In this document: positions 1-64,000 of the stretch, one piece after another
Numbering within the stretch: position 1 is the first letter of the stretch
How the letters are laid out: each line of letters starts with the position of its first letter
From: Marivirga sp.
GTDB taxonomy: Bacteria; Bacteroidota; Bacteroidia; Cytophagales; Cyclobacteriaceae
Assembly: GCF_035704835.1 (NCBI RefSeq)
Contig: NZ_DASSWQ010000014.1
Coordinates: 5,613 to 69,612 of the forward strand
Direction of reading: 5' to 3'
Length of the DNA: 64,000 nt
The notes under the pieces: generated by a model
Seen by the model: only the letters and a program-made list of their open reading frames with translations
What the model was told of the DNA's origin: nothing
Database searches by the model: none
Program-made: the position numbers and the translations under genes

Positions 1-161
1 GCATTTCACTGAACTCATTTAAAGCACATTCCCACATTATCAATCTAATTTTTATCCCCCCCCATATGTAATCTTTGAATAATCTTTTTCATACAAGTTA
101 TATGACAGTTCTTTAAAACGCCAATTTATAACACTTACATTTTGGTAAATAAAGAAACTAA

Positions 162-524
162 CTAATAAAAAAGTAAAGAATCCGATAACAATTTTGAAAA
201 ATTATCTATTTCATTTCTTTTTGCTCCTAATAGAAAAACCCTTTTGTTTTCTGTACTAGAGATCTCAAAAACTGAAGGTGCAATAGAAGTCATGTCAAAC
301 GTTGCCCTAACAACATTTTTTTTAATAAATAATTTAACAAAAAACAGCAAAAAAATACCATCAATTAATATCCTGTCTATAGAACTTATATTAAACTTAT
401 TTTTTAATATTTGATAAGAAACAGCATTTATATAAATGACAGTTTTATCATTTTGAAATATTTCATTAATTGTATTTACTGATGTTAAGCTTTTATTTTT
501 TATTGTAGATATATAATTATTCAT
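162..524 (-). pseudogene. WecB/TagA/CpsF-family glycosyltransferase, truncated (N-terminal ~120 aa only)
   Basis: IDGI, RATFDMTSIAP and RVFLLGAK match the WecB/TagA N-half. Stop follows at once. I found no GYxxGYF-type continuation in any frame of the remaining 161 nt. Confidence 0.65.
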
Positions 525-1617
525 TTTTTAATAGTCCTATTGTTAACATATATGAATAAAAAGTTACTCCATGCTGTCTGGCTAAATACACTTCAATTAT
601 GAATTCAATTGCAAATATAAGCAGAATAATAAAGTAAAACTTTTTATGATGCTTTATCGCAAAGTTTAAAGAGATTGCTAATAAAATTAAGAATAGAAGC
701 AAACCGAATATCCCATGTGTTAATATTATTTCTAAATATTGATTGTGCGTATTGTAATTTAAGTAATATTCAAGCCATGATTTATCTCTATATTCATTTA
801 GCTTAGTAAGACCATCACCAGTGCCCACCCCAAAATAGATATTATCTTTAATTGCTAGTAAACTATGTTCCCAGTTTCTCTTTCTTATATAATCAGAATC
901 ATGTATAAGTTTTAAAAATCTATTTTTAGTATCTTCATGATAATTAATCAGAATGAATGTTGATATAAAAATTGATGAAGCTAGAATAATAAATTTCATC
1001 AAATTTAATTCTCTGTATATTAAAAGCATTGATACTAATAAAAATATTAATATTGGCGCCTTGGCGGGGGTACTTAAAATAAAAATTAGTAATAAAAAAT
1101 GGATACTAATTTTTTGTTTGATTTTACTTTGAATCATATAGTTGATAATCAAAGCCCCGCAATAATACATTCCCAGATAGCTTCTGGGTATATTTGTAAT
1201 ATCAGTATCAAAAATTACATTCGACATAAAATTCAATAGCCCCAGCAGTAAAATTACACCTATTAATAGGTTTAAAAATTTAATTAAAAAGTTGGGTCTT
1301 TGAGAATTAACGACAATTAAAATCAATGGAACAAACAAAAGAGGTAACCTTTTTACCATAATATCTGCGATTTGGTCAATGTTTTCGGAATAAAATGAAC
1401 CGTAAAAATAAATGAAGAAAACACCTGCTGTTGGTGCTAAGATCTCTAAACTTTTTATAGTAATAACTTTTTTCTTGTAGCTCCAAGCGTAAATTATGGA
1501 TAAGGCCGAGCAAGCAATAAGTGAGATTGAATTTATAATAGGTAAGAATATCAGTCCGATAATTGATAAATAAACAATAAATTGAATTATATCATGTAAT
1601 AATCTTTCAATTTTCAT
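517..1617 (-). CDS. O-antigen ligase/polymerase-like membrane protein (WaaL/Wzy_C family)
   Basis: Many hydrophobic segments; periplasmic loop R..NW....FGVGTGD; YNTHNQYLEIILTHGIFG signature. Confidence 0.8.
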   Translation of the reverse strand: MKIERLLHDIIQFIVYLSIIGLIFLPIINSISLIACSALSIIYAWSYKKKVITIKSLEILAPTAGVFFIYFYGSFYSENIDQIADIMVKRLPLLFVPLILIVVNSQRPNFLIKFLNLLIGVILLLGLLNFMSNVIFDTDITNIPRSYLGMYYCGALIINYMIQSKIKQKISIHFLLLIFILSTPAKAPILIFLLVSMLLIYRELNLMKFIILASSIFISTFILINYHEDTKNRFLKLIHDSDYIRKRNWEHSLLAIKDNIYFGVGTGDGLTKLNEYRDKSWLEYYLNYNTHNQYLEIILTHGIFGLLLFLILLAISLNFAIKHHKKFYFIILLIFAIEFIIEVYLARQHGVTFYSYMLTIGLLKNE

Positions 1618-2719
1618 TTAACTTAATTTTAAAGAAATAAATTGCTAATAAGATAAAAATAAGTTGATATAACATGTTATGATAAAAACTTACTAAATAA
1701 ATTAATCCAATCATGAAAGTAGCTTTATTCTTTGAAAATATTATTAACAGGAATGTTAAAAACATTAAAGTTGGAATAATCCCAAAGTCAAATAAAAATC
1801 TAATAAAATCATTGTGCGTTTGTAGATCAGACTTAAAATTAGCTTTAATCATATTTCTAGAGGCTTCATTTCCTGCCCCCAATAATTTTTCATTAGTAGT
1901 TAATTCTGAAAATTTCTCTAGCGTTTTATTAAATAATGCATATCTTAATCCAAAAGATGCATCTCTCCCTGATTCATATCTTACCTCAACCAAACTTGGG
2001 TAGTTTTTAATTATACTATTGTAAACAGGATATGTGAGGTTTAGAAGTGTCATGTAAATTAACAGAACAACTAATCTAATTAATCTATTTTTTTTTGCAA
2101 AAAATAAAAAGAATGGTAAAAACAAGTAAAATGCTATGTTTAGACGTGTAACTGTTGGTAATATCAGCACTAAACCTATTGTATATAAAATTACTCGATA
2201 TAGTTTTTTCTTTATAAGTAGTATATTAATTGTAACAATTAATATAATGAACATTGAAAACGTGGTCGAACTTCCTGTAAAACCAGAAAATCTGCCTTCA
2301 AGAGCAAATGAAGTTGAAAAAAAAGAATATATTATTGCTAACAGAATGTATAAAACAAATACAATTAAACAGTATTTGGAAATTTTCTTTATCTGCCCGT
2401 CAAACTTTAATAAAGTACATGAACTGACTACAAAAAAATATAGTATTGGCATTGAATTCGATGCGCTCGTATAATTGATAATTGAAAATAGTAACAATAA
2501 AATACTCAACATTATTATAGAGACTTCAGATGTTGAGTATCTTTTCCTTATTACTTGAGTTGGAATAACTATAAAACTGAAAATTGATATCAAAGAGAAA
2601 TAGAAAACATTAAATTTAAATCCAATACCAAAAGGTAAAAGCAATCCTAAGATAATCGGGAATACGAGTACAGAAATAGGAAAGATCAAATTCGATTGAA
2701 ACTTAAGATTAATTTTCAT
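1607..2719 (-). CDS. wzy: O-antigen polymerase Wzy-like membrane protein
   Basis: Polytopic; GRFSGFTGSST loop, LLGAG and THNDFIRFLFDFG motifs; follows wzx. Confidence 0.7.
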   Translation of the reverse strand: MKINLKFQSNLIFPISVLVFPIILGLLLPFGIGFKFNVFYFSLISIFSFIVIPTQVIRKRYSTSEVSIIMLSILLLLFSIINYTSASNSMPILYFFVVSSCTLLKFDGQIKKISKYCLIVFVLYILLAIIYSFFSTSFALEGRFSGFTGSSTTFSMFIILIVTINILLIKKKLYRVILYTIGLVLILPTVTRLNIAFYLFLPFFLFFAKKNRLIRLVVLLIYMTLLNLTYPVYNSIIKNYPSLVEVRYESGRDASFGLRYALFNKTLEKFSELTTNEKLLGAGNEASRNMIKANFKSDLQTHNDFIRFLFDFGIIPTLMFLTFLLIIFSKNKATFMIGLIYLVSFYHNMLYQLIFILLAIYFFKIKLNEN

Positions 2720-3968
2720 TAATATCTTTTTTAATTCTTTTATGATGTATGTGTAAGTACGTTTTAATTAAAAATAGAGCCATGAATCCAGCTGATGTAC
2801 TTATTGCTGCTCCTATAACACCATATTTGGGCACTAAAATGAAATTTAGTGTTAGATTAATTACCAAGGATAAAATCGAACTATATAAGAGTAGCTTTTC
2901 TTTTCCTCTAATATACATCATATGATGAGGGTAATATGATAGCATAAAAAAGAAAGTACCGATTAGTAAAACATTTAAAACATTAATATTATTTAATAAT
3001 TCTTGCTTTCCTATTAGTTCTAGTAGAAATGGAGAGAAAAAATATAGCAAGACACATAATACGGTTGAAAGAAAAAGGATTTCACGGAGTAATTTTTCAC
3101 TAAGTTTTTTGAAGTTTGCCTCTTCGTTTAATTTATTTGCACGTATTAGTTTAGGATAAATTACAATTATCGTGACTGTGTGAATTGTTACAAAAACCAA
3201 GTTTGAAAGACTACTGAAGAAAGTAAAAATACCTACATTCTCTTTTGTTGTGTAAAAATCTAAAAAATATCTAGAAGAGAATTCTATTACTTTGAAAATC
3301 AAAGTTGAAGCGAAGAAGATAATTGAAATTTTTAATCCGCTTATTATATTATCAAAGACCTTTTTACTTAGACTTAAGGTAATCAGGTGGTTTTTCAAAA
3401 AATAAATCAGAATTAATATGAACGATATTGTTTCAAAGTAAAGCCAATAATTTATTATCACGGTGAGCGATATTGAAAATTCGAAAATCTTCAATTCTGT
3501 TAGTAATAATATAATTAAGCACCATAATCCCATTCTAACAAATTGAAGAATGTTAGCGAAAAGTGGTTTAGAAAATGCTATTAATAAACGATATCCTTCT
3601 AAACTTAGATGTTCTAAAATTAATATTAGGTAAAATATTAGAATCAAATTTGTTGGAATAATCTCTTTTAACAGGAAATATGAGGCCGGGATAAATATTA
3701 AATGTATAATTATGTGTAGTAAAAACTGTTCTCCAAGCAATCTCCTTTGTAAGGATTTTTTCTCTGAAACTACCTCCCTTATATTATATTGATAATAATC
3801 TAACCCTATAAATATAGCCGAAATAGTGACAGTTGTATAAAAAATTGAGTAAACCCCGTAATCTTCAAGGGATAAAGCTTTAAGAATGAGTAAATTAAAA
3901 ATGAACCTTATACCAATGGTTAAGCTTCTTGTAGTTAATATAGAGAGTTTATAAAAAAAGCCTTTCAA
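2709..3968 (-). CDS. wzx: Wzx polysaccharide flippase (MOP superfamily)
   Basis: ~12 TM; LEDYGVYSIF, ENVGIFT and LVPKYGVIGAAIST motifs; TTG start. Confidence 0.88.
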   Translation of the reverse strand: MKGFFYKLSILTTRSLTIGIRFIFNLLILKALSLEDYGVYSIFYTTVTISAIFIGLDYYQYNIREVVSEKKSLQRRLLGEQFLLHIIIHLIFIPASYFLLKEIIPTNLILIFYLILILEHLSLEGYRLLIAFSKPLFANILQFVRMGLWCLIILLLTELKIFEFSISLTVIINYWLYFETISFILILIYFLKNHLITLSLSKKVFDNIISGLKISIIFFASTLIFKVIEFSSRYFLDFYTTKENVGIFTFFSSLSNLVFVTIHTVTIIVIYPKLIRANKLNEEANFKKLSEKLLREILFLSTVLCVLLYFFSPFLLELIGKQELLNNINVLNVLLIGTFFFMLSYYPHHMMYIRGKEKLLLYSSILSLVINLTLNFILVPKYGVIGAAISTSAGFMALFLIKTYLHIHHKRIKKDINEN

Positions 3969-4261
3969 AAAATATTATTTAAATGCTGAAAAAGAGAAAT
4001 TCTTTAATTCAAAAAAAAGAAAATTAGAACTAATTTTCTCATTAATTATATTTTAAAATTAATTCATCAAATACTTATAGGTAGAATGCGCAAATAGATA
4101 TTTCTTTTTAAAATCTCCCTATTTAGTTTTGATGTAGTTCTATTTAATGAGATTCTATTATTTATTGACGATTTATTTATTATTAAAATTTGATACAGAT
4201 TTTAAAATAAAAAATCATACTAAATTTATTTGGAAGCAAATGTAATTAAAAGACTTATTAT

Positions 4262-5218
4262 TTAAACTATAGCTTCTGACCTGATGTTCATTTTTTTAAA
4301 GATAGTATTAATTTTTGCATATGGGTTAGTCAAATATATAACCTCAACTCCTGGGATATTCATCATGGTTAATAAAGTAGAACTACCAAAAGCAAATAAT
4401 TTGACATTACTTGTATTATACTTTAATAACTTTAAAATCCATTCTTCGGCAATCATATTAGTATCAATAATTTTTGACTGATTAATTTTATAATTATTCA
4501 TCAAGGTATCCTTGGGATGTGGTAGAAGATAATCAATCTTATATTTTTCTATGACATTGTTAAATAAACCAACAGAAATCTGCTTTGAAAGTCTTCCAAT
4601 ATCATAATAAGGAGTAGTCAATAAAATATTAATAGTATTATTGTTACTTGGTTTGTTTAGGGAATTACTTAGATCCAATAGTGAAACAAATGTACTGTTC
4701 GGAAAAATATTGAAATCAGGAGGAAATATTGTGAAATGGCAACTAATGAAGGTTTTAAGATTTTTATATAATAAATTTTTATTAAAAACTTTAAAAATAA
4801 AACTAGATATCCAATGTTCCTTAATTACGTCAAAATATCCTCCAACATTCAAATTTCCAATTCCGTCATCATAGGAATATATTTCACCATACTTCTTAGT
4901 ATAGTTAATAGTGGACAATAATAATACTCTGTTAAATGCGGTTTTTAATTGACCAATATAAATAGACTTAAACTTTTTCTTTCTAAGCGTGAGTAACAAT
5001 TTGAAAAGCTGAATTAAACCAGCAGAAGAATTTAAGTCAATTAATATTGAATTTTCAAAGAAGAGATTTATTTTATTGAAATAATTTAAATCTTTCTTAT
5101 TTATATTTTTAGTAAGATACACTAAAAAAACACCTGTTTTAGGCTTAGATTCCTTTAAAATTGATTTAATTATTAAGCAGTGTAAAGGAGTGTTTGCAAT
5201 AATAAGAGACTTATACAT
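4262..5218 (-). CDS. GT52 (Lst-like) nonulosonate transferase, probably pseudaminyltransferase
   Basis: SYDDGIGN, LPHPK, MIAEEWI and GSSTLL resemble the Lst/GT52 motifs FDDGxxN, PHP and IAEDY; next to pseI. Confidence 0.7.
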   Translation of the reverse strand: MYKSLIIANTPLHCLIIKSILKESKPKTGVFLVYLTKNINKKDLNYFNKINLFFENSILIDLNSSAGLIQLFKLLLTLRKKKFKSIYIGQLKTAFNRVLLLSTINYTKKYGEIYSYDDGIGNLNVGGYFDVIKEHWISSFIFKVFNKNLLYKNLKTFISCHFTIFPPDFNIFPNSTFVSLLDLSNSLNKPSNNNTINILLTTPYYDIGRLSKQISVGLFNNVIEKYKIDYLLPHPKDTLMNNYKINQSKIIDTNMIAEEWILKLLKYNTSNVKLFAFGSSTLLTMMNIPGVEVIYLTNPYAKINTIFKKMNIRSEAIV

Positions 5219-5401
5219 ATGCGAATTTTCAAGTAGTTACGTAGATAAAAATATCATTTTAGATTTACATTTTTTGAACAGAAAGAGTAGTTAAAATTTC
5301 TTTTGAAAGAAAAATATTTTATCAATTATAAACACTAAGCAAAGTCAAAAATACTTTAATCAAAAATAATAAACACTCCTCTCAACCTAAAAAACCTTGA
5401 A

Positions 5402-6409
5402 TTAATACAAATGTAATGGTGTGCCTTTTTTAGCATTTGAGTTAGCTATTTTTCCAATTATATCATTTAAATATTTCGGATGCATACCATGCCCAGGTCT
5501 AACACTTCTCACATGTTCTTCAGTTATAACTTCACCTTTTTTAATATCTTTTGCCACAAATAAAGATCGTCTCCTTAACTTACTCTTTTCACTAACCTCA
5601 TAACTAACTTTTCCCAAAGCTTCTTCTGCTTCCCTTACTCCTTGTACCATATCAGCAAATTCATTTGGCTCCATGGAGAAAGCAGAATCAGGACCACCCA
5701 AAGATCGGTCTAGAATAAAATGTTTTTCTACAACCGTTGCACCTAATGCAACTGAAACAATCGGAATGGTGCTTCCCATGGTATGATCTGAAACCCCTAC
5801 TTTAACATTAAAAGTCTCTTTTAGATTTGGAATAGTTAGCAAATTAGCCATATCAAAAGGTGCAGGATATTCGGAAGTACATTTTAATAGTGTAATATCA
5901 TTATTTCCAACTTTCCTACAGCTATGCACGGCCAGTTCAATATCTGCTAATTCTGCAACTCCTGTAGAAATTATAATTGGTTTCCCTTTGGAGGCCGTGT
6001 ATTCTATTAATGGAATATCAGTAATTTCTAAAGAAGCTATTTTATATCTAGGTACACCAACTTCGTTTTCAAGAAAGTCAACCCCGTGTAAATCGAAAGG
6101 GGAGCTAAAAAATTCCATGCCTAAGTCATTAGCTACCTTTTTAAGTTTTGGTTGCCATTCATAAGGCATTGCAGCCTCTTCAAACAGTTCATAAGGTCTT
6201 CTACCTTTCCATAATCCTTCCTTTCTAGGTCCGAAATACTCATTATCGACATCTAATGTAAGCGAATCAGGAGTGTAAGTTTGTACTTTAACAGCGTCTG
6301 CTCCTGAGGAAGCCATGGCCTCAATAGTTTTTACTGCTAAGTTATAATCATTATTATGATTAGCTGAAAGTTCAGCTATAATATAAACTTTATTATTCTT
6401 GTTATCCAT
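5402..6409 (-). CDS. pseI: Pseudaminic acid synthase
   Basis: IIAELSANHN, DAVKVQTYTPD, YKIASLEITD, GVSDHTMG, EKHFILDR; C-terminal SAF domain. Confidence 0.95.
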   Translation of the reverse strand: MDNKNNKVYIIAELSANHNNDYNLAVKTIEAMASSGADAVKVQTYTPDSLTLDVDNEYFGPRKEGLWKGRRPYELFEEAAMPYEWQPKLKKVANDLGMEFFSSPFDLHGVDFLENEVGVPRYKIASLEITDIPLIEYTASKGKPIIISTGVAELADIELAVHSCRKVGNNDITLLKCTSEYPAPFDMANLLTIPNLKETFNVKVGVSDHTMGSTIPIVSVALGATVVEKHFILDRSLGGPDSAFSMEPNEFADMVQGVREAEEALGKVSYEVSEKSKLRRRSLFVAKDIKKGEVITEEHVRSVRPGHGMHPKYLNDIIGKIANSNAKKGTPLHLY

Positions 6410-7400
6410 TTTCTAATATCTTTACTATTCGATCTACTCCTTTAAAATCAAGAGTACTTTTAGCTAACTTACTTAATTTTTTTCTTTTGTTCGGATTGTT
6501 GATTAGCTCATTTAACTCAGAATTCAATTTTGTCTCAGTTAAATCATCTATTAGCCCTAGGCTAATTAATGCGTCTGTGTTTTTTGCCAAATATTGAACG
6601 GCCTCTGCATTAGCCTTTTGATGTCCATAAGACAATATAGGCATTCCCAAAGCCATAAATTCATACGTGCTTACCCCAAAAGCTGAGATCAGCAAATCAT
6701 TTTTCAATATGTCTTGATGATTAAACTCATTGTATAAAAAATTTGTATATTTTGTATTATATTTTTTTAAATCTATTAGGTATTTATAGTCATTTCCATA
6801 AAAAAAATTAAAAGAAATATTTTTATAATCTTTTTTATCAAGCATTCCTTGAATGATCTTCAAGGTGTTCTTAGGGTCAGTTCCCCCTGCAATAATCCCT
6901 ATATTTTTAACTTCATTTATGCTTTCTTTTTTTTTAAGTGAAGTTACTTTATTATGAAAAGTAAAATATTCTAGACCTTGATAAACTCGAGTACTAGGCT
7001 TGAAATCACTAAAGAATGGCTTTTTTTGATTTATAGAAGGTAATATAAACAAATCTGCTAGATATTTCGAATTACTAATATTTTGATAAAAAGCTATTTT
7101 AGCATATTTCTTAATTTGACTAATAAATTCCTTATCAAATTCAATAATTCCATCTACATAAAATAAATCAATTAAATATTGCTTTATGATTAACAGTTCA
7201 TTGATTTGCTTAAGAGAATTTAATTCAAAAGTTTGAAAAGTAAAGCCCTTAGACTTTTCAAGATCCCAAAAATCTGAAGGGTTATGTGCAAAAAGAATTT
7301 TATGACCTTTTTCTGAAAGCTTATTTGCTAAGGCAACAGACCTATAATAATGTCCTAATCCAACCTCTCCACCCGCATCAACTCTAAATAAAATATTCAT
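6402..7400 (-). CDS. pseG: UDP-2,4-diacylamido-2,4,6-trideoxy-beta-L-altropyranose hydrolase
   Basis: FRVDAGGEVGLGHYYRS, GGTDPKN and GVSTYEFMALG motifs; context. Confidence 0.88.
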   Translation of the reverse strand: MNILFRVDAGGEVGLGHYYRSVALANKLSEKGHKILFAHNPSDFWDLEKSKGFTFQTFELNSLKQINELLIIKQYLIDLFYVDGIIEFDKEFISQIKKYAKIAFYQNISNSKYLADLFILPSINQKKPFFSDFKPSTRVYQGLEYFTFHNKVTSLKKKESINEVKNIGIIAGGTDPKNTLKIIQGMLDKKDYKNISFNFFYGNDYKYLIDLKKYNTKYTNFLYNEFNHQDILKNDLLISAFGVSTYEFMALGMPILSYGHQKANAEAVQYLAKNTDALISLGLIDDLTETKLNSELNELINNPNKRKKLSKLAKSTLDFKGVDRIVKILENG

Positions 7401-7402
7401 TA

Positions 7403-8065
7403 CTATTCTACACTTCCAATTTGCCTTGCGGGATTACCTACCATTTTTGCATAATCTGGTACATCTTTCAGGACTACTGACCCTATACCTGTTATGGACC
7501 ATTTACCTAGTTTTACAAATTCTAAAGTAGTTGCATTAGTCCCTAAATATGCTCCTTCTTCCAAATGTACATCTGCTCCAATACATGCATTATTAGCAAT
7601 ATAGCAGTAGTCATCTAGAACAGCCCCATGGCCTATTAATGACTGAGCATATATTTGGACATGATTTCCAATTTTAGTGTTAGGGCCAACAGAAACAAAT
7701 GGCTGGATGCAAGTGCCATTTCCTATTTGTGCAAATTTAGATACTACTGCAGTGGGATGAATTATTGTAGCAAATCTATTCTTTGGAATTTCTAAATCAG
7801 TTAATTTATTTAAAAATTTGAAGTTCATTTTTACCGAAATTAAGGTGTAAAAAAAATAAACATCAGGGTCTATTAAATACTTATTAATAGTCTTTTTATC
7901 AATTTTACCCAAAACAGGTGATCCATTAATGGGTTGAGTTTCCCTGTCATTTAAAAACCCTATTAAATCCCATTCTTGATTTACAGCATTTATATCTTCA
8001 ACAGTCGATTGAACGACAGTTCCATTACCATATCCGCCTATTATAATTAGTTTTTTAATTGCCAT
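7403..8065 (-). CDS. NeuD/PglD-family hexapeptide-repeat sugar N/O-acyltransferase
   Basis: N-terminal IIGGYGNG Rossmann motif, TIIHPTA, left-handed beta-helix repeats, C-terminal VGNPAR. Confidence 0.9.
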   Translation of the reverse strand: MAIKKLIIIGGYGNGTVVQSTVEDINAVNQEWDLIGFLNDRETQPINGSPVLGKIDKKTINKYLIDPDVYFFYTLISVKMNFKFLNKLTDLEIPKNRFATIIHPTAVVSKFAQIGNGTCIQPFVSVGPNTKIGNHVQIYAQSLIGHGAVLDDYCYIANNACIGADVHLEEGAYLGTNATTLEFVKLGKWSITGIGSVVLKDVPDYAKMVGNPARQIGSVE

Positions 8066-8066
8066 A

Positions 8067-8960
8067 TTAAGTAGTTTTATTGATCAAGTCCATTTTTTTC
8101 AGGATTTTTTGTGAGGATAAAATCATTGGAGGTCCCACGAATTTACCATTCACCAATGCGACTCCCTTCCCTTCTTTTTTTGCCTCATGCGCAAGCATTA
8201 AAATTTCATTGGCATTAGTAACCTCTTCTTCTGTTGGAGAAAAATATTGATGAACTAATGGTATTTCTTTAGGGTTTAGGACCATCATTCCCTCAAATCC
8301 TAAGATTTTAGCAATTTTAAGATTTTCCTCAAGTTCATCTAAATCATGAACATTAATGTGGACAGTATCAATAGGGACTACATTATTTGCTTTTGCAGCC
8401 ATAGCAATCATGGCCCTTGGTGTAAATAAACTTTGTCCAGCTGAGTCATGGATTCCACCTAAGTCTGTTATAAAATCTTCACAACCATAGGCAATCGCGA
8501 TAACTCTTGATGACGCTTTACATATTTCCTGTGCATTTAATACTGCTGCTGTGGTTTCAATTAAAGGTATAAGCTTAAAAGTTCCAATAGGAATCTCTTT
8601 TTCATATTCTATTGTTTCAAGTAATTTATCTATAAAATAAATATCTTCCCCTTTTTTAGCTTTAGGGTACATGAACCCATGAACCCCTTCAATAGTAAGT
8701 TGATATATGTCTTTTAGTAATTGCCCGCTTTCTCTATCATTTACTCTGGGGAATATCTTTTTATTTCCAAAACGTCCCGATTCGACCCAATCTTTTATGT
8801 TTGCCCTTGCAATAGGTTTATTTTCAGTAGGCTGAACGGAATCCTCTAAATCTAGTAATAATACATCAGCATTTTTGGTGCTAGCACTTTCCATCAACTT
8901 TAAATTGTGTGCCGGAACAAACATTAAACTTCTCATCAAGAAAAAATCATCGCTCTTCAT
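8067..8960 (-). CDS. CitE/HpcH-family acyl-CoA lyase/thioesterase
   Basis: RSLMFVP, LDLEDSV, RVN, YPK, PLIET, YGCEDF, LGFEG motifs. Confidence 0.92.
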   Translation of the reverse strand: MKSDDFFLMRSLMFVPAHNLKLMESASTKNADVLLLDLEDSVQPTENKPIARANIKDWVESGRFGNKKIFPRVNDRESGQLLKDIYQLTIEGVHGFMYPKAKKGEDIYFIDKLLETIEYEKEIPIGTFKLIPLIETTAAVLNAQEICKASSRVIAIAYGCEDFITDLGGIHDSAGQSLFTPRAMIAMAAKANNVVPIDTVHINVHDLDELEENLKIAKILGFEGMMVLNPKEIPLVHQYFSPTEEEVTNANEILMLAHEAKKEGKGVALVNGKFVGPPMILSSQKILKKMDLINKTT

Positions 8961-9421
8961 GCCTCTTCTTGCTTTTTAATTAATACATTTCTTTTAAAAG
9001 AGATTACACTCTTTCCCTCCTGATTAATTCCAAAAGTTTCAACATACACTATCCCGGCAGTGACATTGGATTTCGATTCTCTTTTATCTATAATTTTTGT
9101 TTTAGCATAAATTGTATCACCTATAAATACAGGGGCTAGATGGTTTATTTCTTCGTAATTTAAATTTGCTATAGCTTTCCCGCTTATGTCAGGGACCGTT
9201 ATGCCCACTACCAAGCTAAATACTAAAGTGCCTACAACCAATATTTTACCATATTTTTCATCTTTGCAGTAATCTGAATTTAGATGGACTGGGTGATGGT
9301 TCATTGTAATAAGGCTAAATAAATTGTTATCACTTTCAAAGATTGTTTTTGAAAGTTGGTGTTCTATTTCATCACCAATTTCAAAATCCTCATAGTAATT
9401 ACCCATTTTAGATGGTGTCAT
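8957..9421 (-). CDS. MaoC-family (hot-dog fold) acyl-CoA hydratase/dehydratase
   Basis: YYEDFEIGD, DNNLF...NHHPVH, PVFIGDTIYA motifs. Confidence 0.92.
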   Translation of the reverse strand: MTPSKMGNYYEDFEIGDEIEHQLSKTIFESDNNLFSLITMNHHPVHLNSDYCKDEKYGKILVVGTLVFSLVVGITVPDISGKAIANLNYEEINHLAPVFIGDTIYAKTKIIDKRESKSNVTAGIVYVETFGINQEGKSVISFKRNVLIKKQEEA

Positions 9422-10235
9422 ATCCTATTGATTTTAAAATATTATTTATTCGTTTAAGGTGGGGCTTCTCCAAAATTTGACCTTCTATTTTAGCTATTGT
9501 AAAATTGGATTTCCCTCCGATATCATCTATATATTGTTTTACTTTTTTTGCAAATAATATGTCTTTCGCAGTAAAATTAGAAAGATTCTTCAGAATATTT
9601 AATTGCCAAGGATGTATTATAAATTTAGACTCAAAGCCTTTGCTAATTCCATCACGACATTCATTCTGAAATTCATTTTCATCATTTATATTCATGGAAG
9701 CAATATCTATTGTCTCTTTTTCAAATGCTTTGGCAGTATTTAAAATTTTCATTCTGGCCCATAAAATATTTTCACTTGTATGTTCCATTCCCATAGCATC
9801 ACAATAATCGTGGCTACCCAAACCAATTGCTTCAACATACTCTGTTTGAGCAATTTCATCTAAAAAAATCAAGGCTTTTGGACTTTCGATCAAAACTATT
9901 AAACGTGGATCCTTTCTCAGGTTCTTAGAAATAAATAATGCGAATTCTTCAATTTCTTTTGAATTTTCGACTTTTGGCAAAACAAATCTGTGAAACCCCT
10001 CTTTTAGCAACGGTAATAAATATTTATAATTTCCACTAGTTGTTTTATAGGTATTTATCACCCTTGTATAGGTGTGATTCGGTAAATTATAGTTTAAGAT
10101 ATTATTTATAGCTTCATCAACATTTGTGTTGTGAATTGCATCTTCTAAATCCAATATAATCTCATCCGATTCTATATTGGTTGCCTGTTTGAGGAATTTC
10201 TCATTATTAGCTGGTATGAAAAAGTAACTTTTCAT
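9408..10235 (-). CDS. Second, more divergent CitE/HpcH-family lyase
   Basis: SYFFIPA, LDLEDAI, RVIN, LPKVE, LIESP, GSHDY, KFIIHPWQ. Confidence 0.85.
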   Translation of the reverse strand: MKSYFFIPANNEKFLKQATNIESDEIILDLEDAIHNTNVDEAINNILNYNLPNHTYTRVINTYKTTSGNYKYLLPLLKEGFHRFVLPKVENSKEIEEFALFISKNLRKDPRLIVLIESPKALIFLDEIAQTEYVEAIGLGSHDYCDAMGMEHTSENILWARMKILNTAKAFEKETIDIASMNINDENEFQNECRDGISKGFESKFIIHPWQLNILKNLSNFTAKDILFAKKVKQYIDDIGGKSNFTIAKIEGQILEKPHLKRINNILKSIGYDTI

Positions 10236-10900
10236 CCCTTTAACAAAAAGTTAAATTTCATTTCTGCACTTTTCCAATCATCTTCTGTATCTATGTCCTG
10301 TACGTATTCTGCAGGAATCACTAATGCTCCTCTCTTGTCCGACCGTAAGCCTTTTTCTGATTTCATCCAATAAAACTGCCCCGCATCGTGATAAGCATCT
10401 TCAAGATCCTGCGACCTGGATTTTAAAAATTCAGGATAAAACCAATCTACTTTCCCTTCATTTGATATTTTCATTGCTCTTTGTATAGGGTAAGAAAATT
10501 TTGCAACTGGTCGCACTGAGTCAAAATCTTGACCTTTTAACATATTAAGAGAACTGATTAAGTGCTTTCGTTGAATTAGAGGTGAGGTTGATAACATGCA
10601 ACAAGCATATTTGAATTTCCCTTTATAAAAGGATAATACTTCATCGACAACATCTGCCAAAGGTGCATAATCATCAGCATTTTCCTTCGATCGCATAAAA
10701 GGTACATTTGCCCCATACTTCTTGGCTACTTCAACGATTTCCTCATCATCAGTTGAAACCATAACCTCATCAAATAAACCCGATTGCAAAGCAGTTTCAA
10801 TGGAATAAGCTATAATAGGTTTACCTAAAAAGTCCTTAATATTTTTTCTAGGAATTCTTTTGCTTCCTCCTCTTGCCGGTATGATGCAAAGATTACTCAT
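10232..10900 (-). CDS. pseF: Pseudaminic acid cytidylyltransferase
   Basis: IIPARGGSKRIPRKNIKDF, RSQDLEDAYHDAGQFYW, VQDIDTEDDW. Confidence 0.95.
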   Translation of the reverse strand: MSNLCIIPARGGSKRIPRKNIKDFLGKPIIAYSIETALQSGLFDEVMVSTDDEEIVEVAKKYGANVPFMRSKENADDYAPLADVVDEVLSFYKGKFKYACCMLSTSPLIQRKHLISSLNMLKGQDFDSVRPVAKFSYPIQRAMKISNEGKVDWFYPEFLKSRSQDLEDAYHDAGQFYWMKSEKGLRSDKRGALVIPAEYVQDIDTEDDWKSAEMKFNFLLKG

Positions 10901-12081
10901 TTGTAGAATTCAATAATTTTGTTGATTACAAATTCTTGATCTTCAATAGGTAAAGTGGGGAACATCGGCAAACTTAAACAATTTTTATAATAAGTTTCTG
11001 CATTAGGCATATCGCCTTCCTTCCATCCAAAACTTCTATAATACGGCATCAAATGAGTAGGAATATAATGAATCTGAGCAAATATTTTATTTTCTCTCAA
11101 ATGGTTGTAAAGTCCCAATCTATCTTCCACTTCAATAACATATAAATGATAGGCATGACCTTTAACTACTCCAGATTGACCTATGATAAAATTTTCCCCT
11201 TCAAATGCTTCAAAATATTTCTTTGCAATTTCTTGGCGTCTCGCTAATCCTTCATCAGCTCTTTTTAACTGGCTTAGACCTAGAGCAGCCTGGAAATCAG
11301 TTAATCTGTAATTATATCCAAGGTCCTGCATTTCCATGTACCAGGCAGGATAAGAACTGTCACCGCCTGCAAATTCAATAGAGTTATCATAAGAACTTTC
11401 ATCCTTAGTGATACCGTGTGTCCTTAGTTTTAAAAGCTTATGGTATAATTCTACATCATTGGTAGAGACCATTCCACCTTCACCTGCAGCAATGTGTTTT
11501 ACTGGGTGAAAAGAAAAAATCGCTAAATCTGCAAATTTTCCATTTCCACAGTTTTGATTCTGTCCTTTGCTATCTGTAAAGTATCCTCCTGGAGAGTGAC
11601 AAGAATCCTCAATTATCCATAAGCCATATTCATCAGCTAATTCTCTAAAAGCTTCAAGATTTACGGCTCGTCCTGCAAAATCTACTGGTATAATGCCTTT
11701 GTAAGTTCCTTTGGGTGAAGCTTCTAGCAGTTTTCTTACTTTATTAATATCTAATAAATATGTTTCAGGATCAATATCTGCAAAAACCACTTCGCCACCA
11801 CAATACTTTACGCAATTGGCAGAAGCGGCAAAAGTAATTGGGGTGGTAATGACTTTATCACCTTCTTTTACATTTAAAGCAAGGCAATTTAAATGTAGGG
11901 CTGCTGTTCCATTAGCAACGGCAACTGCATATTTGGACCCTATATATTGGGCGAAAGCATCTTCAAATTCCTTGATTTTAGGACCTTGGGTAAGATAGTC
12001 CGATTGCAAGGTTTCCACTACTGCCTGAATATCAGTCTCTGTAATGTTTTGCTTTCCGTATGGGATTATTTGTTGGCTCAT
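10897..12081 (-). CDS. pseC: UDP-4-amino-4,6-dideoxy-N-acetyl-beta-L-altrosamine transaminase
   Basis: IPYGKQ, LTQGP, SFHPVKHI (PLP Lys), GEGG, LGYNYR. Confidence 0.95.
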   Translation of the reverse strand: MSQQIIPYGKQNITETDIQAVVETLQSDYLTQGPKIKEFEDAFAQYIGSKYAVAVANGTAALHLNCLALNVKEGDKVITTPITFAASANCVKYCGGEVVFADIDPETYLLDINKVRKLLEASPKGTYKGIIPVDFAGRAVNLEAFRELADEYGLWIIEDSCHSPGGYFTDSKGQNQNCGNGKFADLAIFSFHPVKHIAAGEGGMVSTNDVELYHKLLKLRTHGITKDESSYDNSIEFAGGDSSYPAWYMEMQDLGYNYRLTDFQAALGLSQLKRADEGLARRQEIAKKYFEAFEGENFIIGQSGVVKGHAYHLYVIEVEDRLGLYNHLRENKIFAQIHYIPTHLMPYYRSFGWKEGDMPNAETYYKNCLSLPMFPTLPIEDQEFVINKIIEFYK

Positions 12082-13088
12082 ACTTCAAAAGAAGGGTCTA
12101 CATGTTCTTTAATTAGGGTGCGTAAACTTTCAATAGTTTCCCACTCCGTGTTCTCTCCAGAATTATACTGAAATCCTTTTTCTACCTTTTTGGCGTTAAA
12201 TTGTTTGATATAATCTTCTAACTTCCATTTATGAGTTGCTGGTAAAATAGTATAATATTTTCCCAAATCATAAGTGTAATATGAATCGGATGAAGTGATC
12301 ATTTCTTCATGAACTTTCTCCCCGGGTCTGATTCCCACTTCAGGTTTTTCGCATTCCGGACCAATAGCTTCTGCAACATCAGTAATTTTATAAGATGGAA
12401 TCTTAGGAACGAATAATTCGCCTCCCCAGGCATATTCTAAGGCATGCATTACCATATCTACACCCCCTTGAAGTGAAATATTAAAACGCGTCATGGAAGG
12501 ATCTGTAATAGGTAAAACTCCATCTTTCTTTTTGTTTAAGAAAAATGGAATGACAGACCCATTGGATCCCATAACATTCCCATATCTTACAACTGAAAAC
12601 TTTATAGGGTTATTTCCTTTGATATTGTTTGCAGCTATAAATAGCTTATCAGAAGTTAATTTAGTAGCACCGTAAAGATTGATAGGTGCGCAAGCTTTAT
12701 CTGTTGAAAGTGCCACAACACGTTCTACTTTAGTAGCAAAACATGCATCAATCACATTCTGTGCTCCATTAACATTTGTTTTAATACACTCATCAGGGTT
12801 ATATTCTGCAATAGGAACATGCTTCATAGCAGCTGCATGGATTACATAATCAATACCTTGCATAGCCCTTCTTAATCTTTCTCCATCTCTTACATCACCA
12901 ATAAAAAACCTTATTTGAGGGTATTTATTATGAGGATATTCCTGAGCCATTTGAAACTGTTTTTGCTCATCTCTGGAAAAAATAACGACCCTTTTTACAT
13001 TTGGATAAATATCAAAGATATGTTTGGTTAATGCTTTTCCCAGTGAGCCTGTTCCGCCCGTTATTAAAACTGCTTTGTTATTCAACAT
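12078..13088 (-). CDS. pseB: UDP-GlcNAc 4,6-dehydratase (inverting)
   Basis: TGGTGSLG, SRDEQKQ, LSTDKA, NLYGATK, RYGNVMGSNGSV. Confidence 0.96.
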   Translation of the reverse strand: MLNNKAVLITGGTGSLGKALTKHIFDIYPNVKRVVIFSRDEQKQFQMAQEYPHNKYPQIRFFIGDVRDGERLRRAMQGIDYVIHAAAMKHVPIAEYNPDECIKTNVNGAQNVIDACFATKVERVVALSTDKACAPINLYGATKLTSDKLFIAANNIKGNNPIKFSVVRYGNVMGSNGSVIPFFLNKKKDGVLPITDPSMTRFNISLQGGVDMVMHALEYAWGGELFVPKIPSYKITDVAEAIGPECEKPEVGIRPGEKVHEEMITSSDSYYTYDLGKYYTILPATHKWKLEDYIKQFNAKKVEKGFQYNSGENTEWETIESLRTLIKEHVDPSFEV

Positions 13089-13110
13089 ATTTAATATATT
13101 ACAAAAATTT

Positions 13111-14361
13111 CTATAATCTTTTACTTACTAAACCTCTCTCAAAAAATCCTTTAATGTCATAAGTGACTCCATTTTCATTTAAATGGTTGGATAAGTTGAA
13201 ATCTTTAAATTCTTTATGTGAAACTGCTAAAACGATAGCATTATAATCTGAGCCTGGCTTTTCAATTAAGTCAACCCCGTACTCATGTTTCACTTCTTCT
13301 TTATCTGCTTGTGGGTCGTAGGTTTCTACTTCTATGCCGTAAGATTGCAGTTCTTTAATGACATCTATTACTTTGCTGTTTCGAATGTCAGGACAATTTT
13401 CTTTAAAAGTTATACCCAAAACCAAAGCTTTAGAACCTTTGATTACAGAGCCCTTTTGTGCCATTAGTTTTACCACTGAACTGGCTACGTGAGCACCCAT
13501 ATTGTCATTGATTCTCCTTCCTGACAAGATCACTTGCGGATGATAACCTAATGATTCTGCTTTGTGGGTTAAATAATAAGGATCAACTCCTATACAATGT
13601 CCACCTACTAGCCCTGGCTTAAACGGTAAGAAATTCCATTTAGTACCAGCTGCTTCTAATACATCGGCAGTATCAATTCCCATTTTATCAAAAATTAATG
13701 CCAGCTCATTTACGAAAGCAATATTTAAATCTCTTTGTGAGTTTTCAATTACTTTTGCGGCTTCCGCTACTTTGATAGTGGCTGCTTTATGTGTTCCTGC
13801 GGTAATAATTTCTTTATATAATTGATCTACCTCTTCAGCAATTTCTGGCGTACTTCCAGAGGTTACTTTTTTAATGGTAGGTAATCGGTGCTCTTTATCT
13901 CCCGGATTAATTCTTTCTGGTGAATAACCACAGAAAAAGTCTTGATTGAATTTCAAGCCACTTTCTTTTTCCAAAATAGGCACGCAATCATCTTCCGTAC
14001 AACCTGGGTAAACGGTAGATTCATAAATCACAATATCTCCTTTTTTCAAAGTCTTCCCAACTGTGGCAGAAGCCATTTTCAATGGAGTTAAATCAGGCTG
14101 CTTATATTCATTGATAGGAGTAGGAACTGTAACAATATAATAGTCCGCATCCTTTAGATCTTCTATATCAGCTGTATATTGAAGATGTTTAGCACCTTTC
14201 AATTCCTCACTATCAACTTCCAAGGTTCGATCGTAACCATCTTTAAGCTCTTGAACACGTTTTTTATTAATGTCAAAACCTAAGACTTCTCTGTATTTGC
14301 CGAATTCTGCAGCTAAGGGAAGTCCCACATAGCCTAAACCAATTACTGCGATTTTTTTCAT
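13111..14361 (-). CDS. UDP-N-acetylhexosamine 6-dehydrogenase (TviB/WbpO type)
   Basis: [36 protein letters not shown]. Start moved to ATG 14361 (MKKIAVIG) because a promoter box overlaps the track's 5' extension. Confidence 0.93.
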
Positions 14362-14381
14362 ACTATAATCCAAATGAAGTG

Positions 14382-14389
14382 CAAAATTA
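14382..14389 (-). promoter_or_regulatory. Bacteroidota -7 promoter box for the polysaccharide operon
   Basis: TAATTTTG on the minus strand (consensus TAnnTTTG), 20 nt upstream of ATG 14361; no clear -33 box. Confidence 0.6.
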
Positions 14390-14483
14390 GTCATTTTCCA
14401 TAACTAAGGAAGTGAATGTGCTTTTAATATCAAATGTATTGGAAAAGTGAAAGTTAGATTAGAAAAGTTAAAGGCTTTTTAAC

Positions 14484-14535
14484 CACTGAATTGCACTAAA
14501 GATTTCACTAAGTACACTGAGGATAGCCGTAGGCT
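14484..14535. repeat. Short CACT(A/G)A repeats followed by an AGCC-GTA-GGCT hairpin
   Basis: CACT units at 14484, 14494, 14506 and 14515; hairpin 14525-14535. Confidence 0.5.
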
Positions 14536-14572
14536 GTTAATTTAACCACAAAGTAACAAAAAAATAAAAGGA

Positions 14573-14790
14573 CAGCCGAAGGCTGAATATATTCACGCCA
14601 AGACGCAATGGCGCAAAGTTTACGCAACGAAAAAATGACTAGCTAAAGATAAAGGTGTTTAGCCATTTATCCTCCTAGAATATTTCTACCTTCATCCTAG
14701 TCAGATCCTAATTAAAAAAACCTTTGCGGTTCACTTCAATCCTTTGCGTCATAGCGGCTCTGCGAGAGTAGTCACACAGCCTTTGGCTGT
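14573..14790. repeat. MITE/REPIN-like unit with composite inverted ends (triloop hairpin plus nCGCAAAG octamers)
   Basis: Left: CAGCC-GAA-GGCTG then ACGCCAAG-ACGCAATG-GCGCAAAG. Right: CTTTGCG..CTTTGCGTCATAGCGGCTCTGCG then ACAGCC-TTT-GGCTGT. Confidence 0.6.
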
Positions 14791-14849
14791 TAATTTTTTG
14801 CTTCTTCTTTTCTTTAGCGAAAACTAAAAAATATTTCCGTATATACTTT

Positions 14850-14878
14850 TTTGAAATGGAATTTACTTCTTACCTTTG
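14850..14878 (+). promoter_or_regulatory. Bacteroidota promoter for tRNA-His
   Basis: TTTG (14850-14853), 17-nt spacer, TACCTTTG (14871-14878). Confidence 0.65.
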
Positions 14879-14889
14879 TGAGCCAAAAT

Positions 14890-14964
14890 GGTGGATGTAG
14901 CTCAGTTGGTTAGAGTATCGGTTTGTGGTACCGAGGGTCGTGGGTTCGAGCCCCATCTTCCACC
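14890..14964 (+). tRNA. tRNA-His (GTG); CCA not encoded
   Basis: Cloverleaf: G-1, acceptor GTGGATG/CTTCCAC (one mismatch), D arm GCTC/GAGT, anticodon stem TCGGT/ACCGA with loop TTGTGGT, T arm GTGGG-TTCGAGC-CCCAT, discriminator C. Confidence 0.96.
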
Positions 14965-14971
14965 CAAAAGA

Positions 14972-14999
14972 GCCTCTACAGTTAGTAGAGGCACTTTTT
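14972..14999 (+). terminator. Rho-independent terminator after tRNA-His
   Basis: GCCTCTAC-AGTTA-GTAGAGGC followed by ACTTTTT. Confidence 0.8.
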
Positions 15000-15228
15000 C
15001 TCAATTTGATATCATAATTGATATTTTTCTTGCCCAAGTTTTCTAAGAAAACAATCAACAAATTCGATTGAAATCGAATCAGTTGACAAAATTTATTTGT
15101 AATCATTTCATTTATTCTTGGCTTAGCGATTAGACGGATCGAACCGTCAAACCGTAAAGTTCAGTTATGCCGCCTACAAGGCTTTCCAAAATTATTAACT
15201 CTCAAATTTTTAATTGTTAATTAATAAG

Positions 15229-15429
15229 ACCTCTCTGTCCTTCGGACATCTCCCCTAAAACAAGGGAGCAACAGATTGTGCCAAACATGAGAAGTTTGCC
15301 TAAGAAAAACTCTTATACTTCAAAACAGAACAAACAAAAGATTTAAAATAAACAGTATAAATTGGCTAGAAGCAGTTCCCCACTCCCCTCCTTACAAAAA
15401 GGAGGGCTGCCCGAAGGGCGGGGTGGTTG
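15229..15429. repeat. 201-bp direct repeat, copy 1 (palindromic REP-like ends, AT-rich core)
   Basis: Aligns without gaps to 15936-16136 (offset 707 nt) with 7 mismatches counted by eye. Confidence 0.95.
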
Positions 15430-15516
15430 TCAAAACCTGTGCCCGAGAGCGGGGCGGTTGCATAAATTCAAAATTAAATCAGATTCTTTTTTAAAATATC
15501 AGAGCTTTTTATTTAA

Positions 15517-15912
15517 TTGAAATCGCAACAATACATAGTTAGTCCCTTGAAAAACTATCAAATCCATAATAGACCTGAACTAAAAGAATACAGAAAAAGA
15601 CTGAGAAACAATGGTACACCTGCAGAAGCCTTTTTGTGGAATTACTTAAAAGCCAAACAATTAAAAGGCAGGAAATTCAGAAGGCAATTTAGTGTAGGAA
15701 ACTATATTTTAGATTTTTATTGCCCTGCTGAAAAACTTTGTATTGAATTGGACGGTGCCGACCATTTTACTTCAGCAGGTTATCAAAATGACGAGGAAAG
15801 AACAAATTATTTAAATCATCTCGGAATCAAAGTTATTAGATTTGAAAATAAAACAGTTTTTGATGCAACTGAAAGTGTGTTGGAGACTATTGTGAGTAAT
15901 TTTAAGGAGTGA
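15517..15912 (+). CDS. DUF559 / Vsr-like endonuclease domain protein
   Basis: LRNNGTPAEAFLW, KFRRQ, ILDFYC, IELDGADH, D..RT.YL..LG.KVIRFEN. No ATG; TTG at 15517 or 15547. Confidence 0.92.
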   Translation: MKSQQYIVSPLKNYQIHNRPELKEYRKRLRNNGTPAEAFLWNYLKAKQLKGRKFRRQFSVGNYILDFYCPAEKLCIELDGADHFTSAGYQNDEERTNYLNHLGIKVIRFENKTVFDATESVLETIVSNFKE

Positions 15913-15935
15913 AAAAGCTCTTAAACCGCTGAATA

Positions 15936-16136
15936 ACCCCTCAGTCCTTCGGACAGCTCCCCTAAAACAGGGGAGCAACAGATTGTGCTAAACATGAGAA
16001 GTTTGCCTAAGAAAAACTCTTATACTTCAAAGCAGAACAAACATAAGATTTAAAATAAACAGTATAAATTGGCTAGAAGCAGTTCCCCACTCCCCTCCTT
16101 ACAAAAAGGAGGGCTGCCCGAAGGGCGGGGTGGTTG
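15936..16136. repeat. 201-bp direct repeat, copy 2
   Basis: See copy 1. Followed by a partial extra end, AGTCCGAAGGGCAGGGTGGTTG (~16143-16164). Confidence 0.95.
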
Positions 16137-16225
16137 CAAATCAGTCCGAAGGGCAGGGTGGTTGAGTTGCTTGTGTGTGGCAATCAAAAAACCAAAAAAT
16201 AAATATTGAATAAATTAGCCATTTT

Positions 16226-16260
16226 TCCTTCTCCAATAGGAGAAGGATTAAAGGATGAGG
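16226..16260. repeat. Solo REP-like hairpin with purine tail
   Basis: TCCTTCTCC-AATA-GGAGAAGGA then TTAAAGGATGAGG. Confidence 0.65.
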
Positions 16261-16325
16261 CTTAATAAAAGCTTAACTTAACGACATTGAGCCTTTGGCT
16301 GGAGGCTAAATAATCTAAGCGAATC

Positions 16326-16353
16326 TTCCCCTTTTGGGGGAATTAAAGTGGGC
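16326..16353. repeat. Solo REP-like hairpin with purine tail
   Basis: TTCCCC-TTTTG-GGGGAA then TTAAAGTGGGC. Confidence 0.5.
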
Positions 16354-16359
16354 TGGCAC

Positions 16360-16398
16360 AAAAAAAGTCTCCCCGATTTTGACATCAGAGAGACTTTT
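16360..16398 (-). terminator. Terminator of rpmE2
   Basis: Minus-strand RNA GUCUCUCUGAU-GUCAAA-AUCGGGGAGAC followed by U7. Confidence 0.75.
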
Positions 16399-16423
16399 AG
16401 AAAGAAATGATAATCTAAAATTA

Positions 16424-16669
16424 TTACTTCTTTTTGTATTTTTGGTTGAACTTCTCCACACGACCTGCAGTATCCAAGAAGATTTTCTTTCCTGTATAAA
16501 AAGGGTGAGAAGCTGAACTAACTTCGATTTTAATTACTGGATATTCTTTACCATCTTCCATTTTAATGGTTTCACCTGAGGACATTGTAGACCTCGTTAA
16601 GAATTTCACATCTGCTTGAGTATCCCAAAACACAACTTCTTTGTATTCCGGATGAGTATCTTTTTTCAT
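16424..16669 (-). CDS. rpmE2: 50S ribosomal protein L31 type B
   Basis: [29 protein letters not shown]; no Zn-ribbon cysteines. Confidence 0.97.
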
Positions 16670-16719
16670 AACTACTAAATTAAATTATTGATTTCCAACC
16701 AATTCTTTTAAAAGGAATG

Positions 16720-16751
16720 CAAAAATAAGGGAAGCTTTTGTTCTTTCCAAA
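16720..16751 (-). promoter_or_regulatory. Bacteroidota promoter for rpmE2
   Basis: Minus strand TTTG, 20-nt spacer, TATTTTTG. Confidence 0.7.
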
Positions 16752-16811
16752 CCACCACCTATTTATTGGTCATATATTTTTGGTTATCTTGCACCCGCTA
16801 ATTTATTCAAT

Positions 16812-18524
16812 ATGAGATTAACACTAACCGCCTTACTCTTTTTATCAGTCTTCACAGTACATTCTCAAGCTGTAAATGCCCCCTTAAACCGCGATTATTA
16901 CCATCTTTTAGAAAGACTGGAAGTGAGGAGCGGCAAATTTTCTGAAAGTTTTCATGCTTCTATGAGGCCTTTTAATAGAAAAGAAATTGCTCAATTTCTG
17001 GATAGCTTAGACACAGACAACTTCAATAGAAGAGATAAATTCAATTATAATTATCTTAAAAATGATAGTTGGGAATGGGCTGACAGTGCTAATTATAAAA
17101 ATAGGAAAGGTGTTTTAGGACACATTTATAAAACCAAACCTGATTTTCTAAATGTTCATAATGAAGAATTTGATTTACATATCAATCCTGTTTTGGCGCT
17201 TTCATTAGGCCAAGAAAGCATAAGCGATAATAGATTATATACCAATACGAGAGGTTTCGAAGTGAGAGGGCTCATCAATAAAAAACTCGGTTTTTACACT
17301 TTTGTCGGTGAAAATCAACTAGTTCTTCCCCATCATGTGAGAAATTATATTAATCAATTTAATGCTGTGCCAGGTGAGGGATTTTGGAAGCCCTATGGTG
17401 ATAATAATGAAGGAGTAGATTTTTTCACTGCCCGAGGCTATATCTCCTTTCAAGCAACAAAAAGTATCAATTTACAATTTGGTCATGATAGATTTTTCAT
17501 TGGTAATGGAGAACGATCGCTTATTTTAAGTGATTTCGCAACCGGCTATTTATTCTTGAAAGCTGAAACCAATATTTGGAAATTGAATTACACCAATCTT
17601 TTTGGATTACAAACTGCTGATGTGGTGTTAAGAGGAAATCAATTGTCGGGTACACAATACCAGTATCCACGGAAATTTATGTCCCTCCATCACTTAAGCT
17701 ATAATATTACAGACAATATTAATATTGGGATTTTTGAAGCCATTATGTCTGGAGATTCTTCAGTTGCTCAAAATCCTATAGATCCCGTTTATTTTAATCC
17801 CATCATTTTTTACAGAGCACTAGAACAACAAGATGGTAGCTCGGGCAACGCTTTAGTAGGGATGGATTTCCGAGCATTATTTTTGAAAAGATTTAGCCTT
17901 TATGGCCAATTAGTATTAGATGAATTTTTGATTGACAACTTAAGACAAGGCGGCTGGTGGGCCAATAAGTGGGCGGTGCAAACTGGCTTAAAATATTTTA
18001 ATGCTTTCGAAATTCCTAATCTAGATTTACAAGGAGAATATAATGTTTCCCGTCCTTTCATGTATGCACATGATTCTAATTTCACCAATTACGCAAATTA
18101 CAAACAACCATTAGCGCATCCTTTAGGTGCTAATTTTAGGGAGATGATTGCCACTTTGCGCTATCAAATCAGTCCGAGAATTCACTTTCAGGCAAAAGCG
18201 GTTATGGCAGAATTTGGAACAGATACGACTCAAAATAACCACTTCGGAGGAAATATCTTCAAGCAAAATAATGCTCGCTATAGCCATATAAATCCTGATA
18301 CTGGAAGTAGATGGCAATTTGGACACACTATTGGGCAAGGAGAAAGCAATACGTTAAGATTTATAAAAATGACATTAAGTGTAATGCCTTATCACAATTT
18401 GTTTTTGGATGTGAACTACAGCATTAGAAATCAGCAAAGTGAATTTGAAAACAACACCAGTGAAAATACTTTTTATGGTGTTGACCTCAGATGGAATATT
18501 CCAAAACGAGAGAATTTATTCTAA
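16812..18524 (+). CDS. Outer-membrane beta-barrel protein, Wzi/RemB-like
   Basis: Signal peptide; QFGHDRFFIGNG.RSLILSD, QPLAHPLGANFRE; aromatic beta-strands; ends in Phe. Confidence 0.6.
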   Translation: MRLTLTALLFLSVFTVHSQAVNAPLNRDYYHLLERLEVRSGKFSESFHASMRPFNRKEIAQFLDSLDTDNFNRRDKFNYNYLKNDSWEWADSANYKNRKGVLGHIYKTKPDFLNVHNEEFDLHINPVLALSLGQESISDNRLYTNTRGFEVRGLINKKLGFYTFVGENQLVLPHHVRNYINQFNAVPGEGFWKPYGDNNEGVDFFTARGYISFQATKSINLQFGHDRFFIGNGERSLILSDFATGYLFLKAETNIWKLNYTNLFGLQTADVVLRGNQLSGTQYQYPRKFMSLHHLSYNITDNINIGIFEAIMSGDSSVAQNPIDPVYFNPIIFYRALEQQDGSSGNALVGMDFRALFLKRFSLYGQLVLDEFLIDNLRQGGWWANKWAVQTGLKYFNAFEIPNLDLQGEYNVSRPFMYAHDSNFTNYANYKQPLAHPLGANFREMIATLRYQISPRIHFQAKAVMAEFGTDTTQNNHFGGNIFKQNNARYSHINPDTGSRWQFGHTIGQGESNTLRFIKMTLSVMPYHNLFLDVNYSIRNQQSEFENNTSENTFYGVDLRWNIPKRENLF

Positions 18525-18639
18525 AAGGTGACCAAGTGGAGAAGTGCTGCTGTGTTTTCTAGCTTATAGTAGAGCTTGTTGCAAAACATAACTCGTCCTA
18601 CCTACAAAAACTGGCTAAATCATAAATAGATTGAAAGAA

Positions 18640-18795
18640 TTAGCTATTATTTTTAATTTCTGAGAGCCGAGCTTTGTTGTATCCCTCTTTGAAAGCATCA
18701 ACATATTTCTCTGTATTGACCACTAATTCCATTGTCAAAACAGTAATTAATCCTATGAAAAATCCAGTAATATGCTCTTTTTTAATTCTTTTCAT
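18640..18795 (-). CDS. Putative 51-aa single-TM small protein (below the ORF-track cutoff)
   Basis: MKRIKKEHITGFFIGLITVLTMELVVNTEKYVDAFKEGYNKARLSEIKNNS; basic N-terminus, hydrophobic stretch, AT-rich leader. Confidence 0.5.
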   Translation of the reverse strand: MKRIKKEHITGFFIGLITVLTMELVVNTEKYVDAFKEGYNKARLSEIKNNS

Positions 18796-18953
18796 TTCTA
18801 GAATTTAAATAGTCAGTGCAATTTTCTTCAATTTATAATTGAAATCCAAAATCTCCGCCCCAGGAATCTAAAAACTAAATCCTTTTAATCGCAAAAGGGA
18901 AAATATTAGGTGATTTAATTACTGCGTAAACTATTAAGGCTTAATGCTTAGCC

Positions 18954-19328
18954 TTAATTATAAGGAATAATCTCGATTGGTAAACGACAAAGATTAGCGA
19001 AATCCTCTCCTATTTCCATCATGTCATCGTCTGCTTCTCTGTAGTACCACTTAATTTTCACATCCTTACCTTCTATATCCTTAATAGATTCCATCTTATG
19101 AATCATATCTAGCATTAACTTCGAAGTACTGGTATTGAAGTAATCTAATCTGAAATGAAGTTCAGTAACTGGTTGGGGATTTTCCATATATCGATTGAGG
19201 TGATCGAAGATGGGAGTAAAAACATCCATTGGATTCTCAGGAATAGAGGAACCTGAGATTTCAAAAAAACCTTTTTCGATATCGATGACCACCGTGGGTC
19301 TTTGATGTGTGCCTGACATTCTAAACAT
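18954..19328 (-). CDS. SiaC / DUF1987 family protein
   Basis: ISGSSIPEN, LDYFNTSTSK (phospho-Thr motif), KWYY...DDDM.EIGEDF. Confidence 0.88.
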   Translation of the reverse strand: MFRMSGTHQRPTVVIDIEKGFFEISGSSIPENPMDVFTPIFDHLNRYMENPQPVTELHFRLDYFNTSTSKLMLDMIHKMESIKDIEGKDVKIKWYYREADDDMMEIGEDFANLCRLPIEIIPYN

Positions 19329-19519
19329 ACTGTGTCAAATATGCTAACAATTTATGTTAACTTCAAAATCTTGTTCTAATTTTCGATAATTATCAGTTTT
19401 TTTACCCTAAATAATAGATTTTCGCGCGTTGCCTTAAGTACAAATTTTGAAAAAGGATAAATATGCTTTTATCAAAAAAATTAGACCAGTTAAAAAAATC
19501 AACTTAACAAGAATAAACC

Positions 19520-21403
19520 ATGACTAAATCGGCTTTGTTATTTTTTATATTACTAGGCTTATTTGCTTGCAATACAAATAAAGAAATGAAAAACACAAGA
19601 ATCAAAACTAGTGACCTTAAGAAGGACGATCAACATTCGTTTGCCAAACCTCAAAAGGCAATAATCACTCACCTTAATTGGAATGCTACCATTGATTTTG
19701 AAACTAAAACGATAAATGCAATAGCTCAATTTAATATCCAAAAATACCCTAATGTAACTGAAATAATACTGGATACTAAGAATTTGGATATTGAGAAAAT
19801 CTGGAGAAATAAAGACGATTCTGTAGACTTCGTATTAAAAGAGCAAGTTGAAATTTTGGGTCAAGCATTACATATACCTTTAACTAAAGAAACTGAAACT
19901 ATTAGTATTCAATATAAAACTTTCCCTGATTCTGAAGCACTGCAATGGTTAAGTGCACAGCAGACTGCTGGAGATTCTCCTTTCCTTTTTACGCAATCCC
20001 AAGCCATCTTATGTCGCTCATGGATTCCCATTCAAGATTCGCCTGGCATCAGATTTACTTATGAAGCGCAAGTAAAAGTACCAAAAGGGAATTTAGCTAT
20101 AATGAGTGCTGAAAATCCACAAGAAGTTGATTCAACAGGGAATTATAATTTTAAAATGCAGCAGCCTATTCCAGCTTATCTAATGGCCTTGGCTGTGGGA
20201 GATTTGGAATACTACAAAACTGGTCCAGAAACAGGGATTTATGCAGAACCAGCCACAATGGAAAAAGCCGTAAAAGATTTGGAAGATTTGCAGTCCTTTT
20301 TGGAAACCGCTGAAGAACTTTATGGCAATTATCGTTGGGGTCAATTTGATGTCTTGATATTGCCTCCCAGTTTCCCTTTTGGAGGAATGGAAAATCCTCG
20401 TCTGACTTTTGCAACTCCTACCATATTATCGGGTGATAAATCTTTGGTTTCCTTAATCGCTCATGAACTGGCCCATAGTTGGTCAGGAAATTTAGTAACC
20501 AACGCAACTTGGAATGATTTCTGGCTAAATGAAGGCTTCACGGTCTATTTTGAATACCGTATTATGGAAGCGCTCTATGGAAAGGATTACTCTGAAATGT
20601 TAGCTTCCATTTCCCACAAGGAATTGAGGGGTGAAGCCAAGGAATTGATTGACAACGGGAATGCAAAAGACACTCATTTAAAATTAGATTTAGCTGGTAG
20701 AAATCCCGATGTGGGGATGACCGCTATTGCTTATGACAAAGGCTACTTCTTTTTAAAATACATAGAAGAACTTACGGGCAGGGAAAAATTTGATGATTTT
20801 TTGAAGCAATATTTCACAGAGCATGCATTTGAAAGTATTAACACAGAGCAATTTTTGCTTTACATGGAACAAAATCTCTTTGGGAAGCATAACATCCCGA
20901 TGCCAAAAGATTTATTTTCTAATTGGGTTTATGGGTCTGGAATACCTGAAAATCTACCAAAACCCAATTCTGAAAGATTTAGAAATGTAGAGCAGTCGAT
21001 TGCAAAATGGTTAAATACTGAAAATATTGATACACTCAAGTGTCAAGACTGGAGCACCCACGAATTCTTACATTTCTTTCATCAATTGCCCGATTCGATT
21101 GAATATAGCGAGGTGCAAGCATTGGATGAAAAATTCGATTTCACCAATGGCGGAAATTCTGAAATATTAGCAGAGTGGTTTTTATTGTCTATCAAAAAAG
21201 AGTACCGTCCTGCATATGGGGCAATGGAAAATTTTTTAATTAATACGGGCAGGAAAAAGTTTTTAATGCCCCTTTATGGTGAGCTTGCTAAAACAGAAAA
21301 CGGCAAAAGGATTGCTTTAAATATCTACAAAAAAGCAAGGCAAAATTACCACTATGTAAGCTACAATTCGTTAGACAAATTATTAAATTACCAAACAGAT
21401 TGA
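19520..21403 (+). CDS. M1-family aminopeptidase (leukotriene A4 hydrolase-like), lipoprotein
   Basis: Lipobox LFAC; GGMEN; HELAH...WLNEG zinc motif; YDKG; C-terminal GRKKF. Confidence 0.93.
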   Translation: MTKSALLFFILLGLFACNTNKEMKNTRIKTSDLKKDDQHSFAKPQKAIITHLNWNATIDFETKTINAIAQFNIQKYPNVTEIILDTKNLDIEKIWRNKDDSVDFVLKEQVEILGQALHIPLTKETETISIQYKTFPDSEALQWLSAQQTAGDSPFLFTQSQAILCRSWIPIQDSPGIRFTYEAQVKVPKGNLAIMSAENPQEVDSTGNYNFKMQQPIPAYLMALAVGDLEYYKTGPETGIYAEPATMEKAVKDLEDLQSFLETAEELYGNYRWGQFDVLILPPSFPFGGMENPRLTFATPTILSGDKSLVSLIAHELAHSWSGNLVTNATWNDFWLNEGFTVYFEYRIMEALYGKDYSEMLASISHKELRGEAKELIDNGNAKDTHLKLDLAGRNPDVGMTAIAYDKGYFFLKYIEELTGREKFDDFLKQYFTEHAFESINTEQFLLYMEQNLFGKHNIPMPKDLFSNWVYGSGIPENLPKPNSERFRNVEQSIAKWLNTENIDTLKCQDWSTHEFLHFFHQLPDSIEYSEVQALDEKFDFTNGGNSEILAEWFLLSIKKEYRPAYGAMENFLINTGRKKFLMPLYGELAKTENGKRIALNIYKKARQNYHYVSYNSLDKLLNYQTD

Positions 21404-21428
21404 TTTTCATATAAAACTAAACTGAAAA

Positions 21429-22343
21429 ATGTATAAAATAGAAAGACTTTTAGTTGCACTTGACTTAACTGAAATGGATGAATTACTGATAAAATATTCA
21501 TCACATTTAGCTAAATTTTTGAAAAGTGAAAAAGTGTATTTTATCCATGTTGCGAAAGACCTTGAACTGCCTGAAGACTTAAAAAAAAATTATCCTGACT
21601 TGATGGCTCCAAATGATGAATCCATGGCTGATTCTATTAATAAATTGGTTGAAAAAGCGTGGGATTCTGACTATAAATGTGAAAAAGTAATTGAAATCAA
21701 AGAAGGAGACCCATCAGACCAAATTCTTAAATGGGTGAATATCAAGGATATTGATATGATGGTGATGGGCCGCAAAAGAAAACTAAAAGGCGGTGGTATT
21801 GTGCCACAAAAAGTAGCAAAAGTTGTACACACTTCCCTCATGATGGTCCCTGAAGGCTTTGGATTTAAGCTAGACAAGGTTGTAGTACCAGTTGATTTTT
21901 CAAAGCATTCCAAACTAGCGGTTGAAGAAGCATTATCCATCACAGAAAAAAATAAGGTGGACGTTTCATTAGTGCATGTATATGATGTCCCATCAGGCTA
22001 TCATAAAACAGGAAAGAATTATGATGAATTTTCTAAAATCATGGAAGGACATGCAAAAAATGACTACAAGGAGTTTATAAAAAAGAATGAATTTCCTGAG
22101 GATTTAAATTGTGATTATGTTTTAGATGAAGATAATTCACCCGCAGATAAAATCTTTGAGTTTGCCTCTGACCAGAAAGCTGATATGATTATAATGGGCT
22201 CTAAAGGAAGAACAGGATTGGCCTCTATTTTATTGGGAAGTGTCGCTGAAAAGGTAGTGGTTTACGACAGCGAAATTCCTTTGATGATAGTAAAAGAAAA
22301 AGGGGAAAATATGGGCTTTTTGAAAGCGCTGCTTAAATTATAA
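21429..22343 (+). CDS. Tandem-domain universal stress protein
   Basis: LLVALDL / VVVPVDFS, IDMMVMG, MGSKGRTGLASILLGSVAEKV. Confidence 0.92.
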   Translation: MYKIERLLVALDLTEMDELLIKYSSHLAKFLKSEKVYFIHVAKDLELPEDLKKNYPDLMAPNDESMADSINKLVEKAWDSDYKCEKVIEIKEGDPSDQILKWVNIKDIDMMVMGRKRKLKGGGIVPQKVAKVVHTSLMMVPEGFGFKLDKVVVPVDFSKHSKLAVEEALSITEKNKVDVSLVHVYDVPSGYHKTGKNYDEFSKIMEGHAKNDYKEFIKKNEFPEDLNCDYVLDEDNSPADKIFEFASDQKADMIIMGSKGRTGLASILLGSVAEKVVVYDSEIPLMIVKEKGENMGFLKALLKL

Positions 22344-22358
22344 TGCTACTTTAAAACT

Positions 22359-22391
22359 AACTTTCCCAAAGTCTTCAACTTTGGGAAAGTT
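22359..22391. terminator. Bidirectional terminator between convergent usp and iscS-like genes
   Basis: Perfect 14-bp stem AACTTTCCCAAAGT-CTTCA-ACTTTGGGAAAGTT. Confidence 0.75.
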
Positions 22392-22397
22392 TAAATC

Positions 22398-23546
22398 CTA
22401 CCCTACCGTCTTCTTCTCATAAATTTCAGCTACAGCATCCACAGCCTTATCAATCTCTTCAGCAGTATTATATTTACTAAAAGAAAAACGGACATTTGGT
22501 CTTTCCGAGGCTTTTCCTAATTCTGCTATCACATGCGAACCCACATCACTTCCACTACTACATGCCGAACCTCCACTAGCAGAAATGCCTTTGATGTCCA
22601 AGTTAAACAATAGCATATCACTCATATTTGAAGGAGGCAAACAAACATTCAAAACTGTGTAAAGGCTTTTGTCTTGGTCGGCACTTAAGCCATTGAAATC
22701 AACTCCTTCAATTTTGGCTTGAAGCTTCTGAATCATTCGGTCTTTTAAGCCTTGAATATGGTTGTGATGTTCTTCCATATCACGATAAGCAATTTCCATT
22801 GCTTTGGCCAAACCTACTATTCCATAAACATTTTCTGTCCCTCCACGCATGTTTCGTTCTTGAGCACCTCCATGAATAAATGGATGAATTTTATGCTCAC
22901 CATTGATGTATAAAAAGCCAACACCCTTAGGTCCATGAAATTTGTGAGCAGCACCAACAATATGTTGTGCCTTTATTTCCTGTAAATCATGGGTATAGTG
23001 CGCCATCGTCTGAACTGTATCAGAATGAAACACTGCGCCATGCTCTTTACAGAGCCAACTGATCTCCTCTAAATCAATGATATTCCCGATTTCATTATTT
23101 CCGTGCATGAGGGAAACTAAGCTATCAGGATTTTTGCTTAACCAATCTTTTAAAGCATCCATCTCAATCGAGCCGTTTTCATCTAATGGAACATAATCCA
23201 ATTCAATTTGGCCAGCTTTTTCTAAATGCTGAAGTGTATGTAAAACAGCGTGGTGCTCAATTTTTGAAGTCAGCGCTTTCTTGATTCCTTTCTGTTCAAT
23301 ACTGCATCTTATAGCAGTATTATCAGCTTCAGTACCACCAGAAGTAAAAAATATTTCAGAGGGTGAAGTATTCAATAATTCAGCAATGGTTCTTCTGGCT
23401 TTTTCAATTGCAGCTCTGACTTCACGTCCATGTGAATGAATAGAAGAAGGATTCCCAAAATGACTCAACATAAAAGGTTTCATCGCTTCAAAAACTTCAG
23501 GGTCTAAAGCGGTGGTTGCTGCGTTATCCAAATAAATCCCTGCCAT
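22398..23546 (-). CDS. iscS: Cysteine desulfurase (IscS/NifS family)
   Basis: YLDNAATT, GNPSSIH, TSGGTEADN, AHKFHGPKG, SGGSACSSG. Confidence 0.92.
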   Translation of the reverse strand: MAGIYLDNAATTALDPEVFEAMKPFMLSHFGNPSSIHSHGREVRAAIEKARRTIAELLNTSPSEIFFTSGGTEADNTAIRCSIEQKGIKKALTSKIEHHAVLHTLQHLEKAGQIELDYVPLDENGSIEMDALKDWLSKNPDSLVSLMHGNNEIGNIIDLEEISWLCKEHGAVFHSDTVQTMAHYTHDLQEIKAQHIVGAAHKFHGPKGVGFLYINGEHKIHPFIHGGAQERNMRGGTENVYGIVGLAKAMEIAYRDMEEHHNHIQGLKDRMIQKLQAKIEGVDFNGLSADQDKSLYTVLNVCLPPSNMSDMLLFNLDIKGISASGGSACSSGSDVGSHVIAELGKASERPNVRFSFSKYNTAEEIDKAVDAVAEIYEKKTVG

Positions 23547-23550
23547 AAAA

Positions 23551-24945
23551 TTAGTCTTCTTTGTATGCTATAATTTCTTTAATATCAGAAATCATTTTTT
23601 GTGCCAAATGCTCTGCTTTTGATTCGGAATCTGATTCAGAATAAATTCTTATAATAGGCTCCGTATTTGACTTCCGCAAATGAACCCATTCTTTATCAAA
23701 TTCAACTTTAACTCCATCAATGGTATTGATAGGCTGGTTTTTATATCGGACTTGAATCGCCTCTAAAATGCCATCTACATCAATTTCAGGAGTCAATTCA
23801 ATTTTATTTTTAGAAATGTGATAGCTTGGGAAAGTTGATCTTAATTGCGAACAAGATTTTCCAGATTTAGCTAAATGCGTCAAAAATAGGGCAATTCCAA
23901 CCAAAGCATCTCTTCCATAATGCAATTCAGGATAAATGATACCTCCATTACCTTCTCCACCAATTATGGCTTCGGTTTCCTTCATTTTGGTGACTACATT
24001 TACTTCTCCAACTGCAGAAGCTTCATAAGAACCTCCCCTTTTTTCAGTTACATCACGCAAGGCTCGTGTACTTGAGAGATTGGAAACTGTATTTCCTTTT
24101 TGTTGGCTTAAAATATAATCAGCAACTGCTACTAATGTATATTCCTCTCCAAAAGGAGTTCCATCTTCGTTTACAATCGCTAACCTATCTACATCAGGAT
24201 CAACTACAAAGCCTAAATCATAGTGACCATTAGCCAGTTCATTGCTTATATGTGTGATGTTTTCAGGTAAAGGCTCTGGGTTATGCGGGAAGTTTCCATC
24301 AGGATAGCAATACAGTTCTCTAACTTCAGTCACACCCAAAGATTTTAACAATTTTGGAATTGCAATTCCGCCTGTGCTATTGACTGCATCCACTACAACT
24401 TTGAACTTTCTTTCACGAATGGCTGCAACATCAACTAAAGGCAAATCAATTACCATGTCGATGTGCTTTTGGATATAATGGTCCTGAGTAGTGTATTTTC
24501 CGATTTTCTTAACTTCGCTAAAATTATAATCCGCGCTTTCAGCCAAATCTAAAATTGCTTGCCCATCTTCACCAGAAATAAATTCTCCCTTTTCATTTAA
24601 AAGTTTTAGAGCGTTCCATTGAACTGGATTGTGGCTTGCTGTCAGGATAATCCCACCTGCTGCCTTTTCCAAACCAACAGCTATCTCAACCGTTGGTGTG
24701 GTCGAAAGCCCTAGGTCAACTACATTCATGCCCATTCCTTGTAAAGTGGCGGCAACTAATTTTGACACCATTTCACCTGTAGGCCTAGCATCCCTACCAA
24801 TAACAACTTTATTGTTATCTGATTTGGTTCTCAACCAAGCTGCATAAGCACTACTAAACTTTACGATATCAACGGGCGTTAACCCATCTCCTGTCTTTCC
24901 TCCTATGGTTCCTCTAATGCCGGAAATTGATTTTATTAAGGTCAC
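23551..24945 (-). CDS. glmM: Phosphoglucosamine mutase
   Basis: SISGIRG, TASHNP, DPDVDR, GGEGNGG, RKSNTEP; GTG start. Confidence 0.9.
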   Translation of the reverse strand: MTLIKSISGIRGTIGGKTGDGLTPVDIVKFSSAYAAWLRTKSDNNKVVIGRDARPTGEMVSKLVAATLQGMGMNVVDLGLSTTPTVEIAVGLEKAAGGIILTASHNPVQWNALKLLNEKGEFISGEDGQAILDLAESADYNFSEVKKIGKYTTQDHYIQKHIDMVIDLPLVDVAAIRERKFKVVVDAVNSTGGIAIPKLLKSLGVTEVRELYCYPDGNFPHNPEPLPENITHISNELANGHYDLGFVVDPDVDRLAIVNEDGTPFGEEYTLVAVADYILSQQKGNTVSNLSSTRALRDVTEKRGGSYEASAVGEVNVVTKMKETEAIIGGEGNGGIIYPELHYGRDALVGIALFLTHLAKSGKSCSQLRSTFPSYHISKNKIELTPEIDVDGILEAIQVRYKNQPINTIDGVKVEFDKEWVHLRKSNTEPIIRIYSESDSESKAEHLAQKMISDIKEIIAYKED

Positions 24946-24970
24946 TTAATTTATTGTTTGATTCAATCAA

Positions 24971-24978
24971 CAAAGGTA
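24971..24978 (-). promoter_or_regulatory. -7 promoter box for glmM-iscS
   Basis: TACCTTTG on the minus strand, 25 nt upstream of the start. Confidence 0.55.
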
Positions 24979-25108
24979 CTAAAAAATGCAGCGTGACGGA
25001 ATTCTTTTTAATATTACGCACGAAAAAATATCTATTCATCGATAACTCCTTGAAAAAACCAACTTTTGTTATTAAAATCGATTCTTTAACTTTATTTTAT
25101 GTAAAATT

Positions 25109-26071
25109 TTGCTAGCTGCAATAAAAATATGGAATACGTCTGGCATTTCATTTGATATGGATGCCCAAGAGAGAAGAAAAGTATTTCTAACGAATGCTTT
25201 AGCTCTTTTTGTGGCTATATACACCTTTGCGGTTGCGCTAAATGACTTTTTTATTGTTGAATATTATTTAGCTGGATATAGAAGATTAGCAATATCCATT
25301 TTGATGTTTTTGATTCCATATTTGAACTCTAAAAAGCACTTTAACCTCTCTAAAAGCATTTTTCTCTTTCTACCCAGTTTCGCTCAATTTGGAATACCTA
25401 TCTTGATTGGAGACATTACCGAAAGTCAATTCATCTGGTTTCAGTACGTAGCCGCTATTTTTTGCTCGGTTCCTTTTCTTTTATTTAATCAAGAAAAAGA
25501 TAGAGGGTTGATAATCTTGTTTTTTACTTATTATTTATTAATCACACTTTTCATAGACCGAGGACTTTTATACGCATTAGAAACTCCTCTTCAACCCGCT
25601 ATAAGTGACTATATAAGTGATTTTAATCGTTATAAATTTCCACCTCTTTTTATAGCATTGTTTTCAAGTGCTACTCTTATGTGGTATAACAACACCAATT
25701 ACAAATATGAAAAAATCCTTAAAAAAACGAATCTCGAGCTTAATGAAATGCAAGAAGAATTAATTTCTAAAAATGAGGAATATGAAGCCATAAACCGCAA
25801 TTTAGAAGCTATGGTAGAAGAGCGAACAAAACAAATAAAATCAAAAAACAGCCAAATAATTGATTATGCCTACATTAATGCCCATAAAGTAAGAGGACCA
25901 TTAGCTAGAATTATGGGTCTAATCAATATTTCTGAGTATTCAAACGACCCTGAAGAGTTAAAAAATATTTTTGATAAATTAAGGCCTCCTTCTCAAGAAC
26001 TTAATGTAATTATAGATGAAATTAATAGAACACTTGAAGAAGGAAATTCAAATGATGTTGAAGAAAAATAA
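25109..26071 (+). CDS. Membrane sensor with coiled coil and HisKA-like H-box but no HATPase domain
   Basis: ~6 TM, LEAMVEERT coil, NAHKVRGPLARIMGL; ends ~50 aa later. Start uncertain (TTG). Confidence 0.7.
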   Translation: MLAAIKIWNTSGISFDMDAQERRKVFLTNALALFVAIYTFAVALNDFFIVEYYLAGYRRLAISILMFLIPYLNSKKHFNLSKSIFLFLPSFAQFGIPILIGDITESQFIWFQYVAAIFCSVPFLLFNQEKDRGLIILFFTYYLLITLFIDRGLLYALETPLQPAISDYISDFNRYKFPPLFIALFSSATLMWYNNTNYKYEKILKKTNLELNEMQEELISKNEEYEAINRNLEAMVEERTKQIKSKNSQIIDYAYINAHKVRGPLARIMGLINISEYSNDPEELKNIFDKLRPPSQELNVIIDEINRTLEEGNSNDVEEK

Positions 26072-26098
26072 AATCAATTTATTTTTTAATTCAAATTA

Positions 26099-26114
26099 AT
26101 CGTAATATTGCAAT
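26099..26114. promoter_or_regulatory. Putative ArsR operator upstream of arsR
   Basis: Imperfect palindrome ATCGTAA-TA-TTGCAAT; 14/16 identical to the site at 26484. Confidence 0.55.
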
Positions 26115-26128
26115 ATAATAAAAATCAA

Positions 26129-26464
26129 ATGGGCGTAACTAAATCTGACTTATTCACGGAAGAGCAAAATGACCTGGCAAATGTAGCTAAAGCATTTGCA
26201 CATCCGGCTCGTATTGCTATCATTCAGTATTTACTGAAATCAAATGCCTGTATAAATGGACATTTAGTTTCTGAACTCGGATTAGCACAAGCTACCATCA
26301 GTCAGCATTTAAGAGCTCTAAAAGATATAGGCATCATTCAAGGTACGATCGAGGGTGTATCGGTTAGTTATTGTATAAACCCAACCCGTTGGGAAGAAGT
26401 AAAAAATCTATTCAGCGAAATTTTTGAACTGTATAAAAACCCCAATCAGCAAAATTGCTGCTGA
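26129..26464 (+). CDS. arsR: ArsR/SmtB transcriptional repressor
   Basis: AKAFAHPARIAI, LAQATISQHL wHTH, C-terminal CC; start moved to ATG 26129. Confidence 0.92.
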   Translation: MGVTKSDLFTEEQNDLANVAKAFAHPARIAIIQYLLKSNACINGHLVSELGLAQATISQHLRALKDIGIIQGTIEGVSVSYCINPTRWEEVKNLFSEIFELYKNPNQQNCC

Positions 26465-26483
26465 TATTTTTTTGTATATAATC

Positions 26484-26507
26484 ATCGTAATATACCAATA
26501 ATACGAT
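26484..26507. promoter_or_regulatory. Second putative ArsR operator
   Basis: ATCGTAATATACCAAT overlapping an ATCGTA-N12-TACGAT inverted repeat. Confidence 0.5.
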
Positions 26508-26533
26508 AAATCAAAATCTATAAAATAAAAAAC

Positions 26534-27010
26534 ATGAGACTATCTGAAATCAAATCAAGGCTTGACGATTTAAATGAAGTAAAATTTCAAATCCCTAATG
26601 GAGAGTTTGTTCCTCCACATTTTCATATTACAGAGGTTGGAATCATCACTCGCAATTTCATTGATTGCGGTGGAACAATGAGAAACGAGCAAAAAGTGAA
26701 TTTCCAACTGTGGGAAGATGGTGATTTCGACCATAGATTGGGTGCTAAAAAACTGCAGAATATTATTAACTTATCTCAAGAGAAATTAGGGATAGATGAT
26801 AATTTGGAGGTTGAGGTCGAATATCAAGGCGCAACTATCGGTAAATATCTTTTAGATTTTAATGGAGAACACTTTGTATTGGTCAATACCCAAACAGATT
26901 GTTTGGCCAAAGATAAATGTGGTATCCCAGCTTCAAAACCAAAAATGCAATTAGCAGATGTTACAGGCTCTACTTCAAATGCTTGTGCTCCAGGTGGTGG
27001 ATGTTGTTAA
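26534..27010 (+). CDS. DUF6428-like arsenic-operon protein with Cys-rich tail
   Basis: VPPHFHITEVG, FIDCGG, QTDCLAKDKC, CAPGGGCC. Confidence 0.75.
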   Translation: MRLSEIKSRLDDLNEVKFQIPNGEFVPPHFHITEVGIITRNFIDCGGTMRNEQKVNFQLWEDGDFDHRLGAKKLQNIINLSQEKLGIDDNLEVEVEYQGATIGKYLLDFNGEHFVLVNTQTDCLAKDKCGIPASKPKMQLADVTGSTSNACAPGGGCC

Positions 27011-27070
27011 GCCTTAATAACCCGCCAGATTTAAGAAAAATTAGATTAGTTGTCCTAATCCATTACTAAA

Positions 27071-27697
27071 ATGTTCCAAAGACTCATGGATTATATCGAA
27101 AAATTAGACCCTAATTCCATACCTGATGAGAGAAGGGAAGTATTAAAACCATTTATTGATTATTTGCAAGAAAAAGTCGATTCAGGAAAAGACATCTCAT
27201 TGAATTTTATCTGTACTCACAATTCCAGAAGAAGCCACCTCTCTCAAATTTGGGCTCAGGCGATGTCAGAATATTTCAAATTAAATCAAATTACTTGCTA
27301 TTCGGGAGGAACTGCATCTACTTCAGTTTATCCAATGATTTTACAGGTTTTAGAAGAAGCGGGATTTGAATCAATTCAACTTTCAAAAGAAGAGAATCCT
27401 GTAATTGCAGTTAAATATGACTCGGATAGGCATCCAATCATTGCATTTTCAAAAACATACGACCATCCGTTTAATCCTACCATAGGTTTTGCTGCCCTGA
27501 TGACTTGCTCTGATGCAGATGAAAATTGCCCCTTCATTCCAGGCACAGAAAAAAGAATTTCTCTTAATTATGAAGACCCAAAATCTTTTGATGACAGTCC
27601 TTTGAAGCATCAGAAATATAAAGAACGAAGCCAGCAAATTGCTACAGAAATGCTATATGTGTTTAGTAAAGTAAATAAACTTATTATTCATGGCTAA
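27071..27697 (+). CDS. arsC: LMW-PTP-fold arsenate reductase-like protein
   Basis: [11 protein letters not shown]-loop, [19 protein letters not shown]. Confidence 0.8.
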
Positions 27698-28727
27698 TAC
27701 TAAAAGTTTAAGTTTCTTAGATAGGTTTTTAACCTTATGGATTTTTCTAGCAATGATTCTAGGAGTAGGAATCGGTTACATAATTCCTTCAAGTGCTAAT
27801 TTTATTGATTCTTTAAGTTCAGGGAGCACTAATATTCCAATTGCAATAGGATTGATATTGATGATGTATCCCCCACTAGCAAAAGTGGATTACAAATTAC
27901 TACCTAAAGTATTTAAAAATACAAAAATATTATCTGTCTCTCTCCTTTTAAATTGGATACTTGGGCCTATTTTAATGTTTGTCTTGGCAATTATATTTCT
28001 TCCGAATGAACCAGAATACATGGTCGGGCTTATTCTTATTGGATTAGCCAGATGTATAGCCATGGTGTTGGTTTGGAATGATTTAGCAGAGGGAAGTAGC
28101 GAATATGGCGCAGGATTGGTGGCATTAAATAGTATTTTTCAAGTTTTTGCTTATAGTTTTTATGCCTGGATTTTCATTACCATTCTACCACCTTACTTTG
28201 GCTTTGAAGGTGCGATAGTAGACATCTCAATAGCGACAATAGCTGAAAGTGTTGCTATTTACTTAGGGATTCCATTTTTGGCCGGTATTCTCAGCAGAAT
28301 GATTTTGGTATCATGGAAAGGAAAAGATTGGTATAAACAAAAATTTATCCCAGCAATTTCACCAATTACACTCATTGCATTACTTTTTACCATCATCGTA
28401 ATGTTTTCGCTAAAAGGTGAGTTAATAGTTGAAATTCCATTAGACGTCATAAAAATTGCGATTCCACTACTCATATATTTTTCTATAATGTTTCTTATTG
28501 GGTTTTTTGTCACCAGAGCAACTGGAGCTGCATACGATAAAAACGCTGCTGTAGCATTTACTGCTGCCGGAAATAATTTTGAATTAGCCATAGCAGTTGC
28601 CATTGCCGTTTTCGGATTAAATTCTGGACAAGCCTTTGCTGGCGTTATCGGTCCATTGGTTGAAGTCCCTGCTTTAATTTTACTAGTTAGGGTATCGTTC
28701 TGGTTAAAGAAAAAATATTATTCATAA
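27690..28727 (+). CDS. acr3: Acr3 arsenite efflux permease
   Basis: [45 protein letters not shown]. Confidence 0.96.
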
Positions 28728-28829
28728 TTATAGTTGAACTATCTCCAAGACTTATAAATATCGTTCTTCATGATTATTTTCGATTCAGCTTGGCAATTAA
28801 TTTATTTAAAAATTCTATAAAATGAATCT

Positions 28830-29888
28830 ATGCCTGAACATAAAATACATGATGTCATCATAATTGGAGGTGGGCAAAGCGCTTTAGCTTGTGGTTACTA
28901 TTTAAGAAGGACAGATTTGGACTATGTCATTTTGGATAATCAAAAAGAATGCGGGGGTGCATGGCAACATGGTTGGGATTCTCTTACACTCTTTTCGCCT
29001 GCTGAGCAAAGTTCATTACCCGGTTGGCTGATGCCTAAATCAGAAAACGAATTTCCTACGAGGGATGAGGTGATTGATTATATGTGCCAATATGAAAAGC
29101 GCTACAAACTACCAGTTGAAAGACCTCTTAATGTTAAGGAAGTTGAGGAGAAATCTGATTACTTTAAAATTATTACGGATAAATCAACTTTTTACAGCAA
29201 AGCCATAATTTCCGCAACTGGCACATGGGGCAAACCTTTTATTCCCAATATCCCCGGAAAAGATAGCTTCAAGGGAAAACAAATTCATTCAGCGCATTAT
29301 AGAAAGCCAGAAGATTTCTCTGATAAAAAAGTATTAATAATAGGAGAAGGAAACTCCGGTGCACAAATTTTAGCTGAGGTTTCTAAAGTTGCTGATACCG
29401 TTTGGGCTACTCTCAAAACCCCTGAATTTTTACCTGACGATGTCGATGGCCGAGTTTTATTTGACCAAGCTTCTGCTAAATATTATGCTGAAAAGAAGGG
29501 CGAAAAATTTGATGCTTCAACATACAATTTAGGCAATATCGTGATGGTTCCATCAGTAAAAGAAGCTAGAGAGCGAGATGTTTTGCACTCTAAGGGTCAA
29601 TTCAATTCTTTTACTGAAACTGGAGTACTTTGGGAAAATGGCGAAGAAGAAGCTTTTGATGCCGTGATATGGTGCACAGGTTTTAGATACGCTACCGACC
29701 ATCTCCAAAAAATAGTCTCCACTGATGACAGAGGGAAAATTAAAACTCAAGGAACTCGCTCAATTGAAGAAGAAAATCTTTGGTTGGTTGGCTATGGTGG
29801 CTGGACAGGATTCGCTTCGGCAACTTTGATTGGAGTTGGAAGAACAGCGAGGTCTACGGTAAAGGATATTCAAAATCGTTTAAAATAA
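28830..29888 (+). CDS. ArsO-like NAD(P)H-dependent flavin monooxygenase
   Basis: GGGQSAL, GGAWQHGWDSL, ATG, HSAHY, GEGNSGAQI, WTGFASATL; last gene of the ars operon. Confidence 0.85.
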   Translation: MPEHKIHDVIIIGGGQSALACGYYLRRTDLDYVILDNQKECGGAWQHGWDSLTLFSPAEQSSLPGWLMPKSENEFPTRDEVIDYMCQYEKRYKLPVERPLNVKEVEEKSDYFKIITDKSTFYSKAIISATGTWGKPFIPNIPGKDSFKGKQIHSAHYRKPEDFSDKKVLIIGEGNSGAQILAEVSKVADTVWATLKTPEFLPDDVDGRVLFDQASAKYYAEKKGEKFDASTYNLGNIVMVPSVKEARERDVLHSKGQFNSFTETGVLWENGEEEAFDAVIWCTGFRYATDHLQKIVSTDDRGKIKTQGTRSIEEENLWLVGYGGWTGFASATLIGVGRTARSTVKDIQNRLK

Positions 29889-29938
29889 ATGTGCCTAAAA
29901 TCTAATAGTATTTAAAGCTCCAATTTTTTAGTTCACTA

Positions 29939-30556
29939 TTAATCTTGTTCAGTATTTCTTAATTTTAAAACATATTCTACTGCACCAAGATTGAAATTTC
30001 GTTGAGTACAAATTCCATTCTCATTATACCTTAAGATGGACTTTTCTCCTTCATCGTTTAGCATCATAAAACGATTTTCAGACGGCAGTTTCGCTATTTT
30101 ATAATATTTGTGTGTTACCTCTGAAAATGCAGAATCTCTTCTTTGCGGTTGGTTAAAATACAGCTTCAATGAACTATTCAAAATTGGTTTTTCATGCCAA
30201 CCGCTTACCGTATCTTGAAAAGTTCTATAATATTTTTTTCCATATAACCGCTCTATTTTTGCCTCCTCCAATATCTCTCCATTTGTTTTATCTACAAAAT
30301 ATGCTTGACTTAAGGTATCATTTTGATAAATCGCTTCTTGTAACTGAACCATTTGAGTTTGCCTAAACAACTCATATTCTAAATCCATCAAAGCAGAAAA
30401 ATAAACTTTTCCACTATCTAATACTTTTTTAGTGACCATCAAATTACCAACTGGTTTCCCCTCTATACTCACATCGTATATGAGTTCTTGACCATAACCC
30501 AAGAAACCTAAGCCCAAAAAAATACTTATCAGAAAACTTCTCTTTAACCTGCCCAT
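29939..30556 (-). CDS. Exported hypothetical protein (DUF6134-like)
   Basis: Signal peptide, then YDVSIEGKPVGNL beta-rich fold. Confidence 0.5.
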   Translation of the reverse strand: MGRLKRSFLISIFLGLGFLGYGQELIYDVSIEGKPVGNLMVTKKVLDSGKVYFSALMDLEYELFRQTQMVQLQEAIYQNDTLSQAYFVDKTNGEILEEAKIERLYGKKYYRTFQDTVSGWHEKPILNSSLKLYFNQPQRRDSAFSEVTHKYYKIAKLPSENRFMMLNDEGEKSILRYNENGICTQRNFNLGAVEYVLKLRNTEQD

Positions 30557-32082
30557 TCTTCCCTATCTAAACTTCTATATTGTATGGCTTCCGCCAAATG
30601 TTCAATTTTAATATCCTCACTTCCAGCTAAATCTGCTATAGTGCGGGATACTTTCATTATCCTATCATAAGCTCTGGCTGAAAGCCCCAATTTTTCCATG
30701 GCATTCTTTAATAATGTTTTTCCAGCCGAACTTATCACGCAAACTTCCTTAACCATTTGTGAAGGCATCAGAGCATTGGAATGAACTTCTTCTAAGCCTT
30801 CAAATCGTTTTTCTTGTATCGCTTTGGCCGCAATTACCCTTTTGCGGATGGTGTCACTACTTTCCGCTTTTCTATCAGCCGTCATTTGGTCAAAAGAAAC
30901 TGGGGTAACTTCAACATGCAAATCTATTCTATCCAAAAGCGGACCACTTACTTTATTCAAGTAACGCTTTACTGCACCTGGAGGACAAACGCATTCTTTT
31001 TCTGGGTGATTATAATAACCACATGGACATGGATTCATACTCGCCAGCAACATGAAATTAGCTGGGAAATCAACCGATACTTTTGCTCTTGAAATAGTGA
31101 CTCTGCGTTCCTCCAGTGGTTGACGCATTACTTCTAAGACCGCTCTTTTAAATTCAGGAAGTTCATCCAAAAAGAGAACACCATTATTTGCTAAAGAAAT
31201 TTCTCCAGGTTGAGGAATTCCTCCTCCACCGACAAGGGCAACGTCAGAAATTGTATGATGAGGTGCACGATATGGACGAGTTGCAATCAGAGATGAGTTT
31301 GGTCCTAACCTCCCAGCAACAGAATGGATCTTGGTGGTTTCTAGTGCTTCAGTCAAACTTAATGGGGGCAGAATTGATGGGAATCTTTTAGCCAACATTG
31401 TCTTTCCAGCTCCGGGAGGACCAACCATAATTACATTATGACCACCAGCTGCAGCAATTTCTAATGCTCTTTTTATATTTTCCTGACCTTGCACATCTGC
31501 AAAATCAGCTTCATAATCGTTGAGATTCGTGAAAAAGATATCACGGGTATCCATTTCCATTGGTTTAATGTCGGAAGTACCTTCCAAAACACCAATGGCA
31601 TCTTTTAAATTTGAGACTGGAATCACATCCAGATTATTCACAATAGCGGCTTCCGCTGCATTTTCTTGAGGTAGAATAAAGCCTTTAAAGCCTTTCTTTC
31701 TAGCTTCTATGGCAATGGGCAAAACCCCTTTTATGGGTCTGAGCGTACCATCCAAGGCCAATTCCCCCATAATCATATATTTACCTAATTCTTCTGTAAA
31801 AATCTGCTCGGAACCTTTTAAGATACCCAAGGCAATCGGCAAATCATAAGCAGAACCTTCTTTTTTGACATCCGCTGGTGCCAAATTAACGACTACTTTT
31901 TGTCTGGGCATTTTGTAGCCACTGTATTTTATGGCAGCGTCAATACGGTGTTCGCTTTCTTTAATGGCATTATCGGGTAATCCTACCATATGAAACTTAG
32001 TACCTTGGCTAACATTCACCTCAATGGTGATAACATTGGCATCTACTCCAAAAACTGAACTTCCATAAGATTTAGCTAACAT
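30544..32082 (-). CDS. comM: YifB/ComM Mg-chelatase-like AAA+ ATPase
   Basis: [44 protein letters not shown]. Confidence 0.93.
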
Positions 32083-32653
32083 ACCCTAATCTTTTTTCAA
32101 TCAGTAAAATAAAAACATGAATAATTTTGATGTGAATTTCCTGAATTCTGTCGGCATAACCATCATGAGGAACACGGATTTCCACATCACATTCCTGCGC
32201 CAATTCGCCACCATTTTTGCCTGTAAGCCCTACAATTTTCATCCCCTTAGCTTTGGCTGCTTTGCAGGCCTCCAAAATATTTTTTGAATTTCCACTAGTA
32301 CTAATGGCCAATAAAACATCTTCCTTTCTGCCTAATGCTTCAATTCCTCGGCTAAAAATAAATTCAAAACCATAATCATTTCCCACACAGGTGGTATGGC
32401 TGATATCCGAAAGTGCCATCGCGCCAATTGCAGGTCTCGCTTCCCTAAATTTTCCGCTTAATTCTTCCGCAAAATGCATAGCATCACAATGAGAACCGCC
32501 ATTTCCACAACTCATTACTTTTCCTTCCTGCTTGAAGGAATCGACCATTATTTCTACTGCAGATTCAATGTTGGCTAACTGCTCGGGTTGGTTTAAAAAA
32601 TCATCCAGCGCTTTCTGTGCTGAAATAAGTTCATTTTTTATAAGGTTAATCAT
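32072..32653 (-). CDS. gmhA: D-sedoheptulose-7-phosphate isomerase
   Basis: [36 protein letters not shown]. Confidence 0.95.
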
Positions 32654-32661
32654 TCCTAGTC

Positions 32662-33057
32662 TTATGATTGGGGATTACTAGAATCATTTGTTTTGGTAGA
32701 ATTATCTTCAGGAGCTTCACTTTTCGGATTGTCTAACTTATCCTTGGAAGGCTCAATCTTTGTGGAAGCATTTTCACTTTCAGATTCCTTCTTATCATAA
32801 AGTCTGGCTTTAAACTGATTAATTTCATTTTCATGTTTTTCAATCAGTTTTGCTTTAGCTTTTTCTTCCTGTTTGAAAAGAAATACTACAATTAGAAAAA
32901 GTAAAAGACCAGCTATTGAACTGTATTGAACGAGATCCATTTGCTTGAATAAATCAAATAGGAAGTTTAGATTGTTTTTTCCTATCGAAATAATTACCAC
33001 TGTGGCAATGTGAAAGATAAGTAATGCCACAAAAACAATAGTTTTAAAAGTCTTCAT
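32662..33057 (-). CDS. Hypothetical 2-TM protein with coiled coil and disordered tail
   Basis: Two hydrophobic helices, FKARLYD coil; lies between msbA-like and gmhA. Confidence 0.7.
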
Positions 33058-33177
33058 AAAGATGGAGTTGTGATGGTTTTGATTATGAATATAAACAAAT
33101 ATAGAAATAATTTAAGAACTAATGGCTTTAGATTGCACGAATAGCAAACTACCACCTCAATAATTACATTCTACACT

Positions 33178-35004
33178 TTAGGAAACTGATTGAATTTCAA
33201 TGAGCTTTTTGTAAACCCCTGCTTTTTCCATAAGTATTTCATGCTTTCCTTCTTCAATGATTTCACCGTCTTGCATTACATAAATTTTATCTGCCTCTTG
33301 GATTGTGCTCAGTCTGTGGGCAATCACAATAGAAGTTCTGTTCTTCATTAAATTGGTTAATGCATCTTGAACCAGTTTTTCTGATTCTGAATCTAAGGCA
33401 GAAGTAGCCTCATCTAAAATTAAAATGTCGGGGTTTTTCAAAATGGCTCTTGCGATGCTAATTCTCTGCCTTTGCCCTCCAGAAAGCTTCGTTCCTCTCT
33501 CCCCTATCTTAGAATCATATCCGTTTTCCATCTGAGCGATGAATTCATGAGCGTTTGCTACTTTGGCCGCTTGCTTTACTTCTTCTAAAGTACATTCCGG
33601 TTTTCCAAATGCTATATTATTGAAAATAGTATCATTAAATAAAATAGATTCCTGACTAACAATTCCCATTTTTGCTCGAAGGCTTTCCATTTTGATGTCT
33701 TTTAAAGAAACTCCATCTATTTGCACCTCACCGCTAACAGGATCGTAAAATCGAGGAATAAGGTCCGCCATAGTTGATTTACCACCACCTGAGGGCCCTA
33801 CTAAAGCGATTGTTTGGCCTTTTTGAATATTGATATTGATATTTTTCAATACTTTTTCCTCACCATAGGCAAATGATACATTCTTAAAACTTAACTCACT
33901 TTTGAATTCAGTCAAATCTGAAGCGGTACTTTTATCATTTATAGCAGGCTCTAGATCTATAATTCCAAAAATTCTTTCGGCCGATGCTAAGCCTCTTTGA
34001 ACATTACTGAAAGCTGTGGATAATTGCTTTGCAGGTACCAAAAGTTGGGAATAAATGGCGATAAATGCAATAAAACCACCTGCATCTAATTCAGAATTTC
34101 CTTCCAGAATCATTCCTCCACCAATAAGTAAAACTCCAACCACAACAAATACTCCCAGAAATTCAGAAGTTGGCCCAGCTAAGGCTTGTTTCTTCTGCAT
34201 GCTAATATTAAAGTCAGCATAATTCTTCACTTCCCTTTGAAACCTATCTTTTGAGAAACCAATGGCATTGAATGCTTTAATAATTCGCATTCCACTTAAA
34301 GTTTCATCCAAAATGTCAGATATTCTACCAATTGTTTCCTGACTTTTTCTGGCTTTCTTTTTTAATGAAATGGCAATATATGAGATAATAAAGCCTGAAA
34401 TAGGCAGGATAACTAGGGTGATTAAGGTTAGCTTAACCGAGATAAAAAATAAAGCAATAAAATATCCTATCAGCATAAAGGGTTCTTTTATTATGGCCTT
34501 TAAACTGTTTACTACCGTACCCTCTACTTCTTGCACATCGGCCATTACTTTAGACATAATATTGCCTTTTCGCTCTTCAGTGAAAAAACCAATATGCATA
34601 TTTATTAATCTATCATATAGTGAATTCCTCAGATTTGAGATAACATTGGCTTTTACAATTGCGGATATCACAGCGAGCAAATATTTAAATATATTTGATA
34701 GAAAAATACTTACAATTAAAATTAAACAGACAAATTGTAAAGCAGCAAATCTATCCTCTTGCACAATCGTGAGCAAGTAGTAATCAAATACATCTGTCAA
34801 ATACTGAATACTAAAATTAAAATCAGGCGCAGATTGAGGCACTTTATCTGTTTCTTGTGGTATGAATAGTACATTTAATACGGGTGCTAAAATCCCCAAT
34901 GTTATAACACTAAAAACTGATTGAAAAATAGCATAAATTATATATTGAGGTGCTAACCAGCCTAATGGTTTTGCATAAGAAAGGACTCTAAAATACGTTT
35001 TCAT
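33178..35004 (-). CDS. MsbA-like ABC exporter (fused TMD-NBD)
   Basis: 6 TM; GPSGGGKST, LSGGQRQR, ILDEATSALD, IAHRLSTI. Confidence 0.92.
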   Translation of the reverse strand: MKTYFRVLSYAKPLGWLAPQYIIYAIFQSVFSVITLGILAPVLNVLFIPQETDKVPQSAPDFNFSIQYLTDVFDYYLLTIVQEDRFAALQFVCLILIVSIFLSNIFKYLLAVISAIVKANVISNLRNSLYDRLINMHIGFFTEERKGNIMSKVMADVQEVEGTVVNSLKAIIKEPFMLIGYFIALFFISVKLTLITLVILPISGFIISYIAISLKKKARKSQETIGRISDILDETLSGMRIIKAFNAIGFSKDRFQREVKNYADFNISMQKKQALAGPTSEFLGVFVVVGVLLIGGGMILEGNSELDAGGFIAFIAIYSQLLVPAKQLSTAFSNVQRGLASAERIFGIIDLEPAINDKSTASDLTEFKSELSFKNVSFAYGEEKVLKNININIQKGQTIALVGPSGGGKSTMADLIPRFYDPVSGEVQIDGVSLKDIKMESLRAKMGIVSQESILFNDTIFNNIAFGKPECTLEEVKQAAKVANAHEFIAQMENGYDSKIGERGTKLSGGQRQRISIARAILKNPDILILDEATSALDSESEKLVQDALTNLMKNRTSIVIAHRLSTIQEADKIYVMQDGEIIEEGKHEILMEKAGVYKKLIEIQSVS

Positions 35005-35082
35005 TAATCAAATTTGATTTTAATGCAATTTACAAGATATAGTGGGTAATCAGAACTTACAAATGATAGTAGAGTTAAAACG

Positions 35083-35115
35083 AAAAAAGCCGATTTACAT
35101 TTCAGTAAATCGGCT
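35083..35115 (-). terminator. Terminator of atpD-atpC
   Basis: AGCCGATTTAC-ATTTCA-GTAAATCGGCT with a U run on the minus strand. Confidence 0.85.
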
Positions 35116-35140
35116 CACTATTTTATAAAAAATACCTACG

Positions 35141-35389
35141 CTATTCTTTGATTACTTTTTCAGCAAGAACAGTAATGGTATTATTTAAAACTTCTACTAC
35201 ACCGCCTTCTACTACTATTGTAGTATTATTTTTGCCATCAGTGAATTTTAAATCTCCTTTAGCCAAAGAACTGATAAGTGGTGCGTGATTATTCAAAACC
35301 TGAAAAGAACCATTGCTTCCCGGGAAAGTAGCAGAATCTACATTTCCTTTAAACACATTTTTTTCCGGTGTAATGATTTCTAAAAGCAT
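35141..35389 (-). CDS. atpC: ATP synthase F1 epsilon subunit
   Basis: LEIITPE, PGSNGSFQVLNNHAPLISSL, GGVVEV. Confidence 0.95.
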   Translation of the reverse strand: MLLEIITPEKNVFKGNVDSATFPGSNGSFQVLNNHAPLISSLAKGDLKFTDGKNNTTIVVEGGVVEVLNNTITVLAEKVIKE

Positions 35390-35399
35390 AATTTTAATT

Positions 35400-36911
<1,512 letters not shown>

Positions 36912-36955
36912 TTAATAATTATAATAAAATAAAATTGCTCTATTCTTTCAGGGTG

Positions 36956-36986
36956 CAAAGCTAAGGTTTAATTCAATTATAACAAA
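36956..36986 (-). promoter_or_regulatory. Bacteroidota promoter for atpD
   Basis: Minus strand TTTG, 19-nt spacer, TAGCTTTG. Confidence 0.75.
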
Positions 36987-37169
36987 GTATTTTTCCCATG
37001 GGCTTTAAGTTGTCACGGAAATTTTATTATCATCTCATGACTGACATTATAGCTTCAATCCTTTTTCCACTAGCATTGCTCATTTTTCCACTCATGGAAA
37101 AGAATGATCGAATCTAAACTAAATAAGTCTGTAATGCTTAGATTAGCGAGAAATTTAAATGTACATACA

Positions 37170-39614
37170 ATGAAAAAAGTAATATTAAGCTTTGCTATGA
37201 TGGCTTTCATAGGACTTTCTGCTACAGAAAGTAACGCACAGCTATTTGGCAAAAAGAATAAAGAAGAACCAAAAGAAAAGAGTGATTCAAAGTCAAAATA
37301 TCAACCCTATTCTAAGGTAATTACATCTGAAGCAGAATCTGACGAGGGATTATTTACTTTTCATAAAGTAGAGGATAAATACTATTTTGAAATCCCTAAA
37401 GATTTATTAGAGAAAGAAATTTTAATAGTTTCTAGAATTTCTGGACACGTTAAAGGCTTGAATTTTGGCGGTGCAGGTATGAAATCTCGTCCTCAGCAAG
37501 TTATCAGATTTCAGAAGAAAGATAATCAATTATTATTACGTTCTGTTTCCTACAATTCTGTAGCCGATGAGGAAGATCCAATTTATGAATCAGTTAGAAA
37601 TAATAATTTTGAGCCTATAGTTTATAGTTTTAAAATTGAAGCATTAGGCAAAGATTCCTCTTCATACGTAATAAATATTGAAGATTTTTTTACTTCAGAC
37701 GTAGAGATGATAGGTGCCTTATCAGATGATCAGAGAAAAGAATTCAAAATTTCTAGAATAGATAAAAGCAGATCAATTATAGTACATGGAAAAGCTTTTC
37801 CAGAAAACGTGGAAGTAAGACATATCCTTACTTATGACGGAAGTAACCTTCCTGACAACCAAATAACTGGAACTTTATCGATTGAAATGAACCAATCTAT
37901 GATTTTACTTCCGGAAGAGCCGATGGTTCCAAGAAATTTTGACGAAAGAGTGGGATATTTCTCGATCCGTCAAATAGATTATTCAAAAGATTCTTATAAA
38001 GCCGATGATAATAGGTTTATCACTAGATGGAGATTGGAGCCTTCAGATTGGGAAGCTTACAACAGAGGAGAATTAGTTGAACCTGTTAATCCAATTGAAT
38101 ATTATATAGATCCTGCTACTCCAATAGAATGGAGAGAATATTTGAAAAAAGGAATTGAAGACTGGCAACCGGCCTTTGAAGCTGCTGGCTTTAAAAATGC
38201 AATTATTGCGAAAGATGCTCCAACTAAAGAAGAAGATCCTAATTGGAGTCCGGAAGATGTGAGATATTCAGTTATTCGATATATCGCTACTGACATTCAG
38301 AATGCTCAAGGTCCACATGTGCATGATCCGAGAACTGGTGAAATATTAGAAAGTGATATTCTGTGGTATCATAACGTAATGAATTTATTGAGAAATTGGT
38401 ATTTCATCCAAACGGCAGCTGTAAATCCTGAGGCTCAAAAAGTTAAGTTTGAAGAAGAATTAATGGGTGAATTAATTAGATTCGTTGCTGCACACGAAGT
38501 AGGTCACACATTAGGTTTGCCGCACAACATGGGCTCTAGTGTTGCTTATCCAATTGATTCATTACGTTCGGCTGAATTTATGAAAACACATGGTGTTGCA
38601 CCTTCCATTATGGATTACGCAAGGTTCAATTATGTTGCACAGCCAGAAGATAATGTAGAAAATTTCTTTCCTATGGTAGGAGAATACGATAAATGGGCCA
38701 TTGAATATGGCTACAGAGCCATTCCAAACATCGAAACCGCTGAAGAGGAAGAACCAATTTTAAATGAGTGGATTCTAGAAAAGGCTGATAATCCAGTTTA
38801 TAGATTTGGTCGTCAGCAAAGAGGTGTAGTGGATCATACTTCTCAAACTGAAGATATTGGTGATGATTCTATGATTGCTTCAGAACTAGGAATCAAAAAC
38901 TTAAAAAGAATCACTGAAAATGTTCTAGAGTGGAGTTCAGTAGAAGGTGAAAATTATGACGAATTAAGTGAATTATATAGTAATATAATTGGTCAGTATA
39001 ATCGTTATATGGGTCATGTAACTGCTAATGTAGGCGGAATTACAGAATATATTAAAACAACTGACCAAGAAGGTGCAATTTATACTCATGCTTCCTTAGA
39101 TAAACAGAAGAGAGCTATTGAATTTTTAAATAAGCAATTATTTGAAACTCCAGAATGGTTAATTAATGCTGAAATTTTGAGAAGAATTGAGTCAGAAGGT
39201 ATTGTGGATAGAATTAAAGCATTACAAACAAGAACTTTAGGTAGCTTATTCAGCGCATCAAGAGTTAAGAGAGTTTTAGAAAATGTATCTTTAAATGGAG
39301 ATGATGCCTACCAAGCAACTCAAATGATGAGCGACTTACGTACTGGTATTTTCTCTGAATTAAGGACAGGAAGAACCATTGATACTTACAGAAGAAATTT
39401 ACAAAAAGCTTTTGTAGAGCAATTAGGTGGCTTAGTTAACATTGAGGACGAAGATATCCGTACCACGGATATTCCTTCACTTTCAAGAGGAAACTTAGTT
39501 ACATTACAAAACGAAATCAATAGAGGGTTAGCGAGACAGAGCGATTTGATGTCTCGTTACCACTTACAAGATTTGGTTAGTAGAATAGATTTAATTTTAA
39601 ACCCAAGAGGATAA
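37170..39614 (+). CDS. Exported zinc-dependent metalloprotease (DUF5117/DUF4953, EcxA-like)
   Basis: Signal peptide from ATG 37170; DPRTGEI, HEVGHTLGLPHN, SIMDY Met-turn. Confidence 0.9.
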   Translation: MKKVILSFAMMAFIGLSATESNAQLFGKKNKEEPKEKSDSKSKYQPYSKVITSEAESDEGLFTFHKVEDKYYFEIPKDLLEKEILIVSRISGHVKGLNFGGAGMKSRPQQVIRFQKKDNQLLLRSVSYNSVADEEDPIYESVRNNNFEPIVYSFKIEALGKDSSSYVINIEDFFTSDVEMIGALSDDQRKEFKISRIDKSRSIIVHGKAFPENVEVRHILTYDGSNLPDNQITGTLSIEMNQSMILLPEEPMVPRNFDERVGYFSIRQIDYSKDSYKADDNRFITRWRLEPSDWEAYNRGELVEPVNPIEYYIDPATPIEWREYLKKGIEDWQPAFEAAGFKNAIIAKDAPTKEEDPNWSPEDVRYSVIRYIATDIQNAQGPHVHDPRTGEILESDILWYHNVMNLLRNWYFIQTAAVNPEAQKVKFEEELMGELIRFVAAHEVGHTLGLPHNMGSSVAYPIDSLRSAEFMKTHGVAPSIMDYARFNYVAQPEDNVENFFPMVGEYDKWAIEYGYRAIPNIETAEEEEPILNEWILEKADNPVYRFGRQQRGVVDHTSQTEDIGDDSMIASELGIKNLKRITENVLEWSSVEGENYDELSELYSNIIGQYNRYMGHVTANVGGITEYIKTTDQEGAIYTHASLDKQKRAIEFLNKQLFETPEWLINAEILRRIESEGIVDRIKALQTRTLGSLFSASRVKRVLENVSLNGDDAYQATQMMSDLRTGIFSELRTGRTIDTYRRNLQKAFVEQLGGLVNIEDEDIRTTDIPSLSRGNLVTLQNEINRGLARQSDLMSRYHLQDLVSRIDLILNPRG

Positions 39615-39641
39615 TTACCTTAATCAGTTTAGTTTAATTTT

Positions 39642-39674
39642 AGCCTCCCAGAGAATTCTCTGGGAGGCTTTTTT
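39642..39674 (+). terminator. Rho-independent terminator
   Basis: AGCCTCCCAGAG-AATT-CTCTGGGAGGCT followed by a T run. Confidence 0.9.
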
Positions 39675-39770
39675 ATTCAAAAGTAAGGTTCATAGGAAAA
39701 TTGCAGAATCAGTAATTCTTTGATATTCAACTTATTGAAGTTACAAGAATTATTATTTTTTAACTTTTCT

Positions 39771-40304
39771 TTAATTCAATTCAATTTTATCGATTTCTAA
39801 TCGAAAATTCTCCTCCTTATTATTGCCAATTAAAAAGCGTACTTCCTGAATTTTTTCAGCAGGGAAATTTGGGATATCCAATTTTCGTCCATGATAAACT
39901 GGTTCCATTTCGCTTAGCGGAATCTCTACGGTTTCCCAATCTCCAGAAGTTTTAAATCCATATACATAGGATGCTCTCTCTTTTAAATTAGATTTCATTC
40001 TGAACTGATATTTCTTACCATCCCCTTTCAAAAAAATGATTGCTTTCGTATATCCTTTTATATCTTTGGTCGGAAAATGATATTGCAAAGAAGCAAATCC
40101 GCCATTGTTTTCCAGAGATACTGTTCCTGTAAAAATAGCATTTCCTTCTGCGCTACTTTCAAGATTACTGCTCGACCTCCCTCCCATCACCACATCATTT
40201 TCCACTTCCCAATTCGACCAGTCGCCTGTTGAACTAAAATCAAAGAGTAATAATTTGCTCATAAATAAGATTATTAGAAATACTAAGAATTGCTGCTGAA
40301 ACAT
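39771..40304 (-). CDS. CIA30/NDUFAF1-family carbohydrate-binding-like protein
   Basis: NDVVMGGRS, SLENNGGFAS, LKGDGKKY. Confidence 0.9.
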   Translation of the reverse strand: MFQQQFLVFLIILFMSKLLLFDFSSTGDWSNWEVENDVVMGGRSSSNLESSAEGNAIFTGTVSLENNGGFASLQYHFPTKDIKGYTKAIIFLKGDGKKYQFRMKSNLKERASYVYGFKTSGDWETVEIPLSEMEPVYHGRKLDIPNFPAEKIQEVRFLIGNNKEENFRLEIDKIELN

Positions 40305-40537
40305 AATACTTTAAGTTAAATAAATCAATTTTAACTTATTAACTTATGAATAGGCATTAGTTATAAAGCTGATGAGTTTTTAACCGAAGCCATGAGTTCT
40401 ATTTTTAAATTCTACAAGTTCAAAAAATCAGTGGTTTTTTGTGCTCAGAGTAAAATTTTTTAAAAAATTATCTGAGATCACATAATGCCAATAAGAGTGA
40501 GATACCATATAAGCTAAATGAAATGGAACTTCATGTA

Positions 40538-41365
40538 TTACACAATATCGGCCATTACTTTCTCTACTCTTTTGAAATAAAGAAGTCCTGTAATGAATAG
40601 AATAATGACAATGCTAAATGAAAAATAAGCAAAAATACTTGGTGGGTCTCCACCCAAAAGGCTCCATCTAAAGCCTTCCACTACTCCTGCCATTGGATTA
40701 GCATAATATATAAATGAGCCCCACTCAGGTAATCTATTGATGACATCCTTGGCTTGATAACCAACGGGAGTAGCATAAAGACCGAACTGAACTAAGAATG
40801 GTACCACATGCTGAAAATCTCGATAACGAATAGTCAAGGCACTCAACCAAATTCCTACTGCCAAAGCTGAAATAATAGTCAGAATGATAAATATGGGAAG
40901 ATAAATAATATTAGCTGACGGAATAAATCCGTAATAAACCATCAATATCACAACAAACAACATGGCTATACCGAAGTCTACAAATCCTACTAATGCCTTT
41001 GATAAAGGAATAACTAATCTGGGAAAATAGATTTTTTTTACCATCTCCTGTGCTCCAATAATAGAATTACCGGATTGATTTAACACAAAAGAAAAATAAG
41101 ACCAAGAGGCCATTCCGCAGACTGCAAAAAGCGGATAAGGAATACCATCTGTTCCTACTTCTGCTACTGCTCCAAAAACTACGGTGAAAATAATGAGAGT
41201 GGCCAAAGGTTGAATGAAAGCCCAGAGTAAGCCTAAAAACGTTTGCGCATAGCGTACACGTAAATCTCTATAAGCCAAAATATAGAACAAATCCTTATAG
41301 GCCCACAACTCCTTAAAATTAATGTGCCATTTAGGTTTGGAAGCGTCTACTACTAGTTTTTCCAT
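40538..41365 (-). CDS. ABC-2 (Wzm-type) polysaccharide transport permease
   Basis: RDLRVRYAQT.LG..WA, KIYFPRLVIP, RYRD, YATPV.Y, NPMAG.VEGFR. ATG at 41365. Confidence 0.9.
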   Translation of the reverse strand: MEKLVVDASKPKWHINFKELWAYKDLFYILAYRDLRVRYAQTFLGLLWAFIQPLATLIIFTVVFGAVAEVGTDGIPYPLFAVCGMASWSYFSFVLNQSGNSIIGAQEMVKKIYFPRLVIPLSKALVGFVDFGIAMLFVVILMVYYGFIPSANIIYLPIFIILTIISALAVGIWLSALTIRYRDFQHVVPFLVQFGLYATPVGYQAKDVINRLPEWGSFIYYANPMAGVVEGFRWSLLGGDPPSIFAYFSFSIVIILFITGLLYFKRVEKVMADIV

Positions 41366-41442
41366 AATCAATTCTTAATCTATATTCAGCTTCAAAAGAT
41401 GATTTAAACTCTTTTATGCGGAAGTTTTCATAATATCCAGGA

Positions 41443-41450
41443 CAAATATA
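41443..41450 (-). promoter_or_regulatory. -7 promoter box for the Wzm-like gene
   Basis: TATATTTG on the minus strand, between the giant-gene terminator and the wzm-like start. Confidence 0.5.
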
Positions 41451-41520
41451 ATAGGATTTGTTCAGTAAATATTTTTCTTAAACCACTATGTCTACTATGA
41501 AAAAGAATTCATACACAAAT

Positions 41521-41567
41521 AAAAAATGAGGATTAGGAATTTGAAAATTCAAACAACTAATCCTCAT
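41521..41567 (-). terminator. Terminator closing the STAND/T9SS operon
   Basis: 11-bp stem ATGAGGATTAG/CTAATCCTCAT with U6 on the minus strand, 30 nt after the stop. Confidence 0.7.
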
Positions 41568-41596
41568 CTATCAAATTTTAGAAATTTACAATTGCA

Positions 41597-44500
41597 TTAA
41601 TCAGAGACAACAAATTTCATGGTGCGATTTTCTCCATTTTCCCCAAAGATAATCAGATTATAAAGTCCAGTTTTTAGATCTCTGGTATCAATTTCATGTT
41701 CCGCTTCTCCCACTAATAAATCAAAGCTATGAATCTCTTTTCCGGTAACATCTATCACTTTTGCTTTTAATCTTTCTCCTAAAATAGCTCCATAACTAAT
41801 TTTAAGATAATCATAAGCAGGGTTAGGATAAAGCTGTATGTTTAGGTTATCTAGCCTATGCGTATTAGAAGTTACAGTTGGAAGCGTTAACAAAGGAACC
41901 TCTACTTCATAAGCTGATTGAATAATAGTGCCATTTTCCATATCCTGCAAGAATGCCACTATGGTGATTGCTTCTTCATCCTCTTCTTTCTGAGCAATAA
42001 AAGTGGTAGATAAAGTACCTTCGCCAGCGCTCGTTTCTAATGCGGAACCTTCATTGGTCGGTAACAAGGTTCTTAAAACATTATAATATGATGACATTTG
42101 CCCTTCTATATTCACTTCATTATGCAGTACCGCGACAAATAAACGAGTGGTTTCAGGCAGTTCTTCCAGTATATCGTAATCCACATCTATTGTTAATTCA
42201 TTTTCACTCGCAGAATTAACCGAAATGTCAAGGTTTGCACTGCTTGACCTTAATCTGGCACGACTTACCGCATTTCTTCCCGTATTATTTTCACTAAAAC
42301 TAAACTCACTATTTAGCACTCCATCAATGGCAAATTGATTATTTGCAGTATAGGCGTCATAAAAATATAAACGAGACAGCATGCTTGATGAATTGCGTTG
42401 GTATAAAGCATCATCTTCATTTATTCGATAGTTTATCCAGGCAAAGTTCCCAAAGGTTTCGAAAGTTTGTTTGATAGAATTCATCTCCACTGTATCATGT
42501 GGAGAGTTATCATCACCGAAATATTCTACCAACACATTTCTATTGAGGCTTTCAATCACAAAATTGTCAAAAGCAGCCCCATCCGGATTATTAAAATTAT
42601 CACCTCCATCACTAGCCCTAGACTTAAACTGGAACCTAAAAATAACATTCTCTCTTTGGTCAATAGGGATTTCCTCTAAGGCATGTTTGGCATTTACTGG
42701 TTCTATACTTTCAGAATCATTTAATAGAGACCACCCGTTTGCGCTAGAATTGTTACTTATAATATCCCCATTATTATCAATAAAAGTAGTTCCTGGTCGA
42801 GATTCAATATCTTCCAAATTATACCATTCCAAACCAGATGAAATGGCCCCTGACACATCTCCTAAAACTACCCAACGCTTTTCAGAATCTTCAATTCTTT
42901 TCCCATCAGTAGAATATTCCAAAATCAAGCCATCATTACCTGCAGCTATATCGAGCCATAAATCGAAACTCACCACTGGGCGTTCAATAGTCCTGATATC
43001 CATGGCTGGCGAATAAACATAAGACTCAATATTGGATTCATAAGAACCTGAAGCATTGGTAATCCATACCTCATCGCTAGATTCAAAAGTGGAAGTATCT
43101 CTAGGAACAGAAAAATCCCATAGCCTTACCGAATCGGTGTCATTTCGAGCAAACCCATCGCTCACCCAGCCTTCGCTTGAACCATCGAAACTATAAACAT
43201 ATCGGTTCGCAAGATTTGCTTCTGGTAAAATGACAATTTTCTCACTTACATTTGCTAAACAGCCATTTCTGGTTAAAATACTAAATTCAACCTCATATCG
43301 TCCAGCACCATAATTATTGAAATCTACTGCAACAGTAGTGTCATTTTCCACTGTAAAAGCTTCTGGCCCTAATTCAGTGTTATCACTTATTCTGGTGATA
43401 GTCCATTCAGTAGACTTTAATGCGGTTTGATTAGGATTGCCAGTAAAAATGATATCTTCATTACCAAAAGTAGATTTATTCCATCTAAAATCAGGATTAA
43501 TGATTCTTCTGTAAGTTACAACGGTTGGTGAGCTGACACAAGATGGGTAATCTTCCCCACTGCTGTTTTCATTCAATCGAAATACATAGAACCTTCTGGT
43601 ATTGCTATTAACAAATAAATCCTCACCTGGCGAAAAAGTAGTGCCTCTGCCGAGAATTGCATCTTGCTCTGTTGTAAAAACATCATTAGCTAGCCAAATT
43701 AATTCTTCATTTTCATTGCTACCATTATATCCTATAACCTCAGCATCCTCAACTTCTCCATCTTCAATCACACAAATATCTGAAGATTTTAAAGTTGGTG
43801 CATCAGGCTGTTTCCACACCACAAAATCATAAACCTTAGAATTAGTACATCCATTTTGATTGGTATAGGTATATTCTATTTCAATTTTGATTGAATCTTT
43901 ATTTTCATTAGCAAGATAATCTTGTAAAAGTGTTTGGTTAAATACAAACCCTTCGACATTATCACCTATTAAAAGACTATCAGGTAACCCTACTTCTGAA
44001 TTTAAAAGCTCAAAATTGAAAATATTAGTATTGGTACCAGAAACTATTGGCTCAAGTTCTAAAGGTTCATCAAAGGAACATAAACTAAATTCAAAACCCT
44101 CGTCTTCAAAATTTTCAAACCCTTCAATTTCCAGTTCTGGCAAAGGGTTTACCCTCACGGTTTGGTCTGCTACATTTTCCTGTACATTTTCAGGATTGCT
44201 TAAATCTACCGTAGAATATGAAATAGAAATTAAGCTAGGGTTTTCTGCATCTTGATTTTCCGCATAAGCAGTCGCAGGATTAAAAATTGCTGTTAAAGCC
44301 CGAATAGAATCCCCATCGACCACATCAATAATATATTCCAAATTTGAAATACCCGGACCATTAATATCTGTTACTTCAAAACCCTCAATAATGGCATCGT
44401 CCACTCTAATCTGAATGGAATCGTTCAATTGACAATATTGCACTTGATCCAAATCAGGGAAAATTCTTTCCGCATTGAATACATTAAATGATATAGATGT

Positions 44501-47500
44501 ATCTGCAACACACCCAAATTGATTGGTGTACCTAAAGAATATTTCATGGACATCATTCGGATCAGCAAGAACGGTTAAAGCTAATTGTCTGCTATCCAAA
44601 TAATAAGAACTATCACTATTTTGAACTACACCAGGACCAAAAAATTCAAAATTCTCTTGTCCTAAAATAGTTGAATTATCTTTTAGATTTGTCGTATCAG
44701 GACCACCTAATCCTCTAAGTAGAATCGGGTCTGCAGTATTAGATATAGTAGTAGATTCTTCGTAATCAATAATCGCAATGGGTTTTGGTTTTAGTGAAAT
44801 AAAGAAAGTATCTGGTTCGCTTACACAGCCACTGGATGCATCAATTTCTTCCACTACCAATATTTCGGTGGTTTCTGTTTCTACCTCCCTGAAGTTGATG
44901 AACACTAAGTTTCGGTTATCAACTTCGCCCTCAAATTTATTGCCATCGTCAGCATCCGTAGCATCCTCACCGACAAAATACCAATTAAAAGTATTGTTCG
45001 CATCATTCGGAATCATTCTATATCTAACTTCTTGCTCGCCTGAACAAACAATTTCAGAGAAATCAGATCTAGAGAGGACAGGAATATCGTTTATATTTAG
45101 AGTAACTGGCCTTGGTGCTGGTATATCCCCACAACCAACTCCATCAAAGAGTACTACTGGCTGAATAGTCAAGTTTGCCCGTCCACTATCAATTTCCTGG
45201 GGACTTGCTTTGTAGATCGGATTAAGCACATTTGAAGTCAAGGAATACTCCGTTTGATTTTCGTCATCTTTAAAACCCCAAGTACCGTCATAATTTGCCA
45301 GCTCGTTGGCCGTGTTATCAATTCTTTCCCATAAAACGGTAAGGCTATCAGATTCAATTCCGCCTGATACTGTACTATTCAATTGTGTTACAGCAAGTTC
45401 ATTTCCATTCTCGTCTGTATCTATACAAATCGAGACATTACTACTTGTATTCACCGTTAAGCTTTCTGAAAATCTGATAATAACTAAATCGCTTGGACCA
45501 TCACATGGATTCAATCCTCCTGGTTCATCTGAGGTTAATTTCAGCTGAATTTCACCACTTACCCCGTCTGCAAAGCTCGCGTAATATTTTACAGTGTCTG
45601 GTCTATCTGTTTGAACTGACTTTAAGTTGAAGTCAGGAGAAAAACCACCGCCATTCGTGCTTGGCCCTTGATCTATGGTCCAGGTCCCCTGTTCCACATC
45701 ACCTATAATAGAAGGACGGTTCGATACTAGATTTTCGTCTTCGAAATCTACAATATTAGTATTGGCACCACAGAGTTCTATCACTCCTATTTCATCCTCA
45801 TTCTCGGCAAATCCACCTGCATCCACTTTAGATCGAATGAATTTTGTAATTTCTAAATCTGTACCCAGATTGGCACTAGGAACTGTACAAATGTTTAACT
45901 CTTCATCTTCTAATGAAACGATAGTGATAGTGTTTTCACCATCATCAGGAGGAGTAACAAAAAATGTTGTACCGCTTACGTAGCCGGGTCGTATAACAGG
46001 GTCGTCAGAACCCACCTTATATTCCAATGTATAAACACCTGAACCTCCCACTACATTAACTGAAATTTCTACTTGATTTACATTTCCTAAGTCATCAAAG
46101 TCGCAAATACTACTTGAAGCCTGCTCCAATACCAATTGAGCACTGCTAGGCCCTACACTTATCTCCTCATCAGAGGTAGTACTCGCATCTGCTGTATTTC
46201 CCTTTTGCCCGCTTTGCTTGTCCAATGTAATCCGACCGGGAATTGTTCCTTCAGGTACGTCAAATGTGATGGTTTCATCATCTACGATTACAAAATCAGC
46301 TGTATTAAGGACAGTTCCTTCAGCACCATCAATATTGGTACGGATTCTTGTAACTCCAGTAAAATATTGCCCCTTTATAATAAATTGCCCCCCTACACAG
46401 GCACCGTCAATAGGGAAATCATCAATTCTTGGTGGGCCGAAAGTGGTGAATGACCAAATATTATCAGCATTAAATCCAGCAAATGGATTACCTGCCCTAT
46501 CTACCAGAGCTCCAGGATCAATTTGAATATAATATTCAGTAGAATCTTGCAATAGATTTTCAAATGAATCGAAGTCTAAAATATTGCTTGTATTGTTAGT
46601 AAAAGCTGTTCCACCATCCAATACAACCAGAACACTGGAGGTTTTCTTGTCTATAATGGTGATATTATTTGTTCCTTGGCCCGAAACTGGCTCATTCATT
46701 TCAATTTTGAAAGTCAAAGAATGAGAAACATTGAATTCACCATTGAATGGGGTAAATGGATCATTTGCTAATTCAGGATCTTCAGTATCAATTGTAATTT
46801 CTGTATTTCCATTTAAGGAATTAGCACTTCCTACAGCTGGTAAACCCAAGCTAGCAGAAATCCCAGCTAAATCTTCTATGGCTCCACTATTAAGATCAAT
46901 ACTGTTTATATCTACATATTCAAGCTCCGCTACATCCACTATGGTGGTGCCATTAGAGGCTTCTACAGTATAATTAAAAGTTAGGATTGTTGAATTAGAA
47001 CCACTTACATATTCAGCATTAGAACCAGTATTTAAAGAAAGTAATGGAGTTCCTGTAACTACAACTGGTTCATCAAATTCAATTGTAATGTCAATTTGAT
47101 CTCCTGCTGTAAAGAATCCTTGGTCTGGAACGGCTGTAACATTTAAAACATCTGCCGGATCGGAATCCACTTGAATATCAGCGTTATCTTGTAATCTATC
47201 CGGATCAGATGGAAGAATTATCTCTGCATCATTGCTTACTAAATCCCGGATATTACCACCATTCATATTGAATGCTGTAACATCTAAGTCTAGTGTGTTT
47301 TCACCTGAATTAACACCACCAACAGTGTAAACAAAATTTACTTCATTTCCATTTGTTACGTTTTGGTAATTGGCTTGTCCACCTGAGTTTAAATTTAATG
47401 TTGGAGTTCCACCTACGGTTACATCTTCATCAAAAACTAATTGGATATTGATATTGTCACCCGGACTATATAAGCCATTGGAACTTGTAGATACAATCTC

Positions 47501-50500
47501 AGTAATTCTTGGCTTTTGAGTATCAATTGTGAAAGTTTCAGAAGTATTAGTAATGGATGTATTTCCTACCACATCTGTTGCTCCTGAAACTTCGATCGTT
47601 ACATTCTGAACTTCCTCCTCAGTTAAATTATGGGTATAAGTAGCAATAAAAACTGTAGCTGAATTCCAATTAGCAGCATCCAAAATTAAATCATCTGACC
47701 CTTGCACATTCAAACTTGGAGTTGTGACTTGATCCATATCCTCATTATAAGTTGCAGTAAGAACCAATTGATTATTCGCACGAGTAATTTCAGTATTATC
47801 TAAATCAATTGTTACAGTTGGTGAGGTAGTATCAATTTCAATATCCGTATTATCGCTTAAAGAGCCCGCCCCAGCAGTTGCAGGAAGCACCAAATTAGCA
47901 TTAACACTTGCTAAATCAACTATAGAACCTCCATTCAATTCCAGGCTGTTGATATTGGCATATTCCAAATCCAAAACATCCACAATACTTCCACCTGCAG
48001 AAGCCACAGTATAAGTAAAAGTCAATTCAGTAGAATTTGATCCTGAGCTGTAATTAGCATAGGAACCAGTATTTAAAAGTAAGCGTGGAGTTCCACCCGT
48101 TTCGTCCACTACCACAGTCTCATTAAAAGTGACTATAATATCAATTACATCTCCTGCCTTAAATATGCCTGATGTTGGATTAGCTGTCACATTTGTCACA
48201 TCTGCTGGATCTGTATCGATAATAATGTTAGCATTATCTCCTAAGTTATTACCCCCAGGTAAATTCAATATGGATGGGTTTGCTTGTAAATCTAATACTA
48301 CATTTTCTGAAGGTGAGAAAGAGTTTACAGTTAAATCACCAGTATTTTCTCCAGAATTAACCGATCCAACTGTATAGGAGAAATTCATTTCATTTCCATT
48401 CGTGATATCCACATAAGTTGCAACTCCTGTTGAATTGAGATTTAAAGTAGGATTAGCACCAATTTTCTGTACATCTTCATCAAAAACAACTTTTATATCA
48501 ATGATATCTCCAGGACCATAAATTCCTGATGAAGTTGAAGTGATTACAGTTATACGCGGCTTTTGAGTATCAATATCAAATGAGGCAGAAGTATTGGTAG
48601 TTGCAATATTGCCCACTTCATCCGTTGCACCGGTAATTTCTATCGTAATATTAGATATTTCTTCTTCAGTTTGATCATGGGTAAAAGTTTCAACATAAGT
48701 TCGGTTATCTGACCAATTCCCCACATTATCTTTATCTAAGTTATTTGGCAGGTTAAAAGAATAGGCAGGATCTGAACTCATATCCATATCCTCATCATAC
48801 ACAGTTGTAACTGTTAAGACCAGATCATTCAAATCAACCATTGAAATATCTAAATCAATGGTGAACTCAGGACTTCTAGTATCAATCTCAATGTTTTTAT
48901 TGTCGCCTAAAGAATTACTGCTACCAATAGTTGGTAGTGTTTGATCAACTGGTACTGAAGCCGGATCGATGATACTTCCCCCGTTTAATTCTAGGCTGTT
49001 TATATCATTATATTCCAAGTCTGTAACATCGAATAACGTAACTCCATCTGAATCTTGCACCGTGTAATTGAAAATTAATTCTGTAGAATTTGAACCGCTT
49101 GTATATTCTGCATAATCCCCAGTGTTTAAAGCAATCCGTGGGGTATTAGTAACAGTAACTACCTCATCAAAAGTCACAACTATTTCAATATTGTCTCCTG
49201 CCTTATATTTGCCATCAACATTAGTAGAAGTAACATTTGTAATTACTGCTGGGCGAGTATCAATTACGATAGCCGCATTATCGCTTAATTGATTAGGTAC
49301 AACAGGCAAAGTCAATACCGATGGGTTGTCAACCAAATCCAATACTTCATTTTCCGATGTAGAAATAGAAGTAACATTTAAATCTAAGGTGTTTTCTCCT
49401 GAATTAACTGCTCCTATTGTATAGATGAAATTAAGTTCATTTCCGTTGGTAATATTATCAAAAGCAGCAGTAGCACCAGTATTTAAAGTTAAAGTGGGAG
49501 TCGTTCCTGTTTGTTGAATATCCTCATCAAAAACAACTTTTATATTTATTTGCTCACCTGGACCATAAGTACCGTCTGCAGTAGATGAAACTATTTCAGT
49601 AATTCTTGGACTTTGTGTGTCAATATTGAAAGTTTCCGAATCAGCAGTAACTGTGGTATTTCCAACCGAATCTGTAGCTCCAGTAATTTCAATAGTCACA
49701 TTATCAAATTCTTCCTCTACTGTTAAATCATGTTCAAATTCAGCTCGATATGTTTGATTGTTAGTCCAACCTCCTGATTGAAAACTAATATTACTACCAT
49801 TACTAAACGAAAAGCCAGGAGCGCTAAGTTGATCCATTACTTCATTGTAATTAATTATCAATGTGAATGTAGGGTTCACTTGGCTAACCGTATTAGGCGT
49901 TATGCTTGTGCTAGCGATTTCAGGACTTTGGGTATCAATATCAAAAGGACCGGAAGTATTGGTAACAGCCGTATTTCCAACTTCATCAGTGGCACCACTA
50001 ATTTCAATGGTAATTCCCGTTAATTCTTCCTCTGTTCCATTATGGGTAAAGGTTTCCACATAAGTTGTGTTATTCGTCCATGCCCCTACGTTATCTTGAA
50101 TTAAATTAGTTCCTTGACTTATTGCGTATGAAGGATCGGTAGTCATATCCATAGCCTCATCATAATTAGTCGTAACTGTTAAAGTTAGGTCATTAAGATC
50201 AACCATAACAATATCTAAATCAATGGTAAACTCTGGATCTCTAGTATCTATTTCAATGTCGGTATTATCACTTAATGAAGTGCCACTGCCAATAGTTGGC
50301 AATGTTTGATCCACAGGAACAGAAGCTGGATCAATAATACTTCCTCCATTCAGCTCTAGACTATTTACATCTTCATATTCTAAGTCCACAACATCAAATA
50401 AAGTAATGCCATCTGAATTTTGGACTGTATAATTGAAGGTTAATTCATTAGTACCAGAACCACCTGTATAATTCGCATAATCACCAGTATTTAAAGCAAT

Positions 50501-53500
50501 GCGAGGAGTATTCGTAACGGTAACGATCTCATCGAAAGTAACCACTATTTCTATGCTCTCACCTGCCTTATATTTAGGTTCTAAACTGGTGGAAGTCACA
50601 TTGGTAATTTCAGCTGGGCGGGTGTCAATTATGATTGCTGCATTATCGCTTAATTTATTAGGCGCAGCAGGCAATGTCAATACCGATGGGTTGTTTATCA
50701 AATCCAATACTTCATTTTCTGAAGTGGAAATTGAGGTAACATCTAAATCCAGTGTATTTTCACCAGAATTAGCAGCTCCAATTGTATAAATAAAATTAAG
50801 TTGATCTTGATTTACACCAGTAATATTATCGAATACAGCAGTTGCCCCTGTATTTAGAGTTAATGTTGGTGCAGTTCCTGTTTGTTGAATAGCTTCGTCA
50901 AAAACCACTCGAATATTGATTTGCTCGCCAGGACCGTACGTACCATCTGCAGTAGTCGTCACTATTTCGGTTATTCTTGGGTGTTGAGTATCAATATTAA
51001 ATGTTTCTGAATCAGCCGTAACGGTAGTATTTCCCACTGAATCAGTGGCGTCAGAGATTTCTATGGTTACATTAGCAACTTCTTCCTCTACAGTCAAATC
51101 ATGTTCAAATTCAGCTCTATAGGTTTGATTATCAGACCAGCCACCTGATTGCAATATAATATTAGCATCACTAGGTAGGAAGCTTGGAGTACTTGTTTGA
51201 TCCATTACTTCATTGTAATTAACTATCAATGTTAATGTAGGATTCACTCGACTAACCGTATTAGGCGTTATGCTTGTGCTAGTTATTTCAGGACTTTGGG
51301 TATCAATTTCTATTTCCTTGCGAGTCGATAACTCATCTGCAGCATCAGCTGGTAGTGTTAAAATTGCATCATTTAAACCAGCATTTTTGATTGTTGCATC
51401 TTCTAACCTAAATCCAGTTACATCCAATAAGGCTGCATTTTCAGTTGCTAAAACGGTGTAATTAAATGTCAGTATATTATTGGCTGCATTATCAAATACA
51501 GCTATACCATTTGAATTCAAATCTAATTCTGGTGAGCCTAATGCATCATCAACGGTAAGATTTTGATCAAAATGAACTTCAATGGTAATGACATCATTAG
51601 CCTTATAAATTCCAGTAGTATTAGTAGCTGTAATGAAATCTATTCTTGCTCTGGTGGTATTAATGGTGAAAGGATCTGTCTCGGCTATATCCATAATATT
51701 ACCTGCCACATCCTCAGCATCTTCAATAATAATTTTATCAGTGATATTTTCTTCAACTCCTAAGTCATGCGTAAATGTGACGGTGTAAACTGTATTACCT
51801 AAACTCCAGACTCCATCTCCATTTTCAATTAGGTTAATTGAATTATCGGGAGTAAAACTAGGATCAATCGCACCATTCATTTCCTTATTGAATGTAACTG
51901 TTAATTCAATGGTATCATCAGTTCTATTTACTAAGGCAAGATCTAAATTAATATTGTCTGCGATAGGGTTCTCAGTATCAATTGAGAATAAATCAGCTTC
52001 ATTAACAGCATCTAATGAATTGCCATATTTATCAAAAGCATTGGAAATTGAAATATCAATATTCTCCATTAGTTCATCTTGATCTGCTAAATCAAAATAG
52101 AAAGAATAAAAAGTACTATCAGCAGACCATCCACTATTGCCATTTGGGCCTGATAAGCTATTTGTAAATAATGGATCTTCACCAACTGTAGGGAAATCAA
52201 TATCAGGAATGATTGCATCATCCATTTTCTCATTAAAAGTGACCTTAATTTCAAGCGCATCATTTCCTACATCTGCTCCAGATAATAAAGTAGGGATAGC
52301 TGTTATTTGATCAATTTCAGGTTTGGTAACATCTTCAAAATCATATTGCCTAGAAAAAGAAGATGCATTTTTATTAGCTGAGTTGGTAAAGACAATGTCA
52401 CTTATATCCAATTGAAAAGTTACAGGTGCTAAATCGATATTTACATTATCATCTACATCCAAAATCAAGAAATAATTTTTGGAATCAGAACTAAAGTCTT
52501 CAGTTAAACCTGAAAAAGTAATGGTGGTTCCTCCAGTTATATTAAGTGTACTGGTAATTGATGATTCATCACCATCATAAATATTATCAGGAGAAGCAAC
52601 TAAGCGTAAGTTATCTACTAATCCAGTTATGTCTTCATCGGTTGTGAATACAATTTCGTTTACTTGAGAAGTACCTAAAGCTGCAATTTCAAATCCTAAA
52701 ACTGCTTGATCGGTAGAACTACTTTGTAGTGTCCCCGCATTTAATCCAGCAGTTAGTTCTGTTAAACCTACTGTTGGATTTACTGTAACTGAAGTTGAAG
52801 ACAAATTAAAAAGATTAGCTCCATCCGTTATGGTTAAGGTTCCATCACCACTGCCCTGGTAATTAAAAGTTGCAGGGAACTCAAATTCACCATTAGTGAA
52901 ACTTGGAGGCGAGGGTAGGTTATCCATCGTAATAGCACCTGCATTCGTAATGGCAAAAGTGCCATAATCTAAATCTAAATTTCCATTGGCATCTTTAGCC
53001 TCCACTACTGCTTGAGGGGAAACATTTTCACCAGCGTTAACTGTTCCTGGGGGATCTGTTGTAAATTCAAATGCTGTTGCTAAAACTTCAATTTCGTTAT
53101 CGGTTTCAGATGTAGTGATTGTAGGTACAGGAGCAAATTCACTACCTGAACGAATTGTTATATTAGCTGGATCTAATTCAAACACAAGGTTTTTCAAGTC
53201 TATCTCTTCTGAAATGGTCTTTTTCAGTCTGATTTGCAATTCGAGATTAATTGATCCTCCATCCGCAAGAAAACCAAAATGAGTTGAAATATTATTATCG
53301 CTATTCCCAATGGTAACTTCTATTTGATTGGATCCAACACTAATGGTTGCAGGGAATTCCGTACTATTATTGGTATTGATTACTTTTGCATCTGCTAATA
53401 TATCATTCCATGAAGCAAAGTCATTGCCAGTACCAGCTGTAAAAGTAAAGCCTGAAATTTTCGTATCTGCGCCATCATCACCCACATCATTCATATCAAA

Positions 53501-56500
53501 ATCCATCACGGTAATGAAGTTTGCTAAATCATCATTATCATTATTCACAGAAGAAATTGCTGAAGCAGCACCTACTAAAGTGAGTGTATTTGAAGCTTCA
53601 ACAGGATCAGTAGTAATATCTATTGAGACAGATCCAAAATCATAGCAATAAGTACCTGATTTGTAAGCATAAATATCAAAATAATATTGGGTACTTCCGC
53701 TTAGTTCAGTAATGGTAACACTTGTGCCTTCATTGGCATATACAATTTTATTTCCGCTGGTGCCATCACCATCAGCTGCTGCTAAAAAGCTAGATGTGGC
53801 AATATCCCCAGTTCCTCCATCTTCAAAATTATCACCATTATTAAATGTTAAATCTACAGCAGAACCTTCTTTTGCTACGATTAAGTATCTATCAGCACCT
53901 GTAACCGCTGTCCAACTTAAGTCCACCGATACTGCTGTTACATTTGCAGGCGCATTAAAAATGGCTTCTGACTCAGGCGGTTCACAAACCGTTGTTTCTG
54001 AAAGTGTAACTGCGGTAGTATTATAGCAGAAACCACCTCTAGTCGGGTTGTACTCATAAATATCGAAACTGTAAGCAGTATTTTCATCAAGTCCCGTAAT
54101 GCTTGTAGAAGTACCATTCCCGTCATAAACTGCAAAATTGCCAGTCCCTAATTCTTGTCCAGATCCAAACTGACTATTTTCATTATAATCAATATTAGAG
54201 CTTGGAGCTTGAGCAGAAGAACCAGACTCTCGAGCTAAGATCAACACATTCCCCCCGCCTTGAATTGTCCAAGTGAGTGCTATCTCATCAAATGCATTTA
54301 CAGTAATGGAAGTGTTATTTACTTCTGTTATGGCTGGATCACATAAAGTAGTTTCCATAATAGTTTCTCCTACATTCTCATAACAGAAACCATTATCATT
54401 GAACAGATAAACATCAATTGAATATTCTTGATAATCATCCAGTCCCGTTAAGGTAAAACTAGTACCAGTTCCTTCATAAACAACATAATTACCACTAGCT
54501 CCAAACTGATCACCTGAGCTAAATGCAGCATTTGCAGTATAATCCTGTCCGTCAGTAGGGGCCGTTTTTGTTGAAGTGCTTAATCGAGCTACCGCTAACA
54601 CATTTAACCCACTGGCATTAGTCCAACTAATGTCCATTTGATTTACGGCAACATTTGAAGTGGCTAAGTCCGCTACAGTTTCCGTTGGATCCACACATAA
54701 GGTAGTTCCTGATCTCAATGGAGGAGTGTCATTATTGTAATTGTAAGTTTCATCTACAGCAACACCTCCATCATCAAGATAAGTATATGGAAGTACTTTA
54801 AAAGTGTAATCAGTATCAGCATCTAGACCTGAAATATTAACTGTAGTTGCATTTTCATCATCAACATCCACATAAAATACCTCGCCTACACCTGTTGGGT
54901 AAGTTTGATTATCAGGATTTACTCCATTCTCCAAAAATGAATCATCTAGCTCCGAATTTGATTTTGTATATAAAACGAGATAACCTGCAGCTCCAGTAAC
55001 TGCAGTCCAGTTCACTGTTATTTCTGAATTTGAAATAACAGCAAGATTAAAAGTACCATCATCCGCAACATCAGCTCCCCCATCAGCAGGAGCTTGTAAA
55101 GTATAAAAATCAACATCAGGTTTATCCGTTATATTATATCCAATGGTTGCGTCTTCAGCAGCATCTTTATTATATGGAATAATTGAAAATTTATATCTAG
55201 TAGCAGCAAGTAAGCCTGTAACAGCCACTTCTGTTGCAGCAGCTTCTGTTATTTCAACATAACTAGGTAGGCCTGTCTGCACTGCAGGCAAAACACCATT
55301 TTCAATCGTTGATAAATTAATAATTCCAGGAGCAACATATTCCTCATAATAGATTAAAAACCCACCATCATCTGAAAAACCCGGAATATTAGTAGTGTAA
55401 TCATCTAATAAAAAAGTAAGGCTTTCTGCTGTTGCAGAATCTTTAACAAATCCAGTTACAGGGTCGGGAGGTAATGTTGCGCTCGTAAACACCGCTTCTC
55501 TTTTTGTGTTGCTGGCTGTATTATAGTTATAGGTTTCAGGCACAGGAATGCCCCCGTCTGTAGCATAGGAGTATGGGATAATTCTAAAACTATATTCTGT
55601 TTTGGGATTCAAGCCTGTTATTTCAGCTTCTAGGGTAGATCCTCCATCTACATATTGAAAACCTGTTGCTTGACCGAAATCCCCTGCATCAGAATGAACT
55701 ACACCATCGGTAACACCATTCCCGTCAGGATCATTATTTCCAGTTCTATATAAAATTAAATAACCATTTGCACCCGTGGATTCATCATAACTTAGTGTGA
55801 TTGAACCATCTGTTTTACTTTCATAATTTAAGTTAGCTATGTCGTCAGATGGCTGTGTTTGTAATGTCCAGTGAGTGGCGGTAGGAGCATCACTTTTTCT
55901 ATAATGAAAAGTTTCCTCATTTATACCATCAGAATTATAAATTGGCAATATGAAAGAATATTGTGTTCCAGGATTTAATCCCGTTGCACTAATCGCAGTT
56001 GCACCATCAATTGTTTCGAATACAAAATTATCCCCGGCAATCTGTCCGTTTGGCAAATCTCCATTACTTAAATTTGTTAAATCTTCTGGTGTATCCCCAG
56101 TTTTAAAATACAAGACATATCCACCATTGTCAGGAAATGTATAACCACCAAAAGTAAATGCAATACTACTAGTTGAATTATCATCAAATTGAAAATTATT
56201 TACTGGCGAAGTAGGCTGATCTGCTAATGTATAAGCTGAAATCAACTCAATTCCAGGAGTTTTATAATTATATGTAGTAGGCTCATCAGCCGAATGTGAA
56301 AATGCAATAATTCTAAAACTGTATTCAGTAGCTTCAGTCAAACCAGTAATTGTAGGATTTGTTGAAGCTGAGCTTTGTACAAATTGATAACCATCAGCGT
56401 CTGTAAATTCGCTTCCATCTGTACTTTTAGTTCCATCAACCACTCCCGTGGCATCAGGTGCAGTATTGCCAGTAGCATATAAAATTAAATACCCATCCGC

Positions 56501-57676
56501 ATCTGGTACTGCATCATAAATAATGGACATTTCAGTTACATTCGGAATGTCCCTTGCAGGATTTATCGGGTCAGTAGTAGGTTCATCTGCCAAAGTATAA
56601 GCCGATAATTCACTATTAGTAGTTACATTATAATTGGTAGTCAATGGATCAATTCCAGTATTATAAGGAATAATGACGAATGAATATTCTATACCTGCAG
56701 ACAACCCAGTAATATCTTGACTAGTACTTGAGGAGCCAGTTCTTACAATATTGTTACCAAATGGCTGTGAATTAGGTTCAATACCTAATTCAACTTCAGT
56801 TGCAGGATCGGGGGCTGATGATCCCGTGGCCCAAAGTATCAAATATCCATCATTATCAGTGGTTTCAGCCGTCCATTCCAATTCAATATTGTTATTTCCC
56901 TTGGAGCGAACGCCAAAGTCTGCAATAGCATTGGATGTAACTGTTTCTAAAGTGTAAGTAGTTAAGGTGGTATTCCCTGTTAATTTATAGTTCGTTGTAG
57001 CTGGATCTGAACCAACATTATAAGGGATAATCCTGAAAGAATAATCTGAGTTAGCAGTTAAGCCATTAATAGTAGTTGAGGTGGTTGAAGCATCTTCAAT
57101 TAATACCTGGTTTGCATATGAAAGAGAAGCAGGAGCAGTCCCTAGATCTAAATCCGTTTCATCAGGAGCTGCGCCTCCTGCAGAATAAACGATTAGGTAA
57201 CCTGTAATATCTGTATTTTGAGCTGTCCATTCTAGCGTAATGCTGGTAGTAGTCGCGGATTGTCGCTGAAATCCTGCCACAGCGGTTGAGGTAACATCTG
57301 AATAAGTCCAAAATGAGCCCTCGGTACTAGTTGCTGTTTGAGTGTTATCTACAGTCTCTTCTGCATATAATTCATAAAAGTATTGCGTTTCAGCAGAAAG
57401 TCCTGACAAAGTTTCATCAACAGCTTGAGTACCGTTTAAACCTGCTAATGTAATTGCAGGATCTGGAGCTTGACTAGTTAAGCTTCCAGAGGTAGTTCCA
57501 TAATTGAAATAATAATCTACATCAATAGCACCAGAAGTAGTTATTTCACCATTAAGCGTTACTCCTTCATGAGTTATGTTAGTCACAGCATTAACAGAAG
57601 TACCTGTTAATTGAGCATTTGATTTAAATCCCAACAGCAATGATGCACTAAAAAATATCAGTAAAAACTTCTTCAT
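41597..57676 (-). CDS. Giant 5359-aa T9SS-secreted surface protein (FN3-like array, Ig-like repeat array, IPT/PKD-like, Omp28-like, type A CTD)
   Basis: Signal peptide; ~10 FN3-like units with GYLxxY motifs; 16 Ig-like units opening with IDTxxP; C-terminal LYPNPA...IDTRDLKTGLY...KFVV T9SS signal; uninterrupted 16-kb ORF. Confidence 0.92.
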   Translation of the reverse strand: MKKFLLIFFSASLLLGFKSNAQLTGTSVNAVTNITHEGVTLNGEITTSGAIDVDYYFNYGTTSGSLTSQAPDPAITLAGLNGTQAVDETLSGLSAETQYFYELYAEETVDNTQTATSTEGSFWTYSDVTSTAVAGFQRQSATTTSITLEWTAQNTDITGYLIVYSAGGAAPDETDLDLGTAPASLSYANQVLIEDASTTSTTINGLTANSDYSFRIIPYNVGSDPATTNYKLTGNTTLTTYTLETVTSNAIADFGVRSKGNNNIELEWTAETTDNDGYLILWATGSSAPDPATEVELGIEPNSQPFGNNIVRTGSSSTSQDITGLSAGIEYSFVIIPYNTGIDPLTTNYNVTTNSELSAYTLADEPTTDPINPARDIPNVTEMSIIYDAVPDADGYLILYATGNTAPDATGVVDGTKSTDGSEFTDADGYQFVQSSASTNPTITGLTEATEYSFRIIAFSHSADEPTTYNYKTPGIELISAYTLADQPTSPVNNFQFDDNSTSSIAFTFGGYTFPDNGGYVLYFKTGDTPEDLTNLSNGDLPNGQIAGDNFVFETIDGATAISATGLNPGTQYSFILPIYNSDGINEETFHYRKSDAPTATHWTLQTQPSDDIANLNYESKTDGSITLSYDESTGANGYLILYRTGNNDPDGNGVTDGVVHSDAGDFGQATGFQYVDGGSTLEAEITGLNPKTEYSFRIIPYSYATDGGIPVPETYNYNTASNTKREAVFTSATLPPDPVTGFVKDSATAESLTFLLDDYTTNIPGFSDDGGFLIYYEEYVAPGIINLSTIENGVLPAVQTGLPSYVEITEAAATEVAVTGLLAATRYKFSIIPYNKDAAEDATIGYNITDKPDVDFYTLQAPADGGADVADDGTFNLAVISNSEITVNWTAVTGAAGYLVLYTKSNSELDDSFLENGVNPDNQTYPTGVGEVFYVDVDDENATTVNISGLDADTDYTFKVLPYTYLDDGGVAVDETYNYNNDTPPLRSGTTLCVDPTETVADLATSNVAVNQMDISWTNASGLNVLAVARLSTSTKTAPTDGQDYTANAAFSSGDQFGASGNYVVYEGTGTSFTLTGLDDYQEYSIDVYLFNDNGFCYENVGETIMETTLCDPAITEVNNTSITVNAFDEIALTWTIQGGGNVLILARESGSSAQAPSSNIDYNENSQFGSGQELGTGNFAVYDGNGTSTSITGLDENTAYSFDIYEYNPTRGGFCYNTTAVTLSETTVCEPPESEAIFNAPANVTAVSVDLSWTAVTGADRYLIVAKEGSAVDLTFNNGDNFEDGGTGDIATSSFLAAADGDGTSGNKIVYANEGTSVTITELSGSTQYYFDIYAYKSGTYCYDFGSVSIDITTDPVEASNTLTLVGAASAISSVNNDNDDLANFITVMDFDMNDVGDDGADTKISGFTFTAGTGNDFASWNDILADAKVINTNNSTEFPATISVGSNQIEVTIGNSDNNISTHFGFLADGGSINLELQIRLKKTISEEIDLKNLVFELDPANITIRSGSEFAPVPTITTSETDNEIEVLATAFEFTTDPPGTVNAGENVSPQAVVEAKDANGNLDLDYGTFAITNAGAITMDNLPSPPSFTNGEFEFPATFNYQGSGDGTLTITDGANLFNLSSTSVTVNPTVGLTELTAGLNAGTLQSSSTDQAVLGFEIAALGTSQVNEIVFTTDEDITGLVDNLRLVASPDNIYDGDESSITSTLNITGGTTITFSGLTEDFSSDSKNYFLILDVDDNVNIDLAPVTFQLDISDIVFTNSANKNASSFSRQYDFEDVTKPEIDQITAIPTLLSGADVGNDALEIKVTFNEKMDDAIIPDIDFPTVGEDPLFTNSLSGPNGNSGWSADSTFYSFYFDLADQDELMENIDISISNAFDKYGNSLDAVNEADLFSIDTENPIADNINLDLALVNRTDDTIELTVTFNKEMNGAIDPSFTPDNSINLIENGDGVWSLGNTVYTVTFTHDLGVEENITDKIIIEDAEDVAGNIMDIAETDPFTINTTRARIDFITATNTTGIYKANDVITIEVHFDQNLTVDDALGSPELDLNSNGIAVFDNAANNILTFNYTVLATENAALLDVTGFRLEDATIKNAGLNDAILTLPADAADELSTRKEIEIDTQSPEITSTSITPNTVSRVNPTLTLIVNYNEVMDQTSTPSFLPSDANIILQSGGWSDNQTYRAEFEHDLTVEEEVANVTIEISDATDSVGNTTVTADSETFNIDTQHPRITEIVTTTADGTYGPGEQINIRVVFDEAIQQTGTAPTLTLNTGATAVFDNITGVNQDQLNFIYTIGAANSGENTLDLDVTSISTSENEVLDLINNPSVLTLPAAPNKLSDNAAIIIDTRPAEITNVTSTSLEPKYKAGESIEIVVTFDEIVTVTNTPRIALNTGDYANYTGGSGTNELTFNYTVQNSDGITLFDVVDLEYEDVNSLELNGGSIIDPASVPVDQTLPTIGSGTSLSDNTDIEIDTRDPEFTIDLDIVMVDLNDLTLTVTTNYDEAMDMTTDPSYAISQGTNLIQDNVGAWTNNTTYVETFTHNGTEEELTGITIEISGATDEVGNTAVTNTSGPFDIDTQSPEIASTSITPNTVSQVNPTFTLIINYNEVMDQLSAPGFSFSNGSNISFQSGGWTNNQTYRAEFEHDLTVEEEFDNVTIEITGATDSVGNTTVTADSETFNIDTQSPRITEIVSSTADGTYGPGEQINIKVVFDEDIQQTGTTPTLTLNTGATAAFDNITNGNELNFIYTIGAVNSGENTLDLNVTSISTSENEVLDLVDNPSVLTLPVVPNQLSDNAAIVIDTRPAVITNVTSTNVDGKYKAGDNIEIVVTFDEVVTVTNTPRIALNTGDYAEYTSGSNSTELIFNYTVQDSDGVTLFDVTDLEYNDINSLELNGGSIIDPASVPVDQTLPTIGSSNSLGDNKNIEIDTRSPEFTIDLDISMVDLNDLVLTVTTVYDEDMDMSSDPAYSFNLPNNLDKDNVGNWSDNRTYVETFTHDQTEEEISNITIEITGATDEVGNIATTNTSASFDIDTQKPRITVITSTSSGIYGPGDIIDIKVVFDEDVQKIGANPTLNLNSTGVATYVDITNGNEMNFSYTVGSVNSGENTGDLTVNSFSPSENVVLDLQANPSILNLPGGNNLGDNANIIIDTDPADVTNVTANPTSGIFKAGDVIDIIVTFNETVVVDETGGTPRLLLNTGSYANYSSGSNSTELTFTYTVASAGGSIVDVLDLEYANINSLELNGGSIVDLASVNANLVLPATAGAGSLSDNTDIEIDTTSPTVTIDLDNTEITRANNQLVLTATYNEDMDQVTTPSLNVQGSDDLILDAANWNSATVFIATYTHNLTEEEVQNVTIEVSGATDVVGNTSITNTSETFTIDTQKPRITEIVSTSSNGLYSPGDNINIQLVFDEDVTVGGTPTLNLNSGGQANYQNVTNGNEVNFVYTVGGVNSGENTLDLDVTAFNMNGGNIRDLVSNDAEIILPSDPDRLQDNADIQVDSDPADVLNVTAVPDQGFFTAGDQIDITIEFDEPVVVTGTPLLSLNTGSNAEYVSGSNSTILTFNYTVEASNGTTIVDVAELEYVDINSIDLNSGAIEDLAGISASLGLPAVGSANSLNGNTEITIDTEDPELANDPFTPFNGEFNVSHSLTFKIEMNEPVSGQGTNNITIIDKKTSSVLVVLDGGTAFTNNTSNILDFDSFENLLQDSTEYYIQIDPGALVDRAGNPFAGFNADNIWSFTTFGPPRIDDFPIDGACVGGQFIIKGQYFTGVTRIRTNIDGAEGTVLNTADFVIVDDETITFDVPEGTIPGRITLDKQSGQKGNTADASTTSDEEISVGPSSAQLVLEQASSSICDFDDLGNVNQVEISVNVVGGSGVYTLEYKVGSDDPVIRPGYVSGTTFFVTPPDDGENTITIVSLEDEELNICTVPSANLGTDLEITKFIRSKVDAGGFAENEDEIGVIELCGANTNIVDFEDENLVSNRPSIIGDVEQGTWTIDQGPSTNGGGFSPDFNLKSVQTDRPDTVKYYASFADGVSGEIQLKLTSDEPGGLNPCDGPSDLVIIRFSESLTVNTSSNVSICIDTDENGNELAVTQLNSTVSGGIESDSLTVLWERIDNTANELANYDGTWGFKDDENQTEYSLTSNVLNPIYKASPQEIDSGRANLTIQPVVLFDGVGCGDIPAPRPVTLNINDIPVLSRSDFSEIVCSGEQEVRYRMIPNDANNTFNWYFVGEDATDADDGNKFEGEVDNRNLVFINFREVETETTEILVVEEIDASSGCVSEPDTFFISLKPKPIAIIDYEESTTISNTADPILLRGLGGPDTTNLKDNSTILGQENFEFFGPGVVQNSDSSYYLDSRQLALTVLADPNDVHEIFFRYTNQFGCVADTSISFNVFNAERIFPDLDQVQYCQLNDSIQIRVDDAIIEGFEVTDINGPGISNLEYIIDVVDGDSIRALTAIFNPATAYAENQDAENPSLISISYSTVDLSNPENVQENVADQTVRVNPLPELEIEGFENFEDEGFEFSLCSFDEPLELEPIVSGTNTNIFNFELLNSEVGLPDSLLIGDNVEGFVFNQTLLQDYLANENKDSIKIEIEYTYTNQNGCTNSKVYDFVVWKQPDAPTLKSSDICVIEDGEVEDAEVIGYNGSNENEELIWLANDVFTTEQDAILGRGTTFSPGEDLFVNSNTRRFYVFRLNENSSGEDYPSCVSSPTVVTYRRIINPDFRWNKSTFGNEDIIFTGNPNQTALKSTEWTITRISDNTELGPEAFTVENDTTVAVDFNNYGAGRYEVEFSILTRNGCLANVSEKIVILPEANLANRYVYSFDGSSEGWVSDGFARNDTDSVRLWDFSVPRDTSTFESSDEVWITNASGSYESNIESYVYSPAMDIRTIERPVVSFDLWLDIAAGNDGLILEYSTDGKRIEDSEKRWVVLGDVSGAISSGLEWYNLEDIESRPGTTFIDNNGDIISNNSSANGWSLLNDSESIEPVNAKHALEEIPIDQRENVIFRFQFKSRASDGGDNFNNPDGAAFDNFVIESLNRNVLVEYFGDDNSPHDTVEMNSIKQTFETFGNFAWINYRINEDDALYQRNSSSMLSRLYFYDAYTANNQFAIDGVLNSEFSFSENNTGRNAVSRARLRSSSANLDISVNSASENELTIDVDYDILEELPETTRLFVAVLHNEVNIEGQMSSYYNVLRTLLPTNEGSALETSAGEGTLSTTFIAQKEEDEEAITIVAFLQDMENGTIIQSAYEVEVPLLTLPTVTSNTHRLDNLNIQLYPNPAYDYLKISYGAILGERLKAKVIDVTGKEIHSFDLLVGEAEHEIDTRDLKTGLYNLIIFGENGENRTMKFVVSD
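48575..51307 (-). repeat. Intragenic tandem duplication of a four-module block (1368 and 1365 nt)
   Basis: IDTQSPEI starts at 51307 and 49939. Long identical DNA runs, e.g. the 31-nt CTAACCGTATTAGGCGTTATGCTTGTGCTAG, occur in both copies. Confidence 0.92.
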
Positions 57677-57691
57677 ATTATAATCTCCTTA

Positions 57692-58882
57692 TCAATCTTC
57701 TAATTCTCCAAAACCATTGGTTTTAATCAATAGTAATGTGTTCTCAATTCCTATAACAGTAGAGCCAATAGCGAAAATCCTATCATTGACCATAACCGCA
57801 TCATGTAAAACCTCATTTTCATTACTTCCGAAGGATTTGGTAAATACTTCCCCTCCGTTTGGTCCCCTTCTCGACAGAAAAAAATCTGTTTGTTCATTAG
57901 CTCCTGCCCGTGAAATTTCGGATGAACCACTTATTAAATAACCATCTTCAATTTTTTTTACGCCTCTAAGCTCATCATTACCCTCGCCACCGATAAAAAT
58001 CGGAGAAGCAGAAAATGCCTGATACATAAAAACATCAATTTGACTATTTACACTATGCTCGCCAAAAAGCATAATATTGCCTTCGGGTGAAGCCAATAAT
58101 TGTTTTGTAAAAATATTATTAGACCCAGGGAAATTAAGGGGTTCCGCATCTTCGATTTGCTGCATATTTATGCCGTTACTTCTTACTAAAACAGAATTTC
58201 CTGAATTGTAGACCCAATTTAATCTTCCATTACTATCTTTATACAATGCAGTGGCAGGCAGTGCTTTGGCTTTATGGGTTTTAAAAAAAGTCTCAATTGT
58301 CAAGTTATCTACACTTAATTCGCCATAAAAGGTGGAGTCTTCAGCATCGTCCATTTGCTCCGAACCTCCAAATAGAATTCGGGATGACGCCTCATCATAA
58401 TTCAAACCTGTTAGGCTATAATTATCTGCACCTGAAGTATAGATCTGACTATTTATGGAGTCTAATGAAGAACTGACCGTCATAAAAAACAATGCTGTAT
58501 TACCAACGGTTTGATTTCCTATTGTACCTCCAATTACTATATTGTCATTTGGCAATACTAATACCTGGCTTGCTCTCCAACTTTGATTTTGTGGATAGTA
58601 GCGTTCGGAATTAGAAACAGGTAATTCCCCATTAGCATCTACCCTTACTAGTCTAACCCTTTCAGTGATGGTACCAGAAATTGGATCGTTTATAGTGCTG
58701 TTAGAAACAATTAGTAAATTTCCATCAGAGAGCGCCTCAATTTTTAATGGGTTATCGGTCCCTCTTCCTTTAATGATTTTAATAAATGCATTCTGTTGGG
58801 CAGGAGCTATTCCTTCCTCCGTATTACATGCAAAAACAGTCATTATTATTAATGTCCATATCGTGAACTTCAAATATTTCAT
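57692..58882 (-). CDS. Lipoprotein, probable beta-propeller
   Basis: Lipobox VFAC then NTEEG; repeats such as NDNIVIGG, DGYLISG, DRIFAIG and GGxGNDE / GSNENE. Confidence 0.7.
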   Translation of the reverse strand: MKYLKFTIWTLIIMTVFACNTEEGIAPAQQNAFIKIIKGRGTDNPLKIEALSDGNLLIVSNSTINDPISGTITERVRLVRVDANGELPVSNSERYYPQNQSWRASQVLVLPNDNIVIGGTIGNQTVGNTALFFMTVSSSLDSINSQIYTSGADNYSLTGLNYDEASSRILFGGSEQMDDAEDSTFYGELSVDNLTIETFFKTHKAKALPATALYKDSNGRLNWVYNSGNSVLVRSNGINMQQIEDAEPLNFPGSNNIFTKQLLASPEGNIMLFGEHSVNSQIDVFMYQAFSASPIFIGGEGNDELRGVKKIEDGYLISGSSEISRAGANEQTDFFLSRRGPNGGEVFTKSFGSNENEVLHDAVMVNDRIFAIGSTVIGIENTLLLIKTNGFGELED

Positions 58883-59910
58883 TTTTTCAACTCAGGGTTA
58901 AATCTTGGGAAACGAAAACCTAATCTCAATATGAAAGCATGTCCTTTATATTGATTATCTGCGTAGGCAGCATCTTTTAAAATTAATTTCAATTCCTCTG
59001 TTTCTACATTTTCATTCTTTTCTTCTATAAATCGATGTTGATATAATGCCTCCACCGTGATATAATTTCTACCCAATACCTTGAAATTTCCTCTTACTCC
59101 TATAATCGCGCTTACGTTCAATAAATTTCTGTAATTAATCATGTCAAGATCAATGATTTCTGTTCCAACACCTCGAACAGAGAGTTCTGACGATAGTAAA
59201 TAATGAAATGAAGGCCCTCCAGTGGCTTCAAGTAAGAATTGATTGAAGAAAGGGAGTTTATAATTTAATAAAAATGGGAGTTCGAGCCATTGTTGCATTT
59301 CAGTAATTTCATGGTCCCCACTTGAATTTCCTTCTGCTGTCACGGTTGCCCTTTTCAACAATGTGGTTCTATAATTATAATGAATTTCGGCATTAGCACT
59401 AAACTCATCATTAATAGGATATTGAAAAAATAAACCAACTCCTATTCCTAAGGGTGGATCATAAGTACCTGAACTGGACAAATTATAGTTGTCATTATTT
59501 TCGAGTATTTGTATAAAATTAAAGCTCCCTGTAAATTTTAAGCCATAAAAAAACTTCGCATCTGTTTCAAAGTTTTCGGCTAAAATTACCAGTTCTGTAG
59601 GATCAGAATCTAAGTCTATTTGATATTCGGGGTCAATTTTAAGCAATCTCAAGAAGGATTCTTCTGCTTTATTCTGTTCTTCATTAAAAAGATAAGACAA
59701 GGTAACCAACCTCAATGCTTCTACTTTTTCTTCATCTGTAAATCCATTATCAATACATTTCAATAGTAGCTTTGGAAGCTCATTAAGTTTTCCTTCATCA
59801 TAAAAATTTCGGGCTTCTCGCAAGTTTTGCACACAAGAGCTTTGTGCAAAAGTGGTATTGGCAAAAATAAAGCATCCCACAACTATTAATAAGATTCTAA
59901 TTTGCTGCAT
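58879..59910 (-). CDS. Outer-membrane protein: N-terminal TPR-like helices plus PorT/OMP beta-barrel
   Basis: Signal peptide; ARNFYDEG...AEESFLRLLKIDPEY TPR; WLELPFLLNYK, GGPSFHYLL and LRLGFRF barrel strands. Confidence 0.75.
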   Translation of the reverse strand: MQQIRILLIVVGCFIFANTTFAQSSCVQNLREARNFYDEGKLNELPKLLLKCIDNGFTDEEKVEALRLVTLSYLFNEEQNKAEESFLRLLKIDPEYQIDLDSDPTELVILAENFETDAKFFYGLKFTGSFNFIQILENNDNYNLSSSGTYDPPLGIGVGLFFQYPINDEFSANAEIHYNYRTTLLKRATVTAEGNSSGDHEITEMQQWLELPFLLNYKLPFFNQFLLEATGGPSFHYLLSSELSVRGVGTEIIDLDMINYRNLLNVSAIIGVRGNFKVLGRNYITVEALYQHRFIEEKNENVETEELKLILKDAAYADNQYKGHAFILRLGFRFPRFNPELKK

Positions 59911-62900
59911 CGGATAGTTTTTCTAAATTTTCACACGTTTTTTCATACTCTAAATCAGCTCCCACATAGGTTGCCCATTCGTTTTTAGTCATATTTCGGT
60001 CTAATTCATCACAAAGCAAGCCACCCATTTTATCAATTGAATAAGGCCAAATATGAACTTTCCCATCCTCTGAAGCGGAGAAAATCCATTCACCAGAAGT
60101 ACTAAAATCGGTTGACCAAACCCAGTCTCCATGGTCGGATAACACGATTGGTGCCTGTATGATTTGAGATAAATTCCATATCCTTACAGACCTATCTTTA
60201 CTTGCTGTAAGCATTGTTGCCCCATTATCGCTGATCTTGATATCATCTATTCCTCCATTGTGCCCTGTCAAAGAATTAGGATTGGTAAAATCGTTGTCTG
60301 TAAATAATTTTACTTCTCCATTAATATTACCCAAGGCTAGAAAGTTAAACTTTGAAGTGATGGCACTAAGTGCGACTTTACTTCGATAGATTACAGTATC
60401 ATTTTCTCCAGAATCATCTATCCTTATCAGTTCTCCACTATCTGCCGCTAACCAGATTACATTTCTATTTTCATCAATTGTAAAATCATTAATTTTGACG
60501 TCTGATTGATATATTTTTTTGGATTGATTTGCTTCAATAGTTTTGATTGATTTACCACCGTCATCCAAAACCCATAGCTTATTATCAGCCCATTTCATTT
60601 TTACAAATGTTCCACTAACCCCTTCTATTGCTGTTGGTTGCGGATTTCTATTTTCTAAATCATAACGTTCTATAATGGATTTACCGGCACTAGTGATAAA
60701 TTGACCTGCAGCATAAATTTGATTCTTCTCTTTATCAAAAATCATAGATTTTACCACTCTTCTATCTCTTGTAGGAGCAATTGTATCTGCCACCCATTGA
60801 TTATTAACTCTATTCCATTTTAAAATACTGCCTTTGGATCCAGCTGAGAAGAACTCATTGTCTGAACTTCCACTCATTACTACTTTAGCCGATTTATCAT
60901 GAGCATTTAATTTCTGAGTTAATGGATGTTCAAATTCTTTTAAGGCAAAATACAAGCCTTCATAAATTTCAGGATCGTATTCGTAGCTATTATATCGCTC
61001 ATCAAATTCAAAAGCTTGTTGCGCCAATAGACCTTTTAGCTGCGGATCATTTATTTGAGTTGATTTCACCGCCATGGCATTCGCAATGGCCAGATATCTC
61101 AATTGGTCGGCTCTAGCTTTTTGTTGTTCTGCTCTGTCTCTTTCTAAATCCGCTTGTTGTTTTGCCTTGGTAGCTTTAATTGCCTCTTCACTTGCCACAC
61201 CCTCCGCTTTCACTGCTGCAATTCTACTTATTTCAGCCTGTTCAGCTGCTTGAATTGCTTTTTGTTCTTCTAATTCGGCTCTTCTTGCATTTTCTTCAGC
61301 CTCCTTTTGAGCTGCGATTGCACGTTTTTCTTGTTCAGTTGCAATATCTTTCTGCTGTTCAGCAACTAAAGTTTGCTGTTCGGCTTCTAGTCTTGCTTTT
61401 TCTGCTTCATTCTTTTGCTCTTCAGCCCTTGTCTGCTGAATAAATGCATAAATCAAAAATAAAATGGAGATGACTGTGGCTCCACTCATAATCAAAGTTG
61501 TTAATCTTGCAGTTCGCAATCTTCTCTTCTGCTGCAATTCTTTGGCTCTTTGCTCTATTTCATATTCTTCTGCAGAATGTTCTAAGAAGGAGATAGTCCG
61601 CTCATAGGCCGGATGATGGCGTTGTCCCCAAATTAATGTAGGATTATGTTTTTCTTTCCAGTTTAAAGCAAGTTGTAAATCTGGTGGACGCCACAAACTT
61701 GTTTTTCCTTGTTGAAACATATCAGCCGCTTCAGCCAGCCTTTTGTACATGGCCACGGCATCTGCTTCATCATTCACCCAGTTTTTTAGTCTGTTCCAAA
61801 TTCTCATAATGCTTTCATGAGAAATATCAATAATGGAATGACTGTGAATAGGAATACCGTATTGCGGAGTTAATAAGGACCGACTCGGATCGCGGAATTT
61901 TTCAATTACTTGAATAATTTGCTCCTCTGAAGTATCCGCGATAGCGGCTATTTCATTTAATTGAGTTGGTCTTCGAATTCCATAACTTCCGCCCCCTCTT
62001 TTTTCCGTAATGGCTTTAAATAAAAATTCACAAATTCTTTGCTGCTCATCATCTAGTTCTTCAAAAGCTTCATTAGCATGCATAGATAAAGCCTCCGCCA
62101 TGGTACCGATTGCCTCATAATGCTTAATATCTAATAACTCATTTTCAAAATCTTTAAAATTGCTCCAATAATCCCAAGTTCGCATAAGGGCATGCTGTAA
62201 AATGGGAAGCTGATCGGGATTATCTCCTAAGTCATTTAAAAGTTGTTGGGTTAATCTTGGAGCAATTTCAGCATTTCCAACAGCGACCGGTCCTGTGATA
62301 GCGCGCCTTTTCTGCTCACGCGTCATTTGCGGAATTAAATATTGGCTTTCATTGATTTGGCGAGTCAATTCTGGAAACTGAGAACATTCCCCAATAAAAT
62401 CTGAGCGCATGGTAATGGCCACATATATTGGCGCATCTGCATAATTAATAGCCTCCATCAGAAGATTAATGAAAGCTAGCGTTTCGTTTATGGTTTGAAT
62501 ATTGGAAGAATCTTTGAAACGAAATAACTCCTCAAATTGATCAACTAAAATGAGATAGTTTTTTTCCTCATCACCTTTAAATTGCATTATGGTTTCCACC
62601 AAACCAACAGAGGAACTTCTGAGAAGAGACGATATAATGGTTTTCCTGATTTGCTTGTCTTCATCTGACAGATGTTCATCTACCAAATCGGTTTTCAATA
62701 AGGCTTGCGCCAAATTATCAATTGGAGCTGCGCCTGGCCTAGTCACCACTACTTCCCATTCTGTTGATCGGCCGGTGAGAAATCCTCCATATAATATGGG
62801 TAAAACCCCACAGTAAATAAATGAAGATTTACCACTTCCAGATGGACCTATAACACCCACAAAGCGATGTTTCGATAACTTCAAAAGTACCTCATCGCTT

Positions 62901-63028
62901 TGACCTTCTCTGCCAAAAAATAAATGGCTTTCCTCAATTTTGAAAGGACGCAATCCTGGAAAAGGATTGTTTTTCTTCCCGTATTGAGTTTGAATAGGTT
63001 CTGTTATGGTGATTTTTTCCTCCTTCAT
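59897..63028 (-). CDS. nSTAND1-type P-loop NTPase with TM helix, long coiled coil and C-terminal WD40 propeller
   Basis: NPFPGLRPF..FFGRE, Walker A GPSGSGKSS, Walker B LVDQFEELF, GDNPDQLPILQHAL; TM at ~61440-61505; WD repeats (ASKDRSVRIW, SASEDGKVHIW). Confidence 0.92.
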   Translation of the reverse strand: MKEEKITITEPIQTQYGKKNNPFPGLRPFKIEESHLFFGREGQSDEVLLKLSKHRFVGVIGPSGSGKSSFIYCGVLPILYGGFLTGRSTEWEVVVTRPGAAPIDNLAQALLKTDLVDEHLSDEDKQIRKTIISSLLRSSSVGLVETIMQFKGDEEKNYLILVDQFEELFRFKDSSNIQTINETLAFINLLMEAINYADAPIYVAITMRSDFIGECSQFPELTRQINESQYLIPQMTREQKRRAITGPVAVGNAEIAPRLTQQLLNDLGDNPDQLPILQHALMRTWDYWSNFKDFENELLDIKHYEAIGTMAEALSMHANEAFEELDDEQQRICEFLFKAITEKRGGGSYGIRRPTQLNEIAAIADTSEEQIIQVIEKFRDPSRSLLTPQYGIPIHSHSIIDISHESIMRIWNRLKNWVNDEADAVAMYKRLAEAADMFQQGKTSLWRPPDLQLALNWKEKHNPTLIWGQRHHPAYERTISFLEHSAEEYEIEQRAKELQQKRRLRTARLTTLIMSGATVISILFLIYAFIQQTRAEEQKNEAEKARLEAEQQTLVAEQQKDIATEQEKRAIAAQKEAEENARRAELEEQKAIQAAEQAEISRIAAVKAEGVASEEAIKATKAKQQADLERDRAEQQKARADQLRYLAIANAMAVKSTQINDPQLKGLLAQQAFEFDERYNSYEYDPEIYEGLYFALKEFEHPLTQKLNAHDKSAKVVMSGSSDNEFFSAGSKGSILKWNRVNNQWVADTIAPTRDRRVVKSMIFDKEKNQIYAAGQFITSAGKSIIERYDLENRNPQPTAIEGVSGTFVKMKWADNKLWVLDDGGKSIKTIEANQSKKIYQSDVKINDFTIDENRNVIWLAADSGELIRIDDSGENDTVIYRSKVALSAITSKFNFLALGNINGEVKLFTDNDFTNPNSLTGHNGGIDDIKISDNGATMLTASKDRSVRIWNLSQIIQAPIVLSDHGDWVWSTDFSTSGEWIFSASEDGKVHIWPYSIDKMGGLLCDELDRNMTKNEWATYVGADLEYEKTCENLEKLSDAAN

Positions 63029-63029
63029 A

Positions 63030-63998
63030 TTAGCTTTCTCTTGCCACTTTTACTTGGCTATTTTCATAAGCCAGTTCAATAGTCTTAATAAAATTAATTA
63101 CATTTTTGGAATCTCCGCTAACATCAACTTCCACTTCATAACGGCTAAGGTATTCATTTTCAATACCTTTAGCCTTTTCGGATTTGAACAACTTTCCTAA
63201 AATGGGTTTAGAACGTCCGAAACCTGGCGCTTTTAATAAATCCAAAAGTTTCATGTAAACCCACTGATTATTTACCTTTTCCTGAAATACAATAGCCGCA
63301 TCCATTTGCTTCAGACAATCGATGTGCTTATTACGTAGCTCCATCAAATCTCCTTTATTTTCTAAAGTGAGAAGAGTTACATTTTGAGCTTGAATTTCGT
63401 CTACCAAAATGGAGGCTGCTTCTCGGTCTATTTCATCATAAATTAAGTAGATGTTCGCCCTCTCTTGGGACGCATCTAAATATAAATTTCTGAGCTTTTT
63501 ATTTAAGCCTTTTTCCATCAGTTCTTCCCAGAGTGTATTCTTAAAATCTTCTAGAGAAGTTTGTAATACTTCTGCTCCTCTAGAGGATTTATCATCTCTT
63601 TTAATATTGTGAATAAAAGATTTTTGCTTTTCGCTAGCATATTTTAGTGAGGGACTAATCCAAATCAACCTACTAAAATCTGAGGCGCTTGACTCTGAAT
63701 AATCAGCAGCCAAACTATTTTGAATATCCATAACTGAGCTTTCCGAATCTTTTGGAATTGCTCCATAAGATGCTCCTATCATATGCACAGAAAATTGACA
63801 CTTTTCTAAATCTGCTTGAATTGATTTCTTTAAGCCTGAAAAGCTTTGAGGTAGTAAGCTTTTAGGATACACATCATATCCATGTCTAATTAATTCTCTT
63901 TTGATAATATTTCTTGCACCTGATAAATCTTGACCCGTTTCTGCCAAATAAACAGTCTTTCTTCCATGTGATCGAGTATTTTTCTCTGTTTGATTCAT
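63030..63998 (-). CDS. Protein with tandem TIR/DUF4062-like Rossmann domains; may extend beyond the window edge
   Basis: KTVYLAET...SVHMIGASYG (domain 1); NIYLIYD...DAAIVF...QWVYMKL (domain 2). The upstream codon is cut by the window end, so the start is unverified. Confidence 0.65.
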   Translation of the reverse strand: MNQTEKNTRSHGRKTVYLAETGQDLSGARNIIKRELIRHGYDVYPKSLLPQSFSGLKKSIQADLEKCQFSVHMIGASYGAIPKDSESSVMDIQNSLAADYSESSASDFSRLIWISPSLKYASEKQKSFIHNIKRDDKSSRGAEVLQTSLEDFKNTLWEELMEKGLNKKLRNLYLDASQERANIYLIYDEIDREAASILVDEIQAQNVTLLTLENKGDLMELRNKHIDCLKQMDAAIVFQEKVNNQWVYMKLLDLLKAPGFGRSKPILGKLFKSEKAKGIENEYLSRYEVEVDVSGDSKNVINFIKTIELAYENSQVKVARES

Positions 63999-64000
63999 TT

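Follow-up and report, generated by a model that had tools for sequence, protein, structure and literature searches.

Which enzyme, and which acyl donor, would supply the N-acyl group of a pseudaminic acid (Pse) in an operon that lacks the GNAT-type acyltransferase PseH? Pseudaminic acids are surface and flagellar sugars whose N-acyl groups set the serotype, govern recognition by phages and lectins, and determine immune evasion. The question is raised by a locus in Marivirga sp., which lies in a window of 64,000 nucleotides (the whole stretch of DNA analyzed here). On the basis of the gene content, domain matches and conservation described below, we consider it probable that in this pse operon a cassette for an acyl donor and its transferase stands in for PseH, the acetyl-CoA-dependent GNAT. 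The operon lies on the minus strand, with overlapping genes in the order gna-pseB-pseC-pseF-(CitE'-MaoC-CitE-LbH acyltransferase)-pseG-pseI, and is followed downstream by a GT52 transferase gene and then by wzx/wzy genes:

13111..14394, minus strand: gna/TviB-like UDP-N-acetyl-hexosamine 6-dehydrogenase, first gene of the operon (NF011729, 604.8 bits, above the cut-off of 592)
12078..13088, minus strand: pseB, UDP-GlcNAc 4,6-dehydratase (inverting) (TIGR03589, 513.6 bits, above the cut-off of 407.75)
10897..12081, minus strand: pseC, C4 aminotransferase making the amine for acylation (TIGR03588, 463.6 bits, above the cut-off of 423.5)
10232..10900, minus strand: pseF, CMP-pseudaminic acid synthetase (TIGR03584, 291.2 bits, above the cut-off of 205.7)
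9408..10235, minus strand: CitE', P-class CitE-like protein of 275 aa (PF03328, 99.9 bits; RipC below cut-off)
8957..9421, minus strand: MaoC-like single hot-dog hydratase of 154 aa (PF19315, 69.9 bits; PF01575, 63 bits)
8067..8960, minus strand: CitE, E-class CitE-like protein of 297 aa, TIM barrel plus lid (PF03328, 138 bits)
7403..8065, minus strand: LbH N-acyltransferase of the PerB/PglB/VioB/PglD class, 220 aa (PF17836 and PF00132, Hexapep; TIGR03570, 152.5 bits)
6402..7400, minus strand: divergent pseG-like UDP-sugar hydrolase (TIGR03590, 95 bits, below the cut-off of 153.55)
5402..6409, minus strand: pseI, pseudaminic acid synthase (TIGR03586, 462.4 bits, above the cut-off of 340.25)
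4262..5218, minus strand: GT52-family glycosyltransferase (PF07922, 76.2 bits)
2709-3968, minus strand: Wzx flippase (PF01943 / PF04932 set)
1607-2719 and 517-1617, minus strand: two Wzy-like polymerase genes (PF01943 / PF04932 set)

The original prediction had listed pseB, pseC, pseF, pseG and pseI as present. In the HMM search PseB, PseC, PseF and PseI all exceed their NCBIfam equivalog cut-offs, and this part of the claim stands; the remaining gene falls short of its own and can be called only pseG-like. Junctions taken from the coordinates and the sequence bear out that four genes, coupled by overlaps or 1-2-nt gaps, are set between pseF and pseG: pseF overlaps CitE' by 4 nt, CitE' overlaps MaoC by 14 nt and MaoC overlaps CitE by 4 nt, followed by gaps of 1 nt between CitE and LbH and 2 nt between LbH and pseG, with a further overlap of 8 nt between pseG and pseI. 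A scan for sigma-70 promoters was uninformative (80 matches against 80.3 expected). The Wzx and the two Wzy-like genes indicate a Wzx/Wzy-dependent polysaccharide, and the GT52 enzyme is a candidate transferase for the modified nonulosonate.

None of the ORFs of the operon encodes a GNAT, in agreement with the earlier reading of the locus. The search for a remote pseH that had been proposed alongside it was run with two queries and returned nothing recognizable in the genome (99.97% complete). The PseH model TIGR03585, which is insensitive in Bacteroidota, reached at best 32.6 bits against a cut-off of 93.1, and an in-locus PseH-like GNAT from Bacteroidota, used as the second query, found no match. 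TIGR03585 exceeds its cut-off in 1 of 401 Bacteroidota genomes, yet PseI is found in 50, and because of this insensitivity its absence was down-weighted as proof of PseH loss. The PseG-like protein is the most divergent of the pse enzymes, as would be expected if its substrate carried a different N4-acyl group. Its sole PDB match is C. jejuni PseG (3hbm, E 4.6e-4), it keeps the N-terminal GxGH motif, and the position of its gene in the operon is conserved.

The transferase to which the original prediction assigned the acyl transfer is of the right class, with a PerB/PglB/VioB/PglD fold and a catalytic His. It combines an N-terminal PglD_N domain with a left-handed beta-helix, aligns with VioB over its full length (E 6e-19), and gives an AF2 model (pLDDT 95.4) with TM scores of 0.82-0.87 to PerB and PglB-ATD. 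The catalytic residue, His146, corresponds to the VioB His in the alignment and does not vary among 62 sequences, and the best matches to the full-length fold are all N-acetyltransferases of C4 amines. Because it models as a C4-amine N-acyltransferase and keeps the catalytic His, the LbH is most likely a PglD/PerB-class N-acyltransferase that would substitute functionally for PseH. Its donor could be acetyl-CoA after all: every structural neighbor with a solved structure uses acetyl-CoA, and the LbH-type enzymes LegH and PglD perform the analogous acetylation in the legionaminic acid and bacillosamine pathways. The LbH would then be an isofunctional, non-GNAT PseH making Pse5Ac7Ac, with CitE', MaoC and CitE serving an O-linked substituent, a non-sugar decoration or local thioester housekeeping, a reading that would also accommodate a CitE without the canonical catalytic Asp. 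We regard this as unlikely, given that the MaoC-CitE pair travels with an LbH and an aminotransferase across phyla and different sugar pathways and that the pair has no other acceptor-modifying enzyme as a conserved companion. In addition, cassette-adjacent LbHs form a clade of their own that excludes VioB as well as the second LbHs found in these same loci; within the tree the pse-type LbHs (n=12) are one clade (SH-aLRT 99). Five of eight LbH relatives from an independent phylum sample have CitE/MaoC beside them.

The same enzyme class also bears on the acceptor atom. NeuD-type LbHs of sialic-acid loci are O-acetyltransferases, which makes O-acylation conceivable, and TIGR03570 spans NeuD as well as the PglB and VioB types. 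The LbH might accordingly place the cassette acyl group on a Pse hydroxyl, with N4 acetylated by an unlinked, unrecognized acetyltransferase; the insensitivity of the PseH HMM in Bacteroidota makes a remote, divergent PseH conceivable. This arrangement appears very unlikely in view of the C4-amine N-acetyltransferases that head the full-length fold matches, the coupling of the cassette to DegT aminotransferases elsewhere, and the two genome queries that gave no PseH-like GNAT. N-acylation at the PseH step remains the reading we prefer.

The nature of the acyl group is addressed by the MaoC and CitE-like proteins. The MaoC motif TMNxHPxH is invariant; all 75 sequences have Asn where the classical hydratase-2 has Asp, and the His is conserved. 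This Asn...His motif is that of mesaconyl-CoA hydratase and is seen in the C-domain of beta-methylmalyl-CoA dehydratase (Mch) 8hgn, which together with 4e3e, another beta-methylmalyl-CoA dehydratase, provides the best PDB matches. Against the RipB/Ich equivalog the protein scores 146.9 bits, below the cut-off of 340. Among the non-acetyl N-acyl groups of Pse, 3-hydroxybutanoyl is the commonest, and Pse5Ac7RHb occurs in Acinetobacter K93 and Shigella boydii 7. Pse5Ac7RHb is cited in PMC11494974. The MaoC family includes (R)-specific enoyl-CoA hydratases, and 1iq6 and 5cpg are weak matches to the cassette protein, so that a PhaJ-like (R)-hydratase acting on crotonyl-CoA, with the CitE-like proteins as accessories, could yield an (R)-3-hydroxybutanoyl group here as well. 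We judge this quite unlikely: MaoC scores 122 bits to beta-methylmalyl-CoA dehydratase and 31 to PhaJ, it has Asn rather than the hydratase-2 Asp, no source of crotonyl-CoA is encoded, and CitE, the most conserved protein of the cassette, would be left without a role.

CitE is a member of its superfamily by fold and metal-site residues and departs from it at one residue. Its AF2 model (pLDDT 85.6), a TIM barrel with the swapped C-terminal lid typical of the superfamily, has a TM score of 0.86 to malyl-CoA lyase 5ugr, and the protein remains below cut-off for both the citrate lyase beta equivalog TIGR01588 (196 bits, cut-off 443) and RipC (118 bits, cut-off 375). The D-x-E-D motif, the Arg, and the Mg-binding Glu and Asp are all kept in CitE (82/82) and in CitE'. 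The lid Asp (Asp299 of MCL-R) is needed to protonate or deprotonate the enolate and is conserved throughout the CitE-like superfamily, with Glu only in the malyl-CoA thioesterase clade (PMC3832036). In CitE it is replaced by an invariant Gly276-Pro-Pro in 82 of 82 sequences; His18, His171 and Asp172 are invariant within the subfamily, and a third CitE paralogue in Cloacimonadota loci has Thr at the lid position. Without the lid Asp, a simple "reverse malyl/citramalyl-CoA lyase" is not a given, and the reaction may be something other than ordinary aldol condensation or cleavage.

CitE' scores 96.8 bits against RipC (cut-off 375), and the alignment shows the Mg ligands and Arg kept, GSHD instead of GxED, and Glu as the lid acid. 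It is present in 11 of 13 pse-type loci and in 8 of 69 others, a distribution that suggests an accessory mainly of the pse version, acting either as a thioesterase-like editing enzyme or as a second lyase. The original hint at a lyase plus a thioesterase is given substance by the lid Glu, as in the malyl-CoA thioesterase clade, and complicated by a CitE that has no lid Asp. We also considered that the Glu lid of CitE' completes the CitE active site in trans in a hetero-oligomer; this is not general, as about 60 of the 69 non-pse loci have no CitE'.

The cassette could be expected in other pse clusters, and it does recur there, in about 13 pse-embedded loci. Close relatives of CitE (66-87% identical) occur in 303 species genomes from at least 12 phylum-level lineages of the collection scanned. 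Of 82 loci, 75 have MaoC directly upstream of CitE, 61 contain an LbH and 50 a DegT aminotransferase, with RmlA, RmlB and FdtA-type neighbors in other cassette loci. This wide and tight linkage of MaoC-CitE with aminotransferase and LbH pairs supports the original prediction, which as a whole is borne out in part. The pse-embedded form is rare (1 of 50 PseI-positive Bacteroidota genomes sampled has the cassette in its pse locus), and 16 other Bacteroidota pse loci have other tailoring sets instead. The nine-gene order nevertheless recurs in Algoriphagus, Catalinimonas, Salegentibacter, Parafilimonas and MAGs, and the arrangement is therefore not due to chance. The identical block is present in several cultured type strains, including Salegentibacter salarius DSM 23401, Algoriphagus marincola DSM 16067 and Parafilimonas terrae DSM 28286. 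Linkage to pse is thus not unique to this locus and represents a rare form of a widespread module, whose gene neighborhoods identify MaoC-CitE-LbH as a portable module plugged into several amino-sugar pathways. When chemically characterized carriers were sought with a gammaproteobacterial CitE query, the top matches were all MAGs. No published description of the cassette was found in the literature searched, and its newness applies to the published literature only.

This distribution also bears on whether a catabolic Ich-Ccl pair of the itaconate/leucine type landed in the locus by chance. The MaoC-then-CitE order and the best NCBIfam matches (RipB, RipC) do resemble ripB-ripC. We nevertheless consider such an origin highly improbable: a CoA transferase is absent, the proteins score far short of the equivalog cut-offs, translational coupling ties the genes into the pse operon, and synteny with glycan genes, conserved in 75 of 82 loci and at least 12 lineages, effectively refutes a chance insertion.

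Returning to the replacement of PseH by the cassette, the pathway would proceed as follows. PseB and PseC, as their equivalog matches imply, would form UDP-4-amino-4,6-dideoxy-beta-L-AltNAc. One or both CitE-like enzymes and MaoC would combine acetyl-CoA (possibly malonyl-CoA) with a 2-oxo or 3-oxo acid to give a carboxy-acyl-CoA that is either beta-hydroxy or alpha,beta-unsaturated, with malyl, citramalyl/mesaconyl/itaconyl and HMG/methylglutaconyl as candidate products. The LbH would move this group onto the C4 amine, the later N7 of the nonulosonate, after which the divergent PseG, then PseI and PseF, would give CMP-Pse5Ac7Acyl, and the GT52 enzyme would add the nonulosonate to the Wzx/Wzy-made polysaccharide. 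The acyl group itself is probably (di)carboxylic, of C4-C6 length and either beta-hydroxylated or unsaturated; malyl, citramalyl, mesaconyl and itaconyl are examples. Several points count against this scheme. We know of no chemical precedent for an enoyl acyl group on sugars, which counts against an enoyl-CoA donor, and a beta-hydroxyacyl-CoA donor would make MaoC unnecessary. Thermodynamics disfavor the condensation of acetyl-CoA with pyruvate (PMC3832036). Isocitrate lyase is present in this genome, and glyoxylate should therefore be available and a malyl route feasible here; as a universal route it is doubtful, given that many carriers are anaerobes with relatives that have no isocitrate lyase; B. 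thetaiotaomicron, examined as a control, is negative.

A bolder and rather doubtful extension is that the Gly-Pro-Pro-lid CitEs constitute a new reaction class of the CitE superfamily that generates its thioester enolate with no lid Asp. MaoC and these proteins would jointly feed a previously undescribed family of anionic N-acyl amino sugars, including a Pse5Ac7(carboxy-acyl) with a second carboxylate, in at least hundreds of species and at least 12 lineages. The enolate would arise by decarboxylation of malonyl-CoA, so that aldol addition to pyruvate, glyoxylate or oxaloacetate becomes irreversible, or with the help of a relocated base such as His18 or His171/Asp172. If the CitE/MaoC route is correct, it would be a new acyl-donor pathway in nucleotide-sugar biochemistry, would define a CitE subfamily that breaks the catalytic-residue rule of the superfamily, and could explain the origin of N-malyl-type sugars already known by NMR. 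The cassette is also found in gut Bacteroidales (Bacteroides, Alistipes) and many uncultured phyla, and the decoration may therefore be common.

Compared with the canonical PseB-PseC-PseH-PseG-PseI-PseF pathway of H. pylori and C. jejuni, the locus shares the PseB, PseC, PseF and PseI equivalogs and a PseG-like hydrolase, here strongly divergent, and differs in having a PglD-class LbH and three acyl-CoA-metabolism genes instead of the GNAT PseH. The same logic is found in anthrose antABCD of Bacillus anthracis/cereus, in which a hydratase makes a dedicated acyl-CoA, the C4 amine comes from an aminotransferase, and the LbH N-acyltransferase AntD joins the two. The hydratase there, AntA, has a crotonase fold and acts on methylcrotonyl-CoA, whereas the Marivirga cassette has a MaoC hot-dog hydratase plus CitE-like TIM barrels, and its acceptor would be a UDP-altrosamine en route to a nonulosonate. 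The order gna-pseB-pseC-pseF...pseG...pseI matches gna-psaA-F of Acinetobacter (psaA-F; PMC11494974), and a sialyltransferase-like GT follows.

With the itaconate-degradation pair RipB/Ich-RipC/Ccl the cassette shares two folds and the MaoC-then-CitE order, and MaoC and CitE' find their best NCBIfam matches in this pair. Set beside these enzymes and the M. tuberculosis beta-hydroxyacyl-CoA lyase Rv2498c (PMC6689899), the cassette also keeps the hydrophobic 3-methyl pocket (Ala157/Gly159/Val200 vs Met133/Gly135/Val181). In contrast to these systems, the context is biosynthetic (glycan) rather than catabolic, a CoA transferase is absent, and the conserved CitE has no lid Asp. Rhodobacter sphaeroides has a paralogue pair, the lyase Mcl1 and the (3S)-malyl-CoA thioesterase Mcl2 (PMC3832036), that likewise comprises two unequal CitE-like proteins working on one acyl-CoA, and CitE' has the lid Glu of the thioesterase clade. 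Here, however, a lid acid is missing altogether from the partner "lyase", CitE' is absent from most cassettes elsewhere, and the product is presumably transferred to a sugar rather than hydrolyzed to malate. Finally, N-(4-malyl) amino sugars occur in marine bacteria, with examples from Pseudoalteromonas rubra, Vibrio vulnificus YJ016 and Shewanella algae BrY (PMC3210612). These are derivatives of GlcNAc3NA or QuiNAc4N and not of Pse, and their acyl group, held in amide linkage by a diamino sugar, is exactly that of malyl-CoA, providing chemical precedent for a CitE-derived N-acyl group.

The Marivirga genes for pseudaminic acid (Pse) synthesis lie within ten consecutive minus-strand genes at window positions 5402-14394, in which neighbouring genes overlap or are separated by 1-2 nt. 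Four of them form a cassette between pseF and pseG, encoding two CitE-like proteins (CitE' and CitE), a MaoC protein and a left-handed-beta-helix (LbH) acyltransferase:

13111-14394, minus strand: gna/TviB-like dehydrogenase
12078-13088, minus strand: pseB, above its NCBIfam equivalog cut-off
10897-12081, minus strand: pseC, above its NCBIfam equivalog cut-off
10232-10900, minus strand: pseF, above its NCBIfam equivalog cut-off
9408-10235, minus strand: CitE', CitE-like protein of 275 aa
8957-9421, minus strand: MaoC hot-dog protein of 154 aa
8067-8960, minus strand: CitE, second CitE-like protein, 297 aa
7403-8065, minus strand: LbH acyltransferase of 220 aa
6402-7400, minus strand: pseG-like gene, 95 bits against a cut-off of 153.6
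5402-6409, minus strand: pseI, above its NCBIfam equivalog cut-off

The PseG-like protein has C. jejuni PseG as its sole PDB match and keeps the GxGH motif, and no terminator-like hairpin was found on the minus strand from pseF to pseI. The coordinates and NCBIfam scores bear out the genes, order and coupling described in the original prediction, which held that the cassette replaces pseH and supplies a dedicated acyl-CoA for the sugar. Judging from synteny, fold and residue patterns, we consider it fairly probable that the operon makes a non-acetyl N7-acyl pseudaminic acid by way of a CitE/MaoC-derived acyl-CoA and a PglD-class LbH.

The operon is followed on its 3′ side by genes for a GT52 (sialyltransferase-family) glycosyltransferase, a Wzx flippase and two adjacent Wzy-like proteins (517-1617 and 1607-2719), which indicates a locus of the Wzx/Wzy polysaccharide type. 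The G+C content of window positions 1-5000 is 24-27% over GT52, wzx and wzy, compared with 30-37% for the pse genes and their flanks, as is typical for serotype-specific regions that undergo horizontal exchange. Upstream of gna, a DUF559 nuclease gene (15517-15912) is the sole gene of at least 80 aa at 14400-16800, a region that also holds small GC-rich hairpins, among them a bidirectional terminator-like hairpin at 14972-14992. A Wzi-like protein is encoded at 16812-18524, and no wza, wzb or wzc was identified among the neighbouring genes scanned. Further along, the minus strand carries a giant open reading frame of 5359 aa at 41597-57676.

PseH acylates UDP-4-amino-4,6-dideoxy-beta-L-AltNAc, and the acylated amine becomes N7 of Pse. 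Searching the 99.97% complete Marivirga genome (GCF_035704835.1) with the PseH model TIGR03585 gave at best 32.6 bits against a cut-off of 93.1. This test is weaker than it appears, as PseI clears its cut-off in 50 and PseH in 1 of 401 Bacteroidota species genomes, so that most PseH enzymes of the phylum evidently escape the model; the step in Bacteroidota would largely be performed by unrecognised enzymes. Given this insensitivity, we therefore used a second query, the PseH-like GNAT adjoining pseC in a Bacteroidota pse locus (L051; 57% identical to the copy in a second locus, L110), which found no match in the Marivirga genome. The search for a remote pseH, proposed with the original prediction, thus found none with either query. 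Less probably, an unlinked, very divergent acetyltransferase performs the PseH step. Given the negative searches, and since the operon itself encodes an acyltransferase of the appropriate class, the best reading is that the cassette replaces PseH.

The LbH combines a PglD_N domain with hexapeptide repeats and aligns with VioB over its full length (E 6e-19), with His146 matching the VioB His, which we take to be the catalytic residue of this class; all 62 homologues keep the Gly-His pair. Its AlphaFold model (pLDDT 95.4) superimposes best on PerB, the PglB acetyltransferase domain, Pcryo_0637, WeeI, VioB and PglD (TM up to 0.87), enzymes that N-acetylate the amino group of a nucleotide sugar, mostly at C4. 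From its domains, His146 and this fold match, the LbH is thus predicted to be competent for the PseH step. A maximum-likelihood tree built on 75 LbHs of cassette loci falls into two groups, split at SH-aLRT 99. A clade of 70 comprises all cassette-adjacent LbHs and contains a 99-supported clade of 12 pse-type LbHs, while the other group holds VioB and second LbHs of the same loci that do not adjoin the cassette. Moreover, among eight LbH relatives that an independent search of the phylum sample brought up, five lie beside CitE/MaoC, even within 1.5-kb flanks. This co-inheritance is our main argument, albeit an indirect one, that the LbH would take the cassette product rather than acetyl-CoA as its donor.

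The CitE-like superfamily shares a conserved catalytic set of D-x-E-D, Arg, Mg-binding Glu and Asp, and a lid Asp (PMC3832036). The lid residue, Asp299 of R. sphaeroides malyl-CoA lyase, comes from the neighbouring subunit, protonates/deprotonates the enolate, and is kept in the entire superfamily save the malyl-CoA thioesterase clade, where it is Glu (PMC3832036). Alignment with 1sgj, 5ugr and CLYBL, together with column counts, places D-x-E-D, the Arg and the metal ligands in both cassette proteins. In CitE, the lid position is Gly276-Pro-Pro in 82 of 82 sequences and hence lacks the acid; His18, His171, Asp172 and His201 are invariant in the subfamily, and L(N/H)PKE stands where IHPxQ is usual. 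The CitE model (pLDDT 85.6) shows a TIM barrel plus lid hairpin (TM 0.86 to malyl-CoA lyase), with disorder predicted for the loop that carries His171 and Asp172. CitE is therefore a fold member failing one defining catalytic feature, and would either use another residue as base or perform different chemistry. At the lid position CitE' carries Glu, as does the thioesterase clade; it keeps IHPxQ, with GSHD instead of GxED. The earlier suggestion of a lyase plus a thioesterase accordingly has a basis in the CitE' lid, while a simple lyase role is less certain for CitE, which has no lid Asp. CitE' occurs in 11 of 13 pse-type loci compared with 8 of 69 others (Fisher p = 3e-7, for loci that are phylogenetically non-independent). 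We rejected complementation of CitE in trans by the CitE' lid as a general solution, since most loci have CitE without CitE'.

Two further CitE-like groups were observed. In loci of Cloacimonadota and some further lineages, the gene immediately upstream of the conserved CitE encodes a third class with 24-28% identity to CitE (L061, 8165-9004; L076, 4289-5098; L080, 8195-9004; L020, 966-1766; L054, 4142-4951); this paralogue stands in MaoC's place in some loci and has canonical IHPxQ and GLED motifs with Thr-Pro-Pro at the lid Asp position. A distinct family with open frames of ~410 aa, about 120 aa extra, is 32-34% identical to CitE and occurs in 16 of 401 Bacteroidota genomes (for example, G121:C1:1292618-1293445).

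MaoC best matches the beta-methylmalyl-CoA (mesaconyl-CoA) dehydratases 8hgn (122 bits) and 4e3e (117 bits); it scores 147 bits, below cut-off, with the RipB/Ich family and about 31 bits only with PhaJ-type (R)-hydratases. Its hydratase-2 motif is TMNxHPxH in 75 of 75 sequences, with Asn for the classical Asp, exactly matching the C-terminal domain of 8hgn, which bears the motif. The dehydratase matches, Asn motif and weak PhaJ score favour an enoyl-CoA that carries a carboxylate over crotonyl-CoA as the substrate. In the CitE pocket, Ala157, Gly159 and Val200, aligned with Met133, Gly135 and Val181 of M. tuberculosis Rv2498c (PMC6689899), are all invariant. Where malyl-CoA lyases have a Pro and a Trp pressing on the methyl of pyruvate (PMC3832036), the alignment places Val and Met in CitE. 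From these residues, the pocket is predicted to have room for oxo acids bigger than glyoxylate.

Among acyl groups of this kind, 4-malyl is the sole one with chemical documentation on sugars; it is found in Pseudoalteromonas rubra ATCC 29570, Vibrio vulnificus YJ016 and Shewanella algae BrY (PMC3210612) and is exactly the acyl group of malyl-CoA. Isocitrate lyase is present in the Marivirga genome; many carriers of the cassette are anaerobes, which makes glyoxylate doubtful as a universal substrate. Joining acetyl-CoA to pyruvate to give citramalyl-CoA is thermodynamically unfavourable (PMC3832036). It is tempting to speculate that malonyl-CoA would drive a decarboxylative CitE condensation, which would remedy the thermodynamics and explain the missing CitE base. 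Any one specific acyl group is at best an unlikely guess. The original prediction is partly supported, in that the cassette probably takes over the PseH step, the LbH is of a fitting class and MaoC-CitE is linked to LbHs; its C4/C5 hydroxy or unsaturated dicarboxylic acyl group is a candidate.

Homologues of the 297-aa CitE number in the thousands, at 66-93% identity. Scanning one genome per species, we found a close relative in 303 genomes, whose lineages include Bacteroidota, Ignavibacteria and Melioribacteraceae, Cloacimonadota, Neomarinimicrobiota, Delongbacteria, Calditrichota, Treponemataceae, Omnitrophota, Aminicenantes and Desulfobacterales, as well as one gammaproteobacterial and one Woesearchaeote MAG. 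Of 82 non-redundant loci, 75 have MaoC directly upstream of CitE, 61 contain an LbH and 50 a DegT-type aminotransferase; further neighbours include RmlA, RmlB and FdtA/WxcM-like isomerases, which lead to dTDP-3-amino-3,6-dideoxyhexoses. Because these neighbours vary, MaoC-CitE(-LbH) appears to be a portable, widespread module serving several different amino-sugar pathways. The full pse-embedded form, sought in other pse clusters as originally proposed, is present in about 13 loci, including Salegentibacter salarius, three Algoriphagus, Catalinimonas, Parafilimonas terrae and one Roseivirgaceae MAG. Among cultured strains, the nine-gene block is carried by S. salarius DSM 23401, Algoriphagus marincola DSM 16067, P. 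terrae DSM 28286 and Catalinimonas niigatensis. In the ~400-genome Bacteroidota sample, seven genomes have the conserved CitE, and in one of the 50 PseI-positive genomes, Marivirga itself, it is inside the pse operon. Sixteen other pse loci fetched from the sample are without the cassette and carry other tailoring genes (aldo-keto reductase, class-III aminotransferase, second cytidylyltransferase, PIG-L deacetylase, formyltransferase, GNATs). The closest named relative, S. salarius DSM 23401 (L008), has the same pse cassette and additionally encodes a small hexapeptide transferase (6540-7058), a formyltransferase (9928-10605) and a PIG-L family de-N-acetylase (10577-11299) in its operon, which suggests that N5 may also be de-acetylated and then re-acylated (formylated).

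Our literature search found no paper on these enzymes in such a role, on the Asp-less CitE subfamily or on insertion into a pse operon, all apparently undescribed. In gene pair and order, MaoC-CitE is like RipB-RipC, which run itaconyl-CoA to citramalyl-CoA to acetyl-CoA and pyruvate. The pair also resembles the M. tuberculosis MaoC-type hydratase and Rv2498c, which act from methylglutaconyl-CoA to (R)-HMG-CoA. The logic of the cassette is already known from the anthrose operon, where one enzyme is devoted to producing a particular acyl-CoA, the amine is supplied by an aminotransferase, and the acyl group is then attached by an LbH; the enzymes used here, MaoC and CitE-like proteins, are different.

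Follow-up and report, generated by a model that had tools for sequence, protein, structure and literature searches.

What links a small nuclease gene to the structured repeats that enclose it is the question raised by a short stretch of a Marivirga genome. In the window (the whole 64,000-nt stretch of DNA analysed) the tRNA-His (GTG) gene lies at 14891-14965 on the plus strand (ARAGORN, Rfam, own-genome scan and genus comparison; the own-genome scan showed it to be the sole tRNA-His gene of the genome), and rpmE2, encoding ribosomal protein L31, lies at 16424-16669 on the minus strand (family match and genus comparison). Between them sits a composite made up of an open reading frame and two 201-nt sequences, E1 (15229-15429) and E2 (15936-16136), which form an ungapped direct repeat on the plus strand with exactly 7 mismatches (97% identity) and a start-to-start distance of 707 nt. 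Both the coordinates and the mismatch count bear out an earlier sequence-only reading, which had described two ungapped 201-bp copies around an intact nuclease gene.

The reading frame (15517-15912, plus strand) matched the Pfam family DUF559 (PF04480) with E=7e-32 and 110 bits against a cut-off of 20.6. The homologous start is the TTG at 15547, which aligns with the ATG or GTG starts of the orthologues, and the gene (15547-15912) encodes a protein of 121 aa. PDB entry 3HRL matched this protein at E=2e-21, and the AlphaFold2 model (pLDDT 90.6) was matched in fold by 3HRL, by I-Bth0305I and by the nuclease domains of PvuRts1I/AbaSI. The top-ranking 3HRL is an uncharacterised DUF559 structure; among characterised folds the nearest is that of the Vsr-like (EDxHD) homing endonuclease I-Bth0305I (PDB 3R3P), with a Foldseek E of 7e-4 and a target-based TM-score of 0.74. 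The earlier description of DUF559 as a Vsr-like nuclease agrees with both the Pfam match and the Vsr-like PD-(D/E)XK fold. Residues D56, E67, D69, H73, R98 and N101 do not vary among 35 relatives, and dN/dS values of 0.03-0.32 indicate purifying selection wherever the cassette, that is the gene with its flanking repeats, is located. DUF559 is the only gene between the repeats, the other open reading frames of the interval having no family match. The family is large, with 23,136 clusters at E<=1e-3 (about 23,000 at 50% identity). Carriage on plasmids or phages was limited to 18 records of the plasmid collection, mostly of chromosome or megaplasmid size, together with 2 phage records; none of these reached 60% identity. 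A defence system was also considered and rejected, as PADLOC returned weak nuclease-domain matches only.

The ends of the 201-bp repeats had been read as inverted double hairpins. The hairpins are present exactly as described, GTCC-TTC-GGAC with CTCCCCT-AAAAC-AGGGGAG at the left end and CCCTCCTT-ACAAA-AAGGAGGG with GCCC-GAA-GGGC-GGGGTGGTT at the right end; what had been missed is that each end forms an intrastrand triplex motif (TM). The blocks of a TM follow each other in the order pyrimidine tract, loop, purine tract, GNA-triloop hairpin and G/T third strand (CCCCTCCTT..AAGGAGGGG..hairpin..GGGGTGGTT). The type-A TM consists of CCCCTCCTT-ACAAA-AAGGAGGG, the linker hairpin GCCC-GAA-GGGC and the third strand GGGGTGGTT, and the type-B TM, on the minus strand, of CTCCCCT-loop-AGGGGAG, the hairpin GTCC-GAA-GGAC and the third strand GAGGGGT. 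Because the third strand mirrors the purine tract in sequence, it could lie antiparallel on that tract by forming G.G-C, T.A-T and A.A-T triads. The modules contain all three blocks of a TM (a pyrimidine tract, a complementary purine tract and an antiparallel, triad-capable third tract), and the match between purine tract and third strand is perfect for AAGGAGGGG with GGGGTGGTT, AGGGGAG with GAGGGGT and GGAGAAGGA with AGGATGAGG. When folded as single-stranded DNA, the end hairpins scored better than shuffled sequences (z = -2.6 to -4.3; ViennaRNA models just the two hairpins of a TM and no triplex). At the level of sequence the ends are intrastrand triplex motifs, and as such putative triplex formers.

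Each 201-bp repeat is a doublet of two inverted TMs, in E1 with a spacer of about 115 nt between them, and represents a gene-less relative of the cassette. In E1 the outer left module (15228-15268, minus strand; recognized by folding and by E1/E2 comparison) is a degenerate type-B TM: four of the seven E1/E2 mismatches fall in this end and break the motif, and its hairpin contains a mismatch. The gene-proximal upstream module (15385-15428, plus strand) is a type-A TM, detected by motif scan and folding, which was found upstream of orthologues too. In E2, the same two methods identified the gene-proximal downstream module (15935-15975, minus strand) as a type-B TM with perfect hairpins and third strand, and the outer right module (16092-16135, plus strand) is a type-A TM identical to that at 15385-15428. 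The nuclease gene is thus placed between two inward-facing TMs, both of whose third strands point to the gene. Partial extra right ends had been claimed to follow both copies; these are real, and belong to repeat family D2. They are reiterations of linker plus third strand on the plus strand, CCCGAGAGC-GGGGCGGTT at 15442-15460 and, by repeat comparison, GTCCGAAGGGC-AGGGTGGTT at 16144-16164. Two relatives (G011 and G003) have this unit in longer tandem arrays. Further to the right, a TM of a second family with a short linker, TCCTTCTCC-AATA-GGAGAAGGA-TTAA-AGGATGAGG, occupies 16226-16260 (plus strand); the genome contains at least 11 copies of this family. An imperfect TM-like motif, TTCCCC-TTTT-GGGGGAA-TTA-AAGTGGG, was read from the sequence at 16326-16352 (plus strand). 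TTCCCCC motifs related to it appear in the tRNA-His intergenic regions of relatives and in the motif scan.

In the whole genome, 12 of 42 pyrimidine-purine hairpins were followed by a perfect antiparallel third strand not more than 45 nt downstream. In the controls, shuffling of the tract order left 1.24 such cases, parallel order gave 2, and the search upstream gave 0. The motifs fall into three sequence families, in each of which the third strand matches its own purine tract. The hairpin linkers (53 unique, with 31 distinct stems) showed covariation: 99% of the cells were paired, seven of eight pairs had changed on both sides, and none of 500 shuffles equalled this. Triloops read on the TM strand were GNA in 28 of 33 cases and TNC in none, so the GNA triloops pointed out earlier are both typical and strand-specific. 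Upstream of the gene the structured strand is the coding one, downstream of it the template strand, a switch more easily understood for an end structure at the DNA level than for an RNA element. An RNA element was rejected also on the grounds that no Rfam family matched over the repeats at E<=1 and that the modules are mirror-symmetric on opposite strands.

Intrastrand TM repeats of the TM/TMECO (BoxC) type have for decades been known as abundant and rearrangement-prone, with no associated mobility gene (Holder et al. 2015; PMC4666352). Their TMECO consensus is CCCTCNCCC-N3-6-GGGNGAGGG-N3-GGGNGAGGG, with loops of 1-6 nt (PMC4666352). The modules described here share with them the block order and a third tract, rich in G, that is the mirror image of the purine tract (purine-motif, class II), and both are intergenic, occur in either orientation and lie at rearrangement-prone loci with no transposase nearby. 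They differ in the second loop: instead of 1-6 nt, it measures 12-23 nt and forms a GC hairpin bearing a GNA triloop (12-14 nt in the E-element modules), and therefore the published TM search could not have detected this hairpin-linked variant. The tract sequences are also different (CCCCTCCTT/AAGGAGGGG/GGGGTGGTT), and the E modules lack the combination of short loops and consensus tracts; short-linker versions of E-type tracts flank orthologues in other genera. A third difference is that the modules here are paired and inverted around a DUF559 gene or a spacer. Our literature search found no paper mentioning DUF559 together with triplex.

The explanation that we prefer, although we would put it at slightly under an even chance, is that cassette and doublets form a selfish pair in which the nuclease acts on its own folded ends, and that the system has become a low-copy remnant in this genome. 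It has to be weighed above all against the possibility that the TM doublets are self-sufficient and are spread by host recombination, slippage or an enzyme acting in trans, the DUF559 gene being trapped cargo with an unrelated host function. Cargo would not be expected to keep a regular relationship with the repeats. Of 35 orthologous loci (53-85% identity), which span the order and come from about 24 genera, 33 have TMs no more than 260 nt from the gene; in about 27 of the 35 the TMs lie on both sides and are inverted. The background away from the gene was 16 motifs in 82 kb of these loci. By these counts the motifs do recur elsewhere and show strong enrichment beside DUF559 genes. With helicase-fused DUF559 domains, 12 of 14 loci had no TM; of the remaining two, one TM was weak and the other lay in a TM-rich region. 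The four distant homologues examined, from S. meliloti, E. coli, N. gonorrhoeae and Picosynechococcus, all had TM-like repeats not farther than about 200 nt from the gene, although in the strict scan both-sided TMs were seen in S. meliloti only, where doublets flank the gene as they do here. The TM sequences beside the gene differ among these distant phyla, which is likewise unexpected for cargo. These data show that the unit of a gene between inverted TMs is found repeatedly throughout the order and also beyond it, in other phyla, at different sites, some of them inside large reading frames.

Copy numbers speak on both sides. This genome contains four doublets. Except within the flanking pair, no two of them are more than 78% alike, and hence they give no hint of recent spread; the doublet family in this genome is small and old. 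In the genus, 10 other species have related doublet copies. Among g19 genomes, which contain up to 97 TMs each, the median number of TMs unlinked to the gene was 21 with the gene and 0 without it (Mann-Whitney p=3e-5, ignoring phylogeny), whereas within the genus of the window the presence of the gene and unlinked TMs were weakly linked (p=0.05, phylogeny again ignored). Covariation of the motifs with the gene, which the sequence-only reading had proposed to check, is seen in g19 but is weak in the home genus. Most unlinked TMs of g19 belong to gene-less doublets sharing the cassette ends and sub-terminal sequence, and these doublets look like deletion derivatives of the cassette as judged by sequence. 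In one genome (G122) there are two cassettes with two TM subtypes, each paired to its own doublet family. Shared sub-terminal sequence, subtypes that match individual gene copies, and purifying selection on the protein all count against a passenger gene. In favour of it are two TM-rich genomes without any DUF559 candidate (G472 with 84 TMs and G433 with 32), one genome with doublets but no DUF559 gene (G001), and the second TM family of this genome, which has no cognate gene. TM loci elsewhere are rearrangement hot spots without a mobility gene (PMC4666352), and in our analysis, too, rearrangement breakpoints abutted doublets. Together with the lack of target-site duplications described below, these facts speak for a passenger gene, which on balance we think the less probable account.

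Traces of mobility speak for the selfish pair. The composite lies behind tRNA-His in four species and is missing from that intergenic region in at least four others; one species retains a remnant of it there, and two (G003 and G011) carry it elsewhere. With rpmE2 as right neighbour it is found in this genome only, relatives having an 821-aa gene in that place. Comparison of the tRNA-His interval among relatives, another check that had been proposed, yielded both filled and empty species but no clean empty site: between tRNA-His and the 821-aa gene, filled and empty species are too diverged for a junction to be defined, and no remnant was seen at the displaced 821-aa gene (C35). In g19 the cassette occupies one site in about 13 of 61 genomes; this site is a 53-nt intergenic region in G436, empty yet without a sharp junction, and its flanking genes are adjacent in the Marivirga genome. 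Other g19 species hold the cassette at other sites. Filled and empty alleles thus exist at one intergenic site in g19 and at tRNA-His in genus g1, with blurred boundaries. Homing endonuclease genes are marked by such a polymorphism at a fixed site and by cutting of the empty allele.

Solo doublets are present at other loci both in this genome and in other genomes. No consistent target-site duplication was found at the flanks of 13 of them, and their right border is fuzzy because several copies share about 40 nt past the right end (GTAAATAATTAAG...). Neither for the composite nor for the doublets was a target-site duplication or a clean empty site found among the compared relatives, whose intergenic regions are too diverged. 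At one site (C79) other small repeats fill the place where the doublet is absent. A blastx search with a 400-bp doublet variant found no gene remnant in the spacer. The locus has been mostly vertically inherited.

The resemblance to RAYT and REPIN that the sequence-only reading had proposed can now be judged. RAYTs are reportedly single-copy genes flanked by inverted structured repeats, the same repeats occurring as dispersed inverted doublets. Here, too, a single-copy nuclease-type gene is located between inverted repeats, inverted doublets are dispersed, and gene-bearing g19 genomes have the larger repeat populations. The enzyme is different, a Vsr-like PD-(D/E)XK nuclease instead of an HUH/Y1 transposase (no HUH gene was found between the repeats), as are the repeat unit, a TM plus hairpin instead of a REP hairpin, and the low copy number in this genome (four). 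Unlike domesticated RAYTs, the cassette occupies many sites, even inside genes. From the geometry of gene plus inverted repeats and from the gene-less doublets elsewhere, the analogy is therefore structurally apt; the part that failed is a REPIN-like population in this genome. The cutting or mobilising of the hairpins by DUF559 and the loss of the 707-bp unit by excision, which that reading had also put forward, are candidate steps.

Other mobile elements are less similar. MITEs resemble the doublets in being non-coding and about 200 bp long, with terminal inverted repeats, conserved ends, a variable middle and few to tens of copies, and the doublets resemble deletion derivatives of a coding element as MITEs do; here, however, there is no transposase-encoding parent, no target-site duplication was detected, and the ends are self-folding triplex/hairpin modules. 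I-Bth0305I, like DUF559, is a small nuclease whose gene behaves like a selfish insertion with presence/absence polymorphism, but it is intron- or phage-associated, has a separate DNA-binding region, and lacks both flanking structured inverted repeats and gene-less repeat derivatives. In IS200/IS605 elements and PATEs the two ends have their sub-terminal hairpins on the same strand, the termini are not inverted, and the enzyme is the Y1 protein TnpA. The ends described here are inverted, the structured strand switches between them, and TnpA is absent.

According to the favoured explanation, cassette and doublets would be a present or former selfish pair of autonomous and non-autonomous members. 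The nuclease would recognize its own ends when these are folded as single strands, and would nick there. Subsequent repair, by homing or gene conversion from a filled copy, or else template switching would then maintain, homogenize and occasionally spread the modules. It counts against this account that a PD-(D/E)XK nuclease is not known to transpose DNA on its own. In this genome the system would be a low-copy remnant with largely vertical inheritance, and the 97% identity of E1 and E2 may reflect a recent conversion or re-duplication in the lineage of this species. A wider version, in our opinion possible but rather doubtful, is that small DUF559 nucleases in general are the missing partners of intrastrand-triplex repeats, both of the BoxC/TMECO type and of the hairpin-linked variant. 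Gene plus inverted TMs would then be autonomous and the doublets non-autonomous, and the enzyme would read folded single-stranded DNA and drive homing, homogenization and the rearrangements at TM loci.

The Vsr-like fold of DUF559 also raises the possibility that the protein is a Vsr-type T:G mismatch endonuclease serving a cytosine-5 methyltransferase, with the hairpins acting as terminators or insulators of a horizontally acquired gene. In Caulobacter, a DUF559 protein, VsrA, has a functional link with the solitary methyltransferase ScmA (PMC12907096), and there is one C5-methyltransferase gene in this genome. A methyltransferase partner was, however, neither linked to the locus nor co-occurring in the genus: two cassette-bearing genomes (G011 and G003) have no PF00145 match, whereas 11 of 14 cassette-less species have one. 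Moreover, the modules are mirror-symmetric on opposite strands and without T-runs, and the gene-less doublets would be left unexplained. We consider such a repair function improbable. Programmed inversion of the gene by its flanking inverted repeats (phase variation) might be suspected from the bracketing itself and from the enrichment (odds ratio 14) of DUF559-annotated genes among predicted programmed-inversion targets (PMC9881135), but it is very unlikely, since in the genus of the window the two gene-proximal arms are different TM types sharing short tracts only, the orientation of the gene relative to the TM types is the same in all six species, and there is no adjacent invertase gene. 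Equally hard to credit is a plain recent tandem duplication (1.28 copies of the 707-bp unit, with no element biology), to which the direct orientation and 97% identity of the copies would point: the E1/E2 pair is conserved in other species, the doublet-gene-doublet order being common to G007, G009, G010 and G011 with the complete pairs (G009, G010 and G011) only 69-79% alike, and solo doublets exist at other loci, so that duplication is contradicted as a full explanation and survives only as the recent conversion or re-duplication behind the 97% identity.

DUF559 is a large bacterial domain family without a settled function, and TM repeats are orphans without an enzyme (PMC4666352); their pairing may explain both. 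The sequence comparisons suggest, as the partner of one class of orphan repeats in bacteria, a large enzyme family of "unknown function", and as the physical pairing of DUF559 and TMs is reproducible across phyla, both questions can be tested directly with a protein of 121 aa and oligonucleotides of 45 nt. To what was known of such repeats the present locus adds the hairpin-in-the-loop variant, strand-specific GNA triloops and a doublet-gene-doublet layout shared with S. meliloti. If the nuclease acts on its own ends, it would be a mobility enzyme of a new kind, in a repeat-and-enzyme system that combines a PD-(D/E)XK fold with a non-B DNA structure, and, if this is true, a second nuclease-repeat symbiosis, independent of RAYT. 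This would bear on genome instability, on annotation, where cassettes lying within host genes are read in frame, and possibly on the use of structure-specific nucleases as tools.

The DUF559 open reading frame (15517-15912; Pfam match E=7e-32) is located between the single tRNA-His gene on its left (14891-14965, plus strand) and rpmE2, the L31 gene, on its right (16424-16669, minus strand). The TTG at 15547 occupies the position of ATG or GTG starts in aligned orthologues, which gives a 121-aa protein. Both sides of the frame carry an ungapped 201-nt direct repeat (15229-15429 and 15936-16136); the two copies differ at 7 positions and are 707 nt apart. Re-reading of the sequence gave the same end hairpins and partial extra right ends (15442-15460 and 16144-16164) as had been described in the sequence-only reading. 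When folded as single-stranded DNA, the repeat ends were more stable than shuffled sequences (z = -2.6 to -4.3).

The ends follow the logic of an intrastrand triplex motif (TM): pyrimidine tract, loop, purine tract, hairpin linker and G/T third strand. At the right end, CCCCTCCTT-loop-AAGGAGGGG-[GCCC-GAA-GGGC]-GGGGTGGTT, the last tract is the purine tract reversed, with A replaced by T; a purine-motif intrastrand triplex, built of G.G-C and T.A-T triads in which the third strand runs antiparallel to the purines, needs just this. The left end has the same order on the opposite strand (CTCCCCT-GTTTT-AGGGGAG-[GTCC-GAA-GGAC]-GAGGGGT), and its third tract also mirrors its own purine tract. The same mirror rule is obeyed by a third, unrelated family, TCCTTCTCC-N4-GGAGAAGGA-N3-4-AGGATGAGG, of about 70 nt with flanks and with short linkers, which is present in at least 11 genome copies (window 16226-16260; contigs C57, C30, C77, C23, C41, C42, C4, C93, C49 and C6) and for which no cognate DUF559 gene was found in the window's genome. 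Genome-wide, 12 of 42 pyrimidine-purine hairpins had a perfect antiparallel third tract at most 45 nt downstream; the corresponding numbers were 1.24 when the tract order was shuffled, 2 for parallel third tracts and 0 on the upstream side. Triplex motifs have already been described, under the names TM, TMECO and BoxC, as a class of repeats that are abundant in bacteria, form triplexes in vitro, mark rearrangement-prone loci and have so far yielded no mobility enzyme (PMC4666352). The published pattern has loops of 1-6 nt (PMC4666352), whereas the window's ends have a hairpin in place of the second loop.

Each 201-bp copy, hereafter doublet, consists of a type-B TM on the minus strand, about 115 nt and a type-A TM on the plus strand; the third strands form its outer tips. 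Since the DUF559 gene has the type-A TM of copy 1 on its left and the type-B TM of copy 2 on its right, the third strands of these two TMs face it. In a genome from another family of the order (G037, 61% protein identity) an insert of about 510 bp comprises a TM, the gene and an inverted TM, and is flanked by two genes which adjoin, 28 nt apart, in the window's genome; the minimal conserved unit (cassette) is therefore the gene with two inverted TMs. The right-end module is followed by tandem reiterations, at intervals of about 28-31 nt, of a unit made up of the linker hairpin, GGGGTGGTT and about 10 nt more (window 15411-15460 and 16118-16164; also loci L069 in G011, L067 in G003, L089, L083 and L073). 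There are 2 such linker and third-strand units in the window and 4-5 in G003 and G011, and in L073 whole-TM triplets were seen downstream of the DUF559 gene.

From all retrieved loci, 53 unique linker hairpins were collected; their stems are of 31 kinds. Among 24 distinct linkers of 22 nt, 99% of cells were paired, as against just 31-51% in slid registers, and 7 of the 8 pairs had changes on both sides. Double changes were found in 65 cells versus 18.8 in shuffles, none of 500 shuffles being as good. Stems at orthologous sites differ by palindromic growth at the apex (GTCC-TAC-GGAC vs GTCCGC-TAGCTA-GCGGA). On the triplex-block strand 28 of 33 triloops were GNA, in agreement with the earlier remark on GNA triloops, and none was TNC; the linker structure is therefore strand-specific. 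Upstream of the gene it is the coding strand that carries the structure, and downstream the template strand, a switch more in keeping with an end structure at the DNA level than with an RNA element.

An orthologue was found at E<=1e-30 in 41 of 401 genomes of the order. TMs of the window's sequence types lie within 260 nt of the gene in 33 of 35 orthologous loci (53-85% identity), and on both sides in inverted orientation in about 27 of them; elsewhere in these loci, just 16 TMs were found in 82 kb. The third strand is gene-proximal in most loci, as in the window, and distal in four. At control loci with helicase-fused DUF559, TMs were absent in 12 of 14; one of the other two was a weak match and the other lies in a TM-rich region. 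The bracket extends to distant relatives. Four distant homologues from other phyla, chosen among the top matches of a search in a plasmid collection, each have their own TM tract sequence. S. meliloti has TM doublets on both sides of the DUF559 gene, which is the window's architecture. The N. gonorrhoeae gene, that of PDB entry 3HRL, has TMs downstream (scan) and an imperfect one upstream (read by eye), and Picosynechococcus has TMs about 115 nt downstream (scan) and more G/C-tract motifs on both sides (read by eye). In E. coli, BoxC-type motifs read by eye come after a ycjD-like gene, for which the strict scan gave just one motif, of 6 nt, some 235 nt downstream. The DUF559 family comprises 23,136 clusters at 50% identity (E<=1e-3), and many of the best matches are inside proteins of 400-1350 aa. 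DUF559 has been listed as enriched among predicted inversion targets (PMC9881135); in the literature collection searched, no paper names both DUF559 and triplex. Some close relatives lie inside frames open for 373-1572 aa across cassette and TMs (L089 in G061, L098 in G211, L099 in G226, L078 in G046; P0006, P0012, P0040, P0041 and others), with 1361-1572 aa open across the cassette at several loci of the order, which suggests in-frame insertion into host genes.

The protein evolves under dN/dS of 0.03-0.32 between orthologues, and R16, R20, E27, W31, F44, R45, R46, Q47, D56, F57, E67, D69, G70, H73, R98 and N101 are invariant in 35 relatives. Its confident AlphaFold2 model (pLDDT 90.6) matched 3HRL (E=8e-9), then I-Bth0305I, a Vsr-like homing endonuclease, in its catalytic domain (E=7e-4), and further the nuclease domains of PvuRts1I and AbaSI. 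One Caulobacter DUF559 protein has been functionally tied to a methyltransferase (PMC12907096). Co-occurrence gave no support for a Vsr/Dcm-type partnership, and comparison with defence-system and phage families gave no good fit.

In the window's genome (3.8 Mb, 34% G+C) just two further copies of the 201-bp element were found, C27:6228-6424 and C79:8112-8308, with 72-76% identity to the window copies; DUF559 was matched twice more, each time as the C-terminal domain of a protein longer than 1000 aa. The system is a small, old remnant here, and not an active REPIN-like population. The predicted co-variation of end motifs with DUF559 genes was strong in a related genus of the order (g19) and weak in the window's own (g1). 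In g19, unlinked TMs numbered up to 95 in the 23 gene-bearing genomes (median 21); in the 38 gene-less genomes the median was 0, and 20 lacked them altogether (Mann-Whitney p=3e-5; Fisher odds ratio 24; kinship ignored). In g1 the type-A pattern occurred 1-7 times in six gene-bearing genomes and was present in 4 of 14 gene-less ones (reversed pattern, 0), the difference in unlinked copies being weak (p=0.05, kinship ignored). Two TM-rich genomes, G472 (84 TMs) and G433 (32 TMs), had no DUF559 candidate whatever, and in G441 and G428 cassette DNA was present and the protein match absent. The doublets could be self-sufficient and the DUF559 gene trapped cargo, which such genomes would fit; we consider this rather unlikely. 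G122 has 65 TMs, arranged in 30 plus/minus pairs whose third strands all point inward; 28 pairs are gene-less doublets and 2 lie around a DUF559 gene. The TM subtype differs between the two gene copies, with a separate doublet family for each, and the doublets carry the cassette's sub-terminal GGTGGTTCCGTCGTTGAACGA motif. By sequence, the gene-less doublets look like internal-deletion derivatives of the cassette.

The ancestral g1 locus has tRNA-His followed by an 821-aa gene. The composite (doublet-gene-doublet) is at this locus in G000, G007, G009 and G010, a left-end-only doublet remnant is in G013 (L102), and no composite was found there in G001, G006, G011 and G014; G003 and G011 have composites at unrelated loci. 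In G009 and G010 the composite is followed by the 821-aa gene; in the window's genome the right flank is rearranged, rpmE2 being in its place and the 821-aa gene on another contig. The flanking doublets are 97% identical here and 79% in G011 and 69-71% in G010 and G009, and the near-identity therefore reflects recent conversion or re-duplication in the window's lineage. Four of the 7 repeat differences damage the outer left TM, and the gene-proximal TMs are perfect. The C79 doublet is common to G009 and G014 and missing in seven species; synteny with L169 is lost 6 nt past its end (C79:8308). At that site in G013 (L169) the doublet has collapsed to AACCACCCC-GTCCGCTAGCTAGCGGAT-GAGGGGTT, both tips and one hairpin, which with the left-end remnant shows a decay route of these elements. 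Synteny breaks fall at doublet ends, in the window right of 16136 (vs L065/L068) as at C79:8308. About 13 of 61 g19 genomes have the cassette at one and the same intergenic site; that site is a 53-nt empty intergenic region in G436 and has a single pyrimidine-purine hairpin in G074, and other g19 species have the cassette elsewhere. Neither target-site duplication nor sharp junction was found at the tRNA-His, C79 and g19 sites compared.

Other repeats were seen as well. A small-hairpin cluster between the UDP-glucose dehydrogenase gene and tRNA-His (14484-14800; AGCC-GTA-GGCT, AGCC-GAA-GGCT, AGCC-TTT-GGCT), with partial copies on C21, C48, C22, C35 and in G001, looks like another small repeat family. 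An abundant small inverted-motif repeat, AGATTGCTTCG...CGCAATGACGG, fills intergenic regions in several g1 species, among them downstream of the C79-site gene (L171, L172, L175 and L176, in G001, G007, G006 and G011). In L108-L111 (G003, G004, G005, G008) the tRNA-His 3' end and terminator are duplicated about 130 nt downstream (GGTCTTCCACCCATTAG...), which resembles the partial, att-type tRNA repeat that an integrative element leaves behind.

Taking into account the several insertion sites and the gene-less derivatives, cassette and doublets probably are, or were, mobile units. More tentatively, they may form one system, in which the nuclease would recognise its own folded ends and nick there, and repair would then spread or homogenise the ends.

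Follow-up and report, generated by a model that had tools for sequence, protein, structure and literature searches.

A six-gene operon of Marivirga that resembles an as yet uncharacterised trans-envelope signalling device

In the FecA-FecR-FecI system, a TonB-dependent transducer has an N-terminal periplasmic extension; a single-pass inner-membrane protein reads this extension and passes the signal on to the cytoplasm. In the LapD-LapG-LapA system, a giant adhesin is controlled by an inner-membrane receptor with catalytically dead c-di-GMP domains. To our knowledge, all characterised STAND proteins, Avs and APAF-1 among them, use their C-terminal repeat domain as the input. Avs proteins with a DUF4062 effector have been described, as have DUF4062-NACHT-WD40 proteins, and the E108Q mutation in PsAvs2 abolishes both defence and NAD+ depletion (bioRxiv 10.64898/2026.09.04.749371 and 10.64898/2026.05.01.722283). 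Gene neighbourhoods centred on nSTAND1 have been catalogued by Kaur, Burroughs, Iyer and Aravind (eLife 2021, PMC8195603, Figure 2 source data 1, section 8), and NTT-HEAT-cNBD fusions by Major, Embley and Williams (2017, PMC5381601), who gave no function for the fusions and did not mention a linkage to STAND or TIR genes.

The window, which is the whole stretch of 64,000 nucleotides analysed, contains five co-directional ORFs on the minus strand: 63030-63998, 59897-63028 (1043 aa), 58879-59910 (343 aa), 57692-58882 (396 aa) and 41597-57676 (5359 aa). By their coordinates, successive ORFs are joined by a 1-nt gap, a 14-nt overlap, a 4-nt overlap and a 15-nt gap, and the series is closed by a hairpin (Table 1) of -24.8 kcal/mol (z = -4.9; 0 of 200 shuffles folded as well), which a simple terminator scan missed. 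The five genes, junction sizes and terminator hairpin of the preliminary description are therefore real, but its count of genes is not. The first ORF is truncated by the window edge; the whole gene (C40:68642-70099, equivalent to window 63030-64487) encodes 485 aa, not 322, and is overlapped by 4 nt by an upstream gene of 1046 aa beyond the window (C40:70096-73236). Because of this overlap, the operon consists of six genes, not five. The next gene upstream lies 62-1300 nt off (mostly ~180-450 nt) or is divergent, and thus the operon starts with the 1046-aa gene, here gene 1. The window holds the distal five-sixths of a six-gene, vertically inherited operon.

Table 1. Window coordinates of the operon's features.
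Feature	Position	Strand	Basis or remark
TIR3 gene (gene 2), 3' two-thirds; triple TIR-like protein	63030..64000, runs on to 64487	(-)	ORF and genome extension
TIR3 domain 2, DUF4062/NIR	63513-63956	(-)	catalytic-Glu position is Gln256, codon 63720-63722
TIR3 domain 3	63033-63458	(-)	Lys413 at Glu position
Gene 3: nSTAND1 NTPase and helical module, cytoplasmic, aa 1-500	61529..63028	(-)	PF20703, E 2.7e-97
Gene 3: single TM helix, aa 507-531; basic patch KRRLRTAR just before	61436..61510	(-)	Kyte-Doolittle
Gene 3: periplasmic coiled-coil stalk, aa 532-645	61094..61435	(-)	Ala/Glu/Gln/Lys/Arg-rich; Ala at each seventh residue
Gene 3: periplasmic helical region and WD40 beta-propeller, aa 646-1043, with stop codon	59897..61093	(-)	WD40/beta-propeller Pfam matches
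Gene 4: signal peptide of barrel protein	59842-59910	(-)	N-terminus of gene
Gene 4: barN, N-terminal helical domain, ~95 aa, two Cys, predicted periplasmic	59566..59841	(-)	conservation; candidate docking domain
Gene 4: outer-membrane beta-barrel domain	58879..59553	(-)	PF13568 OMP_b-brl_2, E 7.6e-10
Gene 5: lipoprotein, beta-propeller fold; Cys19, then acidic stretch NTEEG	57692..58882	(-)	lipobox and profile
Gene 6 (giant): signal peptide and variable body, aa 1 to ~4829, FN3/Ig-like repeats	43190..57676	(-)	FN3 and Pur_ac_phosph_N matches
Gene 6: conserved pre-CTD module, aa ~4830-5280 (~450 aa)	41837..43189	(-)	aligns across genera
Gene 6: T9SS type A C-terminal sorting domain (CTD), aa 5282-5357, with stop codon	41597..41833	(-)	PF18962, E 1.2e-10
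Intrinsic-terminator-like hairpin, then T-run, closing the operon	41521..41567	(-)	folding against shuffles

Part of this operon is already on record. A protein tabulated in PMC8195603 shares an orthologous group with P0039 (55% identity to the window's protein), and the inner three genes (genes 1-3) with the TM helix have therefore been tabulated, in rows that end at the STAND gene and are framed as conflict systems. The searched text of that paper does not cover the barrel, lipoprotein or giant T9SS genes, nor does it identify the 12-TM domain as NTT or describe the loss of catalytic residues, the stalk as a ruler or the vertical inheritance. We found no published description of the full six-gene operon. 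Thus the earlier statement that no characterised system has this composition was true, but overstated in view of the published supplement. With Avs/NLR-like DUF4062 (NIR) STANDs and human TEP1, NWD1 and NWD2, the operon shares a domain vocabulary of DUF4062 TIR-like domain, STAND NTPase and WD40 sensor; in contrast to them, it distributes these parts among separate genes and has the inner membrane between NTPase and sensor.

Whether gene order is kept in relatives had been set beforehand as a check on the preliminary description, and the order proved strongly conserved. It was the same in 80 of 80 loci when counted over the best 80 related loci (from Marivirga, Fulvivirga, Cyclobacteriaceae, Ohtaekwangia, Chryseolinea and others), and likewise in three more divergent loci with a STAND identity of 42-45%; median gaps between consecutive genes were 12, 5, 4, -1 and 24.5 nt. 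The source genome has a second full gene set, on contig C9, and another Marivirga has one too. In the source genome, every component family is present in exactly two copies, which lie within the two operons; only the NTT domain, with one copy, and the giant's pre-CTD module, with a third copy on contig C36, deviate from this. With its order kept in every one of the 80 loci and found twice in this genome, the arrangement is far beyond chance.

Gene 1 encodes a 12-TM NTT-family (ATP/ADP-translocase-like) domain, HEAT repeats and a cNMP-binding-like domain. A profile of its orthologues matched NTT ADP/ATP carriers (E 1.3e-15) and HEAT repeats, as well as the cNMP-binding domains of PKG (E ~1e-10) and PycTIR (E ~3e-6), and the top Foldseek matches were AtNTT1 and Chlamydia NTT1 (TM-score 0.73). 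The protein is a member of the NTT-HEAT-cNBD fusion family (PMC5381601), with which it shares the three-domain architecture; it differs in heading an operon and in the phosphate-binding cassette (PBC) of its cNBD, where the Arg position is not conserved. This cNBD looks degenerate.

The protein of gene 2, TIR3, had been described as TIR-like. This holds for its DUF4062 domain (28.9 bits; Pfam cut-off 24.7); the full-length gene adds an N-terminal TIR-like domain outside the window. The AF2 model has three alpha/beta domains (pLDDT 82), with local Foldseek matches to SPARTA TIR-APAZ and nucleoside 2-deoxyribosyltransferase (prob 0.98). All three domains are without a catalytic Glu. In the DUF4062 domain, whose canonical motif is S-x-T-x-x-E-Y, the Glu is replaced by Gln in 74 of 78 orthologues, and Gln is the residue of the defence-abolishing PsAvs2 mutant; domain 3 carries Lys; and domain 1 has lost its WCxxE motif in the envelope operons only, while stand-alone relatives retain it. 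Given these replacements, recruitment of a TIR effector in the manner of Avs or Thoeris, as proposed earlier, is not supported. The operon system appears to be derived from two-gene TIR3+STAND modules with a canonical TIR motif.

Gene 3 is the membrane STAND-WD40 protein that the preliminary description took it to be, with nSTAND1 and WD40 matches and one TM helix. Its Walker A (GPSGSGKSS) and Walker B (LILVDQFEE) motifs are both intact; among 80 sequences, the Walker A residues are 97-100% conserved and those of Walker B 96-100%, save one position at 66%. The TM helix is the only hydrophobic window with a Kyte-Doolittle value >1.5, and it is present in every clade member examined. Beyond it, an Ala conserved to at least 90% recurs at intervals of 7 residues through ~17 heptads of the stalk, while the remaining stalk is 28% identical; 62 orthologues have a stalk of 114 aa and 18 have one of 121 aa. 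Compared with other genera, the NTPase has a median identity of 73%, the periplasmic helical region 47% and the WD40 propeller 30.5%.

The next two genes reach the outer membrane. Gene 4, publicly named 'porin family protein', had been called a TPR-barrel protein, and the barrel stands, with OMP_b-brl_2 (PF13568) matched in 23 of 26 orthologues; the TPR part does not, as Pfam TPR models matched barN in none of the 26. A TssQ-like match to barN is weak and sub-threshold. Identity is 43.5% for barN, versus 20.5% for the barrel itself. The genome has exactly two copies of barN, one per operon. In another order and another family, barN is found at the N-terminus of a TonB-dependent receptor encoded directly after a STAND gene, preceding the plug domain, a position that the signalling domain takes in FecA-type transducers. 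Docking to STAND proteins is not a dedicated role of barN, because it also occurs in 9 of 16 fetched loci that have no STAND neighbour. In gene 5, recognised earlier as a lipoprotein, the lipobox Cys is indeed present and is invariant in a 28-sequence alignment; a strict lipobox-like pattern was found in 52 of 75 family members. At least one Asp or Glu lies within six residues after the Cys in 47 of 50 scored orthologues, and we take this acidic stretch to be a surface-export signal, on which the predicted surface exposure is based. The lipoprotein profile matched the CylK beta-propeller in 5 stretches (E 8e-22), and 3 of 28 sequences matched the DUF5122 propeller.

Gene 6 bears out the giant T9SS cargo claimed at the outset, with FN3 domains and a type A CTD above the curated cut-off (29.8 bits against TIGR04183; cut-off 23) that was also found in 5 of 5 orthologues tested. 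Cargo with such a CTD may be released instead of retained, and we assume here that the giant is retained at the surface. Few orthologues of other genera align in its body, and complete orthologues are only 1126-2504 aa long, whereas the pre-CTD module aligns in 34-37 loci of other genera, with weak Omp28-like and M36-C-terminal-like matches in orthologues. The chain of locations first proposed, from cytoplasm through inner membrane, periplasm and outer membrane to the surface, is consistent with every topology feature checked.

We think it quite possible, though a little short of probable, that the six genes form one envelope-spanning receptor complex, vertically inherited and made of immune-type parts, that signals from outside to inside. 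The giant, held at the surface through its conserved C-terminal module, would contact the propeller lipoprotein and the barrel, and the WD40 propeller, which the stalk would hold ~17-18 nm from the inner membrane (0.15 nm per residue), would read the barrel's periplasmic N-terminal domain. As with other STAND proteins, the cytoplasmic NTPase would exchange its nucleotide and oligomerise once this repeat sensor is engaged. The Glu-less TIR3 would serve as an oligomerisation-dependent adaptor, not an NADase, and would form the link between the NTPase and the HEAT-cNBD arm of the NTT-like protein; the proposed output is a change in the transport of nucleotides across the inner membrane. Such an adaptor step does not apply throughout, because TIR3 is absent altogether from two in-family variants (L147 and L148). 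We infer the direction of signalling from the general STAND paradigm only.

Such a receptor is proposed to work much as FecA-FecR-FecI does, and two variants have a STAND-adjacent TonB-dependent receptor with barN before the plug. Unlike that system, the operon has no anti-sigma or ECF sigma factor, and STN-domain matches were not seen; its transducer is an NTPase switch, with an output that is non-transcriptional as far as visible. The surface-sensing, receptor-like part of the preliminary description is supported by the conserved order, the topology and the barN-TonB-receptor variants, but the TIR-effector and conflict parts are not.

A somewhat unlikely alternative is that control runs from the inside out: the state of the NTPase would set the periplasmic WD40 propeller to hold or release the barrel-lipoprotein-giant complex, with the degenerate TIR-like and cNMP-like domains as nucleotide sensors, either in the manner of LapD/LapG/LapA or as a TolA-like tether powered by NTP, not by proton-motive force. 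Like the Lap system, the operon combines a giant repeat protein at the surface with an anchor in the outer membrane and a receptor in the inner membrane that uses catalytically dead nucleotide-enzyme domains. Degenerate yet highly conserved nucleotide-type domains (DUF4062 is 56.5% identical) are typical of sensors, a rigid stalk whose length is quantised fits a mechanical tether well, the giant is adhesin-like in its FN3 and Ig repeats, and a gene for a periplasmic-sensor PP2C phosphatase inserted in the C9 paralogue suggests a cytoplasmic regulatory input. There is no homology to the Lap proteins, and secretion is of type IX instead of type I. Against this direction speak the lack, in the operon, of a periplasmic protease or release factor comparable to LapG, the unconserved PBC Arg and the known role of STAND C-terminal repeats as input, not output.

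Less likely still, and improbable in our view, is an anti-phage or conflict system, an NLR/Avs-like abortive infection device with a surface or periplasmic sensor and, as effector, nucleotide loss through the NTT or residual TIR activity. The domains nSTAND1, TIR and DUF4062 (DrHyd/NIR) are hallmarks of conflict systems, under which Kaur et al. tabulate genes 1-3, and stand-alone TIR3+STAND pairs exist with the canonical TIR motif kept, sometimes as tandem duplicates. The giant diverges fast (30% local identity within the genus, versus 78% for STAND), and the operon is patchy in the family (153 of 251 genomes). Against this, the catalytic residues are gone from all three TIR-like domains, and order and flanks are kept across many genera with an NTPase identity unlike that of fast-evolving immune sensors. 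The distribution is vertical and not in defence islands, in contrast to Avs-type systems. Upstream neighbours recur over many loci, with no defence gene noticed among them (a single neighbour was checked, that of M. tractuosa, and its annotation is serine hydrolase), no relatives were found on viral contigs (IMG/VR) or plasmids (PLSDB), and no PADLOC model matched above noise. The conflict option of the preliminary description is thus disfavoured by vertical inheritance, NTPase identity and the lack of such matches.

It is very improbable that the giant gene, and perhaps the lipoprotein gene, are mere neighbours of a four-gene STAND module without a functional link, since, although three variants (L089, L137 and L142) are without a giant gene and the lipoprotein-giant gap has the widest median of the five, a co-directional ORF of at least 1000 aa follows the lipoprotein gene in 58 of 59 loci with enough flank, the giants of both paralogous operons in this genome have the same pre-CTD module, and the gap here contains no terminator.

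Returning to the envelope-spanning receptor, we conclude that this operon has the look of an as yet uncharacterised signalling device that reaches through the entire cell envelope, and not of a phage-defence system.

The five minus-strand reading frames that the preliminary description assembled into a trans-envelope TIR/STAND operon are real, and their computed coordinates match the tight packing it reported, successive genes being 1 nt apart, overlapping by 14 nt and then by 4 nt, and lying 15 nt apart at the last junction. Its terminator was likewise recovered by folding, as a hairpin with a T-run; a simple consensus terminator scan gave no match at the operon end. The count of five genes, however, does not hold. 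The window cuts the reading frame of the first of them, which encodes a triple TIR-like protein (TIR3) that is complete in the genome, and reading past the window edge we found a further gene, gene 1, overlapping it; the operon thus comprises six genes. Because in the related loci the upstream neighbour of gene 1 lies 62-1300 nt away (mostly ~180-450 nt) or is divergent, we place the start of the operon at gene 1. In this strain the stretch ahead of gene 1 holds a split transposase at a distance of ~230 nt; just past it contig C40, which carries the window as G000:C40:5613-69612, comes to an end. In M. tractuosa the transposase position is taken by a gene with the annotation serine hydrolase, 320-450 nt from gene 1 in Marivirga loci. 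Given the transposase, this strain may have a disrupted operon promoter region, or another one in place of the native one. Two more minus-strand ORFs lie downstream of the terminator.

Features of the operon and its flanks (window positions unless a contig is named)
Feature	Position	Strand	Description
ORFs downstream of terminator	39771-41371	minus	two ORFs, 177 and 277 aa
Hairpin and T-run	41521-41567		-24.8 kcal/mol, z = -4.9; 0/200 shuffles fold as well
Giant gene (gene 6)	41597-57676	minus	ORF, 5359 aa
Lipoprotein gene (gene 5)	57692-58882	minus	ORF, 396 aa
Barrel gene (gene 4)	58879-59910	minus	ORF, 343 aa
STAND gene (gene 3)	59897-63028	minus	ORF, 1043 aa
Stalk of STAND protein	61094-61435		residues 532-645
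TIR3 gene (gene 2), in-window part	63030-63998	minus	ORF; full gene C40:68642-70099, 485 aa
Gene 1 (NTT-HEAT-cNBD)	C40:70096-73236, outside window		1046 aa; upstream of TIR3 gene, overlapping it by 4 nt
Split transposase	G000 C40:73470-74886 (window-equivalent 67858-69274)	minus	two ORFs, 282 and 151 aa

Conservation of gene order in relatives was one of the points on which the preliminary description had staked its operon. Relatives of the STAND protein number in the thousands and hardly vary in length; the closest are in Marivirga species (78-80% identity), and those of Fulvivirga and Cyclobacteriaceae, at 53-57%, go under the annotations "Hat/HatR" or "nSTAND1 domain-containing". Among species-representative genomes a scan brought up at least 559 relatives, and order was scored in the best 80 loci with enough flank. 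All 80 carried, in the same order, genes for the NTT-HEAT-cNBD protein, TIR3, the STAND protein and the barrel protein, an ORF of ~400-450 aa and a giant ORF, with median gaps between consecutive genes of 12, 5, 4, -1 and 24.5 nt. An identical six-gene set was present in three loci of a divergent subtype whose STAND proteins are 42-45% identical. A TIR3 profile found the family in 153 of the 251 genomes and 87 of the 132 genera of the organism's GTDB family, and in only 9 of 401 genomes of a phylum-wide sample. Second copies inside the family are without TIR3 and retain NTT-HEAT-cNBD, STAND, barrel, lipoprotein and giant genes.

The genome itself holds a second complete set, of seven genes, on contig C9 (locus L085, G000 C9:1-18227). 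It comprises a TM-HEAT-cNBD protein that has a non-NTT membrane domain in place of the NTT domain (hhalign probability 99.2), an extra gene for a Reg_prop/Y_Y_Y-TM-SpoIIE (PP2C) phosphatase, and then TIR3, STAND (40% identical to the C40 STAND protein), barrel, lipoprotein and giant genes. The giant gene is split by the assembly: it resumes on contig C82 (G000 C82:2-8353), whose start encodes the same 30 residues as the end of the C9 fragment, and it terminates in a T9SS C-terminal sorting domain (CTD). Another Marivirga has a seven-gene locus of this type as well. In an HMM census of the genome, TIR3, the clade NTPase, the N-terminal helical domain of the barrel protein (barN) and HEAT-cNBD each occurred in exactly two copies, all within the two operons; the lipoprotein family had its two operon copies and one weak third match elsewhere. 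Within the genome, no argument for a joint function of the parts with cognate specificity is stronger than this strict co-duplication. Outside both operons, among unrelated-looking genes, contig C36 encodes a 1172-aa T9SS protein (G000 C36:75443-78961) with the conserved module that precedes the CTD in the giant protein (HMM E 4e-31).

In the STAND protein, residues 22-442 match nSTAND1 (PF20703; E 2.7e-97, model positions 1-375 of 379). Across 80 sequences the residues of its Walker A motif, GPSGSGKSS, are conserved in 97-100%, and, with the exception of a single position (66%), those of its Walker B motif, LILVDQFEE, in 96-100%; the NTPase looks active. A single hydrophobic helix (residues 507-531) follows KRRLRTAR and is itself followed by a stalk and then WD40 repeats. 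The stalk is rich in Ala, Glu, Gln, Lys and Arg and keeps an Ala at each seventh position (at least 90% conserved, ~17 heptads) while its sequence otherwise drifts (28% identity). Its length takes just two values, 114 residues (62 orthologues) and 121 residues (18 orthologues), which are exactly one heptad apart. We infer from these lengths a periplasm-scale ruler, which at 0.15 nm per residue would span 17-18 nm. Every nSTAND1 protein of the clade that we examined, stand-alone ones included, is predicted to have one TM helix near residues 500-520 and an extracytoplasmic C-terminus.

Median amino-acid identity by region, Marivirga versus other genera
Protein	Region	Identity (%)
Gene 1	NTT	43
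Gene 1	HEAT	46
Gene 1	cNBD	28
TIR3	domain 1	37
TIR3	domain 2	56.5
TIR3	domain 3	38
STAND protein	NTPase	73
STAND protein	stalk	28
STAND protein	periplasmic helical region	47
STAND protein	WD40	30.5
Barrel protein	N-terminal domain	43.5
Barrel protein	barrel	20.5
Lipoprotein	whole protein	17.7
Giant protein	pre-CTD module	26.5

The AF2 model of TIR3 (pLDDT 82) consists of three alpha/beta domains (residues 1-165, 178-325 and 344-484). Whole-model Foldseek searches returned generic multi-Rossmann top matches, and only local matches to the SPARTA TIR-APAZ and to nucleoside 2-deoxyribosyltransferase were informative (probability 0.98, but weak E-values). The best match of the full-length profile in the PDB, a 5'-nucleotidase against domain 3, was judged spurious. 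A domain-1 profile matched the L6, TLR6, SNC1 and Cat1 TIRs at E 0.002-0.07, and domain 2 is a DUF4062 (PF13271) domain at 28.9 bits (27.4 for the full-length protein, cut-off 24.7). Three 2026 preprints show DUF4062 (NIR) to be a TIR-like NADase with an essential Glu: KpSwz is inactivated by E97A, and in PsAvs2 the substitution E108Q abolishes both defence and NAD+ depletion.

The corresponding residues have changed in the operon. The canonical DUF4062 motif, S-x-T-x-x-E-Y in six domains from other Bacteroidia, reads S251-V-M-D-I-Q256-N here, with Gln256 at the position of the catalytic Glu; of 78 family members, 74 have Gln here, 3 have Glu and 1 has Phe, and the stand-alone relatives likewise have Gln. 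Domain 2 is the best-conserved part of TIR3 despite this Gln. In domain 3, Lys413 stands at the corresponding TIR catalytic position (77 of 78). Domain 1 reads SGSCLDRVE and has lost the Trp of S-x-W-C-x-x-E. A domain-1 profile that included paralogues biased the catalytic column, and an unbiased profile was used instead; it pairs the conserved Cys78 with the WCxxE Cys of TIRs and puts the catalytic position at variable residue 81, flanked by D80 (73/78) and near the almost invariant E83 (77/78). A manual alignment had suggested E83 as the catalytic Glu, which the unbiased profile and the stand-alone relatives rule out. In the divergent six-gene subtype the domain-1 catalytic position is without any acidic residue. 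With variable residue 81 at the canonical position, we dropped the idea of an active TIR in the operon's TIR3. S-E-W-C-x-x-E is kept in the stand-alone TIR3+STAND pairs and in the other-order and distant variants, whereas the envelope operons have lost the catalytic residues; thus TIR catalytic potential appears to have been lost specifically. We read TIR3, from these substitutions, as a probable adaptor or ligand-binding scaffold.

Two further arrangements were seen. At three loci (L086-L088, in the related genomes G359, G111 and G311) a further paralogous pair consists of a 532-aa protein and, directly after it, another nSTAND1 NTPase; the 532-aa protein has a canonical N-terminal TIR motif (YDIFVSYRHNDN...), a DUF4062-like domain and a third domain. 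Locus L101 (G504 C1:3631760-3639960) carries two stand-alone TIR3+STAND(TM) pairs in tandem, with the TIR SEWCxxE kept and with periplasmic STAND C-terminal regions of ~280 aa without an assigned type. The L101 pairs are candidates for an ancestral, possibly defence-type form.

Gene 1 encodes a membrane protein of composite build. In a profile built from 28 orthologues, residues 124-452 match NTT ADP/ATP carriers (E 1.3e-15 to NTT1 in the PDB), residues 513-670 HEAT/alphaRep repeats, and residues 919-1050 cyclic-nucleotide-binding domains (PKG at ~1e-10, PycTIR at 3e-6). Its AF2 model (pLDDT 77.5) shows an alpha-solenoid besides 12 long helices, with a beta-barrel at the C-terminus, and the best structural matches in Foldseek are AtNTT1 and Chlamydia NTT1 (TM-score 0.73). 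Gene 1 belongs with the NTT-HEAT-cNBD fusions that Major et al. 2017 (PMC5381601) described as a family without assigning it a function. Of the canonical phosphate-binding cassette, G-E-L-A ... P-R-[ST]-A, the Gly-Glu/Asp pair is retained; the cassette Arg, placed by manual register, is not conserved, being Lys here and V/A/K/Q/R in orthologues.

On the outer side, the barrel protein has a signal peptide ending in ...FAQ and matches OMP_b-brl_2 (PF13568) at E 7.6e-10, as do 23 of 26 orthologues; its profile found no sequence relative in the PDB. The earlier label of TPR for its N-terminal domain fails, with TPR Pfam models matching none of the 26 orthologues at E <= 0.01. This domain, barN, is a conserved helical domain of ~95 aa with two Cys, and its TssQ-like match (E 8e-6) is below the cut-off. 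In the lipoprotein the lipobox Cys is invariant in a 28-sequence alignment and is usually followed by an acidic stretch. In Bacteroidota lipoproteins such a stretch acts as an export signal to the surface, where this lipoprotein may be exposed. The lipoprotein family profile matches the CylK beta-propeller over five stretches (E 8e-22). The giant protein begins with a hydrophobic signal peptide, MKKFLLIFFSASLLLGF, contains FN3-type repeats and ends in a CTD (TIGR04183 at 29.8 bits against a cut-off of 23; PF18962 E 1.2e-10); by signal peptide and CTD it is classed as predicted T9SS type A cargo. Across genera only its last ~560 aa align (the ~450-aa module and the CTD) and the body is variable, with complete orthologues of 1126-2504 aa compared with 5359 aa here.

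barN also occurs in a different type of outer-membrane protein encoded next to STAND. In another order of bacteria, locus L089 encodes, in this order, TIR3, a STAND-TM-coil-WD40 protein and an 862-aa TonB-dependent receptor (Plug and barrel), with an MFS-HEAT-cNBD-like protein further downstream. The N-terminal extension of this receptor (residues 24-115) is homologous to barN (HMM E 5e-11 at Z = 1e6; BLAST 36% over 107 aa). A STAND gene followed by a barN-bearing TonB-dependent receptor was found in two further families, in one of them with an NTT-HEAT-cNBD gene downstream. At each clade locus examined that has a TM-coil-WD40 STAND gene, the next gene encodes a barN-bearing outer-membrane protein, and the stand-alone TIR3+STAND pairs have no barN-bearing neighbour. 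The range of barN, found in 26 of the 401 genomes sampled across the phylum, extends beyond this partnership: the candidate role of dedicated STAND-docking domain is only partly supported, as 9 of the 16 fetched barN loci are without a STAND neighbour. Locus L152 (G128 C1:5117500-5136000), from a distant family, encodes a barN protein of 513 aa and after it two ~1070-aa proteins matching the lipoprotein propeller profile, with no STAND gene nearby, so barN-propeller pairing may be independent of the NTPase.

The six genes form a conserved, co-duplicating and tightly coupled unit, and their products are predicted to occupy every layer of the envelope; the TIR-like and cNMP-binding-like domains look non-catalytic or non-canonical by their residues. 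We tentatively favour, with somewhat less than even confidence, an outside-in model in which a surface assembly is read by the WD40 domain, the NTPase is the switch, TIR3 the bridge and transport the output. The propeller would read the outer-membrane and surface assembly via the periplasmic domain of the barrel protein; the model assumes that the lipoprotein is exposed at the surface and that the giant protein is retained there. Sensor engagement would then lead to NTP-dependent oligomerisation of the STAND protein, as in other STAND proteins, TIR3 may form the bridge between the NTPase and the HEAT-cNBD arm of the NTT-like gene 1 product, and the output would be the transport activity of that product. 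To TonB-dependent transducer signalling the likeness is functional only, with STN, anti-sigma and ECF sigma absent in Pfam scans of the operon proteins and of the L089 receptor.

Signalling might instead run inside out, in the manner of LapD, or the chain might act as a tether, which we hold to be unlikely. A genuine conflict system is improbable. PADLOC matched none of the known defence systems and gave only P-loop-level noise, and no relatives were found among IMG/VR viral contigs or PLSDB plasmids, so that these three resources give no hint that the operon is mobile or is a known defence system. A cytosolic sensor of the NLR/Avs type is further at odds with the TM helix between NTPase and WD40 and with the conserved synteny. 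That the giant gene is merely adjacent to the rest is very hard to credit, with an ORF of 1000 aa or more coming next, in the same direction, after the lipoprotein gene in 58 of the 59 loci that have at least 3.5 kb of flank beyond that gene.

A stronger claim, possible if doubtful, is that this would be the first bacterial outside-in NLR-like receptor: an immune-type TIR+STAND pair, exapted with loss of its catalytic residues and turned into a permanent trans-envelope sensor, in which a polymorphic T9SS-displayed giant and its outer-membrane partners would be read in the periplasm by WD40 on a coiled-coil ruler and the NTPase would gate a nucleotide transporter. As the surface component diverges fast and the switch is nearly frozen, the input in this reading could be contact with other cells or with a surface, such as kin or prey recognition, rather than a small molecule. 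In the part of the supplement of Kaur et al. (eLife 2021, PMC8195603) that lists the inner three genes, the rows are without the downstream outer-membrane and T9SS genes. Public annotations of orthologues of the six genes read 'hypothetical', 'DUF4062 domain-containing', 'porin family protein' and 'AAA family ATP:ADP antiporter', and full-text literature searches (including Hat/HatR, and STAND with periplasmic, WD40 and T9SS) returned no paper describing the operon.

The accepted picture of STAND/NLR switches is of sensors in the cytosol that set off death or defence. In this operon such a switch spans the inner membrane, is conserved like a housekeeping gene and is without enzymatic effectors, its fixed partners being proteins of the outer membrane, a giant secreted protein of the cell surface and a nucleotide transporter. 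The predictions of the outside-in model are testable in culturable, gliding marine bacteria. If the model is true, NLR-like machinery can signal across the Gram-negative envelope, the widespread and uncharacterised NTT-HEAT-cNBD transporters would gain their first functional context, and the operon would be an example of immune modules domesticated for physiology.
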